DNA of 64,000 nucleotides from a virus: positions 5,779 to 69,778 of IMG/VR virus record IMGVR_UViG_3300046532_001629; one strand, 5' to 3'. The translations under genes and the position numbers were made by a program. Positions 1-64,000 of this stretch are shown in pieces; positions within the stretch are counted from its first letter, which is position 1; the number at the start of each line of letters is the position of its first letter. Under the pieces are notes generated by a model. That model was given only the letters and a program-made list of their open reading frames with translations. It searched no databases and was not told the DNA's origin.

Positions 1-426
1 GTCGGTAAACTATTTGTATTCAAGATGCAGTGTGAACTGTTCGAATACAGTGGAGAAGATTTCGATACAGACATTGGTTCTATCGATGTTATTGAGAACG
101 AACAAGCATACTCAATCGAGATGACCATGAACAGTGGTTCGGGTGCATATGTTATTAACGAACCATTAACACTATCAGGTGTTACGGTTGGTGAGGTGTC
201 TGCATGGGCCTTCTCTACAGAAACCCTAAATATAGTACATAACACTAAGACACTTGCAGTTGGAGATTCTTTGGTCGGAACGATATCAGGATGTACTAGA
301 ACGATTGCATCTATTGTAGATGTGATGACATTTGCTAATGATGGTGGCGCACAGAATAAAGACTTTGAAGATAAGGATGGGTCATACTTAGACTTTAGTG
401 AAACTAATCCATTCGGAGAACCATAA
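1..426 (+). CDS. gp14: Neck protein gp14, C-terminal part (gene begins before the window)
   Basis: Frame is open from position 1 (VGKLFVFKMQCELFEYSGE); ends with the typical LDFSETNPFG; lies directly before gp15. Confidence 0.85.
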   Translation, partial: VGKLFVFKMQCELFEYSGEDFDTDIGSIDVIENEQAYSIEMTMNSGSGAYVINEPLTLSGVTVGEVSAWAFSTETLNIVHNTKTLAVGDSLVGTISGCTRTIASIVDVMTFANDGGAQNKDFEDKDGSYLDFSETNPFGEP

Positions 427-428
427 GA

Positions 429-1481
429 ATGTTCGGTACTCATTTTTACCATGAAACGATTAAGAGAAGTGTATCTATATTTGGTACACTCTTTAATAAT
501 ATCTATATCGAGAAGAAAAAATCAGACGGAACAGTCCTTTCAAAGAGTCTAGTTCCAATTTCCTATGGCCCTAAACAGAAATGGTTAGCAAGGTTAGATG
601 ACGAGAAGAACCTAAACGATGGTAACAGAAGTGCAATCAGTCTACCGAGACTTGCCTTTGAGATCAGTGGGTTTGAATATGATGCAACAAGACAACAAAA
701 CAAATTAATAAAAACCCAAAAAAATCAGTTAGAAGCTGCAGACACAGGTAAGAGGGGATTCCAATATGCACCAGCACCCTACAACATATCCTTTTCACTA
801 GGCATTCTTGCAAAGAATGCTAATGATGCATTACAGATTCTAGAACAGATCATTCCTTACTTCCAACCCGAATACTCAGTTACAATGAAGATGGTTGATT
901 CGATGAGTGAGACCCGAGATGTGCCGATAATATTGAATAGTGTAACAATGGACGATACCTATGAAGGAGATTTCTCTGAAAGAAGAGTAATCCAGTACAA
1001 TTTAGAATTTCAAATGCAAATATACTTCTTCGGGCCAGTGTTTACTGGTGAGATAATCAAATCGGTTATTGAAAGAGACTATATTAACACAGGACTTGGT
1101 GGGTTCACAACGACACAGTTAGAAGCATCGGGACTTGTTAAAGAAGTTAAACATTACGAACCTGCGTTTGAAGAACGAACTAATAGTGTAGTGTCTGCAT
1201 CAACCACAATTGCCTTTACTACTGCAATAAATAGTAAGATAAGTGCTTTAGATGAAGTATTTGGGACTGGGAATGCAACCGAACCGACTGTTGTGAGTAT
1301 TGCTAGTGATAAACTATCGATAGTAGTCTCAAGTGCAGTAACACTAGGTGCAAAATCTAGACTGAAGTTCGTGGGTTCTGTTGACCCAATCGATACATTC
1401 GTGGTTGCAGAGACAGTGAGTTTTTATGATGACGGTGCTAAGTCTACATTCACAGAAGACAAGGTAACAGATGCGAGTTAA
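429..1481 (+). CDS. gp15: Tail sheath stabilizer / tail terminator gp15, with C-terminal extension
   Basis: MFGTHFYHETIKR, VPISYGPKQKWLARL, LPRLAFE and ALQILEQIIPYFQP motifs; synteny. Confidence 0.92.
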   Translation: MFGTHFYHETIKRSVSIFGTLFNNIYIEKKKSDGTVLSKSLVPISYGPKQKWLARLDDEKNLNDGNRSAISLPRLAFEISGFEYDATRQQNKLIKTQKNQLEAADTGKRGFQYAPAPYNISFSLGILAKNANDALQILEQIIPYFQPEYSVTMKMVDSMSETRDVPIILNSVTMDDTYEGDFSERRVIQYNLEFQMQIYFFGPVFTGEIIKSVIERDYINTGLGGFTTTQLEASGLVKEVKHYEPAFEERTNSVVSASTTIAFTTAINSKISALDEVFGTGNATEPTVVSIASDKLSIVVSSAVTLGAKSRLKFVGSVDPIDTFVVAETVSFYDDGAKSTFTEDKVTDAS

Positions 1482-1486
1482 TAATT

Positions 1487-1888
1487 ATGGCAGACAAAAT
1501 AGATAATCAGCTAAACGATATTTTAGATATCACAGGTGAGATTCAAAAAGAGACCAAAGTGGTCAAAATCCCAACAGCTTCTGAGTCTATGGAGAACGAC
1601 TATAAGTATGGTCGTGAGACCCTCTACAGTCTCGTAGAACGGGGCCAGGACGCCATTGATGGAATCCTTGACCTATGTAAGGAAACCGAACATCCTCGTG
1701 CTTACGAGGTTGCAGGACAACTTATAAAGACCGTTGGGGATACTGCAGAGAAACTACTAGACTTGCAGAAGAAAATGAAAGATTTAAGTGATGAAAATGT
1801 TAATGTGAAGACTCAACACAACCATTTATATGTTGGTTCCACTTCTGAGTTGCAGAAGTTCCTCAAAAATGAAAAGAAAAAGAACTAG
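1487..1888 (+). CDS. gp16: Terminase small subunit
   Basis: DYKYGRETLY, HPRAYEVAGQLIK and VGSTSELQKFL motifs; precedes gp17. Confidence 0.93.
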   Translation: MADKIDNQLNDILDITGEIQKETKVVKIPTASESMENDYKYGRETLYSLVERGQDAIDGILDLCKETEHPRAYEVAGQLIKTVGDTAEKLLDLQKKMKDLSDENVNVKTQHNHLYVGSTSELQKFLKNEKKKN

Positions 1889-3487
1889 ATGGTAGCTCCT
1901 ACAAACCAAGGATATCTTGGAAATACTCAGATCAAAAGATCGGGTATTGAACAACAGTATACCGAAGAAGAATTTAAAGAATATCTGAAGTGTTCATCCA
2001 ACCCTACACACTTCATTGAGAACTATTGTCAAATTATATCACTAGACGAAGGCCTTGTCAAGTTTGAACTTCGTGGATATCAGGCCAATCTAATTGAACA
2101 CTACGATTCAAATCGATTCAATATAGTTCTTGCTTCACGTCAAAGTGGAAAATCAATTACCAGTTGTGCATACCTTTTATGGTATCTCCTCTTTCACCCC
2201 GAAGTCACTGTCGCAGTACTTGCAAACAAAGGTGCAATTGCACGTGAGATGATATCTCGTATCGTCACTATGTTAGAATCAGTTCCGTTCTTTTTACAGC
2301 CTGGAGTTAAGATTCTTAACAAAGGTTCAATAGAGTTTGCAAACGACTCGAAGGTCGTAGCAGCTGCAACGTCTTCAAGTTCGATTCGTGGACTTTCAAT
2401 CAACCTACTATACCTTGATGAGTTTGCGTTCGTAGAGAATGCAGAGGAATTCTATACATCAACATATCCTGTTGTTACTTCAGGTAAGAACTCGAAGGTT
2501 ATTATCACATCTACTGCAAATGGTGTTGGTAATATGTTCTACAAGTTATATGAGAGTGCAGTACAGAGAGAAAGTGAGTATAAACATTTCCTTATTAATT
2601 GGTTTGATGTGCCAGGCAGAGATGAGGCATGGAAGAAGTCTACCATTGCAAACACATCCGAGACTCAGTTCGAACAAGAGTATGGTAATAGTTTCCTAGG
2701 AACAGGTAATACACTCATCAATTCAAATTGTTTGTTAGGAATGAGGTCAATTGACCCTGACTGGAATAAGGATAACATAAATATATACACTAGACCCATA
2801 GAAGGTCATTCATATGTATGTACAGTGGATGTATCTAAGGGTAGGGGAATCGACTATTCCACGTTTAGTATATTTGATGTGTCGGTACAACCCTTTAAAC
2901 AAGTTGCTACATTCAGAGACAATATGTTGTCTCCGATGTTATTACCCGACATGATTTCAAAATATGTTAGACCCTATAACGAAGCATTAGTAATCGTAGA
3001 GAACAATGCAGAAGGGGGGATGGTTGCTACTCAATTACACTATGATATCGAATATCCCAATGTATTTGTACAGGGGATGACCAAACAGGAAGATATCGGA
3101 GTGACGATGAACCGTAAGATTAAAAGAATCGGTTGTTCAACACTCAAAGAGTTGTGTGAGGAAAATCGTTTAGAGTTGGTCGATAGGGCCACAATAACTG
3201 AACTTTTAACCTTTATAAATAAAGGGACATCATACGAAGCAGCAAAGGGCTATCATGATGACATGGTTATGAACTGCGTATTATTTGCATGGTTTGTAAC
3301 AACAGAATTCTTTTATCATTTAACGGACTCTGCGGTAAAGGACTTATTGTATTCAGAACAACAAAAGATGATTGAAGATGATATGTTACCTGCTGGAGTC
3401 TTTGGTGCAACCCAAGGGCCAGAAGAAGTAAGTTTTGTGGATACAGAAGGGGATAGATGGTTCCCCGCACAAGCTGAAAGAGAATAA
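1889..3487 (+). CDS. gp17: Terminase large subunit
   Basis: Walker A SRQSGKS, Walker B LLYLDEFAF, nuclease-domain VDVSKGRG and HDDMVM. Confidence 0.97.
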   Translation: MVAPTNQGYLGNTQIKRSGIEQQYTEEEFKEYLKCSSNPTHFIENYCQIISLDEGLVKFELRGYQANLIEHYDSNRFNIVLASRQSGKSITSCAYLLWYLLFHPEVTVAVLANKGAIAREMISRIVTMLESVPFFLQPGVKILNKGSIEFANDSKVVAAATSSSSIRGLSINLLYLDEFAFVENAEEFYTSTYPVVTSGKNSKVIITSTANGVGNMFYKLYESAVQRESEYKHFLINWFDVPGRDEAWKKSTIANTSETQFEQEYGNSFLGTGNTLINSNCLLGMRSIDPDWNKDNINIYTRPIEGHSYVCTVDVSKGRGIDYSTFSIFDVSVQPFKQVATFRDNMLSPMLLPDMISKYVRPYNEALVIVENNAEGGMVATQLHYDIEYPNVFVQGMTKQEDIGVTMNRKIKRIGCSTLKELCEENRLELVDRATITELLTFINKGTSYEAAKGYHDDMVMNCVLFAWFVTTEFFYHLTDSAVKDLLYSEQQKMIEDDMLPAGVFGATQGPEEVSFVDTEGDRWFPAQAERE

Positions 3488-3513
3488 CAGTGTGTTGGTG
3501 AGTTTTTATTTGT

Positions 3514-3521
3514 TATAAATA
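3514..3521 (+). promoter_or_regulatory. T4-type late promoter for gp18
   Basis: TATAAATA upstream of gp18; SD ACAGGAG near 3584-3590. Confidence 0.8.
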
Positions 3522-3597
3522 AAACAGTAAACAACACTTTTTAAAAAAATGTTGATTTAAAATAAACAACACTTTTTACATTAACAGGAGTAAAAGT

Positions 3598-5589
3598 ATG
3601 GCATTTCAAGTATCACCAGGCGTTCAAATCTCAGAGATAGATTTGACAAATGTTGTACCAGCAGTATCAAGCACAATAGGTGCTTTTGTTGGTTCATTCA
3701 GATGGGGCCCAGTTGGTGAAGTAATCACAGTTTCCGATGCAAAGGGTTTGGTAGATAATTTTTCGTCTCCTGCTAATTCAACATCAGCAGCTGAAGACTT
3801 CTATACTGCAGAATCTTTCTTAAAATATGGTTCTACACTAAGAATCGTAAGATCGGGGTCAACTGCCTCATTAATGCGTAGTGCAAACCACTCAGGTGAC
3901 GCTACTTCATTATTGAAAAATAACGAAGACTACGTAAATTCTTACAAATCGGGTGCTTTAAACGGCACAGTCGGTCAATGGGTATCAAGATATCCTGGCG
4001 TTTTGGGAAATTCAATTAAAGTTTCTCATTGTGCTAGTGCATCTGCTTACTCTTCAACTAGTGCATCAACTACTAGTGGAATCGAGGCAATTGGACAAAC
4101 AATTATTGCTGTTGTTTCAGGTGCAGCTTTCCAAGTCGGAGATGTTATAACCTTCGCTGGACAGACACAAGAATACAAAGTAACAGGTATTGCTAGCAAC
4201 GATCTAACCGTTAAGTCATTAGGTCAACCAGCAAATACTGGTATAGTCACTGAAGTTGCAAGTGGAACTGCGATCAATAGAAAATGGGAACACCATTCAC
4301 TATTCAACAAAGCTCCAGGCATTTCAAGTGGTGCAGCCCTCGCTGGTGCAACTGCTGATGAAATTCATATCGTAGTTATAGACGAAGATGGTGCTTTCAC
4401 AGGAGCCGCTGGAACAGTACTAGAATCATTTGGATTCTCTTCAATGGCTTCGGATGCAAAAACACCTGAAGGTAGTTCACTCTACTATAAAGATGTAATT
4501 GCTACACAGTCAAAATACGTATACTGGTCAGGACACAACACTGCAACAGATTTAACCGCTGCAGAAGATAGAACACTTGCAACTTCCGTTGCAGACCCCT
4601 TTACAGGGCCGACAGCACCATGGGCAATATCATTAACTGGTGGTGTAGATGGAAGTATCAGTACTGCTGGTCAAAAACACGGTGACTGGACAACTCATTT
4701 CGGGGATGCAGAAACAATCGACATCTCATTCTTAATCGTAGGTTCCACAAGAACTTGGAGTGGGTCTGCAGAACAAGATACACGTGCAGATTGGACAACA
4801 CTTGCTAATCAAGCAATTCTTCTTGCAGAAGCAAGAAAAGATTGCATGGTTATCTTATCACCTAGATATTCAGATGTCGTTGGTGTTTCAAGTGAGTCAA
4901 CTCAATCATCCAATGTTAAATTAACTGCCGATACAGCAACTTCAAGTTCTTATGCAGTAATTGACAGTGGTTGGGTATACCAGTACGATAGATTCCACGA
5001 TACATACAGATGGGTTCCTGCAAACGGACACACTGCTGGTATTATGGCAAGATCAGACCTTACTAGAGATTCATGGGTTTCACCTGCTGGATTCTCAAGA
5101 GGACAATACTTAGGTATCACTAAACTTGCTTTCAATCCGAAACAAGCATCTAGAGATGACCTATACAGAGCCAGAGTTAACCCAGTGGTTACCTTCCCAG
5201 GCCAAGGTACATTGTTGTACGGTGACAAAACTGCATTAAGTTCTCCATCAGCATTTGATAGGATTAATGTCAGAAGATTATTCATAGTATTAGAGAAAGC
5301 AATAGCAGTTGCTGCTAAAGCACAATTGTTCGAATTTAACGATGCTTTCACAAGAGCTCAGTTTAGAAGTGCAATTGAACCTTTCCTAAGAGATGTTAAA
5401 AACAGAAGAGGTTTAGTAGATTATTCAGTAATATGTGACGACACTAACAACACAGACTCCGTTATCGATAGAAACGAGTTCGTATGTTCAATTTTTGTCA
5501 AACCTGCTCGATCTATTAACTTCATTACATTGAACTTTGTCGCTGCCAGAAGTGGTGTCGAGTTTTCTGAAATTTATAGTGCAGTTTAA
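3598..5589 (+). CDS. gp18: Tail sheath protein
   Basis: MAFQVSPGVQISEIDLT, FRWGP, SPAGFSRG and FDRINVRRLF motifs. Confidence 0.97.
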   Translation: MAFQVSPGVQISEIDLTNVVPAVSSTIGAFVGSFRWGPVGEVITVSDAKGLVDNFSSPANSTSAAEDFYTAESFLKYGSTLRIVRSGSTASLMRSANHSGDATSLLKNNEDYVNSYKSGALNGTVGQWVSRYPGVLGNSIKVSHCASASAYSSTSASTTSGIEAIGQTIIAVVSGAAFQVGDVITFAGQTQEYKVTGIASNDLTVKSLGQPANTGIVTEVASGTAINRKWEHHSLFNKAPGISSGAALAGATADEIHIVVIDEDGAFTGAAGTVLESFGFSSMASDAKTPEGSSLYYKDVIATQSKYVYWSGHNTATDLTAAEDRTLATSVADPFTGPTAPWAISLTGGVDGSISTAGQKHGDWTTHFGDAETIDISFLIVGSTRTWSGSAEQDTRADWTTLANQAILLAEARKDCMVILSPRYSDVVGVSSESTQSSNVKLTADTATSSSYAVIDSGWVYQYDRFHDTYRWVPANGHTAGIMARSDLTRDSWVSPAGFSRGQYLGITKLAFNPKQASRDDLYRARVNPVVTFPGQGTLLYGDKTALSSPSAFDRINVRRLFIVLEKAIAVAAKAQLFEFNDAFTRAQFRSAIEPFLRDVKNRRGLVDYSVICDDTNNTDSVIDRNEFVCSIFVKPARSINFITLNFVAARSGVEFSEIYSAV

Positions 5590-5601
5590 GGAGTATAAAA
5601 C

Positions 5602-6099
5602 ATGGCAACAATAGACCAATTTAAAGCACAACTAGTAGGTGGTGGCCCACGTGCAAACAGATTCAGAGTTTTCCTACCTCGTGCAGGAAACAAGATTGAA
5701 TTTTTAGCAAGTGGTGCTCAAATACCAGCTGCAACAATAGAAATAACTCCAGTTAAGTTTAGAGGTCAAACTCTTAAACTTGCTGGGGATAGAACCTTTG
5801 CTGACTGGACAGTGAAGATCATCAATGACGTAGAATTTTCTGCAAGAACTGCTCTAGAAGCATGGCAGGAAGAGATACAAGGATTTGGTACTTCAGACGG
5901 TTCAACAACAACCGATTACCTCTTAAGTCGTGCCTATATTGAACAATTAGGTAAAGATGATTCTGTTCTAGCGAGATATGAGTTTTTTAATATGTTCCCA
6001 TCCGAAATTGGTGCTATCGAACTGTCTTACGACAGTGGTGATGCATTAGAAGATTTTGATGTGACATTTGCTTTTTCTCACTGGGAAAGAACAGTCTAA
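5602..6099 (+). CDS. gp19: Tail tube protein
   Basis: GGGPRANRF and AGDRTFADWTVKIIND motifs; follows gp18. Confidence 0.95.
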   Translation: MATIDQFKAQLVGGGPRANRFRVFLPRAGNKIEFLASGAQIPAATIEITPVKFRGQTLKLAGDRTFADWTVKIINDVEFSARTALEAWQEEIQGFGTSDGSTTTDYLLSRAYIEQLGKDDSVLARYEFFNMFPSEIGAIELSYDSGDALEDFDVTFAFSHWERTV

Positions 6100-6147
6100 G
6101 TAGAATAACAGTGAAATTAGCACTTTATAGGTGTTATAAATAATAGT

Positions 6148-7686
6148 ATGGAAATATTCGGATTTGAAATCGCTCGTAAAAAAGACGAGCTACGTGCAAC
6201 GACTATCAACAAAGGACAGTCGTTTGTTCCACCAGTTGATGATGACGGTACACCAGTCATCTCACAACAAGCAGGTGGGTTTATATCGGGTGGAGCCTAT
6301 GGCTCCTATGTCGATATGGAAGGTGGTATCAAGAGTGAGATTGAACTCATTCGAAAATACCGAGAGACATCGCTAGTCCCTGAATGTGACTCGGCGATCG
6401 AAGACATTATCAATGAGTGTATCACATCGGATAGTTCTGATAGGATAGTCACACTCGACCTCAGAGATGTTAAACTCTCTGATAGTATCAGAAAGAAGAT
6501 ACAAGACGAGTTTACTAACATTCTATCACTAATGAAGTTCAATCAGAACTCTCATGAATTATTCAGAAAATGGTACGTTGATGGAAGAATTTACTTCCAT
6601 AAGGTCGTTGACAGTAAACGCCCTAAACTTGGTATTGTTGATATTAGGAACGTTGACCCCTTGAAGATTAAGAAGGTCAGAAATGTTGAAGAAGAGAAAG
6701 GTAAGGACGGCGTAACAAGAATTAAAAAAATTGAAGAATTTTATGTCTTCAATGATAAAGGTTTTGATAAGACTAGTGCCGTAGAAGGTGCAACTCTTAG
6801 AATTGCCCCTGAGGCAGTATGTTATACTACTTCGGGATTGTTGGATTATAACAAAAATGCAGTAATTGGATATATGCACAAGGCATTGAAGACTGCAAAT
6901 CAGTTATCGATGATGGAAGATGCACTAGTGATCTATAGATTGTCTAGAGCTCCCGAAAGAAGAATTTTTTATATTGATGTTGGTAATTTACCTAAGGCAA
7001 AGGCCGAACAGTATCTTTCAGAGACAATGAATAAGTACAGAAATAAACTTATTTACAATGCAGATACAGGTGAGATCAAAGACGACAGAAAACATATGAG
7101 TATGTTGGAAGATTTTTGGTTACCAAGAAGAGAAGGTGGTAGAGGAACGGAGATATCTACATTGCCAGGCGGACAAAACCTTGCAGAGATTGATGATGTA
7201 GAGTACTTCAAGAAGAAGTTATACCAGTCTCTTAATGTACCATCGTCTAGGATGGAATCAGATAATGGTTTCAACATGGGCAGGTCTTCAGAGATTAATA
7301 GGGACGAGTTGAAGTTCAACAAGTTCACAAACAGACTTCAGAAGAAGTTTGCTAGAGTATTTACAGATATCTTGAGAACTCAGATTATCTTAAAAGAAAT
7401 TGCAAATGCTGAAGAGTTTGACAAGATTAAAGATTTTATCCAGTATGATTTTACTGCAGATAACCACTTCACTGAGTTGAAGGAACAGGAAATTTTTAAG
7501 GAAAGATTAGATGCACTTCAAAATGTATCAGAATATGTTGGTAAATATTTCTCACAAGAATATGTTAGAAAATATATACTACGACAAACAGAAGAAGAGA
7601 TTGAGACCATTGATAAACAAATTTCTACCGAGAAAGAGGCAGGAGTTGGTGGAGACGAAGATGATGGTGGATTCTCACAGTATTAG
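6148..7686 (+). CDS. gp20: Portal vertex protein
   Basis: YRLSRAPERRIFYIDVGNLPK and EDFWLPRREGGRGTEISTLPGG; late promoter TATAAATA at 6135-6142. Confidence 0.97.
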   Translation: MEIFGFEIARKKDELRATTINKGQSFVPPVDDDGTPVISQQAGGFISGGAYGSYVDMEGGIKSEIELIRKYRETSLVPECDSAIEDIINECITSDSSDRIVTLDLRDVKLSDSIRKKIQDEFTNILSLMKFNQNSHELFRKWYVDGRIYFHKVVDSKRPKLGIVDIRNVDPLKIKKVRNVEEEKGKDGVTRIKKIEEFYVFNDKGFDKTSAVEGATLRIAPEAVCYTTSGLLDYNKNAVIGYMHKALKTANQLSMMEDALVIYRLSRAPERRIFYIDVGNLPKAKAEQYLSETMNKYRNKLIYNADTGEIKDDRKHMSMLEDFWLPRREGGRGTEISTLPGGQNLAEIDDVEYFKKKLYQSLNVPSSRMESDNGFNMGRSSEINRDELKFNKFTNRLQKKFARVFTDILRTQIILKEIANAEEFDKIKDFIQYDFTADNHFTELKEQEIFKERLDALQNVSEYVGKYFSQEYVRKYILRQTEEEIETIDKQISTEKEAGVGGDEDDGGFSQY

Positions 7687-7692
7687 GAGTAA

Positions 7693-7872
7693 ATGATGAG
7701 TAGTGAAATAGCAAAAGAAATTGTAAATAGTATCGAAGCAGGAAATCTTAGTGATGCAAAAGATCAAATTGATCAAGGCATTAAAGAGAAAGCAGCCGAG
7801 ACAGTAGACATGAAACGTGTCGGTTTACAGGTTGACTGGATGTCAACTACAACAGAACCACAAGGAATGTAA
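7693..7872 (+). CDS. Small acidic prohead core protein (gp67-like), 59 aa, absent from ORF track
   Basis: MMSSEIAKEIVNSIEAGNLSDAKDQI...; SD AGGAG at 7685-7689; stop overlaps next ATG; position between gp20 and gp21. Confidence 0.7.
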   Translation: MMSSEIAKEIVNSIEAGNLSDAKDQIDQGIKEKAAETVDMKRVGLQVDWMSTTTEPQGM

Positions 7873-8177
7873 TGAAGAGTTTCGTGCGGATTTCTAGAGA
7901 ACTTAATGAGGCTAAGGTGAAACTACCTAGTGGTCATAAAGAACTCAAGACTGATATTGTTAAAGTTGGTGGTAAACCAACGACTATCACTTACACTACT
8001 GCAAAAGGCAGAGTGTCCGTATTCGTGAACGGTTCGGACTTTACAGGTGGTTCGCCATATAAGGATTTGGCTGCTGCAGAAAAAGAATTTAAAGACATCA
8101 AACAGGTTATGCAACAAATGGCTGAAGAAGGTGTCACAATAGAGGAAATCATTAATGAAATTAATAGCAGAGTTTAA
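7872..8177 (+). CDS. Hypothetical prohead/internal protein at the gp68 position
   Basis: Translationally coupled ORF beginning MKSF...ELNE; position only. Confidence 0.6.
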   Translation: MKSFVRISRELNEAKVKLPSGHKELKTDIVKVGGKPTTITYTTAKGRVSVFVNGSDFTGGSPYKDLAAAEKEFKDIKQVMQQMAEEGVTIEEIINEINSRV

Positions 8178-8805
8178 CGAGAATATTGCACCGATCATTA
8201 CCGAATCAACAAACGGTAAGAAGGATTACTTCATTGAAGGTGTCTTTATGCAAGCAGACATCAAAAACCGTAACGGTAGAGTCTATCCAAAAGAAATTAT
8301 GGAGAAAGAAGTAGGTCGTTACGTCAAAGAGTTCGTTGAGAAGCAACGTGCTTTCGGTGAGTTGGGACACCCTGAAGGGCCAACCATCAATCTCGACAAA
8401 GTATCACATCTTATCCAATCATTGACTCTAGAAGGGTCAAACTATGTTGGTAAAGCAAAGATTTTAAGTACTCCAAACGGTGAGATTGTAAAAGCTCTCA
8501 TTAATGATGGTGCTAAATTGGGTGTATCATCTAGAGGTCTAGGTTCACTAGAGCAAAAAGGTAATGCACAATACGTAAAAAACGATTTCCAACTTGCAAC
8601 TGCAGGCGATATCGTGGCAGACCCATCTGCCCCTGAGGCATTTGTCGAAGGAATCATGGAAGGTGTTGAGTGGATTATGGGTAAAAATGGAGTGTTAACT
8701 GCCGTGCAGGCAGAAGACTTCCAAAAAACCCTCAAGTCTGCACGACTAAATAACTTGGAAGAAACTAAGTTAAATCTATGGAAAAGGTTCGTTGAGAACC
8801 TCTAA
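8155..8805 (+). CDS. gp21: Prohead core protease
   Basis: KNRNGRVY, GELGHP, GVSSRGLGSL and DIVADPSAP motifs. Confidence 0.96.
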   Translation: MKLIAEFNENIAPIITESTNGKKDYFIEGVFMQADIKNRNGRVYPKEIMEKEVGRYVKEFVEKQRAFGELGHPEGPTINLDKVSHLIQSLTLEGSNYVGKAKILSTPNGEIVKALINDGAKLGVSSRGLGSLEQKGNAQYVKNDFQLATAGDIVADPSAPEAFVEGIMEGVEWIMGKNGVLTAVQAEDFQKTLKSARLNNLEETKLNLWKRFVENL

Positions 8806-8855
8806 CATATAAATAAATTAAGTAGTTCATTAAGAATTAATAACAGGAGTAAAAA

Positions 8856-10190
8856 ATGGCAGATTTAGAAAACAACCTAGAAGGCATACAAGAAGCAGGT
8901 CAACCTGATTCTAAAGCCGAGAAAGGGGATTCAAAAACAGTCAAACAAGGTTCATCAGATGCTGCGACTATTGGTCAAGGTAAAGTTGATGTCGTCAAAC
9001 CCGAAGAAAATCCTGTTGACAAAGCTGTTGCAGCGCAAAAGAAGGCAGAAGCTGGAGTGAAAGTCGTATCGAACGACCCACAACAGAAGAATGCTGGTAA
9101 AGCTGACAAAGCAGATTCAATCAAAGAAGATGAGAAAGAGTCTAGTAAAGACGTTCAGAAATCTACTAAGATGGAATCGATCAAAGCTATCGTCAACAAC
9201 ATGAAGGAAATGACTAAGGAAGAAATCTCGTCTGTACTGGGAACAGTATCAGAAGAGGAAGTTGACGAAAGTTTGACAAAGGCTGAAACAGCAAGAAAAG
9301 TAGTAGAGTCTTTGAAGTCTATGGACGAAGAAGCAGTTGCTAAAGTTCTTGAAGGTTTTAATAAGAAAGAAGAAGAAGCAGACGAAGACGAAGAAGAAGT
9401 AAAAGAAGAAGTGGAAACTTCTCTTGAACTTGAATCATCTTTGGTAGAAATTGAAATAGATGACGACCTATCTGCAATTTCAGAAGCATTAGAACTTTCT
9501 GAAGAAAATGCTGAGAAAGCAAAAACAATATTCAAAGCTGCAGTTTCTAGTAAGGTGCAGGAAGTATCTGAGACTCTTAGAGCTCAATACTCAGAAGAAT
9601 TAAAAACCACAGTTGAGACTGTCAAAGGCGACCTTGCGGAAGCAGTTGATAAGTACTTAACATATTGTGCAGAAGAGTGGACGAAAGAAAACGAACTCGC
9701 AATAGAACGTGGTTTGAGATCAGAAATGACAGAAAACTTCATTGAAGGACTGAAGACATTGTTCGTAGAACATTATGTTGACGTTCCTGAAGACAAGTAC
9801 AATGTTATTGATGAACTCGCAAATCGTCTCGATGAGATGGAATCTAAATTGGATGGTGAAGTTCAGAACAATATGGACATCACTGAAGAATTAGAAACAC
9901 TCAAGAGAGTGAACGTGATATCAGCTGCGTCTTCGGACTTAACTGATTCACAAAAAGAGAAATTATCTTCACTTGCAGAAGGTGTTGAGTACAAAACTGA
10001 AGAGGACTTCGCTGAGAAGATTTCTGAAGTTAAGAATGCGTACTTCCCTGCTGAAGGTGGTCAAAAGATAGTTGAAGAAACTCTAGTAGTTGAAGGGGCA
10101 AATGAATTCGAAGTTGAAAAGACCGAGAAAGTTCTTGACCCAATACTTGCTAGATATTCACAAGCAATTAGTAACCACAGACCTCTATAG
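8856..10190 (+). CDS. gp22: Prohead scaffolding protein
   Basis: Acidic coiled coil; KAKTIFKAAV, YCAEEWTKENELAIERGLRSE and LFVEHYVDVPEDK; between gp21 and gp23. Confidence 0.92.
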   Translation: MADLENNLEGIQEAGQPDSKAEKGDSKTVKQGSSDAATIGQGKVDVVKPEENPVDKAVAAQKKAEAGVKVVSNDPQQKNAGKADKADSIKEDEKESSKDVQKSTKMESIKAIVNNMKEMTKEEISSVLGTVSEEEVDESLTKAETARKVVESLKSMDEEAVAKVLEGFNKKEEEADEDEEEVKEEVETSLELESSLVEIEIDDDLSAISEALELSEENAEKAKTIFKAAVSSKVQEVSETLRAQYSEELKTTVETVKGDLAEAVDKYLTYCAEEWTKENELAIERGLRSEMTENFIEGLKTLFVEHYVDVPEDKYNVIDELANRLDEMESKLDGEVQNNMDITEELETLKRVNVISAASSDLTDSQKEKLSSLAEGVEYKTEEDFAEKISEVKNAYFPAEGGQKIVEETLVVEGANEFEVEKTEKVLDPILARYSQAISNHRPL

Positions 10191-10222
10191 GTCTTAGGTT
10201 ATTTTTTTTAAAGGAAAATAAA

Positions 10223-11536
10223 ATGTTTTTATCAGAAAACTTACAAGAAAAGTGGTCACCGATTCTAGAACACTCCGATCTTCCAAAGATCGAAGATAAC
10301 TACAAACGTGCTGTAACTGCTGTTATTCTTGAAAACCAAGAAAAGGCTCTTAATGAAGATAGAGTTAACCTTGGTGAGGCAGCACCTTTAAATGCTACTG
10401 GTAGTGCGATTTCTAACTGGGATCCGATTTTGATCTCATTAGTTCGTAGAGCTATGCCAAATCTCGTTGCTTACGACATTTGCGGTGTTCAACCAATGAC
10501 TGGGCCTACTGGTCTTATCTTTGCTATGAAAGCAAGATATAATGACTACATGACTCAATCTGCTATATTATCTAAAACAGAAGCTATGGGTGTCAACGAA
10601 GTTGATACTGAATTCTCATCAACTGCATCACCTGAAAGTGGTAAAGCTGGTGTTAATGTTCAAATCTCAGACCCTTTTGATACTTCAAGTCCTTCGTATG
10701 AAGATACGACTGGTACTGGTATGACTACAGCTCAGGCTGAAGCATTAGGTGATGCAACTGCAAACGGTTTTGCTTCAATGGCATTCTCTATCGAGAAAGC
10801 TACTGTTACTGCAAAGTCAAGAGCATTGAAAGCAGAATACACACTAGAATTAGCACAAGACCTTAAAGCAATCCACGGTCTTGATGCGGAATCAGAACTT
10901 GCAAATATTCTTTCATCAGAAATTCTTGCGGAAATCAACAGAGAAGTTGTTAGAACAGTAAACTCACAAGCCAAACTCGGTGCAGCCGATACAGCTAGTG
11001 CAGGTACTTTCAACCTTGACGTAGATGCAAACGGAAGATGGTCTGTTGAGAAATTTAAAGGTCTATTGTTCCAAATCGAAAGAGAGTCTAACAAAATTGC
11101 TAAAGAAACAAGAAGAGGAAAAGGTAACTTTATTATCTGTTCATCTGATGTTGCTTCTGCACTTTCAATGGCTGGTGTATTAGATTACGCTCCTGCTCTT
11201 TCTACTAACCTTAACGTTGACGATACTGGTAATACTTTTGCTGGTCTTCTAAACGGACGTGTTAAAGTTTATATCGACCCATATGCTGGTGTTGATTACT
11301 TGACAGTTGGTTACAGAGGTTCAAACCCTTATGATGCTGGCTTATTCTACTGCCCATACGTTCCATTACAAATGGTTCGTGCAGTTGGTGAGAACACATT
11401 CCAACCAAAAATCGGTTTCAAAACTAGATATGGTATGGTAACAAATCCATTCGTAGGTGCTACACCTTCTGACGGACTTGCTACTGCTGGAACTAACCAG
11501 TATTACAGAAAATTTGCAGTGTCAAACATTCTGTAA
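10223..11536 (+). CDS. gp23: Major capsid protein
   Basis: LVRRAMPNLVAYDICGVQPMTGPTGLIFAM, KSRALKAEYT and FQPKIGFKTRYG. Confidence 0.98.
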   Translation: MFLSENLQEKWSPILEHSDLPKIEDNYKRAVTAVILENQEKALNEDRVNLGEAAPLNATGSAISNWDPILISLVRRAMPNLVAYDICGVQPMTGPTGLIFAMKARYNDYMTQSAILSKTEAMGVNEVDTEFSSTASPESGKAGVNVQISDPFDTSSPSYEDTTGTGMTTAQAEALGDATANGFASMAFSIEKATVTAKSRALKAEYTLELAQDLKAIHGLDAESELANILSSEILAEINREVVRTVNSQAKLGAADTASAGTFNLDVDANGRWSVEKFKGLLFQIERESNKIAKETRRGKGNFIICSSDVASALSMAGVLDYAPALSTNLNVDDTGNTFAGLLNGRVKVYIDPYAGVDYLTVGYRGSNPYDAGLFYCPYVPLQMVRAVGENTFQPKIGFKTRYGMVTNPFVGATPSDGLATAGTNQYYRKFAVSNIL

Positions 11537-11569
11537 GGTTATTCTTAACCTCATTACTTCGGTAATACT

Positions 11570-11599
11570 AAAAAGGACTCTTTCGAGTCCTTTTTTTTT
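11570..11599. terminator. Bidirectional intrinsic terminator after gp23
   Basis: AAAAAGGACTC-TTTC-GAGTCCTTTTTTTTT between convergent genes. Confidence 0.9.
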
Positions 11600-11624
11600 G
11601 GCTTTGCAGTGGCACGTTGCAGTA

Positions 11625-12071
11625 TCAGAAGTCACCCTCTGCAACTTGAACAACAGTGATACCTCTTGCCTTCCACATTGCAACAACTTTGTTTCTGTCA
11701 TCGTATACAAGGTCAATCTTACCACCAAACTCTTCGAATTTATCTGCAAGGTCGGACTTGAACACTTCATCGGGTCTGAAGTCACCTTCGGGTCTAAGGA
11801 ACAATCCTTGATGACCCTTACCAATCCACTCATCAATCTGAGCTTCAGTAAGACTTCTTTGTGACTCGTTTCTTGCAGAGAAGAATGCAACATCATGTCC
11901 GTCTTCAATGTGTTTCTTTGCAAGGTCACACACCCATTGTACAGGAGTGTCAAATCTAGTCTGTTCTTTGAATGATTTCCAGTCGGTAGGTTGTTGGGTA
12001 ACATGATGTCTCCTATGCTCTACATCAGCAATAGTACCATCAACATCAAAAATTATAGTTTGTTTTTTCAT
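11625..12071 (-). CDS. HAD-family 3'-phosphatase (stand-alone PseT/PNK phosphatase domain)
   Basis: FDVDGTIAD, FFSAR, RPDEVFK and YDDR motifs, ending VVQVAEGDF. Confidence 0.85.
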   Translation of the reverse strand: MKKQTIIFDVDGTIADVEHRRHHVTQQPTDWKSFKEQTRFDTPVQWVCDLAKKHIEDGHDVAFFSARNESQRSLTEAQIDEWIGKGHQGLFLRPEGDFRPDEVFKSDLADKFEEFGGKIDLVYDDRNKVVAMWKARGITVVQVAEGDF

Positions 12072-12163
12072 GAAACACCACTAGTTATAAGTGCAAATAG
12101 AAACAATGACAATCCTTGTAGAAAGTCCTTATCCAATAGTCCAAGTTTTTTTATTTTTTTCAT
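12068..12163 (-). CDS. 31-aa basic/hydrophobic peptide MKKIKKLGLLDKDFLQGLSLFLFALITSGVS
   Basis: GAGGA SD, early promoter just upstream, ATGA overlap with the phosphatase start. Confidence 0.6.
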   Translation of the reverse strand: MKKIKKLGLLDKDFLQGLSLFLFALITSGVS

Positions 12164-12187
12164 ACCTGATTTCCTCATTATATACAT

Positions 12188-12217
12188 AGTATACCAAAAA
12201 ATGAGGGTCATTGTCAA
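12188..12217 (-). promoter_or_regulatory. Early sigma70 promoter (repeat family, copy 1)
   Basis: TTGACA-ATGACCCTCATTTTTTGG-TATACT on the minus strand. Confidence 0.85.
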
Positions 12218-12279
12218 GTCTTTTTTGTTTGTCTAAATACTAGTGTAAGAATAATCTTACATACACACAGGAGACTATT

Positions 12280-12492
12280 ATGTCCACAAAATCAGGGTTC
12301 GAAATCCGAGCCGATCTACTATCCCAAGCACAAGGAATTCTTACTGATAATTATCAGAGAGAAGTCGATGCTGTTTATCTACACAATGATAACAATCCCA
12401 ATGAGAAGAAACCCTTACCATTGAGAGAGATTATGGGAGATGAAATCATTCTAGTTGCAAGACAACTAAATGAGTTTGTTACTGAAAAGTAA
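12280..12492 (+). CDS. Hypothetical protein
   Basis: SD AGGAG, CTAAATA upstream, terminator downstream. Confidence 0.75.
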   Translation: MSTKSGFEIRADLLSQAQGILTDNYQREVDAVYLHNDNNPNEKKPLPLREIMGDEIILVARQLNEFVTEK

Positions 12493-12497
12493 CGATT

Positions 12498-12521
12498 TGG
12501 GGGGAAACCCCCATTTTATTT
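12498..12521 (+). terminator. Intrinsic terminator
   Basis: TGGGGG-GAAA-CCCCCA followed by TTTTATTT. Confidence 0.75.
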
Positions 12522-12549
12522 ACCTAAATATAGGTATACGGAGAATATT

Positions 12550-12768
12550 ATGAGTGAATACAAAAAAACAGTGAAGGTTCTAGAGGGGCCATGGGAAGCA
12601 GAAACGTTTCCACAAGGTGAGGAGACAACGGATGTTATCTCTAGGAAGACCGTAACGACATATATCCAAGATGGATATCTATGTGAGAACACAGTAACGA
12701 GAGAGTATAGAGATAACGATTACTTCGATACCTCTTCTACTAAAAGGATAACAAGAATACATGGCTAG
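12550..12768 (+). CDS. Hypothetical protein
   Basis: SD GGAG, CTAAATA upstream, overlaps gp3 start. Confidence 0.7.
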   Translation: MSEYKKTVKVLEGPWEAETFPQGEETTDVISRKTVTTYIQDGYLCENTVTREYRDNDYFDTSSTKRITRIHG

Positions 12769-13294
12769 CATTAACAAATCAACTCTCAATAAGAATAATT
12801 TTAAACTTATTATTGATAAACTTCCAACAGTCGAGTACTTTGTACAGTCGGTAAACATTCCTGGCCTGTCCTTTACAGAAGTGGAGTTTGGTGCTGGTGT
12901 TGGTCTTGATGCATTTTTCCCAGGCGACAAAGTAACCTTCGATAACCTTGAAGTGACATTCCTAGTCGATGAAGACTTAGAGAACTTCAAAGAAGTCTAT
13001 GATTGGATTGGTGCAATTGTTCCTATACACGACTCAGGTGACTTTAGTAAGTGGACTGATTCTAAATCAACTAGAGGTGTCCTTGCCTCAATAGACAATG
13101 ACCTTAACCAGTACAGTCAGATTACACTAGTAACAAACACTAACAAAAATATACCCAACAAATACTTCAGGTTCTATGACTGTTTCCCAACTGCACTTAG
13201 TGGCATGGAACTCAAGTCAGGTGAGTCAGGGGAGGCAGTCACATGTACTGTAACCTTTAGATTCACATACTACGACATAGAATCCACTAGTTAA
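12761..13294 (+). CDS. gp3: Tail tube terminator / tail completion protein (gp3-like)
   Basis: VEYFVQSVNIPG, PGDKVTFDNLEVTFLVDEDLENFKEVYDWI and FYDCFPTALS; precedes uvsY. Confidence 0.85.
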   Translation: MASINKSTLNKNNFKLIIDKLPTVEYFVQSVNIPGLSFTEVEFGAGVGLDAFFPGDKVTFDNLEVTFLVDEDLENFKEVYDWIGAIVPIHDSGDFSKWTDSKSTRGVLASIDNDLNQYSQITLVTNTNKNIPNKYFRFYDCFPTALSGMELKSGESGEAVTCTVTFRFTYYDIESTS

Positions 13295-13322
13295 AAACCC
13301 CTTTTCGTGATATAATTATAGT

Positions 13323-13766
13323 ATGAACTTAGATGAATTGAAAATTGAGTGGACGAAAGATTGTGAGATAGACGATATCGAATTAGATACTGCATCTCTA
13401 GAAGTCCCTAAACTCCACGCAAAATACCAAGATTTACTTACCAGTAAACTAATCCTTGCAAAAACTTACGAATATAAGTATAACCTATTGTTGAAAGATA
13501 AGTGGTTGTGGTACAACGGTAAGATGGACTCAGATAGGATTAATGAACTAGGTTGGCCACACGACCCATTAGATGGTGTGTCTGTTATGAAAGCAGATAT
13601 GCACTACTTCTATAATGCAGACCCCGATCTAGCACAACTAAAAGCACGACAAGAACTATTGAAAATAACTATAGATTTTCTTAAAGAATGTATGCAAAAC
13701 ATTACTTGGAGACACCAAACGATTAAGAACACAATCGATTGGAGAAAGTTCATGGCTGGGAGTTAA
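13323..13766 (+). CDS. uvsY: Recombination mediator UvsY
   Basis: SLEVPKLHAKY and IKNTIDWRKFMAG; gp3-uvsY-uvsW synteny. Confidence 0.9.
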   Translation: MNLDELKIEWTKDCEIDDIELDTASLEVPKLHAKYQDLLTSKLILAKTYEYKYNLLLKDKWLWYNGKMDSDRINELGWPHDPLDGVSVMKADMHYFYNADPDLAQLKARQELLKITIDFLKECMQNITWRHQTIKNTIDWRKFMAGS

Positions 13767-13768
13767 TT

Positions 13769-14452
13769 ATGATATTAGAAAATTATATTTGGACTGCACC
13801 TTCATTCTTCACAAAGGAAGAGGTTGCTCAAATCCATGTTGCATCTGAAAAGTTGCCGTTGAAAAATTCAATGATTGGACAGACCAATCGTACCCAAGAC
13901 TCTGAAGAGTCGTCTTCAGAGGGTAAGACAGACCATTCTATTAGACAGGGTGGTAACAAGTGGTTCATCAATGAAGAAAATCATATGCCGGCACACCTCA
14001 ATGAGAAGATGGCAGCTGCACTTAATCAGGCAAACATGGATTCACGATGGAATCACACCATTGAGTATCAAGAAAATCCTCAGTACACTATTTACAATGC
14101 ACCCAAAGAAAAAAAAGGTGGTGACTTCTATACATGGCATACAGATGCCGGGCCGATACACTACGATAATGGAATGCACAGAAAGTTATCAATGACTATT
14201 CAGTTATCAGAGCCAGATGATTATGAGGGTGGACACTTTCAGTGGTTAGAACCTCATAGACAATTTGATCGTCTAAAGCAAACAGACAACACAATCAATA
14301 TTGAAAACAGTATTCAAACAGTCCCATTCTCTGCCAGAGAGATAGGAAGTGTCATTGTATTTCCATCATTCTTATATCACCAAGTAACACCTGTACTATC
14401 AGGCTGTAGAAAATCCTTGGTAGTTTGGTATGTTGGAAAACCCTATGTCTAA
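13769..14452 (+). CDS. 2OG-Fe(II) oxygenase (prolyl-hydroxylase-like)
   Basis: YTWHTD, RKLSMTIQLS, YEGG, FPSFLYHQVTPV and RKSLVVW. Confidence 0.9.
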   Translation: MILENYIWTAPSFFTKEEVAQIHVASEKLPLKNSMIGQTNRTQDSEESSSEGKTDHSIRQGGNKWFINEENHMPAHLNEKMAAALNQANMDSRWNHTIEYQENPQYTIYNAPKEKKGGDFYTWHTDAGPIHYDNGMHRKLSMTIQLSEPDDYEGGHFQWLEPHRQFDRLKQTDNTINIENSIQTVPFSAREIGSVIVFPSFLYHQVTPVLSGCRKSLVVWYVGKPYV

Positions 14453-15878
14453 ACCCATCGTCACAGTAACCAAGCTTGATGAAGTCTTCATGCAAGTTAA
14501 TTGTCCCGATGACGGACTGGCAAAAGACCTGTTCGATTTCTTTTCATACATGGTTCCTAATCACAAATTCATGCCATCATTCCGTTCAGGGTTTTGGGAT
14601 GGTAAAGTAAGACTATTTTCAATCAAGACAAGAAAAATTTATATCGGTCTACTCCCATATGTTGATGAGTTCTGTAGAGAACGAGGATACGACTTTCGGG
14701 GGGTGCATGATGTAATAGGTGAGAAGATTAGAAACTTGCCTGAAGTAGAAAAGGAGTTCAAACAACAACTAAAGTCGTGGGACATTCCAATGGTTCCTAG
14801 AGACTACCAATTAGAGGCATTCAAAAGTGCAATCGGATATGGACGGCAATTACTATTATCTCCAACAGCAAGTGGAAAGTCACTTATCATTTATATGTTG
14901 GTACGATGGTTTAATACTAAAACTGTCATCATTGTTCCTACTACATCACTTGTAGAACAGATGACAAAAGATTTTCAGGAGTACGGTTACAAAGACCCGA
15001 TCTGTAAAATCTATTCTAAACAACCAGTCTTCGATGCAGACATTACCATTACAACATGGCAGTCATTTGCAAAAGCCCCCAAAGAAGTACTTCAATCATT
15101 TGGAATGGTTGTAGGAGACGAGGCACATTTATTTAAAGCAGATGTACTGAAGGGTATCCTAGAGAAGATGAAGGACACTGCAATACGAATTGGTACGACA
15201 GGTACACTGGACGGAAGTGAAGTCCACAGACTACAACTGGAAGGTTTGTTTGGCCCAGTGAAGAAAGTCATAACTACAAAAGAATTGATGGATGAGGGAA
15301 CGATTGCAAATCTTTCTATAGATTGTGTCATACTACGTCATACTAAACAGAAGAAAACTACCTATGTGGATGAGATGGATTATCTCGTATCTCACGAAGG
15401 TAGAAATGACTTTATATGCAACCTCGTGTACAGTCTTAAAGGAAACACCTTGGTGTTATTCCAGTACGTAGAGAAACACGGTGCTGTCCTACACAACAAA
15501 ATGATGAAACGATTGGATGATCAGTTACACTATGTGTACGGTGGAACAGATGTGAAAGACCGAGAAGAGGTGAGAGTCCTTGTTGAGAAAGCAAACGATA
15601 ATGTTATACTTGCATCATATGGAACCTTCTCTACAGGTGTAAACATTAAGAAGATAGATAATGTAGTCTTTGCATCCCCATCTAAATCACGAATTAGGAA
15701 CTTACAATCAATTGGTAGGGGTCTAAGAAAGGCTGAGGGAAAGACCACCATGAGATTGTTTGATATTGCAGATGACCTACAATGTAACAATTATACCCTG
15801 AAGCACCTTAAAGAACGTATAAATATATACAACGAAGAAGGATTTTCATATGAGATTAAACAGTTCAATTTAAAATGA
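14445..15878 (+). CDS. uvsW: SF2 helicase UvsW
   Basis: PRDYQ, SPTASGKS, GDEAH, TTGTL and QSIGRGLR. Confidence 0.95.
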   Translation: MSKPIVTVTKLDEVFMQVNCPDDGLAKDLFDFFSYMVPNHKFMPSFRSGFWDGKVRLFSIKTRKIYIGLLPYVDEFCRERGYDFRGVHDVIGEKIRNLPEVEKEFKQQLKSWDIPMVPRDYQLEAFKSAIGYGRQLLLSPTASGKSLIIYMLVRWFNTKTVIIVPTTSLVEQMTKDFQEYGYKDPICKIYSKQPVFDADITITTWQSFAKAPKEVLQSFGMVVGDEAHLFKADVLKGILEKMKDTAIRIGTTGTLDGSEVHRLQLEGLFGPVKKVITTKELMDEGTIANLSIDCVILRHTKQKKTTYVDEMDYLVSHEGRNDFICNLVYSLKGNTLVLFQYVEKHGAVLHNKMMKRLDDQLHYVYGGTDVKDREEVRVLVEKANDNVILASYGTFSTGVNIKKIDNVVFASPSKSRIRNLQSIGRGLRKAEGKTTMRLFDIADDLQCNNYTLKHLKERINIYNEEGFSYEIKQFNLK

Positions 15879-16042
15879 AACATTTAAACGATATACATAT
15901 GGGGTACTTCAAACATCTTGCTCATGCATGGAGAATGGCATTCATTCTTATTGTTCATGGGTTCTTTCCATGGGTATGGGAAACAAAGGTGAGTGATGAA
16001 ATTATGTCATACCACAATGAGGAGGCCGAGAATGAAATATGA
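15875..16042 (+). CDS. 55-aa small protein (DUF6356-like), absent from ORF track
   Basis: MKHLNDIHMGYFKHLAHAWRMAFILIVHGFFPWVWET...; ATGA overlap with uvsW stop. Confidence 0.65.
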   Translation: MKHLNDIHMGYFKHLAHAWRMAFILIVHGFFPWVWETKVSDEIMSYHNEEAENEI

Positions 16043-16472
16043 AGTTGTAAAACTTAGGACTGGTTCTGAAATCTGTGGAATGATAAAGGACATGGATGAG
16101 TGGATTGAAATCACACTCCCAATGATATGTCAATTGACTAAGATGGGAGCTATGGAAACTCTTGCTACGTTCATACCATACGCACCTTTAAGTAAAGATT
16201 CTATTATCACCATTGCAAGAGATGATGTGATGCATAGAAGTAACTTGAATGAACAGTTCATACCGTTTTACGATGAAGCATCTTCTAGATGGTTAACCAT
16301 GGTAGAGTCTGAAACAATTCCATTAACTAACAAGATGCCTACTAAGGAGATGGTATCACGAACAGTTGGTGCCATGTTAGAGAATATGACAGACGAAGAG
16401 TTGGATGCTTTTGAAGATGAAGAATTGATGGATGACCTTACTCCACCTATGGATAAAGCATTATTGCATTGA
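16032..16472 (+). CDS. Conserved hypothetical protein (Sm-like N-terminus, acidic tail)
   Basis: MKYEVVKLRTGSEICG; SD GAGGAGG upstream of 16032. Confidence 0.7.
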   Translation: MKYEVVKLRTGSEICGMIKDMDEWIEITLPMICQLTKMGAMETLATFIPYAPLSKDSIITIARDDVMHRSNLNEQFIPFYDEASSRWLTMVESETIPLTNKMPTKEMVSRTVGAMLENMTDEELDAFEDEELMDDLTPPMDKALLH

Positions 16473-16552
16473 TCAAATGATGCACTTTTTGTTTGTCTAA
16501 ATATCCGTGTATAATTAAATATACAAATAACTTATATAACTAAAGGAAAACC

Positions 16553-16720
16553 ATGTCCACAGCAATTATGATTGCGAAGAGCATGGTACGAAAAGCTAGA
16601 GAAGTTTCAGATAACAGATTCGTCTGTAAGATTTGTGACACTATCGAATTTCTAGTGCTGTTGACTCTTCCGTTTGCCCTCCCATTTCTTGTGATGATCA
16701 CAACAATCAAGGGATATTAA
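16553..16720 (+). CDS. 55-aa small membrane protein, absent from ORF track
   Basis: SD AAGGA; MSTAIMIAKSMVRKAREV...CKICDTIEFLVLLTLPFALPFLVMITT; CTAAATA and TATAAT upstream. Confidence 0.7.
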   Translation: MSTAIMIAKSMVRKAREVSDNRFVCKICDTIEFLVLLTLPFALPFLVMITTIKGY

Positions 16721-16849
16721 AACAACACCCAAAACCCAGTGCAGAGGTAATTCTTTGCACTAATTTTGCAACCCTAAATAAATGTATGAAGAAGAATAAG
16801 GTGACACGTCCTGTATCCCTTATTAGTATATTCCCCTTGGGACATATTA

Positions 16850-16877
16850 ATTTTAACACAGATTTCTGAGGAGTCAA
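16850..16877 (-). promoter_or_regulatory. Antisense sigma70-like promoter divergent from gp55
   Basis: TTGACT-16 nt-TAAAAT with TG extension on the minus strand. Confidence 0.55.
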
Positions 16878-16933
16878 GTGGGTTTCTCAAAATACTTCAA
16901 ATTAATTAAATTCAATAATCACTAAAAACCCCC

Positions 16934-16961
16934 TTGTCAATACCCGATTTATCCGTATAAT
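16934..16961 (+). promoter_or_regulatory. Promoter for gp55
   Basis: AAAAACCCCC-TTGTCA-16 nt-TATAAT, 6 nt before the ATG. Confidence 0.75.
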
Positions 16962-16967
16962 AGAGGT

Positions 16968-17561
16968 ATGACTACTAAAAAAGCAATCAAGAAAGACCCA
17001 AAGAAAGCAGTCCATTACGTATCCAACAAAGATTTCACAATTGCTGTTGCAGAATATGTTGTACTCCTTAAAGCTTCAAAAGAAAACGAAACCGAGAAAC
17101 CTCGTATGTCAGAGTATATCGGTGAGTGTATCTATAAGATTTCTACTCGACTATCGACTAGACCTAACTTTATAAACTACACATATAGAGACGAGATGAT
17201 TTGTGATGCAATCGAAAACTGCATACAATACATCGGGAATTTCAATACAGAAAAGTCTAACAATGCATTCGCATATGTTACTCAGATTTGTTACTATGCT
17301 TTCCTACGAAGAATACAAAAGGAAAAGAAACAAGTCTACATTAAACAGAAATCAACCATGGAATCAAGTATCACTATGGATTCGTTTTCTACTATAGATG
17401 GTCAACATGACCCCATGCTCACGAATACAAATGTCGAATGGTTACAGGAACACATGAATCACGTAGAGTATGCACCCCGAAAATCAAAAAGAGCAGCAAG
17501 CAAAAAGAACAATTTGGAAACAAACTTCTCTGAAGAAGAACCGAATCCAATAGAGGACTAA
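16968..17561 (+). CDS. gp55: Late-transcription sigma factor
   Basis: HYVSNKDF, YIGECIYKI, PNFINYTYRDEMICDAIENC and FAYVTQICYYAFLRRIQKEKKQ. Confidence 0.96.
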   Translation: MTTKKAIKKDPKKAVHYVSNKDFTIAVAEYVVLLKASKENETEKPRMSEYIGECIYKISTRLSTRPNFINYTYRDEMICDAIENCIQYIGNFNTEKSNNAFAYVTQICYYAFLRRIQKEKKQVYIKQKSTMESSITMDSFSTIDGQHDPMLTNTNVEWLQEHMNHVEYAPRKSKRAASKKNNLETNFSEEEPNPIED

Positions 17562-17564
17562 ATT

Positions 17565-18635
17565 ATTAAGATCGCTATATTAAATGACACCCACGCAGGT
17601 GTTAGGTCGGATATGATAGAAATGGCAAAGTATCAAGGTCGTTTCTACGAGGAAGTTTTCTTCCCATATCTAGATGAACATGATATCAAACAAGTTATCC
17701 ACTTGGGAGATTACTTTGACAGACGGAAGTATATCAACTTCTCCAGTCTTGCAGAGAATAGGAAGCACTTTATTGACCCTTTGGTCAAGAGAGGAATTCA
17801 CATGGATTTGATCTTGGGTAATCATGACACCTATTATAAGAACACCAACGATGTAAACTCCCCCGAACTGCTACTGTTCAATGAGAGTAACATCAATGTG
17901 ATACAAGAACCTCAAATTAAAGAGTACGATGGATTTAAACTTGCACTAGTACCGTGGATTAATCCCGAGAACTATGCAGACTCAGTTGAGTTCTTATTGA
18001 ACGCACCCAGTACACATTGTTTCGGACACTTTGAGATCGAAGGTGCATTGATGCAGCCTGGATTTAATTGTCCACATGGACTAGATCACACATACCTAAA
18101 AAGATTTGAACAAGTGTTGAGTGGACACTTCCACCATAAATCTGAAGTGGGCAATGTTAGATACCTAGGTTCTCAAATGCAATTCACTTGGTCAGACTAT
18201 AATGACAACAAGTACTTCCACATCTTTGATACGGAGACTTTGGAGATACTACCTGTTCATAATCCGATCACGATGTTCGAGAAAGTCTTCTATGACGACA
18301 CTAAGTTCGAAAAATTCGAAGACATTAATGATATGGATTTCTCAAATGTTGCAGGAAAGTTTGTAAAGCTTATCGTTATTAATAAGGACAATCCATATTG
18401 GTTCGACACATTCCTTGATAAAGTACACGCACAAAATCCGTTACACTTACAAGTAGTTGATGACAACAAACACATGGACTTCTTTGGTGACGATGATATG
18501 GAAGACATTGAAGACACTCTTACTATACTAGGAAAATATGTTGACGGACTAGAGATACAAGGGAAGAAAAAACCCCTTAACGAATTGATGACTTCATTGT
18601 ATAATGAAGCTTTAGATCAGCACAACTACTTATGA
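17565..18635 (+). CDS. gp47: Recombination endonuclease subunit (Mre11/SbcD-like); probable ATT start
   Basis: KIAILNDTHAG (motif I) lies upstream of the first ATG at 17613; HLGDYFD, GNHD and SGHFH motifs. Confidence 0.93.
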   Translation: MKIAILNDTHAGVRSDMIEMAKYQGRFYEEVFFPYLDEHDIKQVIHLGDYFDRRKYINFSSLAENRKHFIDPLVKRGIHMDLILGNHDTYYKNTNDVNSPELLLFNESNINVIQEPQIKEYDGFKLALVPWINPENYADSVEFLLNAPSTHCFGHFEIEGALMQPGFNCPHGLDHTYLKRFEQVLSGHFHHKSEVGNVRYLGSQMQFTWSDYNDNKYFHIFDTETLEILPVHNPITMFEKVFYDDTKFEKFEDINDMDFSNVAGKFVKLIVINKDNPYWFDTFLDKVHAQNPLHLQVVDDNKHMDFFGDDDMEDIEDTLTILGKYVDGLEIQGKKKPLNELMTSLYNEALDQHNYL

Positions 18636-20347
18636 TTATATTTAAAAAAGTACGGTGGAAGAACTTACTTTCATCGGGTAATAACTTTACCGAAATACAA
18701 CTGGATTCCCATCAAACTACACTGGTTCTAGGTGAGAACGGTGCAGGGAAATCTACACTACTAGACGCAATGTGCTTTGGTTTGTATGGACGTGGGTTCA
18801 GAAACCTCAAGAAAGAACTCCTTATTAATAGTGTAAACGAGAAAGGACTATTAGTAGAAGTAGAGTTTACTATCGGTAGACGTGAATACAAAGTTATCCG
18901 TGGTGCAAAACCAAACAAATTTGAGATACACGTGGATGGTGTATTCGTTAATCAAGACGCAACAGTAAGAGACTATCAAGAACACTTAGAGAAGAACATT
19001 CTCAAGATGTCGTATCGTTCATTTACACAAGTTGCAATTCTAGGTAGTGCAAACTTCGTCCCCTTTATGCAGTTGAAAGCCAAGGACAGACGAAACCTTG
19101 TAGAAGACCTACTCGATATTAGTATCTTTAGTACGATGAGTGATATACTGAGAAAAAGAGTATCTAACCACACTGTAGAGATTCGAGAGAACGTCCATGA
19201 GATAAATATCATGGAAGAAAGAATTCAAGGATTGTCCTCACAACTAGAAGCATTACGTGAGAACCGAGATCATAAGATTGGTAAGTTTGAAACAACTATC
19301 AACGAAACCAACACGAATATTGAAGACCTTTTAGGAAAGGTAGACGAGAAGACTACCGTTATCGGAGAGAAGACCAGTTCTATCTCTGATAGAGACCCAC
19401 AAGGTGACCGACTTAAACAAGCAATGGATATTTCCAAAACACTGGAAACTAAACGACAACGCATTATTAAGGAGATTGAATTTTATGAGTCAAATGATAA
19501 TTGTCCAACCTGTAAGCAGGATTTAGATGAGGAACACAAAGAAACTCACGTTGCAGAGAAACAGGCAAAGAAGGAAGAGTTGGCACTTGCACTTGAGCAA
19601 ATCGCCAGAACCATCGAAGATTCCACCAATAGAATGGAGGAGATTAGAAGAGTCCAAGAAGGAGTAGATTCCCTTCAACGACAAATCTCAGTTCTCCAAT
19701 CAGAAATTGTTTCAAACCAAAAGTACATCGGCAAACTTCAGAAAGAGATTGAAGACCTAAAGACAGAAGCTTCGGTTAATAACAATGCACAGGATATGAT
19801 TGACGACAACGAAGAGAAGTTGGATATACTACACTCTAAAAAAGAGTCCCTTGTATCACAGGGACACTACTACGACATTGCACAAACATTGCTCAGAGAT
19901 CAAGGTGTTAAACAGAAGATAATCAAACAGTACGTTCCAGTGATGAACAACATGATTAATAAATACCTTGCATCCCTAGAGTTCTTTGTTGGGTTTGAAT
20001 TAGACGAATCTTTTGAAGAGACTATTAAGTCTAGATTCCGAGACGTATTCAAGTACGACAATTTCTCCCAAGGAGAGAAGATGAGGATTGACCTTGCCCT
20101 TCTGTTTACGTGGAGAACTATTGCAAGAATGAAGAATAGTGTGAACACTAACCTATTGATTTTAGATGAAGTGTTCGACTCGTCTTTAGACACAAACGGC
20201 ACAGATGACTTCTTAAAGTTACTAAACACCTTGACAGAAAAGACTAACTGTTTTATAATTAGTCACAAGGGTGAAGCACTCTACGATAAATTTAACAATG
20301 TTATTCGATTTGAGAAGCATAAAAACTTCTCACGAGTTGCAGAATAG
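18632..20347 (+). CDS. gp46: Recombination ATPase subunit (Rad50/SbcC-like)
   Basis: GENGAGKS, CPTC zinc hook, FSQGE signature, LILDEVFD. Confidence 0.96.
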   Translation: MIIFKKVRWKNLLSSGNNFTEIQLDSHQTTLVLGENGAGKSTLLDAMCFGLYGRGFRNLKKELLINSVNEKGLLVEVEFTIGRREYKVIRGAKPNKFEIHVDGVFVNQDATVRDYQEHLEKNILKMSYRSFTQVAILGSANFVPFMQLKAKDRRNLVEDLLDISIFSTMSDILRKRVSNHTVEIRENVHEINIMEERIQGLSSQLEALRENRDHKIGKFETTINETNTNIEDLLGKVDEKTTVIGEKTSSISDRDPQGDRLKQAMDISKTLETKRQRIIKEIEFYESNDNCPTCKQDLDEEHKETHVAEKQAKKEELALALEQIARTIEDSTNRMEEIRRVQEGVDSLQRQISVLQSEIVSNQKYIGKLQKEIEDLKTEASVNNNAQDMIDDNEEKLDILHSKKESLVSQGHYYDIAQTLLRDQGVKQKIIKQYVPVMNNMINKYLASLEFFVGFELDESFEETIKSRFRDVFKYDNFSQGEKMRIDLALLFTWRTIARMKNSVNTNLLILDEVFDSSLDTNGTDDFLKLLNTLTEKTNCFIISHKGEALYDKFNNVIRFEKHKNFSRVAE

Positions 20348-20359
20348 ATAAATAGTATT

Positions 20360-21847
20360 ATGAAAACATTTAAAGAACATCTGTTAACCGAAACCCCGAT
20401 GGCAGCAAATTTCGAGGATATCTATAAACGCAAGAATAAAGATAAGTTCTTAGACAAAGCAGTCAAGGGTGAACTTGAATTAGAAGCTGGTGGAAAGATG
20501 AAAGCAATTTCAAAGGATGACTTTGCATTAAAGACCCTTATGTCAGTGGATAGTGAAGATGCTATCGAAGACAAGCCTGCAATTAGAAAACACCTGAAGA
20601 CTAACTGGGGTATTGGTAAAATCGGTGACATTAGTAAGGATATGAACGGCCTTTCTAATAGAGAAGGTGGTAAGAATCCTAGTGGAGAAGATTGGGAATC
20701 TCTCATTGCAGTTGCAGTAAACCAAATCAATGGTCTTAAATATAACATTGGAGCTGAGTGGGAACGTGCAGAAAAGTTTTGGCCTGATTACGAACTCCAA
20801 GCAATAAAACTAGGCAAGGAATTTATCAGTAAACTTAAGGTTAAGAGTCTCAGACAATTAGGTTCATCAACCGCTGCAACATCCGCAACATGGGATGCAC
20901 CTAACAAGACACCTAAAACAGATTTAATAGACGGTAAACAACACATATCACTTAAGATGCATGGTAACTCTCAGTTGATGTCGGGTAAGAAAGAAGAGGT
21001 TCTTGCAACCTTTAAAGCTGCCCAAGAGGAGTTTGGAGAATCTACAGCAGGAAAGGTGGAAATCAAAAAGGTTATGGATACTCTTGAAGAGAAGATGATT
21101 ACATTAACAAATAAAGGTTCAGTTAAATCGATTGACGCTTTGAGAGGAAAGACTGACCTTTCAGACAAAGAATTGGAGAGAATTGCAGAGTTAGACCAAG
21201 GTCGATTACAAGCAAAAGAAATCAATGATGAATTAGACAAGATATTTCAATCACTACCTTTTAAATCACACGTTGCATTTGAAGCTGCAACAGGTAGAAG
21301 TAAATTTGCACCATCCCCCGAGGCAGTTGCAAACTTAGTAGTAGTGTTCAAAGAGAGTGGTAGTATATCAGATACATTAAAACTAGACACGGCTGCATCA
21401 GCCGGAATGGTACTTGCAAAGGGTAATGATTTTTATGTGTCCTTTAAGAGTGGTGGTGGTAATAGTTCCAAACCATATCTTTCATTGAGAACTAGAAAAT
21501 TAAAGCTGACAAGTTTAAAAGCGGTTAATGCCTCCTATGCAGATGATACTTTCCGTAGTATAATTATGGAAGAGATAAACAAAGAAGGGTTACTTACAGA
21601 AGACATGCAACAACTAGACGAGTTTGCATTATTTAATAAACTTGTAAGTAAAGTTAAAGATGTGTCAAAGTCAGTTATCAGTAAAGTTGGTAAGGCAATG
21701 AAAGCTATCTTAGAAAGAGTCAAGAAAGCTTTCCAGTACATTTACAAACTAGGTAGACAAGCAGTCAGGGGATTAATGAACTTCTTTGGCGTGAAGCTCG
21801 ATAAAGTGAAGATAACCAAAACTGGTGGAATGGTATCACTAGTATAA
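20360..21847 (+). CDS. Late protein, candidate internal head protein with a PD-(D/E)xK-like nuclease motif
   Basis: TAAATA 5 nt before ATG; MKTFKEHLLTE N-terminus; E...PKTD...ISLK pattern. Confidence 0.5.
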   Translation: MKTFKEHLLTETPMAANFEDIYKRKNKDKFLDKAVKGELELEAGGKMKAISKDDFALKTLMSVDSEDAIEDKPAIRKHLKTNWGIGKIGDISKDMNGLSNREGGKNPSGEDWESLIAVAVNQINGLKYNIGAEWERAEKFWPDYELQAIKLGKEFISKLKVKSLRQLGSSTAATSATWDAPNKTPKTDLIDGKQHISLKMHGNSQLMSGKKEEVLATFKAAQEEFGESTAGKVEIKKVMDTLEEKMITLTNKGSVKSIDALRGKTDLSDKELERIAELDQGRLQAKEINDELDKIFQSLPFKSHVAFEAATGRSKFAPSPEAVANLVVVFKESGSISDTLKLDTAASAGMVLAKGNDFYVSFKSGGGNSSKPYLSLRTRKLKLTSLKAVNASYADDTFRSIIMEEINKEGLLTEDMQQLDEFALFNKLVSKVKDVSKSVISKVGKAMKAILERVKKAFQYIYKLGRQAVRGLMNFFGVKLDKVKITKTGGMVSLV

Positions 21848-21857
21848 CAGGATAATT

Positions 21858-22487
21858 ATGTACGAATTGATTCAGGAGGCCTCAAAGGTCTTAAGAACAC
21901 CACCACTGGTGTTAGATTTCGAAAACCCATCACACGACCCAAAGGACGTGGAAGTAAAACTTGGAGAGGCAATGACCAAATTTGGTGGCCTCGGTTTGAG
22001 TGCAAACCAAGTGGGGTTAGATGTTAGATGTTTTGTAATGAGAACTGCAGACGCAGGAATCCAGTGTTTCTTCAATCCTGAAATCACCAAAGTATCACAA
22101 GAGACAGACCTACTTAAAGAAGGGTGTCTATCTTTCCCTGATATATACCTCATGATAAAACGATCAAGAGTCGTTGAAATGAAGTATCAGGATTCGGATG
22201 GAGAAGAACATTTTCTCATGTTAGAAAATATTGGAGCAAGATGTGCTCAACATGAAATTGATCATTTAAACGGAATCGTGTTTTTACAACGTGCTTCCAA
22301 ATTGAAACTAGATCGTGCATTAAAGTCGCGACCAAAAGAAAAAGCGAAACGATTAGAATATGAAAAAAGAGCAGCCGTCGCAAAGTACATCCAGTCCGTT
22401 CAATCTGCTAAAGATTCCGAACCTCGTGAGTCAGCAGGAACAACAGGCACTAGTACACTACCACAAGACGCATCACCACAAACGTAG
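21858..22487 (+). CDS. def: Peptide deformylase
   Basis: GLGLSANQVG, EGCLS and HEIDHLNG motifs. Confidence 0.95.
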   Translation: MYELIQEASKVLRTPPLVLDFENPSHDPKDVEVKLGEAMTKFGGLGLSANQVGLDVRCFVMRTADAGIQCFFNPEITKVSQETDLLKEGCLSFPDIYLMIKRSRVVEMKYQDSDGEEHFLMLENIGARCAQHEIDHLNGIVFLQRASKLKLDRALKSRPKEKAKRLEYEKRAAVAKYIQSVQSAKDSEPRESAGTTGTSTLPQDASPQT

Positions 22488-23013
22488 TATCGGAGACGGT
22501 AGTGATTACCGTGGGATAGATTACGTACACATACACACCCAGTGGGTGAGAGACATCTTCAACAGGATTTCGTATCAGTGTGTGGGTGATATTCGTAAAT
22601 GCACAGATCAAGTAGTGTATCCCGAAATGATTTCTCTAAATGAATGGCCAATTGGTGGATTTCAAACCCCACATTTGGATACTTATTCAACTCAAGAAGA
22701 AAAACATGACTTAATAGAGGATATCCCTAGCAGGGAATGGACTCTAATCTTATACCTAAACGATGAATTTGAAGGTGGAGAGACCTTCTTCCCCGCAGAA
22801 CGTTACACGCACCATCCTAGGGCCCGTGAGGGGGTATTATTCCAAGGTATATACCTTGAACATGGGGTCAATCCTATTAGACGATGTCCACGACATACTA
22901 TTGCAATGTGGTTCAGCACGAATCCCGATAGAATCCTTACAGACAATAGAACTCCCAATCTACAAGAAGACCATTTCGACCTAAGAAATCAAGACGACTC
23001 AAGACCATATTAA
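22360..23013 (+). CDS. 2OG-Fe(II) oxygenase (start uncertain, overlaps def)
   Basis: PHLD, LILYLNDEFEGGET, HGV and RHTIAMW. Confidence 0.85.
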   Translation: MKKEQPSQSTSSPFNLLKIPNLVSQQEQQALVHYHKTHHHKRSIGDGSDYRGIDYVHIHTQWVRDIFNRISYQCVGDIRKCTDQVVYPEMISLNEWPIGGFQTPHLDTYSTQEEKHDLIEDIPSREWTLILYLNDEFEGGETFFPAERYTHHPRAREGVLFQGIYLEHGVNPIRRCPRHTIAMWFSTNPDRILTDNRTPNLQEDHFDLRNQDDSRPY

Positions 23014-23021
23014 TTGGAAAT

Positions 23022-23098
23022 GCACCCTTAGCTCAGCTGGATAGAGCAACGGCCTTCTAAGCCGTAGGTCAGTGGTTCGAATCCACTAGGGTGTACCA
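23022..23098 (+). tRNA. tRNA-Arg(TCT)
   Basis: Cloverleaf: acceptor GCACCCT/AGGGTGT, anticodon stem ACGGC/GCCGT with loop CTTCTAA, TTCGAAT T-loop, encoded CCA. Confidence 0.96.
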
Positions 23099-23126
23099 AT
23101 TAATCCCCAAATATCGAAAATAAAAC

Positions 23127-23156
23127 TTGACAGTGACCCTCACTTTTTGTTATAAT
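23127..23156 (+). promoter_or_regulatory. Early sigma70 promoter (copy 2)
   Basis: TTGACA-GTGACCCTCACTTTTTGT-TATAAT. Confidence 0.85.
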
Positions 23157-23186
23157 GGCTGTACAAATTGAGAAAAGAGAGAGATT

Positions 23187-23342
23187 ATGACCAATACTGA
23201 ACTGTTAAACATCCACCTCAACAATAGTGACTTAAACCTCACTAACCTCTCTAACATCAACAACTCAAGTGTTTCCGTTGTGCGTTGTATACTAATACAG
23301 TATTACAGCACCAAGGGTTTTACTCACCCAATTCTAAAATAA
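23187..23342 (+). CDS. 51-aa Asn/Leu-rich early peptide, absent from ORF track
   Basis: MTNTELLNIHLNNSDLNLTNLSNINNSS...; fills the gap between two early promoters; purine-rich leader. Confidence 0.55.
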   Translation: MTNTELLNIHLNNSDLNLTNLSNINNSSVSVVRCILIQYYSTKGFTHPILK

Positions 23343-23345
23343 AAC

Positions 23346-23375
23346 TTGACAATGACTACCACTTTTTGTTATACT
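23346..23375 (+). promoter_or_regulatory. Early sigma70 promoter (copy 3)
   Basis: TTGACA-ATGACTACCACTTTTTGT-TATACT. Confidence 0.85.
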
Positions 23376-23407
23376 ATGTATATAATGAAAAATCAAGAGG
23401 AAATATA

Positions 23408-23653
23408 ATGTTGTCAGAAAATCTTTTGAAATTAACAGTAAAACTTCTAAGTGAACATTCTCGAAGCCTTACTCGGAAAGAGTTAGTGAATCTTCTGAGA
23501 TATAAAGAAGATTTGAGTCCAAGTATGTATAGTGAACTGTATAAGATAAGAGTTTTCTTGTTTAAACAAGTAAAGGCCAAACGAATGAATAGCTGGGGAA
23601 AGTTTTACTACTTGACTGATGAAGGTCAACAATACTTTTTAGGAGACGCATAA
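23408..23653 (+). CDS. Early basic protein, possibly winged-helix
   Basis: SD GAGGA then MLSENLLKL; ends YYLTDEGQQYF, resembling the wing end of wHTH proteins. Confidence 0.65.
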   Translation: MLSENLLKLTVKLLSEHSRSLTRKELVNLLRYKEDLSPSMYSELYKIRVFLFKQVKAKRMNSWGKFYYLTDEGQQYFLGDA

Positions 23654-23844
23654 TGGCAAACACTTATTTAAAAGAAATTACAGATTGGGGTACATACTCC
23701 TGCAAAAACCACACTTACATATTCAATGAAAAGAGTCAGAATATTGGATACATCAAAACAGGAACTAAAGAAGAGATAATCTTCAAGTCTCCTATGAAGC
23801 AATTCTCCAAAACAAGACGAAAGTTCGTCACCCTAAAAAGATAA
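23653..23844 (+). CDS. Early hypothetical protein
   Basis: SD AGGAG; TAATG coupling. Confidence 0.75.
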   Translation: MANTYLKEITDWGTYSCKNHTYIFNEKSQNIGYIKTGTKEEIIFKSPMKQFSKTRRKFVTLKR

Positions 23845-23846
23845 AC

Positions 23847-23876
23847 TTGACAATGGGTCTCACTTTTTGGTATACT
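23847..23876 (+). promoter_or_regulatory. Early sigma70 promoter (copy 4)
   Basis: TTGACA-ATGGGTCTCACTTTTTGG-TATACT. Confidence 0.85.
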
Positions 23877-23904
23877 ATAGTCTGAATCGGGAAACAAATA
23901 AATT

Positions 23905-26286
23905 ATGACAAATCAAATCAGAAATCAAAAAGACCAACTTGCCAAACTAATGGCAACGGAAGACTTAACAATCGTGCATAAGAAGGTGCCTACTGCATAC
24001 TTTGATATGAAGAATAGAATACTTTGTTGTCCTATTCTTAAAGACGATATCTCAAACGAGTTATACGACTTGTTCATGGGTCACGAAGTTGGTCATGCAT
24101 TACACACTCCATATGAAGGTGTACATAGTGCCGTAACAAAAAACAGAACACTTAAAGGATATCTTAATGTTGTTGAAGACGTTAGGATTGAGAAAGCAAT
24201 CAAAAACAAATATCAAGGTCTTAGAAAATCTTTCTTCACTGCATATAACGAATTGATGGATATGGACTTCTTTGGAATCAAAGATAGAAACCTTACAGAA
24301 CTTTCATTGATCGACAAAATCAATCTTATCACTAAGGTCGGAGCAAGAATCAGTATTCCGTTAACCAAGGTCGAACAAGAATTCTTGGACATGGCAAATG
24401 CCTGTGAGACTTGGGATGAAGTTGTGGTTTGTGCTGAAGCAATTTACGAATACTCTAAAGAGAACGAAACAAGAAATGAAGACGATGAAGCATTAGTTCC
24501 TCAGACAATGTCTATGGACGGAGAAGAAGAAGACGAAGACGGTAACGAGTGGAATGATGACGATTCAGACGAAGACGAAGAGTCGGATGATTTTAGTGAC
24601 TCTTACGATGATTCAGAAGACTCAGACGAAGACGAAGATTCTCTTCCCGAGATAAAGGATTACACCGATGGTAATGATCACAATGACGAACAAGAGCAGG
24701 ACGATGTAGAAGACGAAGAAGAGTCTAAACAACAAAAAACCACTGGTAAAGAGGGTGGTGATGGTCAAGGTTCAGATTACGATGAAGAAGACGGTGCCAG
24801 AGAGTCGATTACAGAACACAATGCACATAACAATGAAGACCAGTTTCTTTCAGAAGACAACCAAGTCAGAACTCTGATTAATGTCAAGAAAGCATTTGTT
24901 AATTCTAATAACTTTGAACACAAAGTTGTTGGTTACAAGCAAATGATTGAAGACTGGGACAAAGGTCTTTGGAACAATGTAACTGGCTATAGGAGGCCTC
25001 AAGATGAAGTTGACAGTATGAAAAATAGAGCTGTCAAGTCTTCTAAGAATTTGATTGAGAAAAACAAGAAACTTGTTGCTCACATGGCAAAAGAATTCGA
25101 GATGAAACAAACTGCATTGAGAAGTTCGAAAGCAATGAGTGGTAAAACTGGTAAGTTAGATATGAACAAACTTGCAAAGTATCAGATCGTTGATGATGTA
25201 TTCAAAAAAGTGACAATGTTGCCTGATGGTAAAAACCACGGAGTAACAGTCATGTTAGATTGGAGTGGTTCAATCAGTAGACAAGTGTGTGACCTTTTAG
25301 AGCAGACACTTATCCTAGTTCAATTCTGCAAGAAGGTCAACATCCCTCACAGAATTTATCTTTTTACTGATTCATATAACAGATTAGACGATTACAGAAG
25401 AAGTGAAAGTTCACATCTAATTGAATTATTCTCAGACAAAATGTCTACTAAAGATTACATCAAGAACTGTATCAATGTTGCAAGTCTTTATAATAACCAC
25501 TTTGCACAAGGTGTTAGTTACAGACACTTCGATAAGTTCATTACAAAATGGAATGCATGGTTTGAAGAGGTTGAACAACTTGAAGCTGGAAGGTGGCAGT
25601 CTTTTGAAACTAGTGCTAACCCTAGTGGTTACAGGTTGGGTGGAACACCACTTGACGCATGCCTAGTGTCACTGAGAGTGTTACTTCCTAAATTCAATGC
25701 AGAGTATCAGATTGAGAAGTCAATCCTAACAATCATCACAGATGGTTATTCTCACCAGTCAGAAATCTTCGATAAAGATTCTTCTGAACTAGCTGATGAG
25801 GCTGCCCAAACGGAAGGTGAGGATTACTACTCAAGAATCAAAAAGATTAGACAGTTCCAAGACCCATTCTCAAAGAAGTTGTACACTTACTCAGACGGTG
25901 TTGGATACAGTAGAGACTACTTTCAGGCAACCACGAACATCCTAGACTGGATATCAAAAGAATGTGGTGTGACTGTCACTGGGTACTTTGTAATGGAAAA
26001 GAAGAATGATCTTTGGGGTCTCAGTTCAGAACTTAAAGATGTCCGTATTGATGTCGATGATGTTTGGAAGAAGGTGAGAAAAGAGGGGTACATGATTGAG
26101 ACCCACGGATACGGAAAATTATTCTTGACTGCAGCTTCCACCTTGAGTGTTGATGGTGATGATACACTATCAGACGAAATGATCGGTGCAAAGAAATCAT
26201 CACTGATGGCTGCATTCAAGAAAAACCAAAGAAGTAAAACCACTTCAAGATTTTTAACCAATGAATTTATTAAGGAAATAGCATAA
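23905..26286 (+). CDS. Metallopeptidase-like + acidic linker + vWA protein (CobT-like partner of a MoxR ATPase)
   Basis: HEVGHALHT, NVVEDVRIE, long D/E tract, MIDAS-like LDWSGS, GGTPL and ITDG. Confidence 0.88.
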   Translation: MTNQIRNQKDQLAKLMATEDLTIVHKKVPTAYFDMKNRILCCPILKDDISNELYDLFMGHEVGHALHTPYEGVHSAVTKNRTLKGYLNVVEDVRIEKAIKNKYQGLRKSFFTAYNELMDMDFFGIKDRNLTELSLIDKINLITKVGARISIPLTKVEQEFLDMANACETWDEVVVCAEAIYEYSKENETRNEDDEALVPQTMSMDGEEEDEDGNEWNDDDSDEDEESDDFSDSYDDSEDSDEDEDSLPEIKDYTDGNDHNDEQEQDDVEDEEESKQQKTTGKEGGDGQGSDYDEEDGARESITEHNAHNNEDQFLSEDNQVRTLINVKKAFVNSNNFEHKVVGYKQMIEDWDKGLWNNVTGYRRPQDEVDSMKNRAVKSSKNLIEKNKKLVAHMAKEFEMKQTALRSSKAMSGKTGKLDMNKLAKYQIVDDVFKKVTMLPDGKNHGVTVMLDWSGSISRQVCDLLEQTLILVQFCKKVNIPHRIYLFTDSYNRLDDYRRSESSHLIELFSDKMSTKDYIKNCINVASLYNNHFAQGVSYRHFDKFITKWNAWFEEVEQLEAGRWQSFETSANPSGYRLGGTPLDACLVSLRVLLPKFNAEYQIEKSILTIITDGYSHQSEIFDKDSSELADEAAQTEGEDYYSRIKKIRQFQDPFSKKLYTYSDGVGYSRDYFQATTNILDWISKECGVTVTGYFVMEKKNDLWGLSSELKDVRIDVDDVWKKVRKEGYMIETHGYGKLFLTAASTLSVDGDDTLSDEMIGAKKSSLMAAFKKNQRSKTTSRFLTNEFIKEIA

Positions 26287-26573
26287 TGAGAGAACCACTA
26301 AGAGTAGACGAAGCATATTACATTAACCACAATACAGATTACAGTGCATTTGCAGATGCTGTCATGGACGTTGGCCCATCACCTTGTGAGAAGTTCGACT
26401 GTCCTAAACAAAGTCATTGTGCAGAGTTTGGGGTGGAGTGTAAGGCATTCAGAGTATGGACTAACAATGGTGAGACGGTTTACGATAGACATTTGTCTAT
26501 GGATAAAGATGGTAACCCTAAAGAGAAAAATATTGAATTATCAGTCGGAAACCTTTTACAAATATGCAAATAA
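26286..26573 (+). CDS. Cys-rich hypothetical protein
   Basis: SPCEKFDC...HCAEFGVECKAF; coupled start. Confidence 0.7.
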   Translation: MREPLRVDEAYYINHNTDYSAFADAVMDVGPSPCEKFDCPKQSHCAEFGVECKAFRVWTNNGETVYDRHLSMDKDGNPKEKNIELSVGNLLQICK

Positions 26574-26575
26574 AC

Positions 26576-26605
26576 TTGACAATGGGTCTCACTTTTTGTT
26601 ATACT
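26576..26605 (+). promoter_or_regulatory. Early sigma70 promoter (copy 5)
   Basis: TTGACA-ATGGGTCTCACTTTTTGT-TATACT. Confidence 0.85.
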
Positions 26606-26637
26606 ATGTATATAATGAAAAAACAAAGGAAAGAATT

Positions 26638-26889
26638 ATGAAATTAGCACTTAAACAAATAATCATGTCAACGACTGAAGTCTCAGAGTTGAACGAAATT
26701 ATATCACTTTGTAATGAAGTGAAAAAACTGAATGCAAAAGCAAGTTTGTCGGTTGGACAAAAAGTTTATGTTGTTCAAAAAACCAAGAAGACTCTTGGTG
26801 AGATTGTGAAAATCAAAATCTCTAGAGCAACTGTGAAATTGCCAGAAGGTAATTACTCAGTTCCATTAACAATGTTGGAGGCAGCGTAA
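26638..26889 (+). CDS. Small early protein with SH3/KOW-like C-terminus
   Basis: SD AAGGA; LSVGQKVYVV...GEIVKIKISRATV. Confidence 0.7.
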   Translation: MKLALKQIIMSTTEVSELNEIISLCNEVKKLNAKASLSVGQKVYVVQKTKKTLGEIVKIKISRATVKLPEGNYSVPLTMLEAA

Positions 26890-26890
26890 T

Positions 26891-28123
26891 ATGAGCTTAA
26901 GAACTTATGATAGAACCGAGTCAATTGTCATTTCAGGCAAAGACTTCCATTTTACACCCGATAGGAAAGAGTTCCTCGAAACTCTTGTAAAGACATATCC
27001 CAATCAAACGAACTTCGTCAAAGAAGACTTTGTGGCTATTGGTGGAATGCCTTACTGGGTCAAATCATCAAGGTATGATTTTAAAGATAATGGTATCTTT
27101 AATCTCCATGCAGTGGTTAAAGGTTACAACGGTGGGTATGAACCCGAAGTTCAAACCGCACCGATACAACCTGCCCCTATCAGTGCAGTTAGTGTTCCAC
27201 AAAACATGCCAGTTGCAGCCAAAACTGTTGCTGTCAACTCCCTTGACAACTTCAAGATAATCCCCGAAAAAATGGAGAACTATGTTCCCTTCGGTCATTA
27301 TAAAGATGTCAAGAACATCATCAAGTCAAAATTATTCTTTCCAATCTTTGTGACTGGTCTGAGTGGTAATGGTAAAACATTGATGGTAGAGCAAGTCTGT
27401 GCCATGCTGAAGAGAGAACTCTTCAGAGTCAATATCACCATCGAGACCGATGAGGATGATTTGATGGGTGGTCACACTTTACAGGGTGGAGACATCATGT
27501 TCAGAGAAGGCCCAGTTATCAAAGCAATGAGAAAAGGTGCAGTTCTACTACTTGACGAAGTTGACTTAGGGTCAAACAAGTTGATGTGTCTGCAATCAGT
27601 TCTTGAAGGTAAAGGATACCTAATCAAGAAAACTGGTGAGTGGGTTACACCTACTAAAGGTTTTACAATCCTTGCGACTGCAAATACCAAAGGTCAAGGT
27701 TCAGACGATGGAAAGTTCATTGGAACTCAAGTCATGAACGAAGCCATGTTGGAAAGATTTGCAATCACCATGCAACAAGAATATCCCCCAGTGAAAACTG
27801 AGAGAAGTATTCTCTCGAAAGAGATGGCATTGACTGGTGAAGTCGATCAAGAATTCTGTGAGAAACTTGTGGACTGGGCAGACATTATCAGAAAATCATA
27901 CTACGAAGGTGCAATCGATGATGTCGTGACCACTAGAAGGTTGGTTCACATTGTCAATGCATACAGAATGTTCAATGACAAACTGAAGTCCATTACAATG
28001 TGTATCTCAAGGTTCGATCAAGAAACGAGAGATTCGATTCTAGACCTTTACACTAAGATAGATGCAGGGGTTGACTTAAATGCCCCTGTTGAAGAAAACC
28101 CTATTGACGAATCATCATACTAA
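26891..28123 (+). CDS. MoxR/CobS-like AAA+ ATPase
   Basis: GLSGNGKT, VLLLDEVD, ATANTKG and EAMLERF. Confidence 0.92.
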   Translation: MSLRTYDRTESIVISGKDFHFTPDRKEFLETLVKTYPNQTNFVKEDFVAIGGMPYWVKSSRYDFKDNGIFNLHAVVKGYNGGYEPEVQTAPIQPAPISAVSVPQNMPVAAKTVAVNSLDNFKIIPEKMENYVPFGHYKDVKNIIKSKLFFPIFVTGLSGNGKTLMVEQVCAMLKRELFRVNITIETDEDDLMGGHTLQGGDIMFREGPVIKAMRKGAVLLLDEVDLGSNKLMCLQSVLEGKGYLIKKTGEWVTPTKGFTILATANTKGQGSDDGKFIGTQVMNEAMLERFAITMQQEYPPVKTERSILSKEMALTGEVDQEFCEKLVDWADIIRKSYYEGAIDDVVTTRRLVHIVNAYRMFNDKLKSITMCISRFDQETRDSILDLYTKIDAGVDLNAPVEENPIDESSY

Positions 28124-28137
28124 GGGTATACTAAGGT

Positions 28138-28428
28138 ATGTTTGGAAATAAATCAAAAATAGACTACAAATACAACGAAGGAGAACTCTTAGCGGAGTTT
28201 TCCCAGTATGTTGACAAGACCTATGACCAACATTATAGTCTGAGCAAGTATCAGGCAACTGAGTTCATTATGGACGCAGGTCATGGGGAAGGTTTCTGTA
28301 TTGGTAATGTGATGAAATATGCACAACGATACGGAAAAAAAGAGGGTAAGAACCGATCTGACTTATTGAAAGTCATACACTACGGATTTCTTGCATTAAA
28401 TAATCACGACAAGGAGAACAACCAGTGA
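28138..28428 (+). CDS. DUF3310-like protein
   Basis: QHYS, GFCIGNVMKYAQRYGKK and DLLKVIHY. Confidence 0.8.
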   Translation: MFGNKSKIDYKYNEGELLAEFSQYVDKTYDQHYSLSKYQATEFIMDAGHGEGFCIGNVMKYAQRYGKKEGKNRSDLLKVIHYGFLALNNHDKENNQ

Positions 28429-29093
28429 TGAAAATAAGTAACGACACGAGAGATGTCTTAAAGAATTTCTCAACCATAAACTCGGGTATTCGAGTTAAAA
28501 CAGGAAACACGCTGGAAACTATTTCGAATATGAAAAATATCCTTGCTGTGGCTACTGTGACGGAGGAGTTCCCAAAGAATTTTTCCATCTATAATCTGCC
28601 AGAATTTTTGGGAGCAACTTCTTTATTAGAAGACCCCGAATTCAATTTCAATGATACATCATTGTCTATTGAGGATTCAAATTCTAAAATGGATTATCAT
28701 TATGCATCTGAAGGAATGGTTACGGCCCCCGATAAGATGATTACCATGCCAGAGGCAGAGATTACATTTAGTATTACTTCTACACTGTTGTCAGACTTGA
28801 ACAAAGCTGCAAGTGTGTTGGGTGTAAACGATCTAGTGTTAACCTCGGATGGAACTAGTCAGACGTTGACAGTCAAAGATAAGAAGCAACCAACCTCAAA
28901 CACATTCGCAAGAGTTGTGGGTGAAGGGGACGGTATCTCTTATTCAATGAACTTCAAGATTGAGAACCTAAAACTACTCGCAGGTAACTACGATGTTTCA
29001 GTTTCTTCAAAGGGAATATCACATTTCAAGAATTCGGATGTAGCAATTGAATATTTCATTGCACTAGAACCTGATTCTTCTTATGGAGTTTGA
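28428..29093 (+). CDS. gp45: Sliding clamp
   Basis: LKNFSTINSGI, FSIYNLPEFL and YFIALEPDS. Confidence 0.94.
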   Translation: MKISNDTRDVLKNFSTINSGIRVKTGNTLETISNMKNILAVATVTEEFPKNFSIYNLPEFLGATSLLEDPEFNFNDTSLSIEDSNSKMDYHYASEGMVTAPDKMITMPEAEITFSITSTLLSDLNKAASVLGVNDLVLTSDGTSQTLTVKDKKQPTSNTFARVVGEGDGISYSMNFKIENLKLLAGNYDVSVSSKGISHFKNSDVAIEYFIALEPDSSYGV

Positions 29094-29115
29094 ACCAATC
29101 GGTATAAATAAAAGT

Positions 29116-29213
29116 GAGTGTGTAGTGCTAAGTCATTGCACCACACTCGGGAATGAAACCTTCTCATCAATCATCAAGGTGTTTCATGCTAGTTTTTCGG
29201 CGGGGTTAGACTA
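29116..29213 (+). ncRNA. Structured intergenic RNA / gp44 leader with three hairpins
   Basis: GAGTGTG/CACACTC, ATGAAAC/GTTTCAT and TAGTTT/AGACTA pairings after TATAAATA at 29103-29110. Confidence 0.5.
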
Positions 29214-29221
29214 ATCTTATT

Positions 29222-30160
29222 ATGAATGAATTTCTATATGTCGAGAAATATCGACCACAAACAATCGAGGAGACAATACTTCCTCAACAGTTTAAAGACC
29301 AATTCAAAGAATTTGTCAAACAGGGTGAAATCCCTAACCTTTTATTATGTGGTACGGCAGGTGTAGGTAAAACTACCATTGCTAAGGCACTCTGTAATGA
29401 GTTAGGTGCAGACTTCATCGTAATCAATGGTAGTGATGAGGGTAGACTCATAGACACCCTTAGAACGAAGATTAAGAACTTTGCATCGACAATGTCATTG
29501 ATGGGTGGGCCTAAGGTGGTTATCCTAGATGAGGCAGATTACATATCTGCAGAATCAGTTCAACCAGCATTGAGAGCATTCATCGAAGAGTTCTCCAGTA
29601 ATTGTAGATTTATATTCACTTGTAATTACAAGAATCGAATCATTCCTGCATTACACTCAAGAACAACTGTAATCGATTTCAAGATTGCACCAAAAGAGAA
29701 ACCTGTTCTTGCAAACCAATTTCTAAAACGACTGAGTAAGATATGCCAATTGGAGAACATCAAAACTGAACCAGCAGTACTTGCTGAGTTGGTTATGAGA
29801 TTCTTCCCCGACTTCAGACGTGTTCTGAACGAGGTTCAACGATATGGAGTTGGTGGTGTTATCGACACTGGTATACTTTCATCACTAAGTGAAGAGAAGT
29901 TTACACCATTGATCGATATGATCAAAGATAAGAATTGGAGTGCAATGAGAAAGTGGGTCGGACAGAATTCCGATAACGACTTCAACACTCTATTCAGAAA
30001 AGTTTTTAACGCATTGGAACTACGATTGCAACCCCAATCCATTCCAGCTGCTGTTTTAATAATTGCAGACTATCAGTATAAGGCTGCATTTGCAATGGAC
30101 AGTGAAATTAACTTCACTGCTTGTTTGACTGAAATAATGTCGGAGTGTAAATTTAAATGA
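29222..30160 (+). CDS. gp44: Clamp loader large subunit
   Basis: VEKYRP, GTAGVGKTT, ILDEAD and FPDFRR. Confidence 0.96.
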   Translation: MNEFLYVEKYRPQTIEETILPQQFKDQFKEFVKQGEIPNLLLCGTAGVGKTTIAKALCNELGADFIVINGSDEGRLIDTLRTKIKNFASTMSLMGGPKVVILDEADYISAESVQPALRAFIEEFSSNCRFIFTCNYKNRIIPALHSRTTVIDFKIAPKEKPVLANQFLKRLSKICQLENIKTEPAVLAELVMRFFPDFRRVLNEVQRYGVGGVIDTGILSSLSEEKFTPLIDMIKDKNWSAMRKWVGQNSDNDFNTLFRKVFNALELRLQPQSIPAAVLIIADYQYKAAFAMDSEINFTACLTEIMSECKFK

Positions 30161-30423
30161 GTGAACATGATGAAGTCGTAGAACGACAAAGACAAATATT
30201 AGAGGCAGAGACTTGGGCAAAGGGTGTTAAGACACTTCACGCACATTCACTATCTTCATGCTGGTATGATACTAGAGGCAACGATGGTTCGGTACTGGAT
30301 ACTGAATACAATGATGGTGTCATCAAACGAGAAATCCGAAGCACAGGTGAAATTGTTTACTTTGGTGAATCTCTTTCAGGTCAAGAATTACTTAATTCTT
30401 ATTCAAGAAACACAGGTAAGTAA
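30157..30423 (+). CDS. Hypothetical protein inserted between gp44 and gp62
   Basis: ATGA overlap with gp44; abuts gp62. Confidence 0.7.
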   Translation: MSEHDEVVERQRQILEAETWAKGVKTLHAHSLSSCWYDTRGNDGSVLDTEYNDGVIKREIRSTGEIVYFGESLSGQELLNSYSRNTGK

Positions 30424-30834
30424 ATGCCTAAACCCACTGGTCGTAATCCTTTCGACTTTGTCAAGTCCGTTTCCTATGATAAAAAAGATATCATGGTGGA
30501 TGAAGTCGAAGAAAAGAGTTATGCACCCTTCCTAGCAAATAAATCATTGTCTTACCACCAAGACTCTGTTTTCTTCACCAACGAGATGAATATACGCCAT
30601 GGTCTCGATAATCGTCTTCAATATCTATTTTTCCTAAATACTTTACGAAAACGACAAAGGTTTGGTTCATGGGAAAAACCTTATGTCAGTATAAAAATAG
30701 ACACGATTAAAAATTATTATCAAGTATCGACATTGAAAGCAAAAGAATATATGACTATGTTGACAGATAAAGAAGTTCGTGAATTGAAAAACAGAATGAA
30801 TATCGGTGGACAAAATGGCAATGGAACAAAGTGA
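30424..30834 (+). CDS. gp62: Clamp loader small subunit
   Basis: YAPFLANKSLS, NEMN and LQYLFFLNTLRKRQRF. Confidence 0.92.
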   Translation: MPKPTGRNPFDFVKSVSYDKKDIMVDEVEEKSYAPFLANKSLSYHQDSVFFTNEMNIRHGLDNRLQYLFFLNTLRKRQRFGSWEKPYVSIKIDTIKNYYQVSTLKAKEYMTMLTDKEVRELKNRMNIGGQNGNGTK

Positions 30835-31228
30835 TAATCTTATAAAGGATTTGGTTGAAATTACCTTCCCCGAAAAAGACGACTTCCTCAAAATCAGAGA
30901 AACACTATCCCGAATAGGGGTAGCATCAAGACGTGATCAAGAACTATTTCAATCATGTCACATCCTACATAAACGTGGTAAGTATTATATCACACACTTC
31001 AAAGAATTATTTAAACTAGATGGTAAACCTACAAGCATCGATGAATCAGATATCGGTAGACGTAACACCATCGTTAAACTACTTGCACAATGGAAACTAG
31101 TGTCAATAGTAGATGAAAGTAAAATAGTAGAACCACAAGCTCCCCTTTCACAAATCAAGATCATTCCGTTCAAAGAGAAAAAAGAGTGGAAACTTACAAC
31201 AAAGTACTCCATTGGTGGCACTAAATAG
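30821..31228 (+). CDS. regA: Translational repressor RegA
   Basis: DDFLKIRETLSRIGVAS, QSCHILHKRGKYYITHFKELF and RRNTI. Confidence 0.96.
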   Translation: MEQSDNLIKDLVEITFPEKDDFLKIRETLSRIGVASRRDQELFQSCHILHKRGKYYITHFKELFKLDGKPTSIDESDIGRRNTIVKLLAQWKLVSIVDESKIVEPQAPLSQIKIIPFKEKKEWKLTTKYSIGGTK

Positions 31229-31266
31229 ATAAATACCTCTGTTATTAACTTAAACAGGAGAATGGT

Positions 31267-31443
31267 ATGTTAGAATTTTTACAGTGGGTCATAGCATGGG
31301 TACAGGTACTTCCTTGGTTAGTTATGGGTGCATCTTTGATTGCAGCTTTAACTCCAACACCGATAGATGATGGGTTAGTGAAAAAAATGTATAAGGTCAT
31401 AGACTGGTGTGCTTTCAATATAGGCAAAGCAAAAGAGTCATAA
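31267..31443 (+). CDS. 58-aa membrane protein (holin-like candidate), absent from ORF track
   Basis: SD CAGGAG; MLEFLQWVIAWVQVLPWLVMGASLIAALTPTPIDD...NIGKAKES. Confidence 0.7.
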   Translation: MLEFLQWVIAWVQVLPWLVMGASLIAALTPTPIDDGLVKKMYKVIDWCAFNIGKAKES

Positions 31444-31480
31444 ATAGTATAGTAAATATAAATAATTTAAGAGGTAAATT

Positions 31481-31726
31481 ATGGAATATGTAATAGTAGC
31501 AGTTGTAATCGTAGCGTTAGGGTTTCATCTTTTCAGTAAGAAGGAAGTTGCTAAGTCTAAACCAGCATCTAAACCTAGTGTCTCAAGTAAATCAACACCT
31601 AGTGTTGCAGAATTGAAAAAGCTAACGAAGCTTCAATTATTGGCCATAGCAGACAGGGAAAACATTAAAGTAAAACGTAGTGGTTCCAAGGCAGAAGTCG
31701 TTAAATCGATTGTACAGCACAAGTAA
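31481..31726 (+). CDS. Membrane-anchored protein with C-terminal HeH/Rho-N-like motif
   Basis: N-terminal TM segment; ELKKLTKLQLLAIADRENIKVKRSGSKAEVV. Confidence 0.7.
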   Translation: MEYVIVAVVIVALGFHLFSKKEVAKSKPASKPSVSSKSTPSVAELKKLTKLQLLAIADRENIKVKRSGSKAEVVKSIVQHK

Positions 31727-31743
31727 ACCGTAGTAGGTTTCTG

Positions 31744-31770
31744 AAAAGACACTTCGGTGTCTTTTTTTTT
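31744..31770 (+). terminator. Intrinsic terminator with cUUCGg tetraloop
   Basis: AAAAGACAC-TTCG-GTGTCTTTTTTTTT. Confidence 0.9.
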
Positions 31771-31802
31771 GGTCTAAAGTAATGGAACACCTAAATAACA
31801 CT

Positions 31803-32099
31803 ATGGAACAGATATTTGATTTGATAGGAGAAGTGGGAGCCCCGATTGCAGGAAGTCTTGTGATGGGATTTTTCATATTCATAGTAATTAAACAGATACT
31901 AGAAGGGATTGTAGAATCGATTGGTACACTTACCATGTTCTGCACATCCTTAGAAAACCGTGCCAGAATGATGTCGAATGAGATGATTAAAATCGATCTC
32001 CTAGTGTCCAGTGCATTAGAACTTAGACCCGACATCGACAGAGTTGCTCGTGCAGAAAACTTCATAGAAGATGGAAAACTGGATGTAAGGAGAGACTAG
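31803..32099 (+). CDS. Small membrane protein, first gene of the curli-like cluster
   Basis: TM segment GAPIAGSLVMGFFIFIVI then coiled coil; TAAATA 5 nt before ATG. Confidence 0.75.
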   Translation: MEQIFDLIGEVGAPIAGSLVMGFFIFIVIKQILEGIVESIGTLTMFCTSLENRARMMSNEMIKIDLLVSSALELRPDIDRVARAENFIEDGKLDVRRD

Positions 32100-32371
32100 T
32101 GGATATTGCTCAGGCTATATCCGACTACGGATTCCCAATAGTAATGTCAGTTGGACTGGGTTACTTCATCTATTATGTTTGGTGGTTCATCGGAGAACAC
32201 ATCGAACCCCAAATTGAAAAAATGCATTTTGCACTTATTAAAGTGATAGATCAAGTTAGAATGTTAGATCAAGATTTAATTCGTTTGCAACAAAAGGTAA
32301 ACGTGGTTCTCGAAATGAAGGAGAACCTAAAAAAGAAAGCAGGAGAAAACGATAATGGAAAAGAAAACTAA
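32099..32371 (+). CDS. Small membrane protein, apparent paralog of the previous ORF
   Basis: GFPIVMSVGLGYFIYYVW; VRMLDQDLIRL parallels ARMMSNEMIKI. Confidence 0.75.
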   Translation: MDIAQAISDYGFPIVMSVGLGYFIYYVWWFIGEHIEPQIEKMHFALIKVIDQVRMLDQDLIRLQQKVNVVLEMKENLKKKAGENDNGKEN

Positions 32372-32840
32372 ACTAGTTCTGTGGGGTTCTGCAATTGTAT
32401 TGTCACTTGCAATCTTTAGCACAGGTGTTAAATCAGACGAAATAGTGTTTGGATTTAAGAGTCCGTCCTTCAGTGGTGCTGGCCAGTCGTCACACTATCT
32501 CACCATTGAGAACCAAGAGAAATCAAGACGTGATAAAATTGAACAAGGTATAGAAGATAAGATTAAACAAGCAGAGAGAGATGCTTCGAACACTACACTA
32601 GCTAAGTTTTTGAGAAATGTGGAGAGCAGAATTTATGCTCAGATAGCAAAACAGTTAGTAGAGAATATGTTTTCTAATGGAGAGGGCGCAGATTACGGCA
32701 CATTTACCATCGAAGGAAATACTGTGACGTATGAGAAAATGATTGGTGAAGATGGTGGAGAATTTATAAGATTGACAATTGTATCTGAGGATGGAACAAC
32801 AACGACTTTGGATATACCAGTCGGCACTGGCGGGTTCTAG
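32355..32840 (+). CDS. csgF: Curli assembly component CsgF-like
   Basis: Signal peptide then FGFKSPSFSG; ESRIYAQIAKQL; GTTTTLDIPV; directly before csgG. Confidence 0.82.
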   Translation: MEKKTKLVLWGSAIVLSLAIFSTGVKSDEIVFGFKSPSFSGAGQSSHYLTIENQEKSRRDKIEQGIEDKIKQAERDASNTTLAKFLRNVESRIYAQIAKQLVENMFSNGEGADYGTFTIEGNTVTYEKMIGEDGGEFIRLTIVSEDGTTTTLDIPVGTGGF

Positions 32841-32842
32841 AA

Positions 32843-33727
32843 GTGAGACAACTTGCAATAGTTGGCCTCTTGACGGTTTTGTTCACCACTGGGTGTGCAA
32901 GTGTTCCGTCTATGACTGATAGTTGCACGTCTATTGTAATGAGTAGAGTGGGAGAGTGTATTGAAGAAGCAGAGATAGTTAAGATACCCACGTATCAAGA
33001 ACTTGCTGATCTTCCCCCAGCAACGAATATGCCAGTGGTTGCAGTCTATGCTTTCCTAGATAAGACAGGACAACGAAAGAGAATGGATGGAGTCGCATCG
33101 TTCTCAACTGCAGTAACACAAGGTGCAGAATCATTTCTAATTGATGCACTTAAAACTGCAGGGAAAGGGAAGTGGTTTAGAGTAGTAGAACGAACAAGTC
33201 TTGATGCACTCGTAAGAGAGAGACAGATCATTCGTTCTACTAGAGAAGATTTTGCAACGAAAGAAGGTAATGAAGATGCCCCAACAGGTATTCAACCTTT
33301 GCTCTTTGCAGGAATCCTACTGGAAGGTGGGATTGTTGGTTATGATACTAACATTGAAAGCGGTGGTAGAGGAGCAAGATTCCTAGGAATCGGGTCTTCT
33401 GTTTCTTATCGAAGAGATGTGGTTACTGTAAGTTTGAGAGGAATATCAACACTTACAGGTGAGATTTTGTTAAATGTGCAGACTAAGAAGACGATACTCA
33501 GCACAGGTGGAGGTTATGATGTATTCCGTTTCGTTGATATGGATACGAAATTAGTGGAAATAGAAGATGGTGTGGCTTTTAATGAGGGAGTTACGAAAGC
33601 AACTCGTTCAGCAATAGAACTAGCCGTCCTCGAACTTATATACCAAGGACACGATAGAGGTTTTTGGGTAATTACGGATAAACATCTTAACGATGAACAT
33701 CCAATAGGAGAAACAGATGAAGAATAA
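32843..33727 (+). CDS. csgG: Curli secretion channel CsgG (lipoprotein)
   Basis: Lipobox TTGC, DKTGQRK, FSTAVTQGA, WFRVVER, PLLFAGILLEGGIVGYDTN and GGRGARFLGIG. Confidence 0.93.
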   Translation: MRQLAIVGLLTVLFTTGCASVPSMTDSCTSIVMSRVGECIEEAEIVKIPTYQELADLPPATNMPVVAVYAFLDKTGQRKRMDGVASFSTAVTQGAESFLIDALKTAGKGKWFRVVERTSLDALVRERQIIRSTREDFATKEGNEDAPTGIQPLLFAGILLEGGIVGYDTNIESGGRGARFLGIGSSVSYRRDVVTVSLRGISTLTGEILLNVQTKKTILSTGGGYDVFRFVDMDTKLVEIEDGVAFNEGVTKATRSAIELAVLELIYQGHDRGFWVITDKHLNDEHPIGETDEE

Positions 33728-34445
33728 ATTATTACTCATTATGTTAACATTAGGATTATCATCTCAGGCTTTTGCTGGAGATGACGATAACGAAATATGG
33801 CTACAGCAAAGTGGTACTGGATTGACTTTAAACTTGACCCAAAAAGGTTATGGTAACAAAGTTGGTGGAGATGACTTTAGTGGAACATCAATTGATATGA
33901 TTTTAACTGGTGCAACAAACAGTTTAACTCTTATCCAGTATGGTGACTCTAACAAACTATACGGCCCTTTCCTTGCAGATACGTCAACAGTAAACTTAAC
34001 GTTCACTGGTGATAGTAACTCGATGGACTGGAACTTTGGTTATGTTGGAAGTGCAGATAGTGCCAATATGTTAGGAACCATTACAGGTTCATCTAACACA
34101 TTTGACATCGATGTTGGTTACGAGGCATCTGCTGAATACTTAAACTGGGACTTAGTAACAACTGGTTCAAGTAACGTATTCACAACTAAAATAGATAGTG
34201 ATAACGCCGTTTGGAATTGGACTGTTACAGGTTCGTCAAACGACATCAATACACTCATGGCTGATGCTACAGATAATTCATTAACTGCAGTTCTAACTGG
34301 TTCTTCAAATGATATTGATATCATTCAGAAGAGTGGTTCAGATACAGGTTGCCCAACTGGTCAATCTTGTAGTGGTATTATTGACGTATCCTTTGTGACC
34401 TCTAATGCAAATATTGACATCGTTCAACAAGACGATAACGATTAG
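33717..34445 (+). CDS. Secreted curlin-like beta-solenoid protein
   Basis: Signal peptide; roughly 23-aa repeats with (Q/T)GxSN and alternating hydrophobic residues. Confidence 0.75.
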   Translation: MKNKLLLIMLTLGLSSQAFAGDDDNEIWLQQSGTGLTLNLTQKGYGNKVGGDDFSGTSIDMILTGATNSLTLIQYGDSNKLYGPFLADTSTVNLTFTGDSNSMDWNFGYVGSADSANMLGTITGSSNTFDIDVGYEASAEYLNWDLVTTGSSNVFTTKIDSDNAVWNWTVTGSSNDINTLMADATDNSLTAVLTGSSNDIDIIQKSGSDTGCPTGQSCSGIIDVSFVTSNANIDIVQQDDND

Positions 34446-35544
34446 TTTTCTACTTATCGGTTCATTAGCACTTGGTGCTGAACCGATAGGGGAGATTACA
34501 GAATATAAAGGGTCGGCTGGAATGTCACGTGACGGAGAGTCTTCCGTCATTGATGCTTCTGCCGAATCCGATGTGCTTATCTATGATACTGCACAGACTC
34601 AGAATGGACGAATGAAAATTCAGTTCATTGGTGATGAAGAATTAGAATTAACAGAACACTCAAAAGTTTGGATTGACGAGGTCTATTACGACCCCGACCC
34701 CTCAAAGTCAAAGATGGTCATGAGAATGGCATCAGGCACCGCTCGATTTGCTTCGGGTTTCGGTGGAAAGATAAAGAAAAGTAACATAAATATCAGTACA
34801 CCTACTGCACAAATCACAGTTCGTGGCACCGACTTCACCACAAGTATTGATGAGATCGGAAGGTCATTGGTAATTTTACTGCCTGATAGATGGGGAAACC
34901 CTTCAGGAGTTGTAATTGTAAGTAATGCAGGAGGAACGGTGACACTAGACGAGGCTTACCAAGCAACGATGGTGAGTACATATGACGATTCTCCAACTAA
35001 ACCAGTTGTAGTGAACGGTATAACACCAAATTTGATTGATAACATGTTTATTGTTAATCCACCCGATGAGGTCACGAAACAAGTATCCGAAGAATCGAGT
35101 TCTTCAGAGAACGATTCGAGTAATGTTCTTGATGTGGATTTTCTAGAATTCAATGATCTAGAAGAGGATTACTTCGAAGACGATGAATTGGAATACACAG
35201 AGCTCGACAGAGATTTATTGGATGTTGATTTCTTACAGGATTTACTTGATGTTATCGTAGGAATAGACAAAAAGGTTGGACTAGATAGACAAGCTAGTAA
35301 AGCATTTGGAGTAGTAAGAATTGACGGAACACTTCCAGGCTTTGACAAGGATACACAATACTCAACTATTGTAGATTCAGGTCTAGGTCAGGTTTGGTTC
35401 TATAGGGAAGTTAGTGGAATTATTTCCATTAGATTACCAATACACGCTCAGGCGAGTATTAGAACCATAACAGACGAAAAAGAGTCATCAATTACGATGG
35501 GTGATGGTTCGTCTCTAAATATAACTATCACACAAACAAACTAG
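34405..35544 (+). CDS. FecR-domain secreted protein with acidic tract
   Basis: Signal peptide; GTARFASG and ISTPTAQITVRGTDF FecR motifs. Confidence 0.85.
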   Translation: MQILTSFNKTITISFLLIGSLALGAEPIGEITEYKGSAGMSRDGESSVIDASAESDVLIYDTAQTQNGRMKIQFIGDEELELTEHSKVWIDEVYYDPDPSKSKMVMRMASGTARFASGFGGKIKKSNINISTPTAQITVRGTDFTTSIDEIGRSLVILLPDRWGNPSGVVIVSNAGGTVTLDEAYQATMVSTYDDSPTKPVVVNGITPNLIDNMFIVNPPDEVTKQVSEESSSSENDSSNVLDVDFLEFNDLEEDYFEDDELEYTELDRDLLDVDFLQDLLDVIVGIDKKVGLDRQASKAFGVVRIDGTLPGFDKDTQYSTIVDSGLGQVWFYREVSGIISIRLPIHAQASIRTITDEKESSITMGDGSSLNITITQTN

Positions 35545-35553
35545 GAGATATTA

Positions 35554-35700
35554 ATGAATATTAGGGAAAAATTACGAGGGTGGCACGAAGATCAAATCTA
35601 CGGATTTCAAAAGGCCACTCGACTCGATGATTACCATATGTATTGGGTATCATTCGCAGAAGGGATTATACTTACATTATTATTTTTGTGGCTAATCTAA
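35554..35700 (+). CDS. 48-aa membrane protein, absent from ORF track
   Basis: SD AGGAG; ...DDYHMYWVSFAEGIILTLLFLWLI. Confidence 0.65.
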   Translation: MNIREKLRGWHEDQIYGFQKATRLDDYHMYWVSFAEGIILTLLFLWLI

Positions 35701-35704
35701 ACAC

Positions 35705-36499
35705 ATGAAAAAGTTTTTATCATTCTTAGTTATGTTACCTTTGGTAGTCTTCGCAACTGATGACAACAAGGTTGATGTGAACACGACAGGGAGTCAGTCA
35801 AACGACTCCCTTGTCTTCAATGTAACTCAAATAGGTTACGACAACGACACCATCTTTACAATAGGTGGGTCATCAAATTCAATACTCATCAAGCAAGAAG
35901 GAAACAACAACGAGATTTCCTTCGTAGATTACTGGGGTTCGGGAGAAACTTGGGGTGGAGACCTCGATGGTAATTCTAATGCATTGCACTTCGAACAAAG
36001 TGGAACTGGTTCTAAGAACGATATAGGATTCCACATACAAGGAAATACCAATGCTGTTCGATGGGGACAAGGAACAGTACTCAATAATTCATCCGACACC
36101 ACATTTGATTCTGCCTCAGCTGTCGCAGACGATGGTGGTCATAAACTAAACCTAGACATCCATGGAAGTGATAACACACTCATAGGATATCAGAAATCCA
36201 ATTTGGTAAATGGTGGAGACCATACTGCAACGGTATATTTTTACAGCGATAATAACACTGCATGGTTACGGCAACAAGGTGCTGGTGATAAGACTCTCTA
36301 TCTGAGAACGAACAACGATGATAACGTAGTAAACAGTAATCAAAAAGGAAGTGGGGATCATACGACATCCATTACACTTGGTGGTTCATACGGAACTACA
36401 CTCAACCTAATACAAAATAGTTCATCAAACCAGTCATACAACCTTACACAAAGCTGCGTCACAGCTGGTGGTTGTACACTAACAATGACACAAGAATAA
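35705..36499 (+). CDS. Second secreted curlin-like protein
   Basis: Signal peptide; QxGxxN repeats (QIGYDN, QEGNNN, QGAGDK, QKGSGD). Confidence 0.78.
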   Translation: MKKFLSFLVMLPLVVFATDDNKVDVNTTGSQSNDSLVFNVTQIGYDNDTIFTIGGSSNSILIKQEGNNNEISFVDYWGSGETWGGDLDGNSNALHFEQSGTGSKNDIGFHIQGNTNAVRWGQGTVLNNSSDTTFDSASAVADDGGHKLNLDIHGSDNTLIGYQKSNLVNGGDHTATVYFYSDNNTAWLRQQGAGDKTLYLRTNNDDNVVNSNQKGSGDHTTSITLGGSYGTTLNLIQNSSSNQSYNLTQSCVTAGGCTLTMTQE

Positions 36500-36636
36500 T
36501 GGATTCACGAACACTCATAATGGTAAACGAATACCGAATCTCCCAACGCAAAAAGTTTTGGAGAAAGATTCTTGCAGCGTTTATTGCAGGAACTTGTCTT
36601 GGTCTTGCACTTTATGTTTTCTTTTACCATATGTAA
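36499..36636 (+). CDS. 45-aa membrane protein, absent from ORF track
   Basis: TAATG coupling; basic stretch then hydrophobic C-terminus. Confidence 0.55.
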   Translation: MDSRTLIMVNEYRISQRKKFWRKILAAFIAGTCLGLALYVFFYHM

Positions 36637-36651
36637 ACCCTAAATAACTAT

Positions 36652-37083
36652 ATGGCATATTCTAAAGAAGTAGTAGAACGGTTTGAAGCAGTAATTGCTA
36701 ACCCTCTAAAACATGCTGTCGGTTCACTCGACAGGAAAAACCCCAAGGTTGCAACAGGACTTGCAGGAGCTCCTGCATGTGGTGATGTGATGCAACTACA
36801 ACTCTTACTTGATGACAACGAAAAGATTGTTGATGTCAAATTCAAGACTTACGGATGTGGAAGTGCAATTGCATCTTCGTCATTGTTCGTAGATTTAATG
36901 ATGGGTAAGACGATTGCAGAAGCAAAACTAATCAAAGACAAAGACATTGCAGATGCACTACAACTTCCACCAATCAAATTACATTGTTCAGTACTAGCCG
37001 AGGACGCCATCAAACAAGCGATGGTGGATTACGAGTCAAAACAATCAAAAGACTACAAACACCCGATCTTAGATCACGTTTGA
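36652..37083 (+). CDS. iscU: Fe-S cluster scaffold IscU
   Basis: MAYSKEV, GAPACGDVM, FKTYGCGSAIASSS and LPPIKLHCSVLAEDAI. Confidence 0.96.
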   Translation: MAYSKEVVERFEAVIANPLKHAVGSLDRKNPKVATGLAGAPACGDVMQLQLLLDDNEKIVDVKFKTYGCGSAIASSSLFVDLMMGKTIAEAKLIKDKDIADALQLPPIKLHCSVLAEDAIKQAMVDYESKQSKDYKHPILDHV

Positions 37084-37100
37084 TTCAGAGGTGACAACTA

Positions 37101-38942
37101 GTGTATAGTTGGAAATCCGTTTTAGTAACCATTGCGTTACTGCTCACACTTAAGATTTGGAATCCGTATTTCATTGAAAACATTTCGTGGACATGGTTTG
37201 ATTACCTACACCAATCACAAGAAATTGTCCAAGTTGATGATATTGTTTTGGTGGACATCGATGAGAGATCGTTGGAAGAATTCGGTCAATATCCCATACC
37301 TCGGGGCATTTATCGTGACCTTCTCCTTAACAGTCATTTCTCTAATACCAGTGTCTTTACCATACTCTTTAGTGAACCTGATCGTGACCCCCTACAGGAC
37401 GAGATTCTCTCAGAGGGACTTGTCAATCGATTGACAATCATATCCTCTTCACCAACTATTCAAAAAGACAGTGGCAGTGCGCCATTCGTTGGTAACTCTA
37501 CATTCGGTGGAGGTGACGCAAAGAATTGGTTATGGAATTTCTCAGGTATAACATCTCCCCTTAAGATACTTCAGGATAATACTTACGGTGTTGGAGTGAG
37601 TGTTGCAACACCTAGTGTAACAGGAACACCAAACTTTGACGGCACAACACGGTCTGCACCCCTCATTGTTACTGCAAACAATCAAGTCTATCCATCCATT
37701 GCACTCGAAACACTTCGTGCATTAAAAGACCAACCAAGTTACCAAACAAAAATTACTCCTGAGATGGGAGTGGAGTGGATTAGGATGGGAAGAGATAAAC
37801 CTATCTCCACCACCCCAACCAGTGATGTTATGGTGTCCTATTGGAATGGTTTCCAAAGGATTTCTGCTGTAGACCTACCCGACTCTAACCTAGAGAATAA
37901 GATTTTAGTGTGGGGGTTAACTGCAGAGGGATTGAACAATCCAGTTTCAACTCCAGTGGGAGTAATGTATCCCCACGAAGTTCAAGCACACCTAATTCAA
38001 ACCGTCTTGACAGGAGTTCAAATAAAACAATCCTACTATCTTGAATTGCTTGAATCTGTTCTTCTTCTGATAAGTTTGATAATGATAATGGTGATGGTTT
38101 ACAAACTGCCCACAGCTCTTTCGGGGGTAGTGAGTCTAGGACTTGTAGTACTTCAGGTGGGTGGGAGTTATTACATTTGGACTTCAGAGCTCGTTCTTTT
38201 CGATACCTTCTTTTCATCTATGGCCTCCTTAGTAGTGTTTGGTCATGCATCTTTCAATCAATACTATACAACCTACAAACTCAAAGAAGAAATCAAGAAG
38301 CAGTTCCAAAAGTATTTATCTCCTGACATGGTTGACGCACTCGCAAAAGACCCATCTTTATTGAAATTAGGTGGAGATAGAAAGGAACTTACATTCATGT
38401 TTATGGACATCTGTGGATTCACCCCTATAAGCGAACACTACATGAAACAAGATGACCCCGAAGGATTAGTAGAACTGATTAACAAATTCCTTGACATGCA
38501 GACTAAGATAATCCTAAATAATGGTGGTACTATAGACAAGTATATGGGCGACTGTATCATGTCATTTTGGAATGCACCTCTTGATTGTCCCGAACATGCA
38601 GAACTTGCCGTCAAGTCTGCAGAAGAGATATTAATTGCAACCAAGGAACTTAATGACGAACTCAAACCTCTCGGTCTTCCACCCATTAACGTGGGCATTG
38701 GTATTAATACTGGCGAGTGTATCGTTGGAAACATGGGCTCAGAACTTAGATTTGACTATTCCGTCATTGGAGATGCCGTCAACCTTGGTGCTAGACTCGA
38801 AAGCCAAACACGAAATTATGATGGGGTGGACGTGTTGTTGGGCGAAGAAACATATCGACAGTGTCCATCTAGAACATTCTCTGAAGTTGACAGAATCACA
38901 GTCAAGGGTAAATCAGAACCAGTTACAGTTTACACTATCTGA
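37101..38942 (+). CDS. CHASE2 sensor + 3TM + class III adenylate/guanylate cyclase
   Basis: IVLVDIDERSL, three TM helices, FMDICGFT, DKYMGDCIM, GIGINTG and IGDAVNLGARLES. Confidence 0.94.
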   Translation: MYSWKSVLVTIALLLTLKIWNPYFIENISWTWFDYLHQSQEIVQVDDIVLVDIDERSLEEFGQYPIPRGIYRDLLLNSHFSNTSVFTILFSEPDRDPLQDEILSEGLVNRLTIISSSPTIQKDSGSAPFVGNSTFGGGDAKNWLWNFSGITSPLKILQDNTYGVGVSVATPSVTGTPNFDGTTRSAPLIVTANNQVYPSIALETLRALKDQPSYQTKITPEMGVEWIRMGRDKPISTTPTSDVMVSYWNGFQRISAVDLPDSNLENKILVWGLTAEGLNNPVSTPVGVMYPHEVQAHLIQTVLTGVQIKQSYYLELLESVLLLISLIMIMVMVYKLPTALSGVVSLGLVVLQVGGSYYIWTSELVLFDTFFSSMASLVVFGHASFNQYYTTYKLKEEIKKQFQKYLSPDMVDALAKDPSLLKLGGDRKELTFMFMDICGFTPISEHYMKQDDPEGLVELINKFLDMQTKIILNNGGTIDKYMGDCIMSFWNAPLDCPEHAELAVKSAEEILIATKELNDELKPLGLPPINVGIGINTGECIVGNMGSELRFDYSVIGDAVNLGARLESQTRNYDGVDVLLGEETYRQCPSRTFSEVDRITVKGKSEPVTVYTI

Positions 38943-39249
38943 TCAACCTAGTACACTTCAGTGGTCTGCATTCATAACACTTCAACTATTAGATATCTAT
39001 ACTTCATACAGAGGACTTAAATACGATTGTGTTGAAGAAAAGGGCCCACTCATGGGTAGTAATCCAACTGTAGGAAGAATGTTAACAACCAAGATTGCAG
39101 TCCTCACCCCTGCCTTGTCATATGATTTAAACAATGGTGGTATAACCAGTATGATGATGAGTGATATGAATGTATTCATGGCTGCGGTTGTTGCCCACAA
39201 TCATACTATCTATAAGAAGGCAAAAGAAAATTGTATAAAAACCCCTTGA
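38653..39249 (+). CDS. Secreted/membrane protein whose 5' end overprints the cyclase gene
   Basis: AAGGA SD 5 nt before ATG 38653; signal-peptide-like TWALVLILASVSLETWAQ; C-terminal LQLLDIYTSYRGL...E..P motif. Confidence 0.6.
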   Translation: MTNSNLSVFHPLTWALVLILASVSLETWAQNLDLTIPSLEMPSTLVLDSKAKHEIMMGWTCCWAKKHIDSVHLEHSLKLTESQSRVNQNQLQFTLSDQPSTLQWSAFITLQLLDIYTSYRGLKYDCVEEKGPLMGSNPTVGRMLTTKIAVLTPALSYDLNNGGITSMMMSDMNVFMAAVVAHNHTIYKKAKENCIKTP

Positions 39250-39318
39250 TCTTTTAAAACTTATCTGTTATACTGTCTAAATACTATTGTAATGCCCATT
39301 TGGGGTTACATAATATAA

Positions 39319-39335
39319 CTTGCTTAATTAAGGAG
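39319..39335 (+). promoter_or_regulatory. ROSE-like RNA thermometer hairpin over the hsp20 SD
   Basis: CUU-G-CUU pairs with AAGGAG with a bulged G; contains UUGCU. Confidence 0.65.
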
Positions 39336-39341
39336 AAAACT

Positions 39342-39785
39342 ATGACAAGCAGACAGCTCGGAGACTTCGATGTCTTCAATTTCGGGAAATCATTCCCATT
39401 CGCAATCGGGTTCGACAGAACTCTTCAACTATTAGAACGTGCCAATCAGTCACCAACTAATACAAGCTACCCCCCTTACAATATTGTAAAACACGATGCA
39501 GAGAATTTCACCATCGAACTTGCAATTGCTGGGTTCACCAAGGATGATATTGATATCTCGAAAGAGAAGAACGTGTTAACTATCTTTGGTAAACAACCCG
39601 ATGATAAGGAAATCAAAAGAGAATTCATCCATAGGGGACTTGCAGGACGATCATTCAATCGTGTCTTTACACTTGCAGACGATATTATCGTCAAGGGTGC
39701 AGATATGAAAAATGGTATCTTGAGTGTCTCATTGGAGAGAATTGTGCCCGAAGAAGATAAACCCCAAGTAATTAAAGTTTCTTAA
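39342..39785 (+). CDS. Small heat-shock protein (Hsp20/IbpA-like)
   Basis: IGFDR, YPPYNIVK, IELAIAGF, HRGLAGRSF and NGILSVSLER. Confidence 0.95.
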   Translation: MTSRQLGDFDVFNFGKSFPFAIGFDRTLQLLERANQSPTNTSYPPYNIVKHDAENFTIELAIAGFTKDDIDISKEKNVLTIFGKQPDDKEIKREFIHRGLAGRSFNRVFTLADDIIVKGADMKNGILSVSLERIVPEEDKPQVIKVS

Positions 39786-39854
39786 GAAACCCTCTTGGTG
39801 ATACCTCTATTGTATTGTATAATAGAGGTATCTTATATATTATGGAGAAGATAA

Positions 39855-40379
39855 ATGTCAGAAGATATTCACATGGGATTACCCCTAGAGATTGGTCAAG
39901 AAGTACCAAACGTAAACTTAATGACCAAAACTGAAGATGGTATGGTCGCACTTAACACTAAAGAACAATTCGCAGGACAAAGAGTAGTCCTTTTTGCATT
40001 GCCTGGAGCTTTCACTCCAACCTGTTCAACAGCACATTTACCTGGCTTTGATGCATTGTATTCTCAGTTTGTAGAAAAGGGTATCGATGCAATCTATTGT
40101 CTATCAGTCAATGACACCTTTGCTATGAACAATTGGTTCGAACAATTGGGTATTAAAAATGTTAAACCTCTTGCAGATGGTAACGGTGAGTTCACTCACA
40201 AAATCGGTGCAGAGTGTAAGAAATCAAATCTTGGATTCGGATATAGATCATGGAGATATGCATTAGTATTGAATGACGGCAAAGTCGAACACCTGTTCAT
40301 CGAAGAAGGTTTCGAAGACAACATTGAGACCGACCCATTTGAAGTATCAAGTGCAGAATACGTTCTAGATTCTATCTAA
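39855..40379 (+). CDS. Peroxiredoxin (Prx5/redoxin type)
   Basis: LPGAFTPTCS, SVND, DGNGEFT and GYRSWRYA. Confidence 0.95.
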   Translation: MSEDIHMGLPLEIGQEVPNVNLMTKTEDGMVALNTKEQFAGQRVVLFALPGAFTPTCSTAHLPGFDALYSQFVEKGIDAIYCLSVNDTFAMNNWFEQLGIKNVKPLADGNGEFTHKIGAECKKSNLGFGYRSWRYALVLNDGKVEHLFIEEGFEDNIETDPFEVSSAEYVLDSI

Positions 40380-40422
40380 AAACCACTAGTCACAATGTGC
40401 TAAATATAGTATAATGGAGACT

Positions 40423-41703
40423 ATGATGAAAGATAATCCGAACAAGTATTTTCAATACCACTTAGAAGACCTTCACCGCAACAGTGCAAAAAAGGAGTTT
40501 AATTACATTACTTTCTTTGCTGGTGGTGGAGGTTCTTCATGTGGTTATAAACTCGCAGGTGGTGACGTTCGTTATATGAACGAGTTCCAACAACTACACG
40601 TTGACACTTACCTAGAAAACTTCCCTAACACTACCCATGAATGCAGAGACATCAAAGAAGTCACTGCAGAAGGAATCATGGAACTCAGTGGACTCAAAAA
40701 ATACGAATTAGATATCATGGATGGGTCACCACCTTGTCCACCATTTTCTATGGCAGGTTCCAAGAAAGAAGGTTGGAACAAAGAGAAGATGGCTTATGGT
40801 ATGAAACAACAGAACATTGAAGACCTTACATGGGAAATGATTAGGATTGCCGAAGGGTTAATGCCTAAAGTTATAATATGTGAGAACGTGAAAGGTCTCT
40901 CAATGGACTATGCAAGAGACCATCTAAACAGGATGGTAAACGACTTTGAGAAACTTGGATACTCAGTTACTTGGAAAGTCATGAAGGGTCATCAGCACGG
41001 TGTACCTCAGAAGAGAGAAAGAGTATTCATGGTTGGTGTACGTGATGATGTACTAGAAGGTATCGGTATGCCTTGGATGTGTATGTCTTCCGTCTTCCCC
41101 GACCCAGTAAAAGAATTTGCATCCATTGAAGATGCAATCCATGATTTAGAAACAGATGAACAAAATATTATAGATGCAGCTTATCTAGAAAATGCAATGA
41201 ATGAATCATCAAAAGGTCATTGGGTAAATGGATTCGATGTACACCCAAAAGAAGAACTTGCACATTGCACTCCTTGTAAAGGAATTGCAGGAATAGAGGA
41301 TAAAGAAAATCTTTCCTATGTTTCTATAGGTGATCATATCGTTGGCCCTTGGTTTGAAGAGAATGCAAAACTTGGTAATATTGCAGAAGAAGATGTAAAA
41401 CATTCTTACTACATGTCAAGAATCGTACCTAAACATCTTGCAGCCCATTCATTAACTGAATCGGGTTGTCAACCAAAATTTATGGGTGGTAATCATTTTC
41501 ATCACAATGGAAAACGAATCTACACACCTAAAGAGATGGTAAGGTTAATGACTTTACCTAATGACTATAAAATGACTGGAGACTATGACGACAAGGGAGC
41601 AAGAATCGGATTGATGGTTGCACCACTTTGTATGTATCGTCTAGTCGAGGAAGTCAAACAACAGATATTGGAACCATGGAATATACAACAACAACAGACT
41701 TAG
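40423..41703 (+). CDS. DNA (cytosine-5)-methyltransferase
   Basis: FAGGGG (motif I), GSPPC (IV), ENV (VI) and QKRERVF (VIII). Confidence 0.94.
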   Translation: MMKDNPNKYFQYHLEDLHRNSAKKEFNYITFFAGGGGSSCGYKLAGGDVRYMNEFQQLHVDTYLENFPNTTHECRDIKEVTAEGIMELSGLKKYELDIMDGSPPCPPFSMAGSKKEGWNKEKMAYGMKQQNIEDLTWEMIRIAEGLMPKVIICENVKGLSMDYARDHLNRMVNDFEKLGYSVTWKVMKGHQHGVPQKRERVFMVGVRDDVLEGIGMPWMCMSSVFPDPVKEFASIEDAIHDLETDEQNIIDAAYLENAMNESSKGHWVNGFDVHPKEELAHCTPCKGIAGIEDKENLSYVSIGDHIVGPWFEENAKLGNIAEEDVKHSYYMSRIVPKHLAAHSLTESGCQPKFMGGNHFHHNGKRIYTPKEMVRLMTLPNDYKMTGDYDDKGARIGLMVAPLCMYRLVEEVKQQILEPWNIQQQQT

Positions 41704-42677
41704 GATTTAAAGACACATTCAAAAAATGGAATGGTAAGTATCTTACAGAAGATTCTTACGATACTGTTATATCATCTATTGAATACGATGGTGATGTTAT
41801 CAAAATCTATAAACCTCATGGTACACTCATGGGTAAAACATTACTTGCATGTATCGTAAAGAAAGCATACAAGGGTAAAGTATATCAAACAGTTAAAGAC
41901 ACTCTGTTCTCAATAGATGACACATCTACAATGAGAGCAAACGCTGCAGGCCCCATTGATCACGATGCCATGAAAGCAAAAGGATTAATCGAAGGTAAAG
42001 ATTATGTCCTTAGAACACCTAACAGTTATTACCCTCTAAAGAAGAACGGTGAGTTCAATCGTATTGCAGAAGCAAATGAGATTCATTCTGTATTGATCGG
42101 TTATAAAAGAGGAAGGTTCACTGGTATGATCAAAGCTAGTGGATGGATGCAAAAGAAATCTAATGCAAAAAAATTAGAAGCATTATCACAGATTGCAAAT
42201 GTCAATGAGGAAGCATTGAAAAATGCAGTTCCCGAAGTATACAACTTACAAAAAACCTTTGCAGACAATTGTATAGACAAGAAGTATCACATTGGTGGTT
42301 CACCGATGACAGCCTTATCTGCAAACAAGTACTCCACAGGTGGGACAACAAAGATGTCTGCTCACTTGGATGGTAAAGATTTAGAATTCGGTATGACTAC
42401 AATGTGTGTATTCCGTATCGGAGAATTCGATGGTGCATACTTATGTTTCCCTAGATATGGTATTGCTATTGAAGCAGATGATGGAGACGTACTGATTGCA
42501 GATTCAAATGAATTGCATGGTGTAACACCTATCACTGGTGAAGGAGTGCGACTATCATGTGTTGCGTACTGTGACGAACATGTTGCAACTATGGGTGAAG
42601 CAGGTAAAACTGAGAAACCTATCGGCCCCCATGCAGGAAACTATGAAGAGAAGGGTACACTAGGAGATTTTTTATGA
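41676..42677 (+). CDS. TET/JBP-family 2OG-Fe(II) dioxygenase (5mC oxidase candidate)
   Basis: AHLDGKD (HxD), GDVLIADSNELHGVTPI (distal H) and RLSCVAY (R); overlaps the C5-MTase. Confidence 0.85.
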   Translation: MEYTTTTDLGFKDTFKKWNGKYLTEDSYDTVISSIEYDGDVIKIYKPHGTLMGKTLLACIVKKAYKGKVYQTVKDTLFSIDDTSTMRANAAGPIDHDAMKAKGLIEGKDYVLRTPNSYYPLKKNGEFNRIAEANEIHSVLIGYKRGRFTGMIKASGWMQKKSNAKKLEALSQIANVNEEALKNAVPEVYNLQKTFADNCIDKKYHIGGSPMTALSANKYSTGGTTKMSAHLDGKDLEFGMTTMCVFRIGEFDGAYLCFPRYGIAIEADDGDVLIADSNELHGVTPITGEGVRLSCVAYCDEHVATMGEAGKTEKPIGPHAGNYEEKGTLGDFL

Positions 42678-43378
42678 AAATAGTTATTACAGGTTCAAGA
42701 GGTTTTATAGGAAAATATCTACGAAGTGCTTTAGATAAACATAATATTGTAGAATGGGATACTAAAATAGGTAAAGACATAAAAGATTTTTATTTAGATG
42801 GTGATGAAGATTTTGTTATTCATCTTGCTGGTCTAATCTCACCAAGAGATTCTATTAACGAACCACACGATTACTGGTTGCAAAATGTAGAATACAGTAA
42901 AAAAATATTTGATACATGTAAAGATGTTCCAATGGTTTATGCTTCTAGTGCAGCTGCAAAAGAATATTGGAGAAGTCCATATGGAACAACTAAAAAAGTT
43001 TTAGAAACACTTGCACATAAAGGTCATGTTGGATTAAGATTTGAAAGCATCTATGGTGATGGTGCCTCAGATATAGGATTAATAACTAGAATCAAAAATG
43101 GAACTATTAAGTACCATACAAACCATATAAGAGACTTTATTCATATAGATGATATTATAGGTGCTATCTTATTGTTTATCATGCAAGGAACACGAGATGC
43201 ACTACCATATTATGAAGTTGGAACTGGTAAAGAACATTTAGTTTCAGATGTAGTAAAACATTTCGGAGTAGATGTTCCCGAAAAAGAAGGGGATGATATT
43301 GAAATATTTCGTAGTATTGCAGATATAACAGAAATGAAAAAGTTAGGATGGAAAGCAATGAGGAGTGTGTATGATTGA
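42674..43378 (+). CDS. NAD-dependent nucleotide-sugar epimerase/dehydratase
   Basis: ITGSRGFIG, IHLAG, YASSAA, YGTTK and RDFIHIDD. Confidence 0.92.
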   Translation: MKIVITGSRGFIGKYLRSALDKHNIVEWDTKIGKDIKDFYLDGDEDFVIHLAGLISPRDSINEPHDYWLQNVEYSKKIFDTCKDVPMVYASSAAAKEYWRSPYGTTKKVLETLAHKGHVGLRFESIYGDGASDIGLITRIKNGTIKYHTNHIRDFIHIDDIIGAILLFIMQGTRDALPYYEVGTGKEHLVSDVVKHFGVDVPEKEGDDIEIFRSIADITEMKKLGWKAMRSVYD

Positions 43379-44189
43379 TTTAGTTATTTGTACATATAAA
43401 AGATTGGATAAACAGACCACTCTTGGAAACATTCCAAAAAAGTTTAGAGATAACGTAACTTTAGTTGTTCAACCCCAAGAGGAAGCTGAAGCACGAAAAG
43501 TTCATCCAAATATATTTGTTCTTGATGGTGATAACATTGGTTATGCAAGAACTATCGAACAAACAACAAAAGAGTTTGCAGTTAATCGTAATAATCACTT
43601 TTGGTTGTTTGATGATGATTTAAGGTTTGTATATAATGAAGAAACAGAGTATCAAGTAACAGGCAAGAAACACACGTTTACAGAGCAACATTTTGAACAA
43701 ATGTTAATAGATATTGAAAAAGAATTAGATTCTGGCTTGATGCATGGTGCATTAGGAACCACTTGGAATTTCCCTTGGGGAAAACTTCCATACATTGAAA
43801 ATAGTAGAATGTCGGGAAACAAAGTATACAATAAAAACCTTGCAAAAATATGGAACGATATTGACTGGGTTGGATGTTGTGGTGCAGAAGATTTCTATGT
43901 AAATCTGCAATTGTTAACTACAGGACATGCAAACAAAGTATGGCATAATTATGTTGTTGACCCCGGCCCGAGTTATCAAGATGGTGGTTGTTCTGAGTAT
44001 AGAGATGTAGAATTCCATAATAAATCATGTGAAGACCTACAAAAATTATTCCCTGAGTTTGTTAAACTTAGAACCAAAAAAACATTGTCAGGGCCTTGGA
44101 AGAACCTAGACAGACTAGGAGCATCTGTGCAATGGAAAAAAGCATATTTGTCTTCTCAAGTGGCAACAATAAAGGATTTCATGTCATAA
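43371..44189 (+). CDS. GT-A fold glycosyltransferase (TET-associated/GREB1-like)
   Basis: VICTYKR, LVVQPQE, FDDDL, AED..NLQLL and GGCSEYR. Confidence 0.8.
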   Translation: MIDLVICTYKRLDKQTTLGNIPKKFRDNVTLVVQPQEEAEARKVHPNIFVLDGDNIGYARTIEQTTKEFAVNRNNHFWLFDDDLRFVYNEETEYQVTGKKHTFTEQHFEQMLIDIEKELDSGLMHGALGTTWNFPWGKLPYIENSRMSGNKVYNKNLAKIWNDIDWVGCCGAEDFYVNLQLLTTGHANKVWHNYVVDPGPSYQDGGCSEYRDVEFHNKSCEDLQKLFPEFVKLRTKKTLSGPWKNLDRLGASVQWKKAYLSSQVATIKDFMS

Positions 44190-44887
44190 TGAAACCGAGA
44201 TATACAAATATAGTTAATCCTCTAATGGGTCACACAGGTAACGTGATATACAGGACTGTTATAAATGGGATGCTGATTAAGGTTAAAGAAACCCCAACAT
44301 CGATTTCATTACATTATGGTGAAGGTGCAATAACTCAAGCATCAATCCTAAAGAACTACCCCGAAAGATTACAATATGATTATGCAAGACATTTAGTACA
44401 AGTGGTAAACCACGTTGAATCACCGTCACGAGCATTAGTACTTGGATTAGGTGGTGGAGTCATACCAACATGGTTACATCAAAACACTAAGTGTCAAATT
44501 GATGTGGTGGATATCATACCCGACTTAAAGGACATTGCAGAAAAGTATTTTAAAATGCCCTCAGACAATCGAATCAAGGTGATCACCGAAGATGCATACC
44601 ATTTTGTACAAGACACATTGCTAACAGGGATATATGACATCATAATTGTAGATGTTTGTGATGATACACGGATAGAGAACAAATTCATTTCACCTAAATT
44701 CTATGAAGGGTTGAAGAGTATTCTAACACCTAAAGGTCGTGTTGCAATTAATTATTTTGTAGCACCACAAACATATGACGACTACATGATTGGGCTTAAA
44801 GATGCCTTCACAAATGTCGTTGAACAGTATAAAAATTTGGAGGGTGGTAAAAACCATATCACAATTTGTAATGACAACACTATTTGA
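44189..44887 (+). CDS. Spermidine-synthase-like SAM-dependent transferase
   Basis: LVLGLGGG, VVDI, DA and YDIIIVD motifs; LTPKGRVAIN. Confidence 0.8.
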   Translation: MKPRYTNIVNPLMGHTGNVIYRTVINGMLIKVKETPTSISLHYGEGAITQASILKNYPERLQYDYARHLVQVVNHVESPSRALVLGLGGGVIPTWLHQNTKCQIDVVDIIPDLKDIAEKYFKMPSDNRIKVITEDAYHFVQDTLLTGIYDIIIVDVCDDTRIENKFISPKFYEGLKSILTPKGRVAINYFVAPQTYDDYMIGLKDAFTNVVEQYKNLEGGKNHITICNDNTI

Positions 44888-45194
44888 AGATAATGTCTAC
44901 ATGGTTGTAGAGAACCTACACCAGTCTGACGCAGCGATTGAACTTACTGGTGGTGAATGGGACGGACTCGTATACCAATACGGAAAGGTCGGGTTCGAAA
45001 ATGGCAAACCCAACATAAATTTTGAAAGAACTATAAGAAGATTACCACATAATGTCGAAAAGACCGAAGAGGAACTTAAGAAACACCTAAATAATGTTGA
45101 ACTAAAAACACTCATGGGTGACATTCTAGTAGAAGTCATGCAAGCACAAATAAGGAAAGATAATGAACAAAGAAGTACTAAAGGAACAGATTAA
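44871..45194 (+). CDS. Conserved T4-like hypothetical protein
   Basis: AIELTGGEWDGLVYQYGKV...MGDILVE; overlaps both neighbours. Confidence 0.65.
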   Translation: MTTLFEDNVYMVVENLHQSDAAIELTGGEWDGLVYQYGKVGFENGKPNINFERTIRRLPHNVEKTEEELKKHLNNVELKTLMGDILVEVMQAQIRKDNEQRSTKGTD

Positions 45195-45615
45195 GAGACA
45201 CGAAGGTGAAGTCCTCGAAGTGTATGCAGATTCACTAGGATATTTAACACTAGGTGTTGGGCATCTTATTAAAGAAGGTGACGATGAACATGGTCAAGAC
45301 GCTGGAACTCCAGTCAGTCAAGACATTGTAGATTCGTATTACGATACAGACTTTGACAAACACGTTAATGAAGCAATTCATGTGTTTGGAGATGAGGATG
45401 CATTCTACCTTTTACCCGAAGATATTCAACACGTGTTAGTAAACATGACATTCAATCTTGGTGCAACTCGTTTGGGCTACTTTAAAGGAATGTTGAAAGC
45501 ATGTAGAGTCCATGACTGGAAAGAAATGGCAGTAGAGATGGAAGATTCCAAATGGTATGGACAGGTCGGAAGACGTTCGAAAGAACTCCAAGACATGGTT
45601 CTTGCCTGTGGATAA
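45163..45615 (+). CDS. Lysozyme / endolysin (GH24, T4-lysozyme-like)
   Basis: HEG...YADSLGYLTLGVGH (E/D/T triad), NMTFNLG and DSKWYGQVGRR. Confidence 0.92.
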   Translation: MNKEVLKEQIKRHEGEVLEVYADSLGYLTLGVGHLIKEGDDEHGQDAGTPVSQDIVDSYYDTDFDKHVNEAIHVFGDEDAFYLLPEDIQHVLVNMTFNLGATRLGYFKGMLKACRVHDWKEMAVEMEDSKWYGQVGRRSKELQDMVLACG

Positions 45616-45877
45616 CATTTTTGCACTAAGACTTCTTGGTGGAGAAACTATTTTAGGTAGGGTAACCACATCACGATTTAGTAGTAAAACAGTCATCGCA
45701 GAACCACAACTTTGTATTGTGGAAGTCACTGATGGTAAAATGGAAATCAGTCTTGCACCGTGGAATCCATGGGCAAGAGAGTACAGATTCGAAATCAACA
45801 ATAGAAACATCGTTACAATGTTTAAGGTTCGACCCAATTTAGAACAGAATTACAAAGTAGCGACAGGAAACAAATAG
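45608..45877 (+). CDS. Hypothetical Sm-like protein (start uncertain)
   Basis: ALRLLGGETILG...LAPW pattern. Confidence 0.6.
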   Translation: MDNIFALRLLGGETILGRVTTSRFSSKTVIAEPQLCIVEVTDGKMEISLAPWNPWAREYRFEINNRNIVTMFKVRPNLEQNYKVATGNK

Positions 45878-45887
45878 GAAATATATT

Positions 45888-46121
45888 ATGGACAAAACAC
45901 GATTACTCAAAGCACTACAATCCCAGTACCAAGGACAAATGGACATTGCACTTGCAAACATTGAAGTGTACATTCACAACCCAGCTGGTATCGGAGAACA
46001 CCCCGATCTTGCAGCTGCCCTCGACACTCAAATTGAAGCCCTCACATCAGCCAGTGAAAAACATGATACGGTTTCCGACTTAATAAAAGATCAAATTCAA
46101 ACAAAAACACTTGTAGGATAG
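45888..46121 (+). CDS. Conserved hypothetical protein
   Basis: ANIEVYIHNPAGIGEHPD; SD AGGA. Confidence 0.75.
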   Translation: MDKTRLLKALQSQYQGQMDIALANIEVYIHNPAGIGEHPDLAAALDTQIEALTSASEKHDTVSDLIKDQIQTKTLVG

Positions 46122-46145
46122 ACCACTTTCTGTTATAATACCAGT

Positions 46146-48659
46146 ATGGATTTCTATACTAATGTATGTCGCACAAGAGACAAAATTCTTGTAAAGGGTT
46201 ATCAGAACGGTAAGCAGGTCAAACAGACTGTTGCTTACCGTCCTAATCACTACGTCCCATCCACCAAGGGTGAGACTGCATTCCGTTCACTTGACGGCAG
46301 ACCTCTTGAGGCAGTAAACCTCAGTTCGATGGGTGGTGCAAGAAAGTTTCGTGAATCGTATCAAGGTACTGTTGGATTTGAAATCCACGGCTACGACAGA
46401 TACATTTACACCTACATTGCTGACCAGTTCCGTGGTGATATCAAGTGGGACTTTAAGACAGTTAAAATTGCAACACTCGACATTGAGTGTGAATCAGAGA
46501 ATGGGTTTCCCGAACCAACTCTTGCAATGGAGAAGGTCAATGCAATCACAATCAAACCATTTCGTTTCATGGCACATACCTTTGGTATCGGCCCTTGGGA
46601 TGAGAAACCAGCCAATGTAACTTATCATGAATGTGTTGACGAAGCACAACTGTTAACTGAATTTATCAAGTACTGGAGAAAGCAGTCCTTCGATATTATT
46701 ACTGGTTGGAATGTAGATTCATTTGATATTACATATCTGTGTAATCGTGTCGATAGGTTATTCGGTGAAGGAGAACACAAGAAGTTCTCTCCATGGAATC
46801 AAGTAGATGTCAGAGAATACAAAACCAACTTTGGTAACACTCAACAGAAGTTTACACTGTACGGTGTTAATGTTGTTGACTACATGGACTTGTATAAGAA
46901 GAGAACTTTCGTCAACCAAGAATCCTATGCACTGAATCACATTGCCCACATGGAGTTGGGTAAGAAGAAATTGGATTACTCAGAACACGGTTCATTACAC
47001 GGATTGTATAAAAACGACTATTCAAAGTTCCTTGCATATAATGTACAGGATGTTGTTCTTGTTGAAGACCTAGAAGATAAACTTGGTCTACTAGAATTGA
47101 CCATGACCATGTCTTACAATGCTAAGTGTAACTACAATGATACATTTGGAATGGTAAAATACTGGGAAACTATTATCTACAACTTCCTCAAAGAACAGGG
47201 AATTCAAACCCCACCACAGTCTCTAGGACAACGCAAGACACATCAAATCGTTGGTGCATATGTAAAGGAACCACTGGTTGGTAAACACGATTGGGTTATG
47301 TCGTTTGACTTGAACTCACTCTATCCCCATTTGATTATGCAGTATAACATATCACCCGAGACCATGATGAAGAATGGTCTTATGGATGTTGATGTCCAAA
47401 AGATTCTAGATGGTAAGGCAGACTTATCCAGTCTAAAGAAACTAAATTTAACAGTTGCACCCAATGGTGTAAAATTCAAAAGAGACAAACAGGGTTTCCT
47501 ACCCGAGCTCATGGAGAAGTTCTACCAAGAACGTAAAGAGTGGAAAGGTAAGATGATTTCTTATCAAAAGGAACAGGAAGTTTGTACTGATTCAAAACGA
47601 AAGAATGAACTTGATGGTCTAATCAAACGAGCATACAACAATCAACAGGTCAGAAAGATTGCACTTAACTCTGCTTATGGTGCATTAGCAAATCAATACT
47701 TTGCATTCTTCGACCCAAACCTTGCAGAAGCAATTACCATGTCGGGTCAGTTAGTCATTAAGACTGCAGAGATCACTATCAACGATTGGATGAACAAGGT
47801 ACTGAAGACTACAGACCAAGATTATGTTATCGCAATGGACACGGACTCAGTATACATCACTTTTGATAAACTAGTGCAACAAGTGTTTCCTGCTGATACA
47901 CCTAAGAATAAGATCGTAGACTTCCTTGACACCGTTGCCAACGAGAAGATTGAAGGTGTTCTTGCAAAGGGGTATGATGAACTTGCAGATTACACTAACG
48001 CATTCCAACAGAAGATGGAAATGGGTAGAGAGGCTATTGCAGATCGTGGAATATGGACTGCAAAGAAAAGATACATCCTTAATGTTTATGACATGGAAGG
48101 AGTTAGACTTCACGAACCTAAACTGAAGATGATGGGTATTGAGACAGCAAAGTCCAGTACACCCCAGTGGATTCGTAAAAAGTTGACCGATGCACTTAAG
48201 TTGGTCATGAATGGAACAGAACAAGATGTATGGGATTTCGTAGAGAATGCTCGTAGAGACTTTAGAGACCTTCCAGTTGAAAAGGTTGCATCACCTAGAG
48301 GTTGCAACAACCTACAACAGTACTCAGACAGGTCAATGATCTATAGTAAGGGTACACCTATCCATGTACGAGGTGCATTACTATACAACCACTACCTCGA
48401 AAAGAAGAACATTGACAAGAGATATAACCTTATTCGGAGTGGAGATAAGATTCTGTTTGTGTATCTTAAGCTCCCAAACAAATTTAACGAGAATGTAATA
48501 TCCTTCTCTAATGTTCTACCTAAAGAATTTGAACTACAGGACTACATCAATTACGATATGCAATTCGATAAGGCATTTATTGAACCACTTAAAGCAATAA
48601 TTGAATTGATCGGTTGGAATGTTGAACCAGTTGCATCATTGGACAGTTTCTTCGGGTAA
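46146..48659 (+). CDS. gp43: DNA polymerase family B
   Basis: LDIEC, FDITY, SFDLNSLYPH, KIALNSAYG, DTDS and KKRY. Confidence 0.98.
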   Translation: MDFYTNVCRTRDKILVKGYQNGKQVKQTVAYRPNHYVPSTKGETAFRSLDGRPLEAVNLSSMGGARKFRESYQGTVGFEIHGYDRYIYTYIADQFRGDIKWDFKTVKIATLDIECESENGFPEPTLAMEKVNAITIKPFRFMAHTFGIGPWDEKPANVTYHECVDEAQLLTEFIKYWRKQSFDIITGWNVDSFDITYLCNRVDRLFGEGEHKKFSPWNQVDVREYKTNFGNTQQKFTLYGVNVVDYMDLYKKRTFVNQESYALNHIAHMELGKKKLDYSEHGSLHGLYKNDYSKFLAYNVQDVVLVEDLEDKLGLLELTMTMSYNAKCNYNDTFGMVKYWETIIYNFLKEQGIQTPPQSLGQRKTHQIVGAYVKEPLVGKHDWVMSFDLNSLYPHLIMQYNISPETMMKNGLMDVDVQKILDGKADLSSLKKLNLTVAPNGVKFKRDKQGFLPELMEKFYQERKEWKGKMISYQKEQEVCTDSKRKNELDGLIKRAYNNQQVRKIALNSAYGALANQYFAFFDPNLAEAITMSGQLVIKTAEITINDWMNKVLKTTDQDYVIAMDTDSVYITFDKLVQQVFPADTPKNKIVDFLDTVANEKIEGVLAKGYDELADYTNAFQQKMEMGREAIADRGIWTAKKRYILNVYDMEGVRLHEPKLKMMGIETAKSSTPQWIRKKLTDALKLVMNGTEQDVWDFVENARRDFRDLPVEKVASPRGCNNLQQYSDRSMIYSKGTPIHVRGALLYNHYLEKKNIDKRYNLIRSGDKILFVYLKLPNKFNENVISFSNVLPKEFELQDYINYDMQFDKAFIEPLKAIIELIGWNVEPVASLDSFFG

Positions 48660-48679
48660 AAAAAATGATAAATATGAGT

Positions 48680-49153
48680 ATGGAAAATTTATATGAATTT
48701 AACGTGACAGTCACAAAAGTGGTTGACGGAGATACGATTGATGTGGACATCGATTTGGGCTTCTCGGTTGTTCTGAAAAAACAACGAGTTAGGCTAATGG
48801 GTATTGATACCCCCGAATCTAGAACACGTGACTTAGTAGAAAAGGTATTCGGTAAAGCTTCAAAATACCATCTAACAGACATATTATCGAGAGGTGCAGT
48901 GACACTGATCTCACACGATAAAGGTAAATTCGGAAGAATCCTAGGTGAGTTGTTTGTGAACGAGACCGTTGCAGACGAACCTCAATCATTAGAACCAAGA
49001 ATTAGTGTTAACCAACAGATGATTAATGATCATCATGCCGTAGAATATACTGGTGAAAGCAAAGACACCACCTTAGAACGACATTTGGAGCATAGACATC
49101 TGCTTTTGGAGAACGGAACCGTTACCCAAGAACAGATTGATAAGGTGTCCTGA
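48680..49153 (+). CDS. Thermonuclease (SNase-like)
   Basis: VVDGDTIDV, RVRLMGIDTPES and GKFGRILG. Confidence 0.9.
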   Translation: MENLYEFNVTVTKVVDGDTIDVDIDLGFSVVLKKQRVRLMGIDTPESRTRDLVEKVFGKASKYHLTDILSRGAVTLISHDKGKFGRILGELFVNETVADEPQSLEPRISVNQQMINDHHAVEYTGESKDTTLERHLEHRHLLLENGTVTQEQIDKVS

Positions 49154-49359
49154 TGACACTATTATTGATTGATATATTCTATATTATCGTAATAGCACTG
49201 ATCTTTACTGCAATTCTTACCATGGAGATTCAGATCAAAGAAATTAAAACGATGATGAAAGAACACGTCAAATTCGATGATAAGATGGCCAAAGAAGTAA
49301 AAGAACGTCTCGCCAGATGCCATGACGAAAAATACCCCAAAAACCCCCTTGTAAAATAA
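49153..49359 (+). CDS. Small membrane protein
   Basis: N-terminal hydrophobic helix; TGATG coupling. Confidence 0.6.
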   Translation: MTLLLIDIFYIIVIALIFTAILTMEIQIKEIKTMMKEHVKFDDKMAKEVKERLARCHDEKYPKNPLVK

Positions 49360-49407
49360 CCACATCTCTGTTATACTAAGGTATACATTTGAGAGGTGTT
49401 TATAATT

Positions 49408-50463
49408 ATGAGTTTTTTAAAAGATTTAGTAAAGGCAAGCGGTAACGAATACGCAAGTATTGTTAACGATGGAATTGCTGCTGGAGATGTTGACAGTTTC
49501 ATTGATACTGGTTCACACATTTTCAACGCACTATTAAGTGGTTCACTATACGGTGGACTTCCTTCAAACAAGATTACAGCAATTGCAGGTGAGTCTGCAA
49601 CAGGTAAGACCTTCTTTGCACTAGGGATGGTAAAACAGTTTCTAGAAGACAATAAGGATGCAGCGGTAATCTATTTCGAATCTGAATCAGCAATATCAAG
49701 AGATATGATTGAGGACAGAGGCATTGATTCTAAAAGAGTTGTTATCGTCCCAGTCGTCACAGTGCAAGAGTTCAGAAATCAAGCAATCAGTATACTGGAT
49801 AAGTATGCAGAAACCCCCAAAGACAAACGTCCACCTATGATGTTCTGTTTAGATTCACTTGGTATGTTATCAACAACCAAAGAAATCGAAGACACTGCAG
49901 AAGGTAAAGAGACTAAGGATATGACTAGGGCTCAGATCACCAAAGGTGCATTCAGAGTTCTTACTCTTAAACTTGGACGAGTCGGTGTTCCTATGATTGT
50001 TACAAATCACACATATGATGTGATTGGTTCTATGTTCCCTCAAAAAGAGATGGGTGGTGGTAGTGGATTAAAATATGCAGCCTCATCAATCATCTATCTT
50101 TCCAAAAGGAAGGAGAAAGAAGGAACTGAAATCGTTGGTAATATTATTCACTGTAAGAACGCAAAGTCAAGATTGACTGTTGAGAACAGAGTGGTTGATG
50201 TAAGGTTATCATACGAGACAGGGTTGGACAGATATTATGGTCTACTAGACATGGCAGTTGCCTTTGGAATATTTGAGAAATCAAGTACAAGAATTAAACT
50301 TCCAAATGGTAAGACAGAGTTCGGTAAGACGATCAACAACAACCCCGAAAAATTCTTCACACCCGATGTGATGGAAAAATTAGAATTGGTAGCACAGGAA
50401 TACTTTAAATATGGAACAAAAGAGAATAGAACAAACAATTCTGAAGAATCTGATTCAGAGTGA
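49408..50463 (+). CDS. uvsX: RecA-like recombinase UvsX
   Basis: [19 protein letters not shown] and [12 protein letters not shown]. Confidence 0.95.
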
Positions 50464-51799
50464 AGAGTTTGCACGGAAGGTGCTTCCATTCATTAAGGAC
50501 GAGTATTTCACAGAACAGGACGAAAAGACCGTATTCAATGGAGTATTCGATTACTTCCAAAAATACACTAAGACACCTACAGTAGAAGCACTTCTCATAA
50601 ACTTGGATAACAACACATCTCTTAACGAGACAGTTGTTAATAACGCCAAGTCTATTGTAAGTGGTATTAAAGGTGGTGACGACACTCCACAAGAGTGGTT
50701 ACTCGATGAGACTGAACAGTGGTGCAAAGATAGAGCAATCTACATTGCAGTAATGGACAGTATTGAAGTCATTGACAAGAAGTCACAACGTTCAACTGGT
50801 GAGATACCCGAACTCCTTAAGGATGCACTTTCCGTGTCCTTTGACACTAATATTGGTCACGATCAAATAGAAGATGCCGACACCCGATTTGAATTCTACC
50901 ATACGGAAGAAGAGAAGTTACCGTTCGATTTAGAATATTTTAACAAGATTACCAAAGGTGGATTACCTAACAAGACATTGAATATTTGTCTTGCAGGAAC
51001 AGGTGTTGGTAAATCCCTATTCATGTGTCACATGGCATCAGCTCACTTGATGATGAATAAGAATGTATTATACATTACTATGGAGATGTCAGAAGAAAGG
51101 ATTGCAGAGAGAATCGATGCGAATACCCTCAATGTCCCTATGAAAGACCTACCCGATCTATCTAAGAAGATGTTCAATAAGAAGATTGATAAGATTGCAT
51201 CTAAGACCAAAGGTAAGTTGATTATCAAAGAATACCCAACTGCATCAGCACACGTAGGACACTTCAGACATTTACTCCAAGAGTTAGATGTCAAGAAAGA
51301 TTTCAAACCCGATATGATTTACATTGACTATCTAAACATATGTGCGTCTTCAAGGGTAAAGCCTGGTGCTGGTGCAAACAGTTATACACTAGTTAAGAGT
51401 ATTGCAGAAGAACTTAGAGGACTTGCAGTAGAGTTTAATGTACCAATCATGAGTGCAACACAAACGACTCGTAGTGGTTACGGTTCTACAGATGTGGAAC
51501 TAACAGATACCTCAGAGTCATTTGGATTACCAGCAACAGCAGACTTTATGTTTGCACTAATCTCCTCAGAAGAATTAGAAGAGTTAGATCAGATGGTAGT
51601 TAAACAGTTAAAGAATAGATACAATGACCCAACCGTATTCAAAAGGTTTGTCATTGGAGTTGATAGAAGTCGTATGAAGTTGTACGATTGTGAACAAGAA
51701 GCACAGACAGAAATTGTCGATGCAAACCAAACATATGACGATAGTGTCCCAGTTGCAGACCGTGGTAGATCAGATAAATTTAAAGACTTTAATATTTGA
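50411..51799 (+). CDS. gp41: Replicative helicase
   Basis: [20 protein letters not shown] and [11 protein letters not shown]. Confidence 0.96.
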
Positions 51800-51817
51800 C
51801 CTAAATACTAGTATATT

Positions 51818-51994
51818 ATGAAAAAGAATTTACAATCTAATGAGGTTATTGAATCTATATCAAAGAAAATTGACCTCAAACAGCAGTTAAGGGATGCCAA
51901 GAAGTCCCATGATGACGTGCAGATTGAGAAATTAAGTCAGAAAATTAGTAAAATAGAGGATAAATTACACTCTCGACCACTATCAAAAACCTAA
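51818..51994 (+). CDS. 58-aa coiled-coil protein, absent from ORF track
   Basis: MKKNLQSNEVIESISKKIDLKQQLRDAKK...; CTAAATA upstream. Confidence 0.6.
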   Translation: MKKNLQSNEVIESISKKIDLKQQLRDAKKSHDDVQIEKLSQKISKIEDKLHSRPLSKT

Positions 51995-52029
51995 ATAAAG
52001 GTATACAACCTCAAATATAGGAAAACATC

Positions 52030-52431
52030 ATGCCCTCAGGAACAGGAACAATCACAGCAGAAGAAATTGCAATTCGTACAGAACTAAGAGATTCAATAGC
52101 AAAGTCTATTGCTTGGGTATCGGGAACAACTGGTACGTACTCTATTCACGATTTCAGTAATACTGCAACTTTTGACATGGCAAATGACACTCCACCTGCT
52201 AAGTCTGATTGGACTGGGGATGGTTACATGGGTCACTGGGCAGAATGGGCAACAAACAATCCTTCAGTAACTTCAGGTGATCTATATTGGACTTACAAAA
52301 CCGAACTAGAAGGAGCTAATGGTATAACACTAGATGGTGCTGGCCGTCATGCAGCTGAGTTAGTATTAATGAACGCTGCACTAACCGAAGCAAACACAAG
52401 TTTAGCAGAAGGTATTGCTAACGCAGCTTAA
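52030..52431 (+). CDS. Hypothetical late protein
   Basis: CTAAATA at 51991, SD AGGA; T/G/A/W-rich. Confidence 0.7.
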   Translation: MPSGTGTITAEEIAIRTELRDSIAKSIAWVSGTTGTYSIHDFSNTATFDMANDTPPAKSDWTGDGYMGHWAEWATNNPSVTSGDLYWTYKTELEGANGITLDGAGRHAAELVLMNAALTEANTSLAEGIANAA

Positions 52432-52495
52432 TATCACCTTTCTATTTGTTATAAATAGTAGACAGGAACACATTTAACGTGTATAATAGTCTATT

Positions 52496-53698
52496 ATGGG
52501 TGCAAAAAATCTACATTTAGAACATCTCGAAGATGAAATCATCAATCAAGGTATTGATGGTGGAAGAGGAGCAATCAACTTCCTAAGAGGTCTTAGAGAT
52601 ATGATGAAAGGGAGCAAAGCCTCTTCCGTCAATATGACCGTTAAATGGGATGGAGCTCCTGCAATCTTTTGTGGGAAACATCCCGAAACAAATCAATTCT
52701 TTGTTGCAAAGAAATCTCTATTTAATAAAGAACCTAAGTTCTACACATCCGAAGCAGAGATCAAAGCAGACCCAAAGTTAAGTGGTCAACTAGAAGCAAA
52801 GTTTCTCGATTCATTCAAATACCTCAGTAAACTATCTTTCAGTAATATCATGCAGGGTGATCTAATGTTCACCGATGATAAGACAACTAAAAAAATTGAC
52901 GGTGTTGAATACATCACATTCCAACCGAACACTATTCTCTATGCAGTATCCGCTGATTCTAAAATCGGAGAGGACATCGACAGAGCAAAATTGGGTATTG
53001 TCTTTCACACTACTTACACTGGTGGCACGATAGAAGACCTCTCTGCATCCTTTGGTGTGAACCTAGCAAACCTAGGGGTCTCTAATGACGTTTGGGTAGA
53101 CGATGCATCATACAAAGATGTTAGTGGTAACTCCACAATGACTGCAACAGAAACACTTAAACTTACACTCGCATTAAAGGAAGTCGGTAAATCATTTCAT
53201 GGTATTTCGAAGAGAGACTTAGATAAGTTCCAAAAAATTCAAGAGATGATTACGAAGAAAGGTGCTGGTGCAACATACAAAACATACTGTAACACCCTTA
53301 TAAGAGGTGGAAGTTACAAACCTACTGCAGATGGATACCTTGCACACTTTCAATCATACTGGAAGGACAAAGTGGTGGGTGGTGTTAAGACAGAGAAACA
53401 CAAAGAGATCAAACGAGAAATCGGTGAATCAATCTATAACGACATGAGAGGGATGAAAAAGTTCTTAATTAATCTTACAAAATTCATGGGAGGATTGGTG
53501 GAGTCAAAACAGATCATCATTGTTGCATTGAATAGAGTCAAGAGTATTGGTACATTCAAACAAACTGCAACAGGATTCGAAGCAGTCAACCCCGAAGGAT
53601 ATGTTGCAATAGATTCAGGTGGTTCTGCAGTTAAACTTGTAGACCGTATGGAATTTGCACACAATAACTTTACTGCAATCAAGGCTTGGGACAAATAA
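52496..53698 (+). CDS. DUF6267-like protein with ligase-type nucleotidyltransferase motifs
   Basis: HLEHLED, TVKWDG (KxDG), QGD, PEGYV and VKLVDR. Confidence 0.75.
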   Translation: MGAKNLHLEHLEDEIINQGIDGGRGAINFLRGLRDMMKGSKASSVNMTVKWDGAPAIFCGKHPETNQFFVAKKSLFNKEPKFYTSEAEIKADPKLSGQLEAKFLDSFKYLSKLSFSNIMQGDLMFTDDKTTKKIDGVEYITFQPNTILYAVSADSKIGEDIDRAKLGIVFHTTYTGGTIEDLSASFGVNLANLGVSNDVWVDDASYKDVSGNSTMTATETLKLTLALKEVGKSFHGISKRDLDKFQKIQEMITKKGAGATYKTYCNTLIRGGSYKPTADGYLAHFQSYWKDKVVGGVKTEKHKEIKREIGESIYNDMRGMKKFLINLTKFMGGLVESKQIIIVALNRVKSIGTFKQTATGFEAVNPEGYVAIDSGGSAVKLVDRMEFAHNNFTAIKAWDK

Positions 53699-53699
53699 A

Positions 53700-53873
53700 A
53701 TGAGAAGAGTTAAGCCAGATTATATTACCGTAAGAATAGACCAACTCAAAGAGGACATGGATAAGACATCCAAGGACTACGACAAGGCTTGGTATAACAG
53801 AATTATCCAAGAGTTGAGTTGGGCCCAAGAAATGTCCGCCAAACCGACAAAAAATTGTTACATGGAAACCTAA
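53700..53873 (+). CDS. Small hypothetical protein
   Basis: MRRVKPDY...WYNRIIQELSW; coupled to both neighbours. Confidence 0.65.
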   Translation: MRRVKPDYITVRIDQLKEDMDKTSKDYDKAWYNRIIQELSWAQEMSAKPTKNCYMET

Positions 53874-54061
53874 TGAAATCCTTTAAACACTTTAATGAGT
53901 CGATTATGATACCCATAAATATAGGAGATGTCGTCCTTGGTGGAAAATTCAAGAATAAGAAAATTGTCGTCAAAGAGATCGGTAGAAACGAGAAGGGTGA
54001 CATTACTATCAATGGAAGACCATTATTAAAATTTAGGATTATGCCGAATGAAAACGTTTAA
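53873..54061 (+). CDS. Small protein with MKSF N-terminus
   Basis: MKSFKHFNES-IMIPINIGDVVLGGKFKNK. Confidence 0.7.
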   Translation: MKSFKHFNESIMIPINIGDVVLGGKFKNKKIVVKEIGRNEKGDITINGRPLLKFRIMPNENV

Positions 54062-55355
54062 CAAATTTTTAACTGAAGCAACTGGTAAGGGTGCAGTGTT
54101 CTCCTTTGGAAGATTCAACCCACCCACCACTGGTCATGCAAAGTTGGTAAACAAACTACAGTCAGTCTCGGGTGGTTATACACCTCTAGTGTTCACTTCA
54201 CACTCAAATGACAAGGTTAAGAACCCCCTATCACATGTAGACAAGATCAAGTTCCTTAGACAGTTCTTTGGTAAGATCATTGTTGATACCGCTGCAAGAA
54301 CAGTATTTGACATTGCAGTAGAATTAGAACGACAGGGTTACAAAAAAATTAAGATGGTAGTAGGTTCGGACAGAGTTAGAGAGTTCGATATGTTGTTGAA
54401 GAAGTACAACGGAGTCAAAGCACGACACGGTTACTACAAGTTTGATCAGATCGAAATTGTATCTGCAGGGGAGAGAGACCCCGATGCAGATGACACTAGT
54501 GGTATGAGTGCATCCAAAATGAGACAGTATGCAGAGGACGGAGACTTTGATAACTTCAAAGACGGTGTTCCATCTACTAACAAAGCACAACAGAAACAAC
54601 TGTACAATGCAGTAAGACGAGGTATGGGACTTACTGAAGGAACACTGCCGTTTTATATGCAGACCGATATACAGGAAGACGAATTACAAGAAGGGGTCTA
54701 TGACCAAGGAATCTTCAAAGCATTATTCCTAATGGGTGGCCCAGGCTCAGGTAAAACAACAGTTGTTAAAGCACTATCACTACACACTATGGGTCTCAAA
54801 ATGATTAATAGTGATCAACATTTCGAAAGAATGATGACCACTGCAAAGATGTCTATGAAGATGACTTCAGATGGTAGTGGTGAAGTCAATCCCGAAAGAG
54901 ATGGGATGAGAGCAAAGGCAAAGAAAATAGCAGGAAAACAAATGGACTTGTACATTCCCAATAGATTGGGTCTAGTATTTGACACTACTAGTGCAAAAGC
55001 CAGTAAGATTAAAGACTATAAGGCACAATTAGATGCATTGGGATATGAATCCAAGATGGTATTCGTTAAAACAAGTCTAGAACTTGCACTAAAACTCAAT
55101 GATTTAAGAGCTCGAACAGTTCCCCCTGAAGTAGTTAAGATGGAACACGATGCAGTAGAGACTAATGCAAAACTATTCAAGACCATGTTCAGAACAGGGT
55201 TTATAGAGATTGAAAATAACGATACCGCTGCATCACTAAAGAAGACTGCAGACAGTCACTTTGGTAGTATCTCTGCATGGGCAAAGAAATTTCCCACTAA
55301 TGCCAGAGCTATTGCATGGAAAACACGAGAACTACTTTTAAAAAAGACTAAATAG
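54048..55355 (+). CDS. HxGH-type nucleotidyl(cytidylyl)transferase fused to a P-loop kinase (zeta/PNK-like)
   Basis: FGRFNPPTTGH, VVGSDR and MSASKMR; then GGPGSGKT, INSD and VFDTT. Confidence 0.85.
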   Translation: MKTFNKFLTEATGKGAVFSFGRFNPPTTGHAKLVNKLQSVSGGYTPLVFTSHSNDKVKNPLSHVDKIKFLRQFFGKIIVDTAARTVFDIAVELERQGYKKIKMVVGSDRVREFDMLLKKYNGVKARHGYYKFDQIEIVSAGERDPDADDTSGMSASKMRQYAEDGDFDNFKDGVPSTNKAQQKQLYNAVRRGMGLTEGTLPFYMQTDIQEDELQEGVYDQGIFKALFLMGGPGSGKTTVVKALSLHTMGLKMINSDQHFERMMTTAKMSMKMTSDGSGEVNPERDGMRAKAKKIAGKQMDLYIPNRLGLVFDTTSAKASKIKDYKAQLDALGYESKMVFVKTSLELALKLNDLRARTVPPEVVKMEHDAVETNAKLFKTMFRTGFIEIENNDTAASLKKTADSHFGSISAWAKKFPTNARAIAWKTRELLLKKTK

Positions 55356-55359
55356 TATT

Positions 55360-56784
55360 ATGGATTTATTAGACCAACTACTTAAAGTAACAAAAGATGC
55401 ATCAATGGATTTCAATTCTATAGTTGAAGATTTCATGATGGAAGATGCAGTTGCCTCTGCAGAACTCAAAGCAAAACACGCTGCAGAGACAGAGAAACTT
55501 AAGGACTCACAAGAACGAGACCTTGAATCTCTTACGACTCGACATGAACGAGAAGTTGCACGACAATCAGATTCCGATAGTAAAGAAAAAGACGATGATG
55601 CAATTAAATCTAAACGTGATGCCGACAGAAAATCAAATGAAAAACAAAGCGAAGGGTTATTAAACTTTATCGACACTTGGAAACAAGAGTTGGATGAGGT
55701 ATCCGCATCTAAAAGACTGACCACCCGATTGAAGAAGAGTGGTGTAGACTTAGACAAACGTGCAAAAGATCGTGCAAAAGAACACGCTGCACTAGTCAAG
55801 AAGTATGGTAAAAAGAATGAGTCGTTTGACTTGGACGAAGGTAAACTCGTAGCAAGTGTTCGTGACATCTTAAAAGTCATCACAAGAAAAATTGAAACGA
55901 AACTAGATCAAGAATACACTAAGAATCCTGAAAGAGGATTGGGTATGATCAACACTCTAGGTGCAATGGTTGGACATAAAGTTACAGACCAAAAACAAGA
56001 TAAAGGTAAGATGTTCCTTAAGTTTGGTGAAGAGACTGTAACCGAAGACCGTGAACTTGATGAAGATATGAACGCCTTGTTTTTTGCGATATGGGGTACT
56101 GGTGCTATGGTGGTGCTTCCTGCTTTGATAATGTATCAAATGATATCATCACCTCAAACTCCCAAGTTGCATAGAGATGCTAAAGCGTCAACAACGGCAA
56201 CAGTTGGTAAACTGATTTCCAAATTCAAAAAGGATAAAAACTATAAACCAACTAGTGCAGAGATAGATGTCAGTAAGAAGTTGGAAAACGAGGTTAAAAA
56301 TAAAGAACCAAGCATTTTCAAAAAGGCAATGTCAAAATTAAAATCAATAAAATCAAAAAAAGAAGAAGTTGAAGAGTCACGGTACACAGATGAAAAGGAC
56401 AAACGACAGAAAGCAACTCTTAAGAAACACGATAAGAGAATGATTAAGATATCAAGAGATTCTATCAAGAAATACGAAAAGGGTAGAAAAGAAGAGACTG
56501 AAGTCGAAGAAGACAGAGATTACAAGAAAGAAAGGGAAAACTACGGTGGTAGACCCGAACAGATGGAAAGAAACGCTGCGAGAAAAAGAGCTCGTAGACA
56601 AATGGAAAAAGAGGGTAAGGCCAAAGCTGGTGATGGTAAAGATGTTCATCACAAGGATAACAACCCACTAAACAATGATAAGAACAACTTATCCCTAGTG
56701 TCTCAAAACTATAACAGGAAAGAACCTAGACTAAGAATGAAGAAATTAAAGGAAAAGGGAGCATTACCAAATGTCAGGAAATAA
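55360..56784 (+). CDS. Modular late protein with C-terminal HNH-like domain
   Basis: Repeated acidic linkers (ELDE, DLDE, EVEE); KDVHHKDNNPLNN...NL...S...NR. Confidence 0.75.
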   Translation: MDLLDQLLKVTKDASMDFNSIVEDFMMEDAVASAELKAKHAAETEKLKDSQERDLESLTTRHEREVARQSDSDSKEKDDDAIKSKRDADRKSNEKQSEGLLNFIDTWKQELDEVSASKRLTTRLKKSGVDLDKRAKDRAKEHAALVKKYGKKNESFDLDEGKLVASVRDILKVITRKIETKLDQEYTKNPERGLGMINTLGAMVGHKVTDQKQDKGKMFLKFGEETVTEDRELDEDMNALFFAIWGTGAMVVLPALIMYQMISSPQTPKLHRDAKASTTATVGKLISKFKKDKNYKPTSAEIDVSKKLENEVKNKEPSIFKKAMSKLKSIKSKKEEVEESRYTDEKDKRQKATLKKHDKRMIKISRDSIKKYEKGRKEETEVEEDRDYKKERENYGGRPEQMERNAARKRARRQMEKEGKAKAGDGKDVHHKDNNPLNNDKNNLSLVSQNYNRKEPRLRMKKLKEKGALPNVRK

Positions 56785-59026
56785 GAAAAACAATGGTGTC
56801 CACGAAGTGGGTACTACAGAAATTACAGCTGCATACAAAGGTGATACCCCAGGCCAGACGGTTGATGAGTATCTAAAACTTGCAGCTGCAAAAAATGTAG
56901 AGAAGAAGAAAGAAAGATCAAAGAATTTCTCTCAGGTTTTTGACAACCCTTTAAAAGGATTCCCTTACAATGAAGATTTCACTGTAAGAGATGTGAACGA
57001 AGAAGTCGAAGCATTCATGGAAGGCATGGATTTTTGGAAAGTCACAGTCACCAAGAGCATAAACAAATTAAAGAAAGGTCGAAGTGTAATAGTCAAGGCA
57101 CGTAACAGTTCAGAGGCACTAAAGAAAGGTGCAAAGAACATGGGTGACCCGAAAGCAAATATGAGTGGTTACATGGTTGCAGTCAAGGACACTAAGTTTC
57201 CGACCAATACCAGTGCAACTCAGGGTAAACGAATGGGTGAGTCTGATGAAATTGACGAATCTTCGGAAGCATGGGTTCTTGTTCAGAATCGTAAGATCAT
57301 TAAGAAGTTTAAAAGAAAACCCAGTAATAGTGCATTCACCTCTAGTGACAATCAAACTTTGATGACTGTTTCCAAGGCGGCTAAGATGGGTATTAAGGAA
57401 TCATTAGACGAAGAAAAGAAAGATTCTCCAAAAGAGTTCGAAAAGAAGGTTGTCCACACCATGATGATCATGAAGAAGTATCCTGCTAACAAAAATAAGT
57501 CTGATGCAGTATTGAGAAAAGGTGCTATCAAGTATCTTACTCAAAAACCACGAGGTGCTTCAGATGATTGGGACGAAGGTTTTGAGGAATCAACAAACGA
57601 AGCAAAGCAAGCTATAGTGTGGAAAGTTAAACCACCAAAGGGTCAGAAGAATATTCATCCTGATTCTAAATGGCCAGGAATGAAGCCAGGCGATATCCAA
57701 AAGATGAATGAGTCTATTAATTTAGAAGAAAAGTGGAGTATGGGTGACGGTAAACCACGAGGTGGGGCTAACATAGAAAATGTTCGTTTTTGGGATTTAC
57801 CAAAAGCATCATTGGAATACATCCAAAAAGATTCACAGAAAGCGATGAAGGCAAATCCTTCCAATAAGAAAAACACCGAGGGTAAAGGAAACTACGCTGA
57901 TCAAATCAATGATGCACAAACTGTTCTTATATGGAGAAAGAAGAACGGTATTAAGGAATCATTAGATGAAGAGAAGATCGTATACCAAGTTAAAGGTATT
58001 CAGAAACCCGAATCAGATGCATTCACAAGTGCAGCCAAGTTGATGAAGTTGAAAGTCAAGTTCACAAAAGGTAGTGGCGGTGTTACACTAGTACAACTGG
58101 ATGGAACTAAGTCACAACTAAGAAAACTTGATGGTGTTGTCCGAGGTAAGTCAACATACGGAGACCCATCTACTGCTGGACAAGGTTATCATTTCGATGA
58201 ATCATTCGTTATGGAATCTGCAATCCAACAAGGCATCTTCCTAGACGAAGGGAAAATGGGTGACCTATTCCTAGACATTCAACAAGGTATGACAGCAAAA
58301 GACATTGCAAAAAACTATCCAGTTTCACTTGCACAAGCAAAAGAATTTTTAAAAGACTATTACAGTCAAAAACCGAAGAGAAGAACCGAATCGGTAGAAG
58401 GAGACACTATGGATAATATAGAAGAAGTACTCAGTGAAGGTAAGAACCTAATACCTGATTTTCAAGAAATCGTTAACACTAAGGGTGCAAAGAAAATCGG
58501 TGGAATCATGGTTGACATGTTCACTGCAAGTGTTATCACTCAAGCATACGAAAAGGTGAGTGACAAGAATAAAGCACAAATGGAAAATTCCGATGTGAAA
58601 AAACTTGTTGGTCTTGCACAACGTATTATGGGTATGAAAGAAGGTTCAGAATACAAGGCAGTCGCTAACCCAACAGATGCAACTTCTCTAAAAGGTGCAG
58701 ATGGTAAGAAGTTATACGATACTGCTGTAGGAAAAGGAATCAAAGAAGAGTCTCAGAACTTAAATGAAAAACCTAATATGGACGGTCAAAAATTGACTGG
58801 ACAAGAGATTTCTGTATACTTCAGAAAGAACAAAGTCACTGATGAATTTGCAAAACTAGCAGTAAAAATTGCACTCGATCATGGTGGTGCTATGAGTTTT
58901 GCAATCAAGAAGATTGAAAAACTTAAGAAGGGTCTTTCAAAGCATAAAGATGTTAAGAAAGCACTAGACCATGCAAACTTTGGTGAGAATACCTTACCTA
59001 AGATTGGGATTAAGTTCAAAGACTAA
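56771..59026 (+). CDS. Large modular late protein (candidate internal-head polyprotein)
   Basis: About ten basic modules separated by E-S-x(1-3)-hydrophobic-x-E linkers. Confidence 0.75.
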   Translation: MSGNKKNNGVHEVGTTEITAAYKGDTPGQTVDEYLKLAAAKNVEKKKERSKNFSQVFDNPLKGFPYNEDFTVRDVNEEVEAFMEGMDFWKVTVTKSINKLKKGRSVIVKARNSSEALKKGAKNMGDPKANMSGYMVAVKDTKFPTNTSATQGKRMGESDEIDESSEAWVLVQNRKIIKKFKRKPSNSAFTSSDNQTLMTVSKAAKMGIKESLDEEKKDSPKEFEKKVVHTMMIMKKYPANKNKSDAVLRKGAIKYLTQKPRGASDDWDEGFEESTNEAKQAIVWKVKPPKGQKNIHPDSKWPGMKPGDIQKMNESINLEEKWSMGDGKPRGGANIENVRFWDLPKASLEYIQKDSQKAMKANPSNKKNTEGKGNYADQINDAQTVLIWRKKNGIKESLDEEKIVYQVKGIQKPESDAFTSAAKLMKLKVKFTKGSGGVTLVQLDGTKSQLRKLDGVVRGKSTYGDPSTAGQGYHFDESFVMESAIQQGIFLDEGKMGDLFLDIQQGMTAKDIAKNYPVSLAQAKEFLKDYYSQKPKRRTESVEGDTMDNIEEVLSEGKNLIPDFQEIVNTKGAKKIGGIMVDMFTASVITQAYEKVSDKNKAQMENSDVKKLVGLAQRIMGMKEGSEYKAVANPTDATSLKGADGKKLYDTAVGKGIKEESQNLNEKPNMDGQKLTGQEISVYFRKNKVTDEFAKLAVKIALDHGGAMSFAIKKIEKLKKGLSKHKDVKKALDHANFGENTLPKIGIKFKD
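57389..57977 (+). repeat. 31-nt direct repeat at two polyprotein linkers (57389-57419 and 57947-57977)
   Basis: GGTATTAAGGAATCATTAGA(C/T)GAAGA(A/G)AAGA, encoding GIKESLDEEK. Confidence 0.9.
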
Positions 59027-59066
59027 CTCTTCCTTACCCCCTAAATACATTGGTAGGAGATATATT

Positions 59067-59276
59067 ATGGCAGACAGGCAATTATACCACACATATAAAA
59101 ACGATAGTGGTAGGTATGCAAAAGTATTTAAAACCGATAAAGGGTTTGAAGTAGATTTGCACGAACACAATGATTGGTTAGCAACACGGAAGTGTCACGG
59201 CCATTCAGAAATATATGCTGAAAATCTTGGTGAAAACTGGGTTCTAGGAATATTTGATCAAACTGAGGGAGAATAA
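59067..59276 (+). CDS. Small hypothetical protein
   Basis: CTAAATA, SD AGGAG; HSEIYAENLGENWVLG. Confidence 0.75.
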   Translation: MADRQLYHTYKNDSGRYAKVFKTDKGFEVDLHEHNDWLATRKCHGHSEIYAENLGENWVLGIFDQTEGE

Positions 59277-59307
59277 GTTCGGGAATCCGAATTATATAAA
59301 TAAACAT

Positions 59308-59640
59308 ATGAGTTTTAAATCAGAAAATTGGAAAGAGATACTCGAACAAGTTCGTACAGGACTTAAAGAGCAACCTATCGTTGAGAAAACAGACGATGAA
59401 TTGCTATCAGACGAGATCGATTCCTTACTAGAAGGATTCACTGAAGAAGTCGTTGAGGCATCTCCTGAAGAAGTCTTATCTGCACTTGAAGAAGTCGTTG
59501 CAGAAGATGAAGCAATTCAAACAGTACAAAAACTAACAGAAAAAAACATGCTTGGTAGACTTGCAAAGTCTATGGAGCTCACTGAAGATAACAAACAAAA
59601 ATTGTTTGATTACTTCGATAAAGGAGAATTGGAACAATGA
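59308..59640 (+). CDS. Acidic late protein
   Basis: TATAAATA 5 nt before ATG; several LxE motifs. Confidence 0.7.
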   Translation: MSFKSENWKEILEQVRTGLKEQPIVEKTDDELLSDEIDSLLEGFTEEVVEASPEEVLSALEEVVAEDEAIQTVQKLTEKNMLGRLAKSMELTEDNKQKLFDYFDKGELEQ

Positions 59641-60050
59641 TAAACAAAGCATTTAACGGATATGGACTCGGACTATCAGACTCATTAGTAGAGGCGTCTA
59701 AGAAAGTTGTGGAGTCATCCGCTGCATATAAGAAGTTCTTTGATAGTGTATTAAAGAAATTTGGTGTTACATCTCCAGCAGAACTTGATGGTGCTAAGAA
59801 GAAAGAATTCTTTGCATACGTAGAAGACAACTGGAACAGTGAAGACGAAGAAGGTAAAGACGGTAAGAAAGAAGAAGTCAAAGAAGGTGAATTACCCCCA
59901 GCACTAAAGAAGGCAATTGCTAAGAAGAAAGGTGAAGACGATTCAGAAGACAAAGAAGAAGTCAAAGAAGGTGAATTACCACCTGCTCTTCAAAAAGCAA
60001 TAGACAAGAAGAAGGGCAAAGAAGACGACTCTGAAGATAAAGAAGACTAG
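59637..60050 (+). CDS. Charged late protein with tandem repeat
   Basis: YKKFFDSVLKKFGVTSPAEL; two KEEVKEGELPPAL repeats. Confidence 0.75.
   Translation: MINKAFNGYGLGLSDSLVEASKKVVESSAAYKKFFDSVLKKFGVTSPAELDGAKKKEFFAYVEDNWNSEDEEGKDGKKEEVKEGELPPALKKAIAKKKGEDDSEDKEEVKEGELPPALQKAIDKKKGKEDDSEDKED
59868..60041 (+). repeat. Tandem repeat, 84-nt period, two copies
   Basis: AAAGAAGAAGTCAAAGAAGGTGAATTACC at 59868 and 59952. Confidence 0.9.
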
Positions 60051-60055
60051 TCCTA

Positions 60056-60604
60056 ATGGATAGAGTAGACGCTAGATACAGAGTCTTCAAAGAGAAATTG
60101 AAGAGACTTGGGTACATCAAAGATGAAGCCAAGAAGATCAACAAGGTTATGACCGAGAAACGGGCAGACTTTGGAATGATGTCTGATGCTGGTAACAAAA
60201 AGATTGCTCGTGCAGTCGCAAAGGCAAAGACTGAAGAAGAATTACGGTCTATGTTAGATAAGATATCTAAGATGGCTGGTGGTAAATATGCCGAAGCAAG
60301 TGAAGAAGATGTAGTCAATAGTGCAGTAGCTGCCCTATCATCTACAGCAAGGGGAATGCAATTACGTCCCGATGCAAATGTCTTAACACAACTTGCAAGT
60401 ATAGATGACACAAAAAAGGATACGGAAGTAAGAACGGATGATATGGAGAAGCTTAAGATTAAGCACCAAGATGCATCTAAAGTTTACACAGTATTAATGA
60501 GTCTTAAGACCCCAGTACGGTCTAAATACTTAGGATTATTACAAAAGGATATAAAGTCCTTCAAAAAAACATTTGATGCGATACTAAAAGTCGCAAACAG
60601 ATAA
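60056..60604 (+). CDS. Hypothetical late protein
   Basis: Basic ORF in the late operon; VMTE linker before RADFGMMSDAGNKKIARAV. Confidence 0.7.
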   Translation: MDRVDARYRVFKEKLKRLGYIKDEAKKINKVMTEKRADFGMMSDAGNKKIARAVAKAKTEEELRSMLDKISKMAGGKYAEASEEDVVNSAVAALSSTARGMQLRPDANVLTQLASIDDTKKDTEVRTDDMEKLKIKHQDASKVYTVLMSLKTPVRSKYLGLLQKDIKSFKKTFDAILKVANR

Positions 60605-60618
60605 ACAGGAGAAAGAAA

Positions 60619-61185
60619 ATGGCATTATGGGGACACACTTCAGGAACAGAATCTAAACCAAATTGGTTATCTGATGCTGAGAAAACAAGAACACAAGCAA
60701 AACCACACGGATGGGAATTAGCAACAACAGTAGGTTCTAGAGTTAGAACTGAAACACTTGTTGCAATGAAAAACTTCACCGTTGCACTTGGTGCTGCTGA
60801 CATTACTGATATCGATTGGATTTCAACTGCACATGGAGTTGCAGCTGGTTCAACACTATCTGCAAAAGTTATATTCAACGAAGCAGTTGACGTAACAGGA
60901 AGTCCTACACTTTCAGTACTTAACGGTAATGAAGGAGCAGGAACAGGTAGAGGCCCACACTCATTAGTATATGCTAGTGGAACTGGTACTAACGAACTTA
61001 CATTTAGTCTAGTAGTAGCAGCTGCTTCGGCAACTATAGCTGATGCAGATGTACTTACAGTCGGTGTTAACCCTGTTGCATTAAGTGGTGGTACTATTAA
61101 AGATGCTGGAACAGCAACTGTATCAACAATCACTTCTGTAGTCGGAATTGGAACTACAGCTGGTTCAATTACAGTAGTCGCATAA
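60619..61185 (+). CDS. Virion structural protein, Ig-like beta-rich
   Basis: MALWG, ETLVAM, FNEAVDVTGSPTL and YASGTGTNELTF. Confidence 0.7.
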   Translation: MALWGHTSGTESKPNWLSDAEKTRTQAKPHGWELATTVGSRVRTETLVAMKNFTVALGAADITDIDWISTAHGVAAGSTLSAKVIFNEAVDVTGSPTLSVLNGNEGAGTGRGPHSLVYASGTGTNELTFSLVVAAASATIADADVLTVGVNPVALSGGTIKDAGTATVSTITSVVGIGTTAGSITVVA

Positions 61186-61189
61186 TCGG

Positions 61190-61453
61190 ATGAAAATTAA
61201 ATTATTAGGTTCAGAAGCTGCATGTGCAACCTCAACTACCAATGGCTCTAACTTCGGATTAACTTCTGCAGTTAGAGTTCATAATAGTGGTGCTACTGCA
61301 AGATTAGTAACTGTCGAGACGGCTGCAAACGTAACAATCGGAACATTTACACTAGGTGTAGGTTCAAGTGAAGTAGTTAACAAGAACCCTACAGACGAAG
61401 TATTCGCTGCACATGCAGAAGTACTTGGTGTAGGTGTTGCACAAATAGGATAA
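61190..61453 (+). CDS. Small beta-rich structural protein
   Basis: Thr/Ala/Val-rich; follows the previous ORF. Confidence 0.65.
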   Translation: MKIKLLGSEAACATSTTNGSNFGLTSAVRVHNSGATARLVTVETAANVTIGTFTLGVGSSEVVNKNPTDEVFAAHAEVLGVGVAQIG

Positions 61454-61457
61454 GAAT

Positions 61458-61868
61458 ATGAAAACATTTAAAAGTTTTATAACAGAATCAGGATTAATTT
61501 CAGAGCAATCAGCATATGATATTACTGATTCAGTTATCAAGTCAAGAGTCAATGCCGTTCTAGGTCATTGTGCTACTACAGAGTATTTGAATCCTGAAGC
61601 TGCATTCAATCAAATGGAAGCAAAATTACTTCAAATTGGATTGTCAAGAGTAGTTGCAGAAGCTGATGCAAACCGTGAAATGGAATCAGTTGTTGATTTC
61701 TCAGAAGGTGGAACACATTCTATATCTTTCGTCAGAAACGAATCATTCGGTAAGACAGTAGATACCCCACATGATGAGTTTGACAAGAGTGCAGAGTCGT
61801 ACACACTATCTCTAAAGATAGAGAAGTTAGAAACAGGAAGTTTTAAAGTCTACGGTTCACTTGTCTAA
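61458..61868 (+). CDS. Protein with MKTF N-terminus
   Basis: MKTFKSFITES-GLISE. Confidence 0.7.
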   Translation: MKTFKSFITESGLISEQSAYDITDSVIKSRVNAVLGHCATTEYLNPEAAFNQMEAKLLQIGLSRVVAEADANREMESVVDFSEGGTHSISFVRNESFGKTVDTPHDEFDKSAESYTLSLKIEKLETGSFKVYGSLV

Positions 61869-61901
61869 ATAAAAGACAAACACATTACATTATGATATAT
61901 T

Positions 61902-62273
61902 ATGGGTCTATTTGACAAAATAACTATTAAGAATTTTAATGCATTCGCATTACAAAACTACGATGACCCTCAATGTGAAGACATTGAGGATTTTTATGAA
62001 GACCTTCGTAGATTCCGATATCTCAAACGACTTCTCTTCAGATACCACGAAAGTGGAGAACTGAGAGAACGTCTTATGTTAAACCACGTTATAACCATTC
62101 TCAATGTATTCGGATTCGAAGCATCCATGAGAATGTTAAGATTTAAGATAAAGGACGATGTATATTGGGCATCTATTAAGACGATGTTATTGTATCTAGG
62201 TTACATTACACTAGACTTTGATACTCAAATCCCAGTGGACGATCACCTTACACAGAAACTTACAGAATTATAA
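61902..62273 (+). CDS. Conserved T4-like hypothetical protein
   Basis: NYDDPQC, FYEDLRRFRYLKRLL and ERLMLNH...NVFG. Confidence 0.8.
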   Translation: MGLFDKITIKNFNAFALQNYDDPQCEDIEDFYEDLRRFRYLKRLLFRYHESGELRERLMLNHVITILNVFGFEASMRMLRFKIKDDVYWASIKTMLLYLGYITLDFDTQIPVDDHLTQKLTEL

Positions 62274-62278
62274 AACAT

Positions 62279-62354
62279 GCCCGTATAGCTCAGTTGGTAG
62301 AGCACTTCACTTGTAATGAAGATGTCACGAGTTCGACTCTTGTTGCGGGCTCCA
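62279..62354 (+). tRNA. tRNA-Thr(TGT)
   Basis: Acceptor GCCCGTA/TGCGGGC, anticodon stem CTTCA/TGAAG with loop CTTGTAA, TTCGACT T-loop, encoded CCA. Confidence 0.96.
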
Positions 62355-62393
62355 TTTCTTAACTTAGAGGTTTAAAACAACCTAAATAACTAT

Positions 62394-62957
62394 ATGTCCC
62401 GAATCATTGATACACTTATAGTCTTCCGAACACTCAAGATGCTCACTACCAAGTGGACAGATTTTGATGCATATAAATTGGGCATCATAGATAAGAAGGG
62501 TGCAAGACTTTATGATAGAGAGGTAGAGACTTCAGAAGATAAACAGTCCTACACCTTACTACATAGACTAGTGTTCAACCTAAAACGAATCATACAAAAG
62601 GTTCCATTCGGAAAATCTGCATTTGCATCCTATGCCATTGCATTGTTGTTACTGAAAGAAGAGACTAAGATAAACGAAGATCAGATGGAAGAGTTGTGTG
62701 AGAAGTTCTACAGACACCTCAAAGACAATGATCTAGTATTCATGGAACAACTAACTGAAGCTGCAGATGTCCCCTCAGTAGAAACTAACAAGACATATAG
62801 ACTTCGAAGACCCCTAAAAGAACAAAACGAAACTGTCTATCCCGAGAAAATGCTTATAAATATACATGAGGAACATTCTAATATATTTGGAATGCTCGTA
62901 TACATAGGATATATCGGAGAAGATAGGGTACTGGTGACTGGCGATGACATATACTAA
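62394..62957 (+). CDS. Conserved T4-like late hypothetical protein
   Basis: AYKLGIIDKKG, HRLVFNLKRI and SYAIALLLLKE. Confidence 0.8.
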   Translation: MSRIIDTLIVFRTLKMLTTKWTDFDAYKLGIIDKKGARLYDREVETSEDKQSYTLLHRLVFNLKRIIQKVPFGKSAFASYAIALLLLKEETKINEDQMEELCEKFYRHLKDNDLVFMEQLTEAADVPSVETNKTYRLRRPLKEQNETVYPEKMLINIHEEHSNIFGMLVYIGYIGEDRVLVTGDDIY

Positions 62958-63126
62958 AAAACAACAAATCTATGCAAATCTCAAGATGTGGGAAGATGCA
63001 CCTATGAACGCAACAGGTAGTGCGACATCTACCCATGAGCCTATTGTCAAGAAGAAGAAGAAAGGGAAGGACGTTTACGAACCTTCTCAGATTTTCGACT
63101 TGATCAAAAGAAACTCTAACGTATAA
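62944..63126 (+). CDS. Small protein with EDAPMNATG motif
   Basis: Overlapping ORF; WEDAPMNATG echoes gp23 EAAPLNATG. Confidence 0.6.
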   Translation: MTYTKKQQIYANLKMWEDAPMNATGSATSTHEPIVKKKKKGKDVYEPSQIFDLIKRNSNV

Positions 63127-63129
63127 TTT

Positions 63130-63954
63130 ATGAACTTTTTGAATTACCTGGCCCTGGCCACCTCAATCTCAATTGCATTTATAGCTGCATATTTCTCAGT
63201 TATTGGTCTTGCAACCATATTTGCAGGAGCATACATAGAAGTGGTTGTCATGACAGGGGTACTAGAGTTCGGTAAACTCGTAACGGCTGCATACTTACAC
63301 TTGTTTTGGGATAAGATCAAGTGGCAGAAGTGGTATCTAGTTACTAGTGTTGTAGTGTTAATGTTAATTACATCATTGGGTATCTTTGGATTCCTATCAA
63401 AAGCAAACATCGAACAGACACTACAGGGTGACTCATTCTCACTAGAGTTATCAATCATAGAGAAACGAATTTCAAGTGAGGAGAGTAAACTAGAACGTCT
63501 AGAGAATAGACTGATCGGCCTCGACACTATCATCAACACTGCACAACCCAAAGACCGTAACTACATTGATCGTAGACAAAAGGAAGAAAGGGGGTTGATA
63601 GCAATCGACATGGATGGTATAATAGATCAAGTGGTTAAATACAATGAAGAGATGATGCCACTCAAAAGGGAACAACTCATGCAAGAAGGTGAGATCGGCC
63701 CCATTAAATATGTTGCAGAGGTAATCTATGGACAAGATAGAGCAACCGAGTACCTCGACAACGCAGTAAGGTGGGTGATATTTGCACTTATCTTTGTATT
63801 CGACCCTCTTGCAGTTCTACTACTGATAACCAGTGTAGGTCTTATAGGGACTAGAAAAGAAGAGATAGAAGATAAGAAACCACCTGTTATTGAACAAAGA
63901 TATGTTCTGCAAGTCCCTAAAAGTCGTGTTAGAAACATGGAAGAACCTAAATAA
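63130..63954 (+). CDS. Multi-pass membrane protein with coiled coil
   Basis: AAYFSVIGL, LEFGKLV, ITSLGIFGFLSKA, GPIKYVAE and VFDPLAVLL. Confidence 0.8.
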   Translation: MNFLNYLALATSISIAFIAAYFSVIGLATIFAGAYIEVVVMTGVLEFGKLVTAAYLHLFWDKIKWQKWYLVTSVVVLMLITSLGIFGFLSKANIEQTLQGDSFSLELSIIEKRISSEESKLERLENRLIGLDTIINTAQPKDRNYIDRRQKEERGLIAIDMDGIIDQVVKYNEEMMPLKREQLMQEGEIGPIKYVAEVIYGQDRATEYLDNAVRWVIFALIFVFDPLAVLLLITSVGLIGTRKEEIEDKKPPVIEQRYVLQVPKSRVRNMEEPK

Positions 63955-64000
63955 TAAGTAATTTTATAAACCCCAATTGGAGAACAAAATGGCAGACGGA

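Follow-up and report, generated by a model that had tools for sequence, protein, structure and literature searches.

Restriction-type motifs are avoided conditionally in this phage genome: unprotected copies are absent or nearly so, while copies overlapped by a GpC dinucleotide persist. The avoidance is confirmed as real and far above chance, and extends to about ten words, non-palindromic ones included. The source is a marine T4-like myophage of the HTVC008M/Melnitz group, represented by a metagenomic virus record of 69,778 bases with a completeness of ~39%; the window, meaning the whole 64,000-nt stretch analyzed here, amounts to ~40% of the phage genome.

Conditional avoidance in the window

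Motif counts were summed over both strands. The main null, applied to the window, consisted of 300 shuffles retaining protein sequence, codon usage and dinucleotide counts; a second null, a simpler synonymous-codon shuffle of the whole 69,778-base contig, gave an agreeing outcome. Split by GpC overlap, the counts bear out what the initial annotation had read by eye. GGWCC, which GpC cannot overlap, is absent against 38.6 (sd 4.2) expected. Copies lacking GpC overlap number 0 against 28.4 for CCWGG, 0 against 23.3 for CCGG and 0 against 78.7 for CCAGA, while overlapped copies number 21 (7.6 expected), 4 (6.9) and 16 (10.3), respectively. Pooled over these four motifs, unprotected copies stand at 0 against ~169 expected. 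All 21 CCWGG sites read GCCWGG and/or CCWGGC (p ~1.4e-15 for either flank), all four CCGG sites read GCCGG or CCGGC, and all 16 CCAGA/TCTGG sites (15 and 1) read GCCAGA or TCTGGC (p ~1.7e-16), as had been claimed for each; across the window G precedes 476 of 4601 CC dinucleotides (10.3%). Words in which GCC is obligatory exceed expectation: GGCC (60 against 46.6) and GGSCC (38 against 15.9).

Every motif on the original list of avoided words stood, but the list was incomplete, missing GGATC, CGWCG, ACGGG, AGATCT, GGTACC and CCTCC. GGATC, which GpC cannot overlap, occurs 3 times against 57.6 expected; AGATCT (0 against 16.0) and GGTACC (0 against 9.4) are likewise never able to overlap GpC. Unprotected and overlapped copies number 0 (24.9 expected) and 1 (~5.6–6.4) for CGWCG, 1 (28.5) and 3 (4.6) for ACGGG, and 9 (43.1) and 7 (4.4) for CCTCC. 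An unbiased scan of all 4- and 5-mers against the four 5′ flanking bases returned G|CCAGA, G|CCCGT and T|CGGGA, the last because avoided words overlap one another.

Individual survivors on the plus strand illustrate the rule. CCAGA occurs as GCCAGA at 5545–5550, one of 15 on that strand, and the lone plus-strand TCTGG occurs as TCTGGC at 43731–43736. One of the 21 CCWGG sites is the GCCTGG at 2299–2304. CCGG is flanked on both sides at 13987–13992 (GCCGGC), and the other three copies lie at 14148, 21402 and 43963. The sole CGWCG of the window is also flanked on both sides (GCGTCGC, 22375–22381). GGATCC at 10420–10425, together with GGATC at 36355, accounts for all remaining GGATC/GATCC, and the ACGGG at 1639–1643, the single copy without GpC overlap, breaks the rule. 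The sites first quoted were all found in place: 1032 (GGGCCA), 3704 (GGGGCC), 2299, 3616, 13987, 14147, 21401, 43963, 5545 and 43731.

The footprint reaches into codon and dipeptide usage. In plus-strand ORFs of the contig, all 24–25 Gly-Pro junctions use GGC or GGG, codons that make up 225 of 1378 Gly codons, and all 21 Pro-Gly junctions are GpC-overlapped. Pro-Glu was said often to be CCC-GAA, and CCC indeed serves 35 of its 56 Pro codons (CCT 17, CCA 4). The parallel suggestion that Ser-Gly is often TCG-GGT held in part: TCT serves 1 of 109 and TCG 21, but the most frequent Ser codon is AGT (58). The same biases appear in Melnitz, where 56/56 Pro-Gly junctions are GpC-overlapped and 41/41 Gly-Pro junctions use GGC or GGG; the corresponding values are 12/72 and 0/30 in HTVC008M, and 11/112 and 4/71 in S-B43. 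Compared with the latter two phages, only this contig and Melnitz have Pro-Gly dipeptide use halved.

A probable protective context

Every rescued motif starts with CC, and its flank is hence GCC. A G flank gives no such relief to motifs starting with CG: CGWCG with a G flank is absent from Melnitz (0 against 9.5), and CGCG stands at 1 against 7.9 here and 0 against 28.4 in Melnitz. GTGCAC is also absent (0 against 5.4). The avoided set includes no motif starting with CT or CA, and the evidence on rescue is confined to GCC and GCG. Read from sequence, the footprint is evidence for protection in GCC rather than in all GpC, with GCG giving no rescue. The idea that a GpC mark lets sites survive agreed with all in silico tests, but for GCC and not for every GpC.

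Methylation of every GpC in the manner of M.CviPI does not fit the counts if a mark of that kind is taken to stop the cutters of CGWCG, CGCG and GTGCAC, since none of these three is rescued. In the window, protected CCGG was not above expectation (4 against 6.9).

A putative modification cassette

Five overlapping or adjoining plus-strand ORFs form a putative cytosine-modification cassette. The first, at 40414–41703, encodes a C5 cytosine DNA methyltransferase of 429 aa (PF00145, E 6.2e-49, profile positions 1–323 of 324) whose translation carries FAGGG, SPPC (within GSPPCPPFS), ENV and QKRER; it is presumed to be the writer of the GpC-context mark. Its end is overlapped by the start of a TET/JBP-type 2OG-Fe(II) dioxygenase ORF (41628–42677; PF12851, E 1.2e-13), with HLD at translation residue 246; the true start of this gene is likely the ATG at 41676, and its product is 52% identical to that of the gene adjoining the Melnitz methylase. 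There follow an NAD-dependent sugar-nucleotide epimerase/dehydratase-like gene (42674–43378; PF01370, E 2.4e-16), a TET-associated glycosyltransferase, TAGT (43365–44189; PF20691, E 4.3e-11), and a spermidine-synthase-like (polyamine aminopropyltransferase-like) gene (44096–44887; PF01564, E 1.1e-09). With its catalytic motifs, the cassette looks intact.

The C5-MT, adjacent TET, GT and epimerase (subclass II) of the C5-MT/TET/GT clusters of Burke et al. (2021) are all present here. The gene set and order match those given for 'contig 69' (C5-MT, TET, epimerase, GT, polyamine aminopropyltransferase; PMC8256090); the legend to Fig. 2 of that paper also colors redoxin and DNA polymerase, contig unspecified. 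As the same source describes them, TET-associated phage C5-methyltransferases mostly target GpC[C/T]. This agrees with the GCC context that the footprint indicates, and it bears out the initial annotation's statement that characterized phage C5-MTase/TET pairs act in GpC (PMC8256090). In E. coli, epimerase 69 and GT69 yielded mono- and di-HexNAc-methylcytosine (PMC8256090; bioRxiv 10.1101/2023.12.21.572611), while TET69 with its own methyltransferase gave minimal hydroxylation, for which the authors suggest inefficient methylation (PMC8256090).

The best PDB match of the methyltransferase, and its nearest solved homologue, is SpCmoX of phage S-B43 (8yf3, E 7.5e-68); SPPC is common to both. SpCmoX is reported to modify GC motifs on native phage DNA, its product blocking HhaI, and to transfer a carboxymethyl group, which its Arg350 binds (PMC12783734). 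The window enzyme has Leu400 at the aligned position (IGLMVAP against VGRMVPP in the HMMER alignment to 8yf3). S-B43 has CmoA and a CmoY-type ligase nearby, whereas the window methyltransferase adjoins TET; among ten ORFs scanned at 37101–48659, no CmoA-like and no asparagine-synthase-like (CmoY-type ligase) domain was detected. The Leu in place of Arg350, and the lack of these neighbors among the ten ORFs, set the window enzyme apart from CmoX carboxymethyltransferases.

Relatives and cultured phages

The footprint recurs in relatives carrying both methyltransferase and TET. Of 35 such loci with a length of 12 kb or more, 34 have neither GGWCC nor unprotected CCWGG; in the exception (L006), 15 of 16 offending sites fall within the first 4 kb. 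Pooled over the 35 loci, GGWCC stands at 2 against 296 and CCWGG at 3 against 157 unprotected and 73 against 47 protected. Methyltransferase identity to the window enzyme is 67–89% in relatives and 52% in Melnitz. Melnitz, cultured on OM43 (strain H5P1), repeats the pattern: GGWCC is absent (0 against 54), and unprotected and overlapped copies number 0 (55) and 54 (20.6) for CCWGG, 0 (19) and 14 (12.8) for CCGG, 0 (34) and 12 (7.6) for ACGGG, 3 (73) and 13 (11) for CCTCC, and 6 (114) and 18 (14) for CCTGA. In S-B43, a phage with measured GC modification, unprotected CCGG is also absent (0 against 37.1), and all four survivors are GpC-overlapped (4 against 14.6).

HTVC008M, cultured on SAR11, yielded no match in searches for the methyltransferase and TET, and it has no footprint (GGWCC 43 against 43; CCWGG 67 against 61). 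This phage does, however, keep GATC only as GGATC, a G|GATCA flank rule, and a search for three methyltransferase families found none; flank rules are therefore possible without a known phage enzyme.

Another 23 relatives cover the Hsp20-lysozyme-polymerase slot without methyltransferase or TET there, and 16 of them keep the footprint (completeness 12–33%, as estimated for 5 of the 16); one, L092, has CCWGG at 0 against 8 unprotected and 9 against 2 protected. In place of the cassette, the slot in such relatives holds an N4-cytosine-methyltransferase-like gene or glycosyltransferase modules, candidate modifiers in their own right. Protection may thus come partly, or even wholly, from something other than the cassette. 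The seven footprint-less relatives form one clade (SH-aLRT 94, quick tree), which leaves roughly two independent comparisons to tie absence of the module to absence of the footprint. Avoidance of CCAGA, GGATC, CCTCC, ACGGG and GATC differs between clades.

Proposed explanation and alternatives

Given the sequence pattern, gene content and comparative distribution observed, we consider it probable that a cassette-written mark in GCC shields the sites it overlaps and that selection purges the rest. The C5-methyltransferase would methylate the cytosine after G following replication, in the context GCC and not GCG; TET would oxidize 5mC to 5hmC; the epimerase and TAGT would attach a sugar, probably of HexNAc type; and the aminopropyltransferase-like enzyme may add a further group. 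The modified outer C of GCC-NNN, with its opposite-strand partner just outside the site, would block overlapping sequence-specific endonucleases. Selection would delete targeted motifs lacking GCC overlap, a step visible as the loss of almost every such copy, and would shift copies required by proteins to protected forms: CCN-GGC or G-preceded for Pro-Gly, and GGC/GGG-CC for Gly-Pro. GpC accounts for just 13.5% of cytosines and GCC for 1.9% (perhaps 2–5% for GCC or GCY), so chemical protection cannot reach most sites. Host enzymes as the cutters, and this cassette rather than another modifier as the source of the mark, are both inferences.

The weakest of the competing accounts, to which we give very little credence, dispenses with modification and treats the flank rule as a by-product of longer avoided words, codon-pair bias or mutation bias. 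The T|CGGGA match is such a by-product, the G|GATCA rule of HTVC008M exists without a known methyltransferase, and GpC and CpG are both mildly depleted, GCG strongly. Yet one and the same flanking base recurs across five to seven unrelated motifs from two genomes, under nulls that retain codon usage and dinucleotides; amino-acid usage is itself bent, Pro-Gly being halved; and zero counts against 24–86 expected lie beyond mild mutation bias. Unlikely, though less so, is that the GCC mark is real but has a different writer, either a phage enzyme encoded in the 60% of the genome that is missing here or a host orphan methyltransferase, the TET/glycosyl cassette being an add-on that serves some other purpose. 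The ~39% completeness of the contig, the 16 of 23 relatives with a footprint and no methyltransferase/TET in the slot, and the type II DNA methylase that the Melnitz host is reported to encode (PMC9004378) favor such a writer. Against it, a search of the complete Melnitz genome for PF00145, PF01555 and PF02086 found no DNA methyltransferase besides the TET-adjacent enzyme, GCC fits the preference published for this enzyme class (PMC8256090), and the cassette-less relatives carry the candidate modifiers named above in the slot. One GCC rule also holds across phages whose avoided-motif sets differ, which probably reflects different hosts.

T4 spares its own modified DNA while degrading that of its host, and modification could operate as proposed with phage-lineage nucleases that degrade host DNA, rather than host restriction systems, as the cutters. 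Avoidance of GGWCC, CCWGG and CCGG is kept at 67–89% methyltransferase identity and in Melnitz at 52%, a conservation explained more easily by a lineage-borne factor than by identical enzymes in every host; the cultured relatives' hosts are OM43 and SAR11, and OM43 genomes are described as highly streamlined in the abstract of the Melnitz paper. Ten specificities would, however, require many nucleases, a non-systematic search identified no candidate site-specific nuclease, and the clade-variable avoidance of CCAGA, GGATC, CCTCC, ACGGG and GATC is what host-specific pressure would produce. We regard this origin of the cutters as improbable, more so than a different writer.

Relation to known systems and significance

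Classically, as here, short palindromes in phage genomes fall far short of a codon-aware expectation, and orphan phage methyltransferases are presumed to protect the sites that remain. Here, one flanking base decides, avoidance and modification are interlocked site by site, and non-palindromic words and dipeptide usage are affected as well. T4 uses a sugar attached to cytosine C5 as its shield against restriction, every cytosine being replaced before replication; here, by contrast, at most 13.5% of cytosines could be marked, after replication, and sequence purging would cover the remainder. A literature search for conditional (flank-dependent) avoidance found no earlier description. What is new is the signature across the genome; the modification system itself belongs to a familiar type.

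The discoverers of these clusters left the purpose of GpC-limited modification open, judging a broad shield against host endonucleases unlikely (bioRxiv 10.1101/2023.12.21.572611). The cluster papers cover the enzymes (PMC8256090; bioRxiv 10.1101/2023.12.21.572611), and the genome footprint points the opposite way from the preprint's view: a sparse mark at a few addresses, combined with the moving or deletion of vulnerable sites, would jointly give whole-genome cover, under a selection pressure that extends to the halving of Pro-Gly dipeptides. Such a footprint allows the target context of a phage enzyme (here GCC, not GCG) to be predicted from sequence, and it catalogs the nuclease specificities that abundant, hard-to-culture marine phages face. 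Melnitz on OM43 strain H5P1 offers a cultured system in which the signature is testable.

More tentatively, and on balance doubtful, the slot between Hsp20/redoxin and lysozyme/gp43 might be an exchange site for chemically different cytosine modifiers that all write the GCC 'address'. Its modules would be the C5-methyl, TET and sugar pathway, the N4-cytosine-methyltransferase-like enzyme, and the glycosyltransferase sets. Surviving restriction sites having been moved onto GCC, all modules would have to write GCC, and the lineage would be locked in. If so, the chemistry would be swappable while the address is conserved, and sequence would reveal both the modification context and the restriction repertoire faced.

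Loss of restriction-type sites in the window

Restriction-type words are missing from the window except where a GpC dinucleotide overlaps them, as the initial annotation had proposed. A plain count returns no GGWCC, 21 CCWGG, 4 CCGG, 15 CCAGA and 1 TCTGG; the site listing bears out the individual positions that annotation had cited, and also its claim about flanks: the first C follows a G, or the other strand shows the mirror image, in 21/21 CCWGG, 4/4 CCGG and 16/16 CCAGA/TCTGG. G precedes only 476 of the 4601 CC dinucleotides in the window. Two null models were used: Null A, in which synonymous codons were permuted across the whole contig, and Null B, in which third positions were permuted among codons sharing amino acid, first two bases and following base, preserving proteins, codon usage and all dinucleotide counts. 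A site was called overlapped if it shared at least one base with any GpC. Against Null B applied to the window alone (observed/expected, both strands), unoverlapped copies stand at 0/38.6 for GGWCC, for which overlap is impossible, 0/28.4 for CCWGG, 0/23.3 for CCGG and 0/78.7 for CCAGA; overlapped copies of the last three stand at 21/7.6, 4/6.9 and 16/10.3. AvaII-type (GGWCC), EcoRII-type (CCWGG) and HpaII/MspI-type (CCGG) enzymes are known with such specificities.

When all 4- to 6-mers are ranked without bias, several motifs that the initial annotation had not listed come to light: GGATC (3/57.6), AGATCT (0/16.0), GGTACC (0/9.4), CGWCG (0/24.9 without overlap, 1/5.6 overlapped), ACGGG/CCCGT (1/28.5 and 3/4.6) and CCTCC/GGAGG (9/43.1 and 7/4.4), with weaker zeros for GTCGAC, GACGTC and CTCGAG. 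The pattern is that words incompatible with GpC are gone and CC-initial words are kept only as GCC; words with an obligatory GCC are enriched (GGCC 60/46.6, GGSCC 38/15.9). A flank scan of the contig, which combined every 4- and 5-mer with the four 5' bases and looked for words lost almost completely with three of them but kept with the fourth, yields G|CCAGA, G|CCCGT and T|CGGGA; in T|CGGGA the ACGGG, CCGG and GCG depletions add up. Avoidance of Shine-Dalgarno-like sequence was rejected as the full cause of the CCTCC/GGAGG depletion, since GCCTCC is at expectation both here (7/5.6) and in the cultured phage Melnitz of OM43 strain H5P1 (13/11.1). Nor was host GGCC methylation retained as the protecting agent: most of the 16 surviving CCAGA copies read TGCC, AGCC or CGCC, not GGCC.

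Compositional deviations of the whole contig from the codon shuffle include GpC at 0.87, CpG at 0.85, GCG/CGC at 0.44 and TGCA at 1.61 of expectation; GCAGCA/TGCTGC occurs 9 times against 39-42 expected, yet GCAGC is at expectation. Deamination of 5mC was weighed as a source of the GpC depletion, but CpG is depleted equally, and no conclusion was drawn.

Probable protected context

Every rescued motif is CC-initial, and the evidence therefore points to GCC as the protected context. GCG does not rescue: G-flanked CGWCG stands at 1/6.4 here and 0/9.5 in Melnitz, and CGCG, with GCG on both strands, at 1/7.9 and 0/28.4. The absence of GTGCAC (0/5.4 here) is weak evidence regarding GCA; none of the genomes examined has a strongly avoided motif starting with CT or CA. 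Judged from these sequence counts, a GCC context would fit the preference for GpC[C/T] described for most TET-associated phage methyltransferases, some clades of which accept G or any base (PMC8256090).

The putative modification cassette

The window carries, all on the + strand, a C5 DNA methylase (40414-41703; Pfam, E 6.2e-49), a Tet_JBP dioxygenase (41628-42677; E 1.2e-13), an NAD epimerase (42674-43378; E 2.4e-16), a TET-associated glycosyltransferase (TAGT; 43365-44189; E 4.3e-11) and a spermidine-synthase-like, putative aminopropyltransferase gene (44096-44887; E 1.1e-09), preceded by a redoxin gene and followed by lysozyme and polymerase genes. FAGGG, SPPC, ENV and QKRER motifs are present in the methyltransferase and HLD in the dioxygenase. 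The gene set matches that of "contig 69" of Burke et al. (PMC8256090); in that study, HexNAc- and di-HexNAc-methylcytosine arose in E. coli through the contig 69 epimerase and glycosyltransferase, no product was obtained with the contig 69 aminopropyltransferase, and TET69 was poorly active alongside contig 69's own methyltransferase.

The top PDB match of the window methyltransferase is 8yf3 (E 7.5e-68), which is SpCmoX of Synechococcus phage S-B43, a C5-carboxymethyltransferase that requires a GC motif, according to nanopore analysis of native DNA and in vitro work (PMC12783734). The carboxymethyl-binding Arg350 of CmoX is replaced by Leu at the aligned position, and the window enzyme, unlike CmoX, adjoins a TET; on this alignment and gene order we read it as a probable methyltransferase rather than a CmoX. 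The TET protein has no match among PDB sequences, and a search for PF01555 in the window's own contig (~39% complete) found none.

Cultured phages with and without the cassette

Melnitz encodes a methyltransferase and a TET that are each 52% identical to their window counterparts, and 115 kb of its genome shows the same pattern. Unoverlapped and overlapped counts are 0/55.2 and 54/20.6 for CCWGG, 0/19.0 and 14/12.8 for CCGG, 0/33.8 and 12/7.6 for ACGGG, 3/72.7 and 13/11.1 for CCTCC, and 6/114 and 18/14 for CCTGA; GGWCC, for which overlap is impossible, stands at 0/54.2. A search of the complete Melnitz genome for PF00145, PF01555 and PF02086 matched only the TET-adjacent gene. In the accessible parts of the Melnitz paper, the only remark on this point is that a methylase might protect DNA (PMC9004378).

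Pelagibacter phage HTVC008M, by contrast, has no TET or C5-methyltransferase match, and searches with PF00145, PF01555 and PF02086 recovered no methyltransferase from it. Its GGWCC count is 43/43.1 and its CCWGG count 67/61.0 unoverlapped and 14/17.3 overlapped; CACTG, which it strongly avoids, is scarce without overlap (3/72) and with it (4/30). Other words strongly avoided in HTVC008M are TCGA (2/52) and GATGC (18/134). This phage (L082, L085 and L086 in our locus set) also keeps GATC only as GGATC (GGATCA 28 against 24.4 expected, the remaining three flanks 0 against 66.8) and retains GGACTC, with HGACTC at 0 against 20.

In S-B43 (L166-L168, record positions 40001-160000), for which cytosine modification in GC context is demonstrated experimentally (PMC12783734), CCGG is the only strongly avoided word, at 0/37.1 unprotected and 4/14.6 overlapped, and all four survivors are CCGGC/GCCGG.

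Relatives in metagenomes

Relatives are encoded on 86 contigs detected by scanning IMG/VR; 80 of these, at 56-100% identity, were kept, and the 35 cassette-bearing loci of at least 12 kb among them were analyzed. GGWCC, unprotected CCWGG and unprotected CCGG are each at zero in 34 of the 35, and the pooled counts, near-duplicates included, are 2/296.1 for GGWCC and 3/157.3 unprotected and 73/47.0 overlapped for CCWGG. L006 is the exception: of its 16 unprotected sites, 15 fall in positions 1-4000, upstream of Hsp20, whereas the near-identical L007 has one unprotected forbidden site. This points to a chimeric join or a segment gained recently in the first 4 kb of L006. CCAGA is avoided in 23 cassette-bearing loci and not in 11, and avoidance of GGATC, CCTCC and ACGGG is likewise clade-dependent. 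Differing nuclease pressures would give such clade-wise variation.

Further relatives were found via the polymerase, with cassette presence scored by tblastn. In 23 loci spanning Hsp20, lysozyme and polymerase, the slot between Hsp20/redoxin and lysozyme/polymerase holds no methyltransferase or TET, and the footprint is nevertheless kept in 16 and absent in 7. Overlapped CCWGG is enriched in the sixteen (e.g., 9/2, 8/2 and 8/1), whose slots include a protein of 463-508 aa with a weak N6_N4_Mtase match (language-model comparison places it near proteins labelled as cytosine-N4 methyltransferases, which is no more than a lead); a set comprising an unknown phrog_19197 protein, a cytidylyltransferase, a glycosyltransferase-like protein and TAGT; or GTP cyclohydrolase I with radical-SAM modules. 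In the seven, the slot is empty or holds only a phrog_19197-type protein, which in one of them, L158, is joined by a cytidylyltransferase-like and one unassigned protein. Across loci L091-L161 the slot, equivalent to window 39300-46146, carries interchangeable candidate DNA-modification modules, including C5-methyltransferase with TET. Module types are interspersed on a quick IQ-TREE polymerase tree, where the seven footprint-less loci form one clade (SH-aLRT 94); the association of no module with no footprint therefore amounts to one contrast there, plus Melnitz versus HTVC008M.

Possible explanations

We consider it likely that the cassette writes the protection seen here. It would mark cytosines in GpC context, visible as GCC; the mark would block endonuclease sites that overlap it; and selection would have purged or relocated every remaining site. 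The same chain of events could start from a mark laid down by a different writer, and the 16 of 23 relatives that retain the footprint with no methyltransferase or TET in the slot speak for this; we hold it to be unlikely. No C5-methyltransferase was found elsewhere in 5 of the 16 footprint and 5 of the 7 footprint-less records, but these are only 7-33% complete, and a C5-methyltransferase or TET may be encoded on their missing parts. This leaves two readings: several modules write to one address, or GCC is protected by some other shared factor.

That the nucleases are phage-borne rather than host-borne seems to us quite improbable, and an artefact arising without any modification is hardly credible. 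Clusters of this type and their preference for GpC have been published; full-text literature searches turned up no account of site avoidance that is conditional on the flank, and a 2023 preprint (bioRxiv 10.1101/2023.12.21.572611) explicitly doubts that GpC-limited marks protect broadly. The footprint matters because the effect is very large, is widespread in abundant marine phages and is directly testable in a cultured system.

Effects on codons and dipeptides

Pro-Gly has no synonymous escape, because every Pro codon followed by GG creates CCWGG or CCGG. All 21 Pro-Gly pairs of this contig are GpC-overlapped; 16 use GGC, which accounts for only 103 of 1378 Gly codons, and the others are preceded by G. 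Gly-Pro is encoded exclusively through GGC or GGG, at 24/24 junctions in + strand genes and 25/25 on both strands. Overlapped Pro-Gly and Gly-Pro with GGC/GGG number 56/56 and 41/41 in Melnitz, 12/72 and 0/30 in HTVC008M, and 11/112 and 4/71 in S-B43. Pro-Gly is at about half the expectation from amino-acid composition in the footprint phages (21 vs 44.6 in the contig, 56 vs 96.0 in Melnitz) and is not reduced in HTVC008M (72 vs 75.1) or S-B43 (112 vs 103.4). This deficit is a cost of site avoidance at the protein level; Gly-Pro is scarce in all four genomes, and its deficit is therefore not specific.

Phage group and distribution

The parent contig, of which the window covers bases 5779-69778, comprises 69,778 bases, an estimated ~39% of the genome, and its DNA polymerase, of gp43 type, shares 48% identity with the polymerases of marine T4-like cyanophages. 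The window has a G+C content of 38.4% and most called genes on the + strand; matches to annotated genes of Methylophilales phage Melnitz and of HTVC008M were obtained for its genes for curli/FecR/CHASE2-cyclase, Hsp20 and polymerase. At 31803-39249, a CHASE2/cyclase ORF and a curli/FecR cluster have their counterparts in the CsgF, CsgG, curlin, FecR and cyclase genes annotated in Melnitz, and HTVC008M has the same genes minus an annotated FecR; by this correspondence the contig belongs to the marine myophage group of these two phages. Searching cultured phages for DNA nearly identical to the cassette gave no match. DNA near-identical to window 38000-47999 occurs in 18 public runs of seawater or marine origin, drawn from 14 studies (2018-2025), always as contigs and with at least 71% of the sampled words from this 10-kb stretch; the phage is therefore widespread.

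What the first reader, a model, noticed from the sequence alone, without database searches (positions are those of the whole stretch)
40423..44887. Five-gene cytosine hypermodification operon with an extra spermidine-synthase-like transferase
Overlapping genes encode a C5-MTase, a TET/JBP dioxygenase, an NDP-sugar epimerase, a GT-A glycosyltransferase and a SAM-dependent transferase. The 5mC to 5hmC to glycosyl-hmC post-replicative route is established for phage TET clusters. The dedicated epimerase implies a non-glucose sugar, and the last enzyme could add a methyl or aminopropyl group, giving a possibly undescribed base. The epimerase and GT genes look more AT-rich than their neighbours, consistent with an exchangeable sugar cassette.
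Basis: partly seen in the sequence, partly recalled or inferred. Interest (0 to 1): 0.75.

Follow-up and report, generated by a model that had tools for sequence, protein, structure and literature searches.

The report
Phage TET sugar-cytosine cluster, already published type
A marine T4-like phage carries five overlapping genes that most likely methylate, oxidise and then sugar-coat cytosines in its own DNA; this gene layout, including the odd fifth enzyme, has been published and partly tested, so it is a known kind whose last step is still unexplained.

Summary
Five overlapping + strand genes at 40423-44887 encode a C5-cytosine methylase, a TET/JBP dioxygenase, a short SDR epimerase, a TET-associated GT-A glycosyltransferase and a spermidine-synthase-fold enzyme. 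The epimerase and GT are the two most AT-rich long ORFs in the window.

The layout is already in print. Burke 2021 and Pyle 2023 describe C5-MT/TET/epimerase/GT clusters. Their "contig 69" has the same extra "polyamine aminopropyltransferase". In E. coli, epimerase69 with GT69 gave HexNAc- and di-HexNAc-methylcytosine, and the fifth enzyme changed nothing.

Two points are new here:
- **Cofactor.** The fifth enzyme lacks the acidic residue that ties true spermidine synthases to decarboxylated SAM (GLGGG, not GGGDG). Its best solved relative by sequence is the METTL13 N-terminal methyltransferase domain. It is more likely a SAM-dependent amine methyltransferase.
- **Linkage.** It is not a fixed partner of the TET cluster. 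It is absent from 8 other MT/TET/GT loci. In relatives it sits beside at least three other upstream gene sets at the same site, including an amino-methylase-like plus FemX-like pair.

The scan's earlier notes hold no look-alike of this gene on other DNA.

The parts
39300..39785 (+). Hsp20 gene: upstream context that published 'clade I/A' MT/TET contigs also carry
   Evidence: PF00011 1e-16. Burke 2021 passage: clade I/A members have a co-occurring HSP and redoxin.
39855..40379 (+). Redoxin/AhpC-type peroxiredoxin immediately upstream of the cluster
   Evidence: PF08534 7e-29. Same flank in L003 and L022.
40387..40415 (+). Sigma-70-like hexamer pair (TAGTCA-17-TATAAT) before the MTase start; weak evidence only
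   Evidence: Promoter-like counts in the region equal the shuffle expectation.
40423..41703 (+). C5-cytosine DNA methyltransferase (makes 5mC)
   Evidence: PF00145 6e-49 and TIGR00675 1e-42. Motifs FAGGGG, PPC, ENV, QKRER. 52% identical to the Melnitz methylase.
41676..42677 (+). TET/JBP-family 5-methylpyrimidine dioxygenase (5mC to 5hmC)
   Evidence: PF12851 1e-13, 51 bits against a cut-off of 34.9. HLD...H...RLS. Always follows the MTase in L001, L015-L018 and L104-L106; in L103 the contig starts within TET, so the MTase is not visible.
42674..43378 (+). Short (234 aa) extended-SDR NDP-sugar epimerase/dehydratase-family enzyme; sugar specificity unresolved
   Evidence: PF01370 2e-16 and phrog_540 1e-34. 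GSRGFIG and YGTTK. All NCBIfam equivalogs far below cut-off. Same short length in L015 (234 aa) and L017 (242 aa).
43371..44189 (+). TET-associated GT-A glycosyltransferase (sugar onto 5hmC)
   Evidence: PF20691 TAGT 4e-11 and phrog_842 9e-34. DDD and EDF motifs, matching the R...DDD...EDY/F signature described in Pyle 2023 section 8.
44189..44887 (+). Gene 5: spermidine-synthase-fold transferase of the GLGGG type, probably SAM-dependent
   Evidence: PF01564 1e-9. AF2 model pLDDT 91.7. Foldseek to spermidine synthases, TMq 0.67-0.78. Best PDB sequence hit is the METTL13 C-domain, 6e-25 by profile. No acidic residue at the GGG(D/E)G position.
44901..45194 (+). Small conserved ORF (phrog_3998) that follows gene 5 in every close relative; backbone, function unknown

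Best explanation
Genes 1-4 form a post-replicative cytosine hypermodification pathway of the published 'subclass II' type.
- The C5-methylase writes 5mC on phage DNA.
- The TET-like dioxygenase oxidises it to 5hmC.
- The short SDR enzyme converts a host NDP-sugar into the isomer the transferase needs.
- The GT-A TAGT enzyme puts that sugar on the 5hmC hydroxyl, possibly twice.
- If the window is the same viral population as published contig 69, the sugar is an N-acetylhexosamine.

These steps are inferred here from family membership and synteny. They were shown experimentally only for published homologues.

Gene 5 has the complete spermidine-synthase fold and keeps the catalytic aspartate. It has lost the acidic residue, and the Gln/His position, that hold the aminopropyl amine of decarboxylated SAM. 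It is therefore most likely a SAM-dependent methyltransferase acting on an amine, as plant putrescine N-methyltransferase and the METTL13 C-domain do, rather than an aminopropyltransferase.

Gene 5 belongs to the conserved backbone next to a swappable slot. Related phages keep it beside other upstream gene sets, and other MT/TET/GT clusters lack it. So it is not an obligatory step of the TET pathway, and its acceptor here is unknown.
For: Domain and motif evidence for all five genes.

Published analogue:
- Burke 2021 (PMC8256090), Fig. 2 legend and discussion passages. They list C5-MT, TET, epimerase, GT, redoxin, DNA polymerase and PAPT, name contig 69 for the epimerase and the PAPT, and describe clade I/A with HSP and redoxin.
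- Pyle 2023 passages. Subclass II is the epimerase+GT pair. Epimerase69 with GT69 gave 5-HexNAcmC and di-HexNAcmC.

Gene 5 fold and relatives:
- AF2 model pLDDT 91.7.
- Full-length matches to spermidine synthases.
- Top PDB sequence hit is METTL13 (5wcj, SAH complex), at 6e-25 by profile and 8.5e-13 by single sequence.

Gene 5 cofactor site:
- G89 aligns with the D/E of GGGDG or GGGEG in PfSpdS and 7xif.
- In a 65-sequence family alignment this column is G 53, A 7, I 2, T 2, V 1, never acidic. D155, the equivalent of SpdS Asp173 and METTL13 Asp575, is 65 of 65.
- All 7 phage copies of this type carry GLG(G/A)G.
- Literature: Asp103 of DsSPDS1 binds the dcSAM amine and is thought to repel the SAM carboxylate. 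D103I abolished SPDS activity and created methyltransferase activity (PMC3725402 passages). [quoted passage not shown]

Synteny:
- No gene 5 hit in L015-L018 or L103-L106, 8 MT/TET/GT loci with 1-10 kb held downstream of the GT.
- No gene 5 hit anywhere in the 129.6-kb record G001 or in the complete Melnitz genome.
- L022 (polB 77%) has the same backbone with a different two-gene module before gene 5.
- L006 and L007 are 100% identical from about 20 nt before gene 5 and unrelated upstream.
Against: - No chemistry was done here, so every enzymatic step is inferred.
- Identity with contig 69 could not be checked, because accessions are in SI that was not available. The HexNAc assignment is therefore conditional.
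- The SAM-versus-dcSAM call rests on aligned residues. A T. cruzi spermidine synthase has been crystallised with SAM (3bwc, listed), so binding is not strictly exclusive.
- NCBIfam's best hit for gene 5 is still a 'polyamine aminopropyltransferase' model (NF003380, 94 bits against a cut-off of 304).
- If gene 5 were a SAM-dependent methylase of the HexNAc-hmC product, E. coli has SAM and a new product might have been expected. Pyle 2023 saw none with the contig 69 enzyme. This argues against the sugar-hmC as acceptor, not against SAM use.
- Gene 5 overlaps the GT stop codon (TAATG) and follows a GT-like or unknown 424-aa gene in all three cassette variants. A functional tie therefore cannot be excluded.
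- Gene 5 shows relaxed constraint against L006 (dN/dS 0.45, compared with 0.05 for polB and 0.14 for the lysozyme).
Confidence: 0.7

Rival explanations
1. Gene 5 is a tailoring enzyme of this very pathway. It adds a methyl group to the sugar or base after glycosylation and gives a base not yet described.
For: - 1-nt TAATG overlap with the GT gene.
- In the window's lineage gene 5 follows the last gene of three different sugar-type cassettes.
- In other phages its relatives sit next to DNA-methylase-like genes.
- One copy is fused to another, unidentified domain in L008.
Against: - The published test of the analogous enzyme of contig 69 changed no product in E. coli (Pyle 2023 passage).
- 8 MT/TET/GT loci lack it.
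- Characterised enzymes of this fold alkylate amines, and HexNAc-hmC offers no free aliphatic amine. This point is inference from PMC3725402 and PMC6109062.
- Gene 5 stays the same (100% nt) while the cassette upstream changes completely between L006 and L007.
Confidence: 0.18
2. Gene 5 is a genuine polyamine aminopropyltransferase. It makes or attaches a polyamine that neutralises DNA charge for packaging (the Burke 2021 suggestion), or it is a plain polyamine auxiliary metabolic gene.
For: - Whole-chain fold match to spermidine synthases, including the N-terminal beta domain.
- A D-x-x-D motif (DVCD) with the same spacing as SpdS Asp173/Asp176 (with the PMC6109062 passage).
- NCBIfam's best hits carry that name.
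- HTVC008M carries a distant copy away from any MT/TET genes.
Against: - No acidic residue at the GGG(D/E)G position in 65 of 65 family members or in 7 of 7 phage copies of this type. The one phage protein with GGAEGA and DLPDP (L013) is clearly a different type.
- The Gln79 position of DsSPDS1 is Ala in gene 5.
- All NCBIfam equivalog scores are far below cut-off.
- No SAM decarboxylase in the 69.8-kb record, though it is only 39% complete, so this is weak.
Confidence: 0.15
3. Gene 5 is a hold-over from a different three-gene module: an amino-methylase-like protein, a FemX-like tandem GNAT and gene 5. The first two genes of that module were replaced in this lineage by the MT/TET/epimerase/GT cassette. 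Its real substrate is made by that other module, for example an aminoacylated base or another amine. In this phage it is idle or re-used.
For: - L022 has the same backbone (cyclase, Hsp20, redoxin ... orf6, lysozyme, orf8, orf9, polB at 77%), with the 460-aa and 351-aa genes in place of MT/TET/epimerase/GT. Its gene 5 is 50% identical, in line with orf6/orf8/orf9 at 51-57%.
- The trio recurs at another genomic site (after gp45/gp44) in L011/L012/L023, and with PLP-dependent and HD genes in L009/L010.
- The 351-aa protein folds like FemX or the MprF C-domain (model pLDDT 84.9; Foldseek E 5e-11, TMq 0.53-0.56).
- Relaxed dN/dS of 0.45.
- The negative PAPT result in E. coli.
Against: - The order of events is inferred without a rooted tree.
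- Gene 5 is intact, with all family-invariant residues, in the window and in L003-L007.
- The target of the other module is unknown. It gave no Pfam or PDB sequence hit for the 351-aa protein and only a weak N6_N4_Mtase hit for the other.
Confidence: 0.25

Closest known systems
Metavirome 'contig 69' cluster, subclass II C5-MT/5mYOX/epimerase/GT pathway with PAPT (Burke et al. 2021 PNAS, PMC8256090; Pyle et al. 2023 bioRxiv 10.1101/2023.12.21.572611)
   Same: The same five enzyme types. HSP and redoxin flank as in clade I/A. DNA polymerase and lysozyme nearby. GT-A with DDD and EDF motifs. Source database IMG/VR or GOV.
   Different: Identity with contig 69 could not be verified, because accessions and gene maps are in figures and SI that I could not see. 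Here the fifth enzyme is read as a probable SAM-dependent methyltransferase and as backbone rather than pathway member. The papers do not say this in the passages I read.
T-even phage glucosyl-hydroxymethylcytosine (T4 alpha- and beta-glucosyltransferases)
   Same: The end product is a sugar on the hydroxymethyl group of cytosine in phage DNA, presumably for protection from host nucleases.
   Different: By recalled textbook knowledge, T4 makes hmC before replication from dCMP (gp42) and uses UDP-glucose directly. Here 5hmC would be made on DNA by methylase plus TET, the GT is a TAGT GT-A enzyme, and an epimerase supplies the sugar.
Base J pathway of kinetoplastids (JBP dioxygenase + JGT glucosyltransferase)
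   Same: A TET/JBP dioxygenase oxidises a 5-methylpyrimidine in DNA and a GT-A enzyme glycosylates the product. Pyle 2023 section 8 reports that phage GT-A models match T. cruzi JGT.
   Different: Base J starts from thymine, uses glucose, and has no methylase, epimerase or SpeE-fold enzyme.
METTL13 C-terminal domain (MT13-C) and plant putrescine N-methyltransferase: SAM-dependent amine methyltransferases with a spermidine-synthase fold
   Same: GLGGG-type motif I without the SpdS aspartate. Equivalents of METTL13 Glu524 (D108), Asp551 (D135) and Asp575 (D155) are present. METTL13 is the best PDB sequence hit. The SPDS to PMT switch by loss of the same Asp is documented.
   Different: Gene 5 keeps the N-terminal beta domain of spermidine synthases, which the METTL13 match does not cover (188 aligned columns against about 230). 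Identity is only 26%. The acceptor is unknown.
Alpha-putrescinylthymine of phage PhiW-14
   Same: A polyamine-type cation on phage DNA, the precedent invoked by Burke 2021 for the PAPT gene.
   Different: That pathway goes through hmU pyrophosphorylation and substitution (as summarised in the Burke 2021 passages), not through a SpeE-fold enzyme. No kinase or aG/PT-pyrophosphorylase gene was seen in the window's cluster.

Membership tests
Phage C5-MT/5mYOX (TET) hypermodification cluster, subclass II (epimerase + GT pair) | C5-cytosine methyltransferase directly next to a TET/JBP dioxygenase | tested here: met
   PF00145 and PF12851, both above cut-off, with a 28-nt overlap.
Phage C5-MT/5mYOX (TET) hypermodification cluster, subclass II (epimerase + GT pair) | Sugar epimerase adjacent to a glycosyltransferase beside the MT/TET pair | tested here: met
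   PF01370 then PF20691, overlapping by 8 nt. The definition is from Pyle 2023 section 5.
Phage C5-MT/5mYOX (TET) hypermodification cluster, subclass II (epimerase + GT pair) | GT-A active-site signature R...DDD...EDY/F | tested here: met
   DDD at residue 81 and EDF at residue 173 of the GT. The signature is quoted in Pyle 2023 section 8. The Arg was seen in the translation (KRLDK) but not aligned to their sequences.
Phage C5-MT/5mYOX (TET) hypermodification cluster, subclass II (epimerase + GT pair) | Glycosylated 5hmC actually present in DNA | not testable with these tools
   Needs nucleoside LC-MS.
Spermidine synthase / polyamine aminopropyltransferase (SpeE) | Two-domain SpeE fold (N-terminal beta domain + Rossmann domain) | tested here: met
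   AF2 pLDDT 91.7. Foldseek TMq 0.67-0.78 to spermidine synthases over about 230 columns.
Spermidine synthase / polyamine aminopropyltransferase (SpeE) | Acidic residue in GGG(D/E)G that binds the dcSAM amine and disfavours SAM | tested here: not met
   GLGGG. G89 aligns with the D/E. 0 of 65 family members are acidic at that column. The role of the residue is from PMC3725402 passages.
Spermidine synthase / polyamine aminopropyltransferase (SpeE) | Catalytic Asp of motif Post II (human Asp173) | tested here: met
   D155, invariant in 65 of 65, aligned to the SpdS VD and to METTL13 D575.
Spermidine synthase / polyamine aminopropyltransferase (SpeE) | Score above an NCBIfam equivalog cut-off | tested here: not met
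   Best is NF003380, 94 bits against 304. TIGR00417 speE scores 42.5 against 249.6.
SpeE-fold SAM-dependent amine methyltransferases (METTL13 C-domain type) | Motif I without the Asp, acidic Post I residue, adenine-binding Asp, and Post II Asp required for activity | tested here: met
   G88, D108, D135 and D155 align with METTL13 G503, E524, D551 and D575. The numbering was derived from the alignment and the PMC6109062 passages.
SpeE-fold SAM-dependent amine methyltransferases (METTL13 C-domain type) | Methyl transfer from SAM to an amine | not testable with these tools
   Needs an enzyme assay.

The most novel reading that the evidence does not exclude
Gene 5 and its phage relatives could be a shared last-step amine methyltransferase of several alternative DNA-hypermodification modules that swap in and out of one genomic slot. 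One of these is an undescribed module, made of an SPPY amino-methylase-like protein and a FemX-like (aminoacyl-tRNA-dependent type) tandem-GNAT transferase, that might put an amino acid on DNA. In the window's phage the enzyme would then give a base beyond glycosyl-hmC that E. coli reconstitution missed because the right acceptor was not made there.
Probability: 0.12. Interest if true: 0.8.

Novelty: already known. Interest (0 to 1): 0.33.

Why it matters
The cluster is one more example of how marine phages hide cytosines under sugars, a route already demonstrated for homologous clusters. The fifth enzyme remains open. It has been labelled a polyamine aminopropyltransferase since 2021 and gave a null result in E. 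coli.

The residue analysis here predicts SAM rather than dcSAM as its cofactor. The synteny shows it travels with the phage backbone and with a different, uncharacterised module. That redirects the experiment towards methyl transfer to an amine acceptor, and towards the L022-type trio. It also explains why adding the enzyme to the glycosylation pathway did nothing.

Tried and rejected
- **The look-up of encoding contigs.** I used the search for related loci instead.
- **Longer contigs for the L005/L007 cassette.** Searches with its 424-aa and 277-aa proteins returned only L005 and L007 themselves. Whether MT/TET lie upstream there is unknown.
- **SAM decarboxylase (PF02675).** None in the window's record. 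The record is 39% complete, so this says little.
- **Alternative-module proteins by sequence.**
  - No PDB sequence match for the FemX-like protein profile (A3) or the amino-methylase-like profile (A4).
  - Relaxed Pfam scans of these proteins and of the L008 N-domain gave nothing significant; the best was 2OG-FeII_Oxy_5 at E 0.69.
  - The Atlas feature search gave only leads: LPG_synthase_C in 18-51% of members of some clusters. The later fold search agreed with those leads.
- **Epimerase subtype.** It could not be resolved. Heptose 6-epimerase and GalE models tie at about 1e-11, both far below cut-off.
- **Promoter and terminator scan.** No counts above shuffle expectation.
- **Not run.** I did not build a rooted gene 5 tree, so the order of cassette replacement is inference. 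No complex prediction was run, because no binding claim is made.
- **Supplements.** SI Table S1 and Fig. S2 of Burke 2021 and Fig. S2 of Pyle 2023 may show the accession and map of contig 69, and could settle whether it is this same virus.

Full report
**What is there**

The window is a fragment of an uncultured viral record: 69.8 kb, CheckV completeness 39%. Its nearest isolates by DNA or protein are the marine T4-like Methylophilales phage Melnitz and Pelagibacter phage HTVC008M.

Between 40423 and 44887 five + strand ORFs follow one another with overlaps of 28, 4, 8 and 1 nt. Each passes the curated Pfam cut-off:
- C5 DNA methylase, 167.6 bits.
- Tet_JBP, 51.0 bits against a cut-off of 34.9.
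- NAD-dependent epimerase/dehydratase, 60.3 bits.
- TET-associated glycosyltransferase (TAGT), 43.6 bits against 27.5.
- Spermine/spermidine synthase domain, 38.5 bits against 22.9.

PHROGs agrees for the first four and has no family for the fifth. The catalytic signatures expected from each family are in the translations. Upstream lie a CHASE2 cyclase, Hsp20 and a redoxin. Downstream lie a small conserved ORF, a lysozyme, two small ORFs and a family B DNA polymerase.

**Composition**

The epimerase (GC 0.313, GC3 0.140) and the GT (GC 0.343, GC3 0.249) are the two lowest of 49 long + strand ORFs. Only 0.08% of equal-sized sliding windows are as AT-rich as the pair.

The same holds for their homologues in two other lineages:
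- L015: epimerase GC3 0.128 and GT 0.220, against MT 0.211 and TET 0.216.
- L017: epimerase GC3 0.160 and GT 0.180, against MT 0.266 and TET 0.323.

Between the window and L015, the epimerase is 90% identical with dS 0.24 and the GT is 78% with dS 0.59. The flanking MT and TET are 74% and 69% identical with dS 1.09 and 1.57. The extreme AT3 bias may depress dS somewhat. Even so, the four- to six-fold gap for the epimerase, together with the lower dN, fits a sugar cassette that moved between phages more recently than MT/TET diverged.

**The literature already has this layout**

*Burke et al. 2021 (PMC8256090; I read the outline-level passages returned by 'find').*
- They screened GOV 2.0 and IMG/VR for contigs with both a C5-MT and a TET.
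- Their Figure 2 legend lists exactly the gene types seen here: C5-MT, TET/JBP, GT, epimerase, redoxin, DNA polymerase, CTP transferase and polyamine aminopropyltransferase (PAPT).
- They name contigs 57 and 69 for the epimerase.
- They note that clade I/A members have a co-occurring HSP and redoxin.

*Pyle et al. 2023 (bioRxiv 10.1101/2023.12.21.572611; abstract, sections 5 and 8 and 'find' passages).*
- They define subclass II as an adjacent epimerase and GT.
- They show that these GTs depend on their epimerase, with one exception (contig 91).
- They report that epimerase 69 plus GT69 gave 5-HexNAc-methylcytosine and the di-HexNAc form in E. coli.
[quoted passage not shown] The window is therefore probably the same viral population as contig 69. 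I could not verify this, because the accessions are in supplementary material. Either way the five-gene design, the speculation about its fifth enzyme and a first experimental test are in print. Two literature searches for further work on such an enzyme in phage DNA modification returned only these two papers as relevant.

**What gene 5 is**

Fold and family size:
- A profile of gene 5 and seven relatives found 23,109 cluster representatives at E up to 0.001, and 420 at 1e-30.
- I aligned the window protein with 64 of the proteins then at hand. These were top-ranked hits of normal length. Long or fused ones, and P0006 and P0008, were left out.
- The AlphaFold model from that alignment has mean pLDDT 91.7.
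- It matches spermidine synthases over the whole chain, including the N-terminal beta domain (TMq 0.67-0.78).

By sequence, the best solved relative is not a spermidine synthase. It is the C-terminal domain of human METTL13 in complex with SAH: 6e-25 with the profile and 8.5e-13 with the single protein. That domain is a SAM-dependent methyltransferase of a protein N-terminal amine which the authors describe as distantly related to spermidine synthase (PMC6109062 passages).

The discriminating residues point the same way.
- Spermidine synthases carry GGG(D/E)G. Gene 5 has GLGGG, with G89 at the acidic position.
- In the 65-sequence alignment that column is G 53, A 7, I 2, T 2, V 1.
- All seven phage copies of this type have GLG(G/A)G. 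The distant L013 protein has GGAEGA and DLPDP, so it is a different, classical type.
- According to PMC3725402 (passages), this Asp (D103 of Datura SPDS1) and Gln79 bind the amine of decarboxylated SAM, and the Asp is thought to repel the SAM carboxylate. D103I abolished spermidine synthase activity and produced putrescine N-methyltransferase activity.
- Gene 5 has Ala at the Gln79 position.
- It keeps the equivalents of METTL13 Glu524, Asp551 and Asp575 (D108, D135 and D155; D155 is invariant in 65 of 65) and a D-x-x-D spacing like SpdS Asp173/Asp176.

My reading, at roughly 55%, is a SAM-dependent methyltransferase that attacks an amine. A true aminopropyltransferase is about 15-20%. Other SAM-derived transfers, such as aminocarboxypropyl, cannot be excluded.

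**Is gene 5 part of the pathway?**

The synteny speaks against an obligatory role.

MT/TET/GT clusters without gene 5:
- L015/L016: MT 74%, TET 69%, epimerase 90%, GT 79%.
- L017/L018: 52-57% identity, directly after polB, as in Melnitz and the published clade II/B.
- L103-L106: a second TAGT type.
- That is 8 loci with 1-10 kb held downstream of the GT and no gene 5 hit.
- The whole 129.6-kb record behind L015 (71% complete) and the complete Melnitz genome also have none.

Gene 5 relatives without MT/TET/epimerase/GT:
- In close relatives of the window's phage (polB 98% identical), gene 5 (75% identical) and the downstream backbone are kept while the upstream gene differs. L006 has a second-type TAGT. 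L005/L007 have a kinase/phosphatase-like protein, a heptose-1-phosphate adenylyltransferase-like protein and a 424-aa unknown.
- L006 and L007 are 100% identical from about 20 nt before the gene 5 start and unrelated before it.
- Whether MT/TET lie further upstream in these short contigs cannot be seen.
- In L022 (polB 77%) the backbone is the same on both sides. The slot holds a 460-aa protein with amino-methyltransferase motifs (DTSSGWGDR, TSPPYF; weak Pfam N6_N4_Mtase in its relatives) and a 351-aa protein, followed by gene 5 at 50% identity.
- That trio recurs after gp45/gp44 in L011/L012/L023, and with a PLP-dependent enzyme and an HD protein in L009/L010.
- The 351-aa protein has no Pfam or PDB sequence match. 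Its model (pLDDT 84.9) resembles FemX, the MprF C-terminal domain and other tandem GNAT transferases (Foldseek E 5e-11 to 1e-8, TMq about 0.5-0.56). An Atlas feature search had pointed the same way.
- In L008 a gene 5-like domain is fused behind an unidentified 215-aa domain.
- HTVC008M has a distant copy (25-27%) among unrelated genes.
- Of the 80 metagenome loci kept from 272 confirmed relatives, 78 showed only the gene 5-type hit and look like cellular homologues at 25-37% identity.

The window's own record has no FemX-like or amino-methylase-like gene.

Taken together, gene 5 behaves as a backbone gene at the edge of a swappable slot, or as the surviving third gene of another module, rather than as a dedicated fifth step of the TET pathway. 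Its dN/dS against L006 is 0.45, compared with 0.05 for polB and 0.14 for the lysozyme. The divergence is concentrated in its 5' part.

The opposite view also has support:
- Gene 5 is translationally coupled to the GT.
- It is intact.
- It always sits next to genes that plausibly modify DNA.

**Most likely mechanism**

Shown here: gene content, order, motifs, fold of gene 5, synteny and composition.

Shown by others for homologues: 5mC formation, oxidation to 5hmC by phage TETs, and epimerase-dependent glycosylation of 5hmC.

Inferred for this window:
- MTase writes 5mC.
- TET makes 5hmC.
- The epimerase supplies an isomerised NDP-sugar.
- TAGT attaches it, perhaps processively.
- The modified DNA presumably resists host nucleases.

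The role of gene 5 is not established. The best guess is SAM-dependent N-methylation of an amine that the E. coli reconstruction did not provide.

**Verdict**

This is a real and correctly read cluster, but it is an already published kind, so interest is modest.

Noticed in passing
L022:1524-4586 (also L011:4021-7062, L010:1876-5937): A recurring three-gene module in related marine myophages: a 446-477-aa amino-methyltransferase-like protein (TSPPYF motif), a 342-358-aa protein that folds like FemX or the MprF C-domain (tandem GNAT), and a gene 5-like SpeE-fold enzyme. In L022 it occupies exactly the slot that MT/TET/epimerase/GT fill in the window. It may be an undescribed modification system.
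   Followed up: partly
L008:7347-8732: A 461-aa fusion of an unidentified ~215-aa N-terminal domain (best Pfam hint 2OG-FeII_Oxy_5, E 0.69, not significant) with a gene 5-like domain.
   Followed up: partly
L012/L023:3892-4570: The gene 5-like ORF is split into two frames (residues 1-180 and 188-233 of the intact L011 protein). This is either a frameshift or an assembly error.
   Followed up: no
L007:25-2555 (same in L005): An alternative cassette upstream of gene 5: a 277-aa phosphatase/kinase-like protein, a 150-aa D-glycero-beta-D-manno-heptose-1-phosphate adenylyltransferase-like protein (TIGR02199, 1e-21, below cut-off), and a 424-aa protein with no family. It probably matches the 'CTP transferase' contigs drawn by Burke 2021.
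   Followed up: partly
window 40387-40415 and 40400-40406: A sigma-70-like hexamer pair and a CTAAATA late-promoter-like motif lie just before the MTase start codon. GGAG lies 4 nt before the ATG at 40423.
   Followed up: partly
L006:2253-2540 / L007:4219-4506, against window about 45873-45880: Close relatives carry an extra ~290-nt segment with a 95-aa ORF between the orf8 and orf9 homologues. It is absent from the window.
   Followed up: no
L001:5208-6194 (Melnitz MZ577097.1): The TET/JBP homologue of the cultured OM43 phage Melnitz (52% identical to the window's) is annotated only as a hypothetical protein. It follows the annotated HhaI-type methylase directly after polB.
   Followed up: no
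L013:7872-8726: A phage-contig protein with GGAEGA and DLPDP motifs. This is a classical aminopropyltransferase type, unlike the other phage copies.
   Followed up: no
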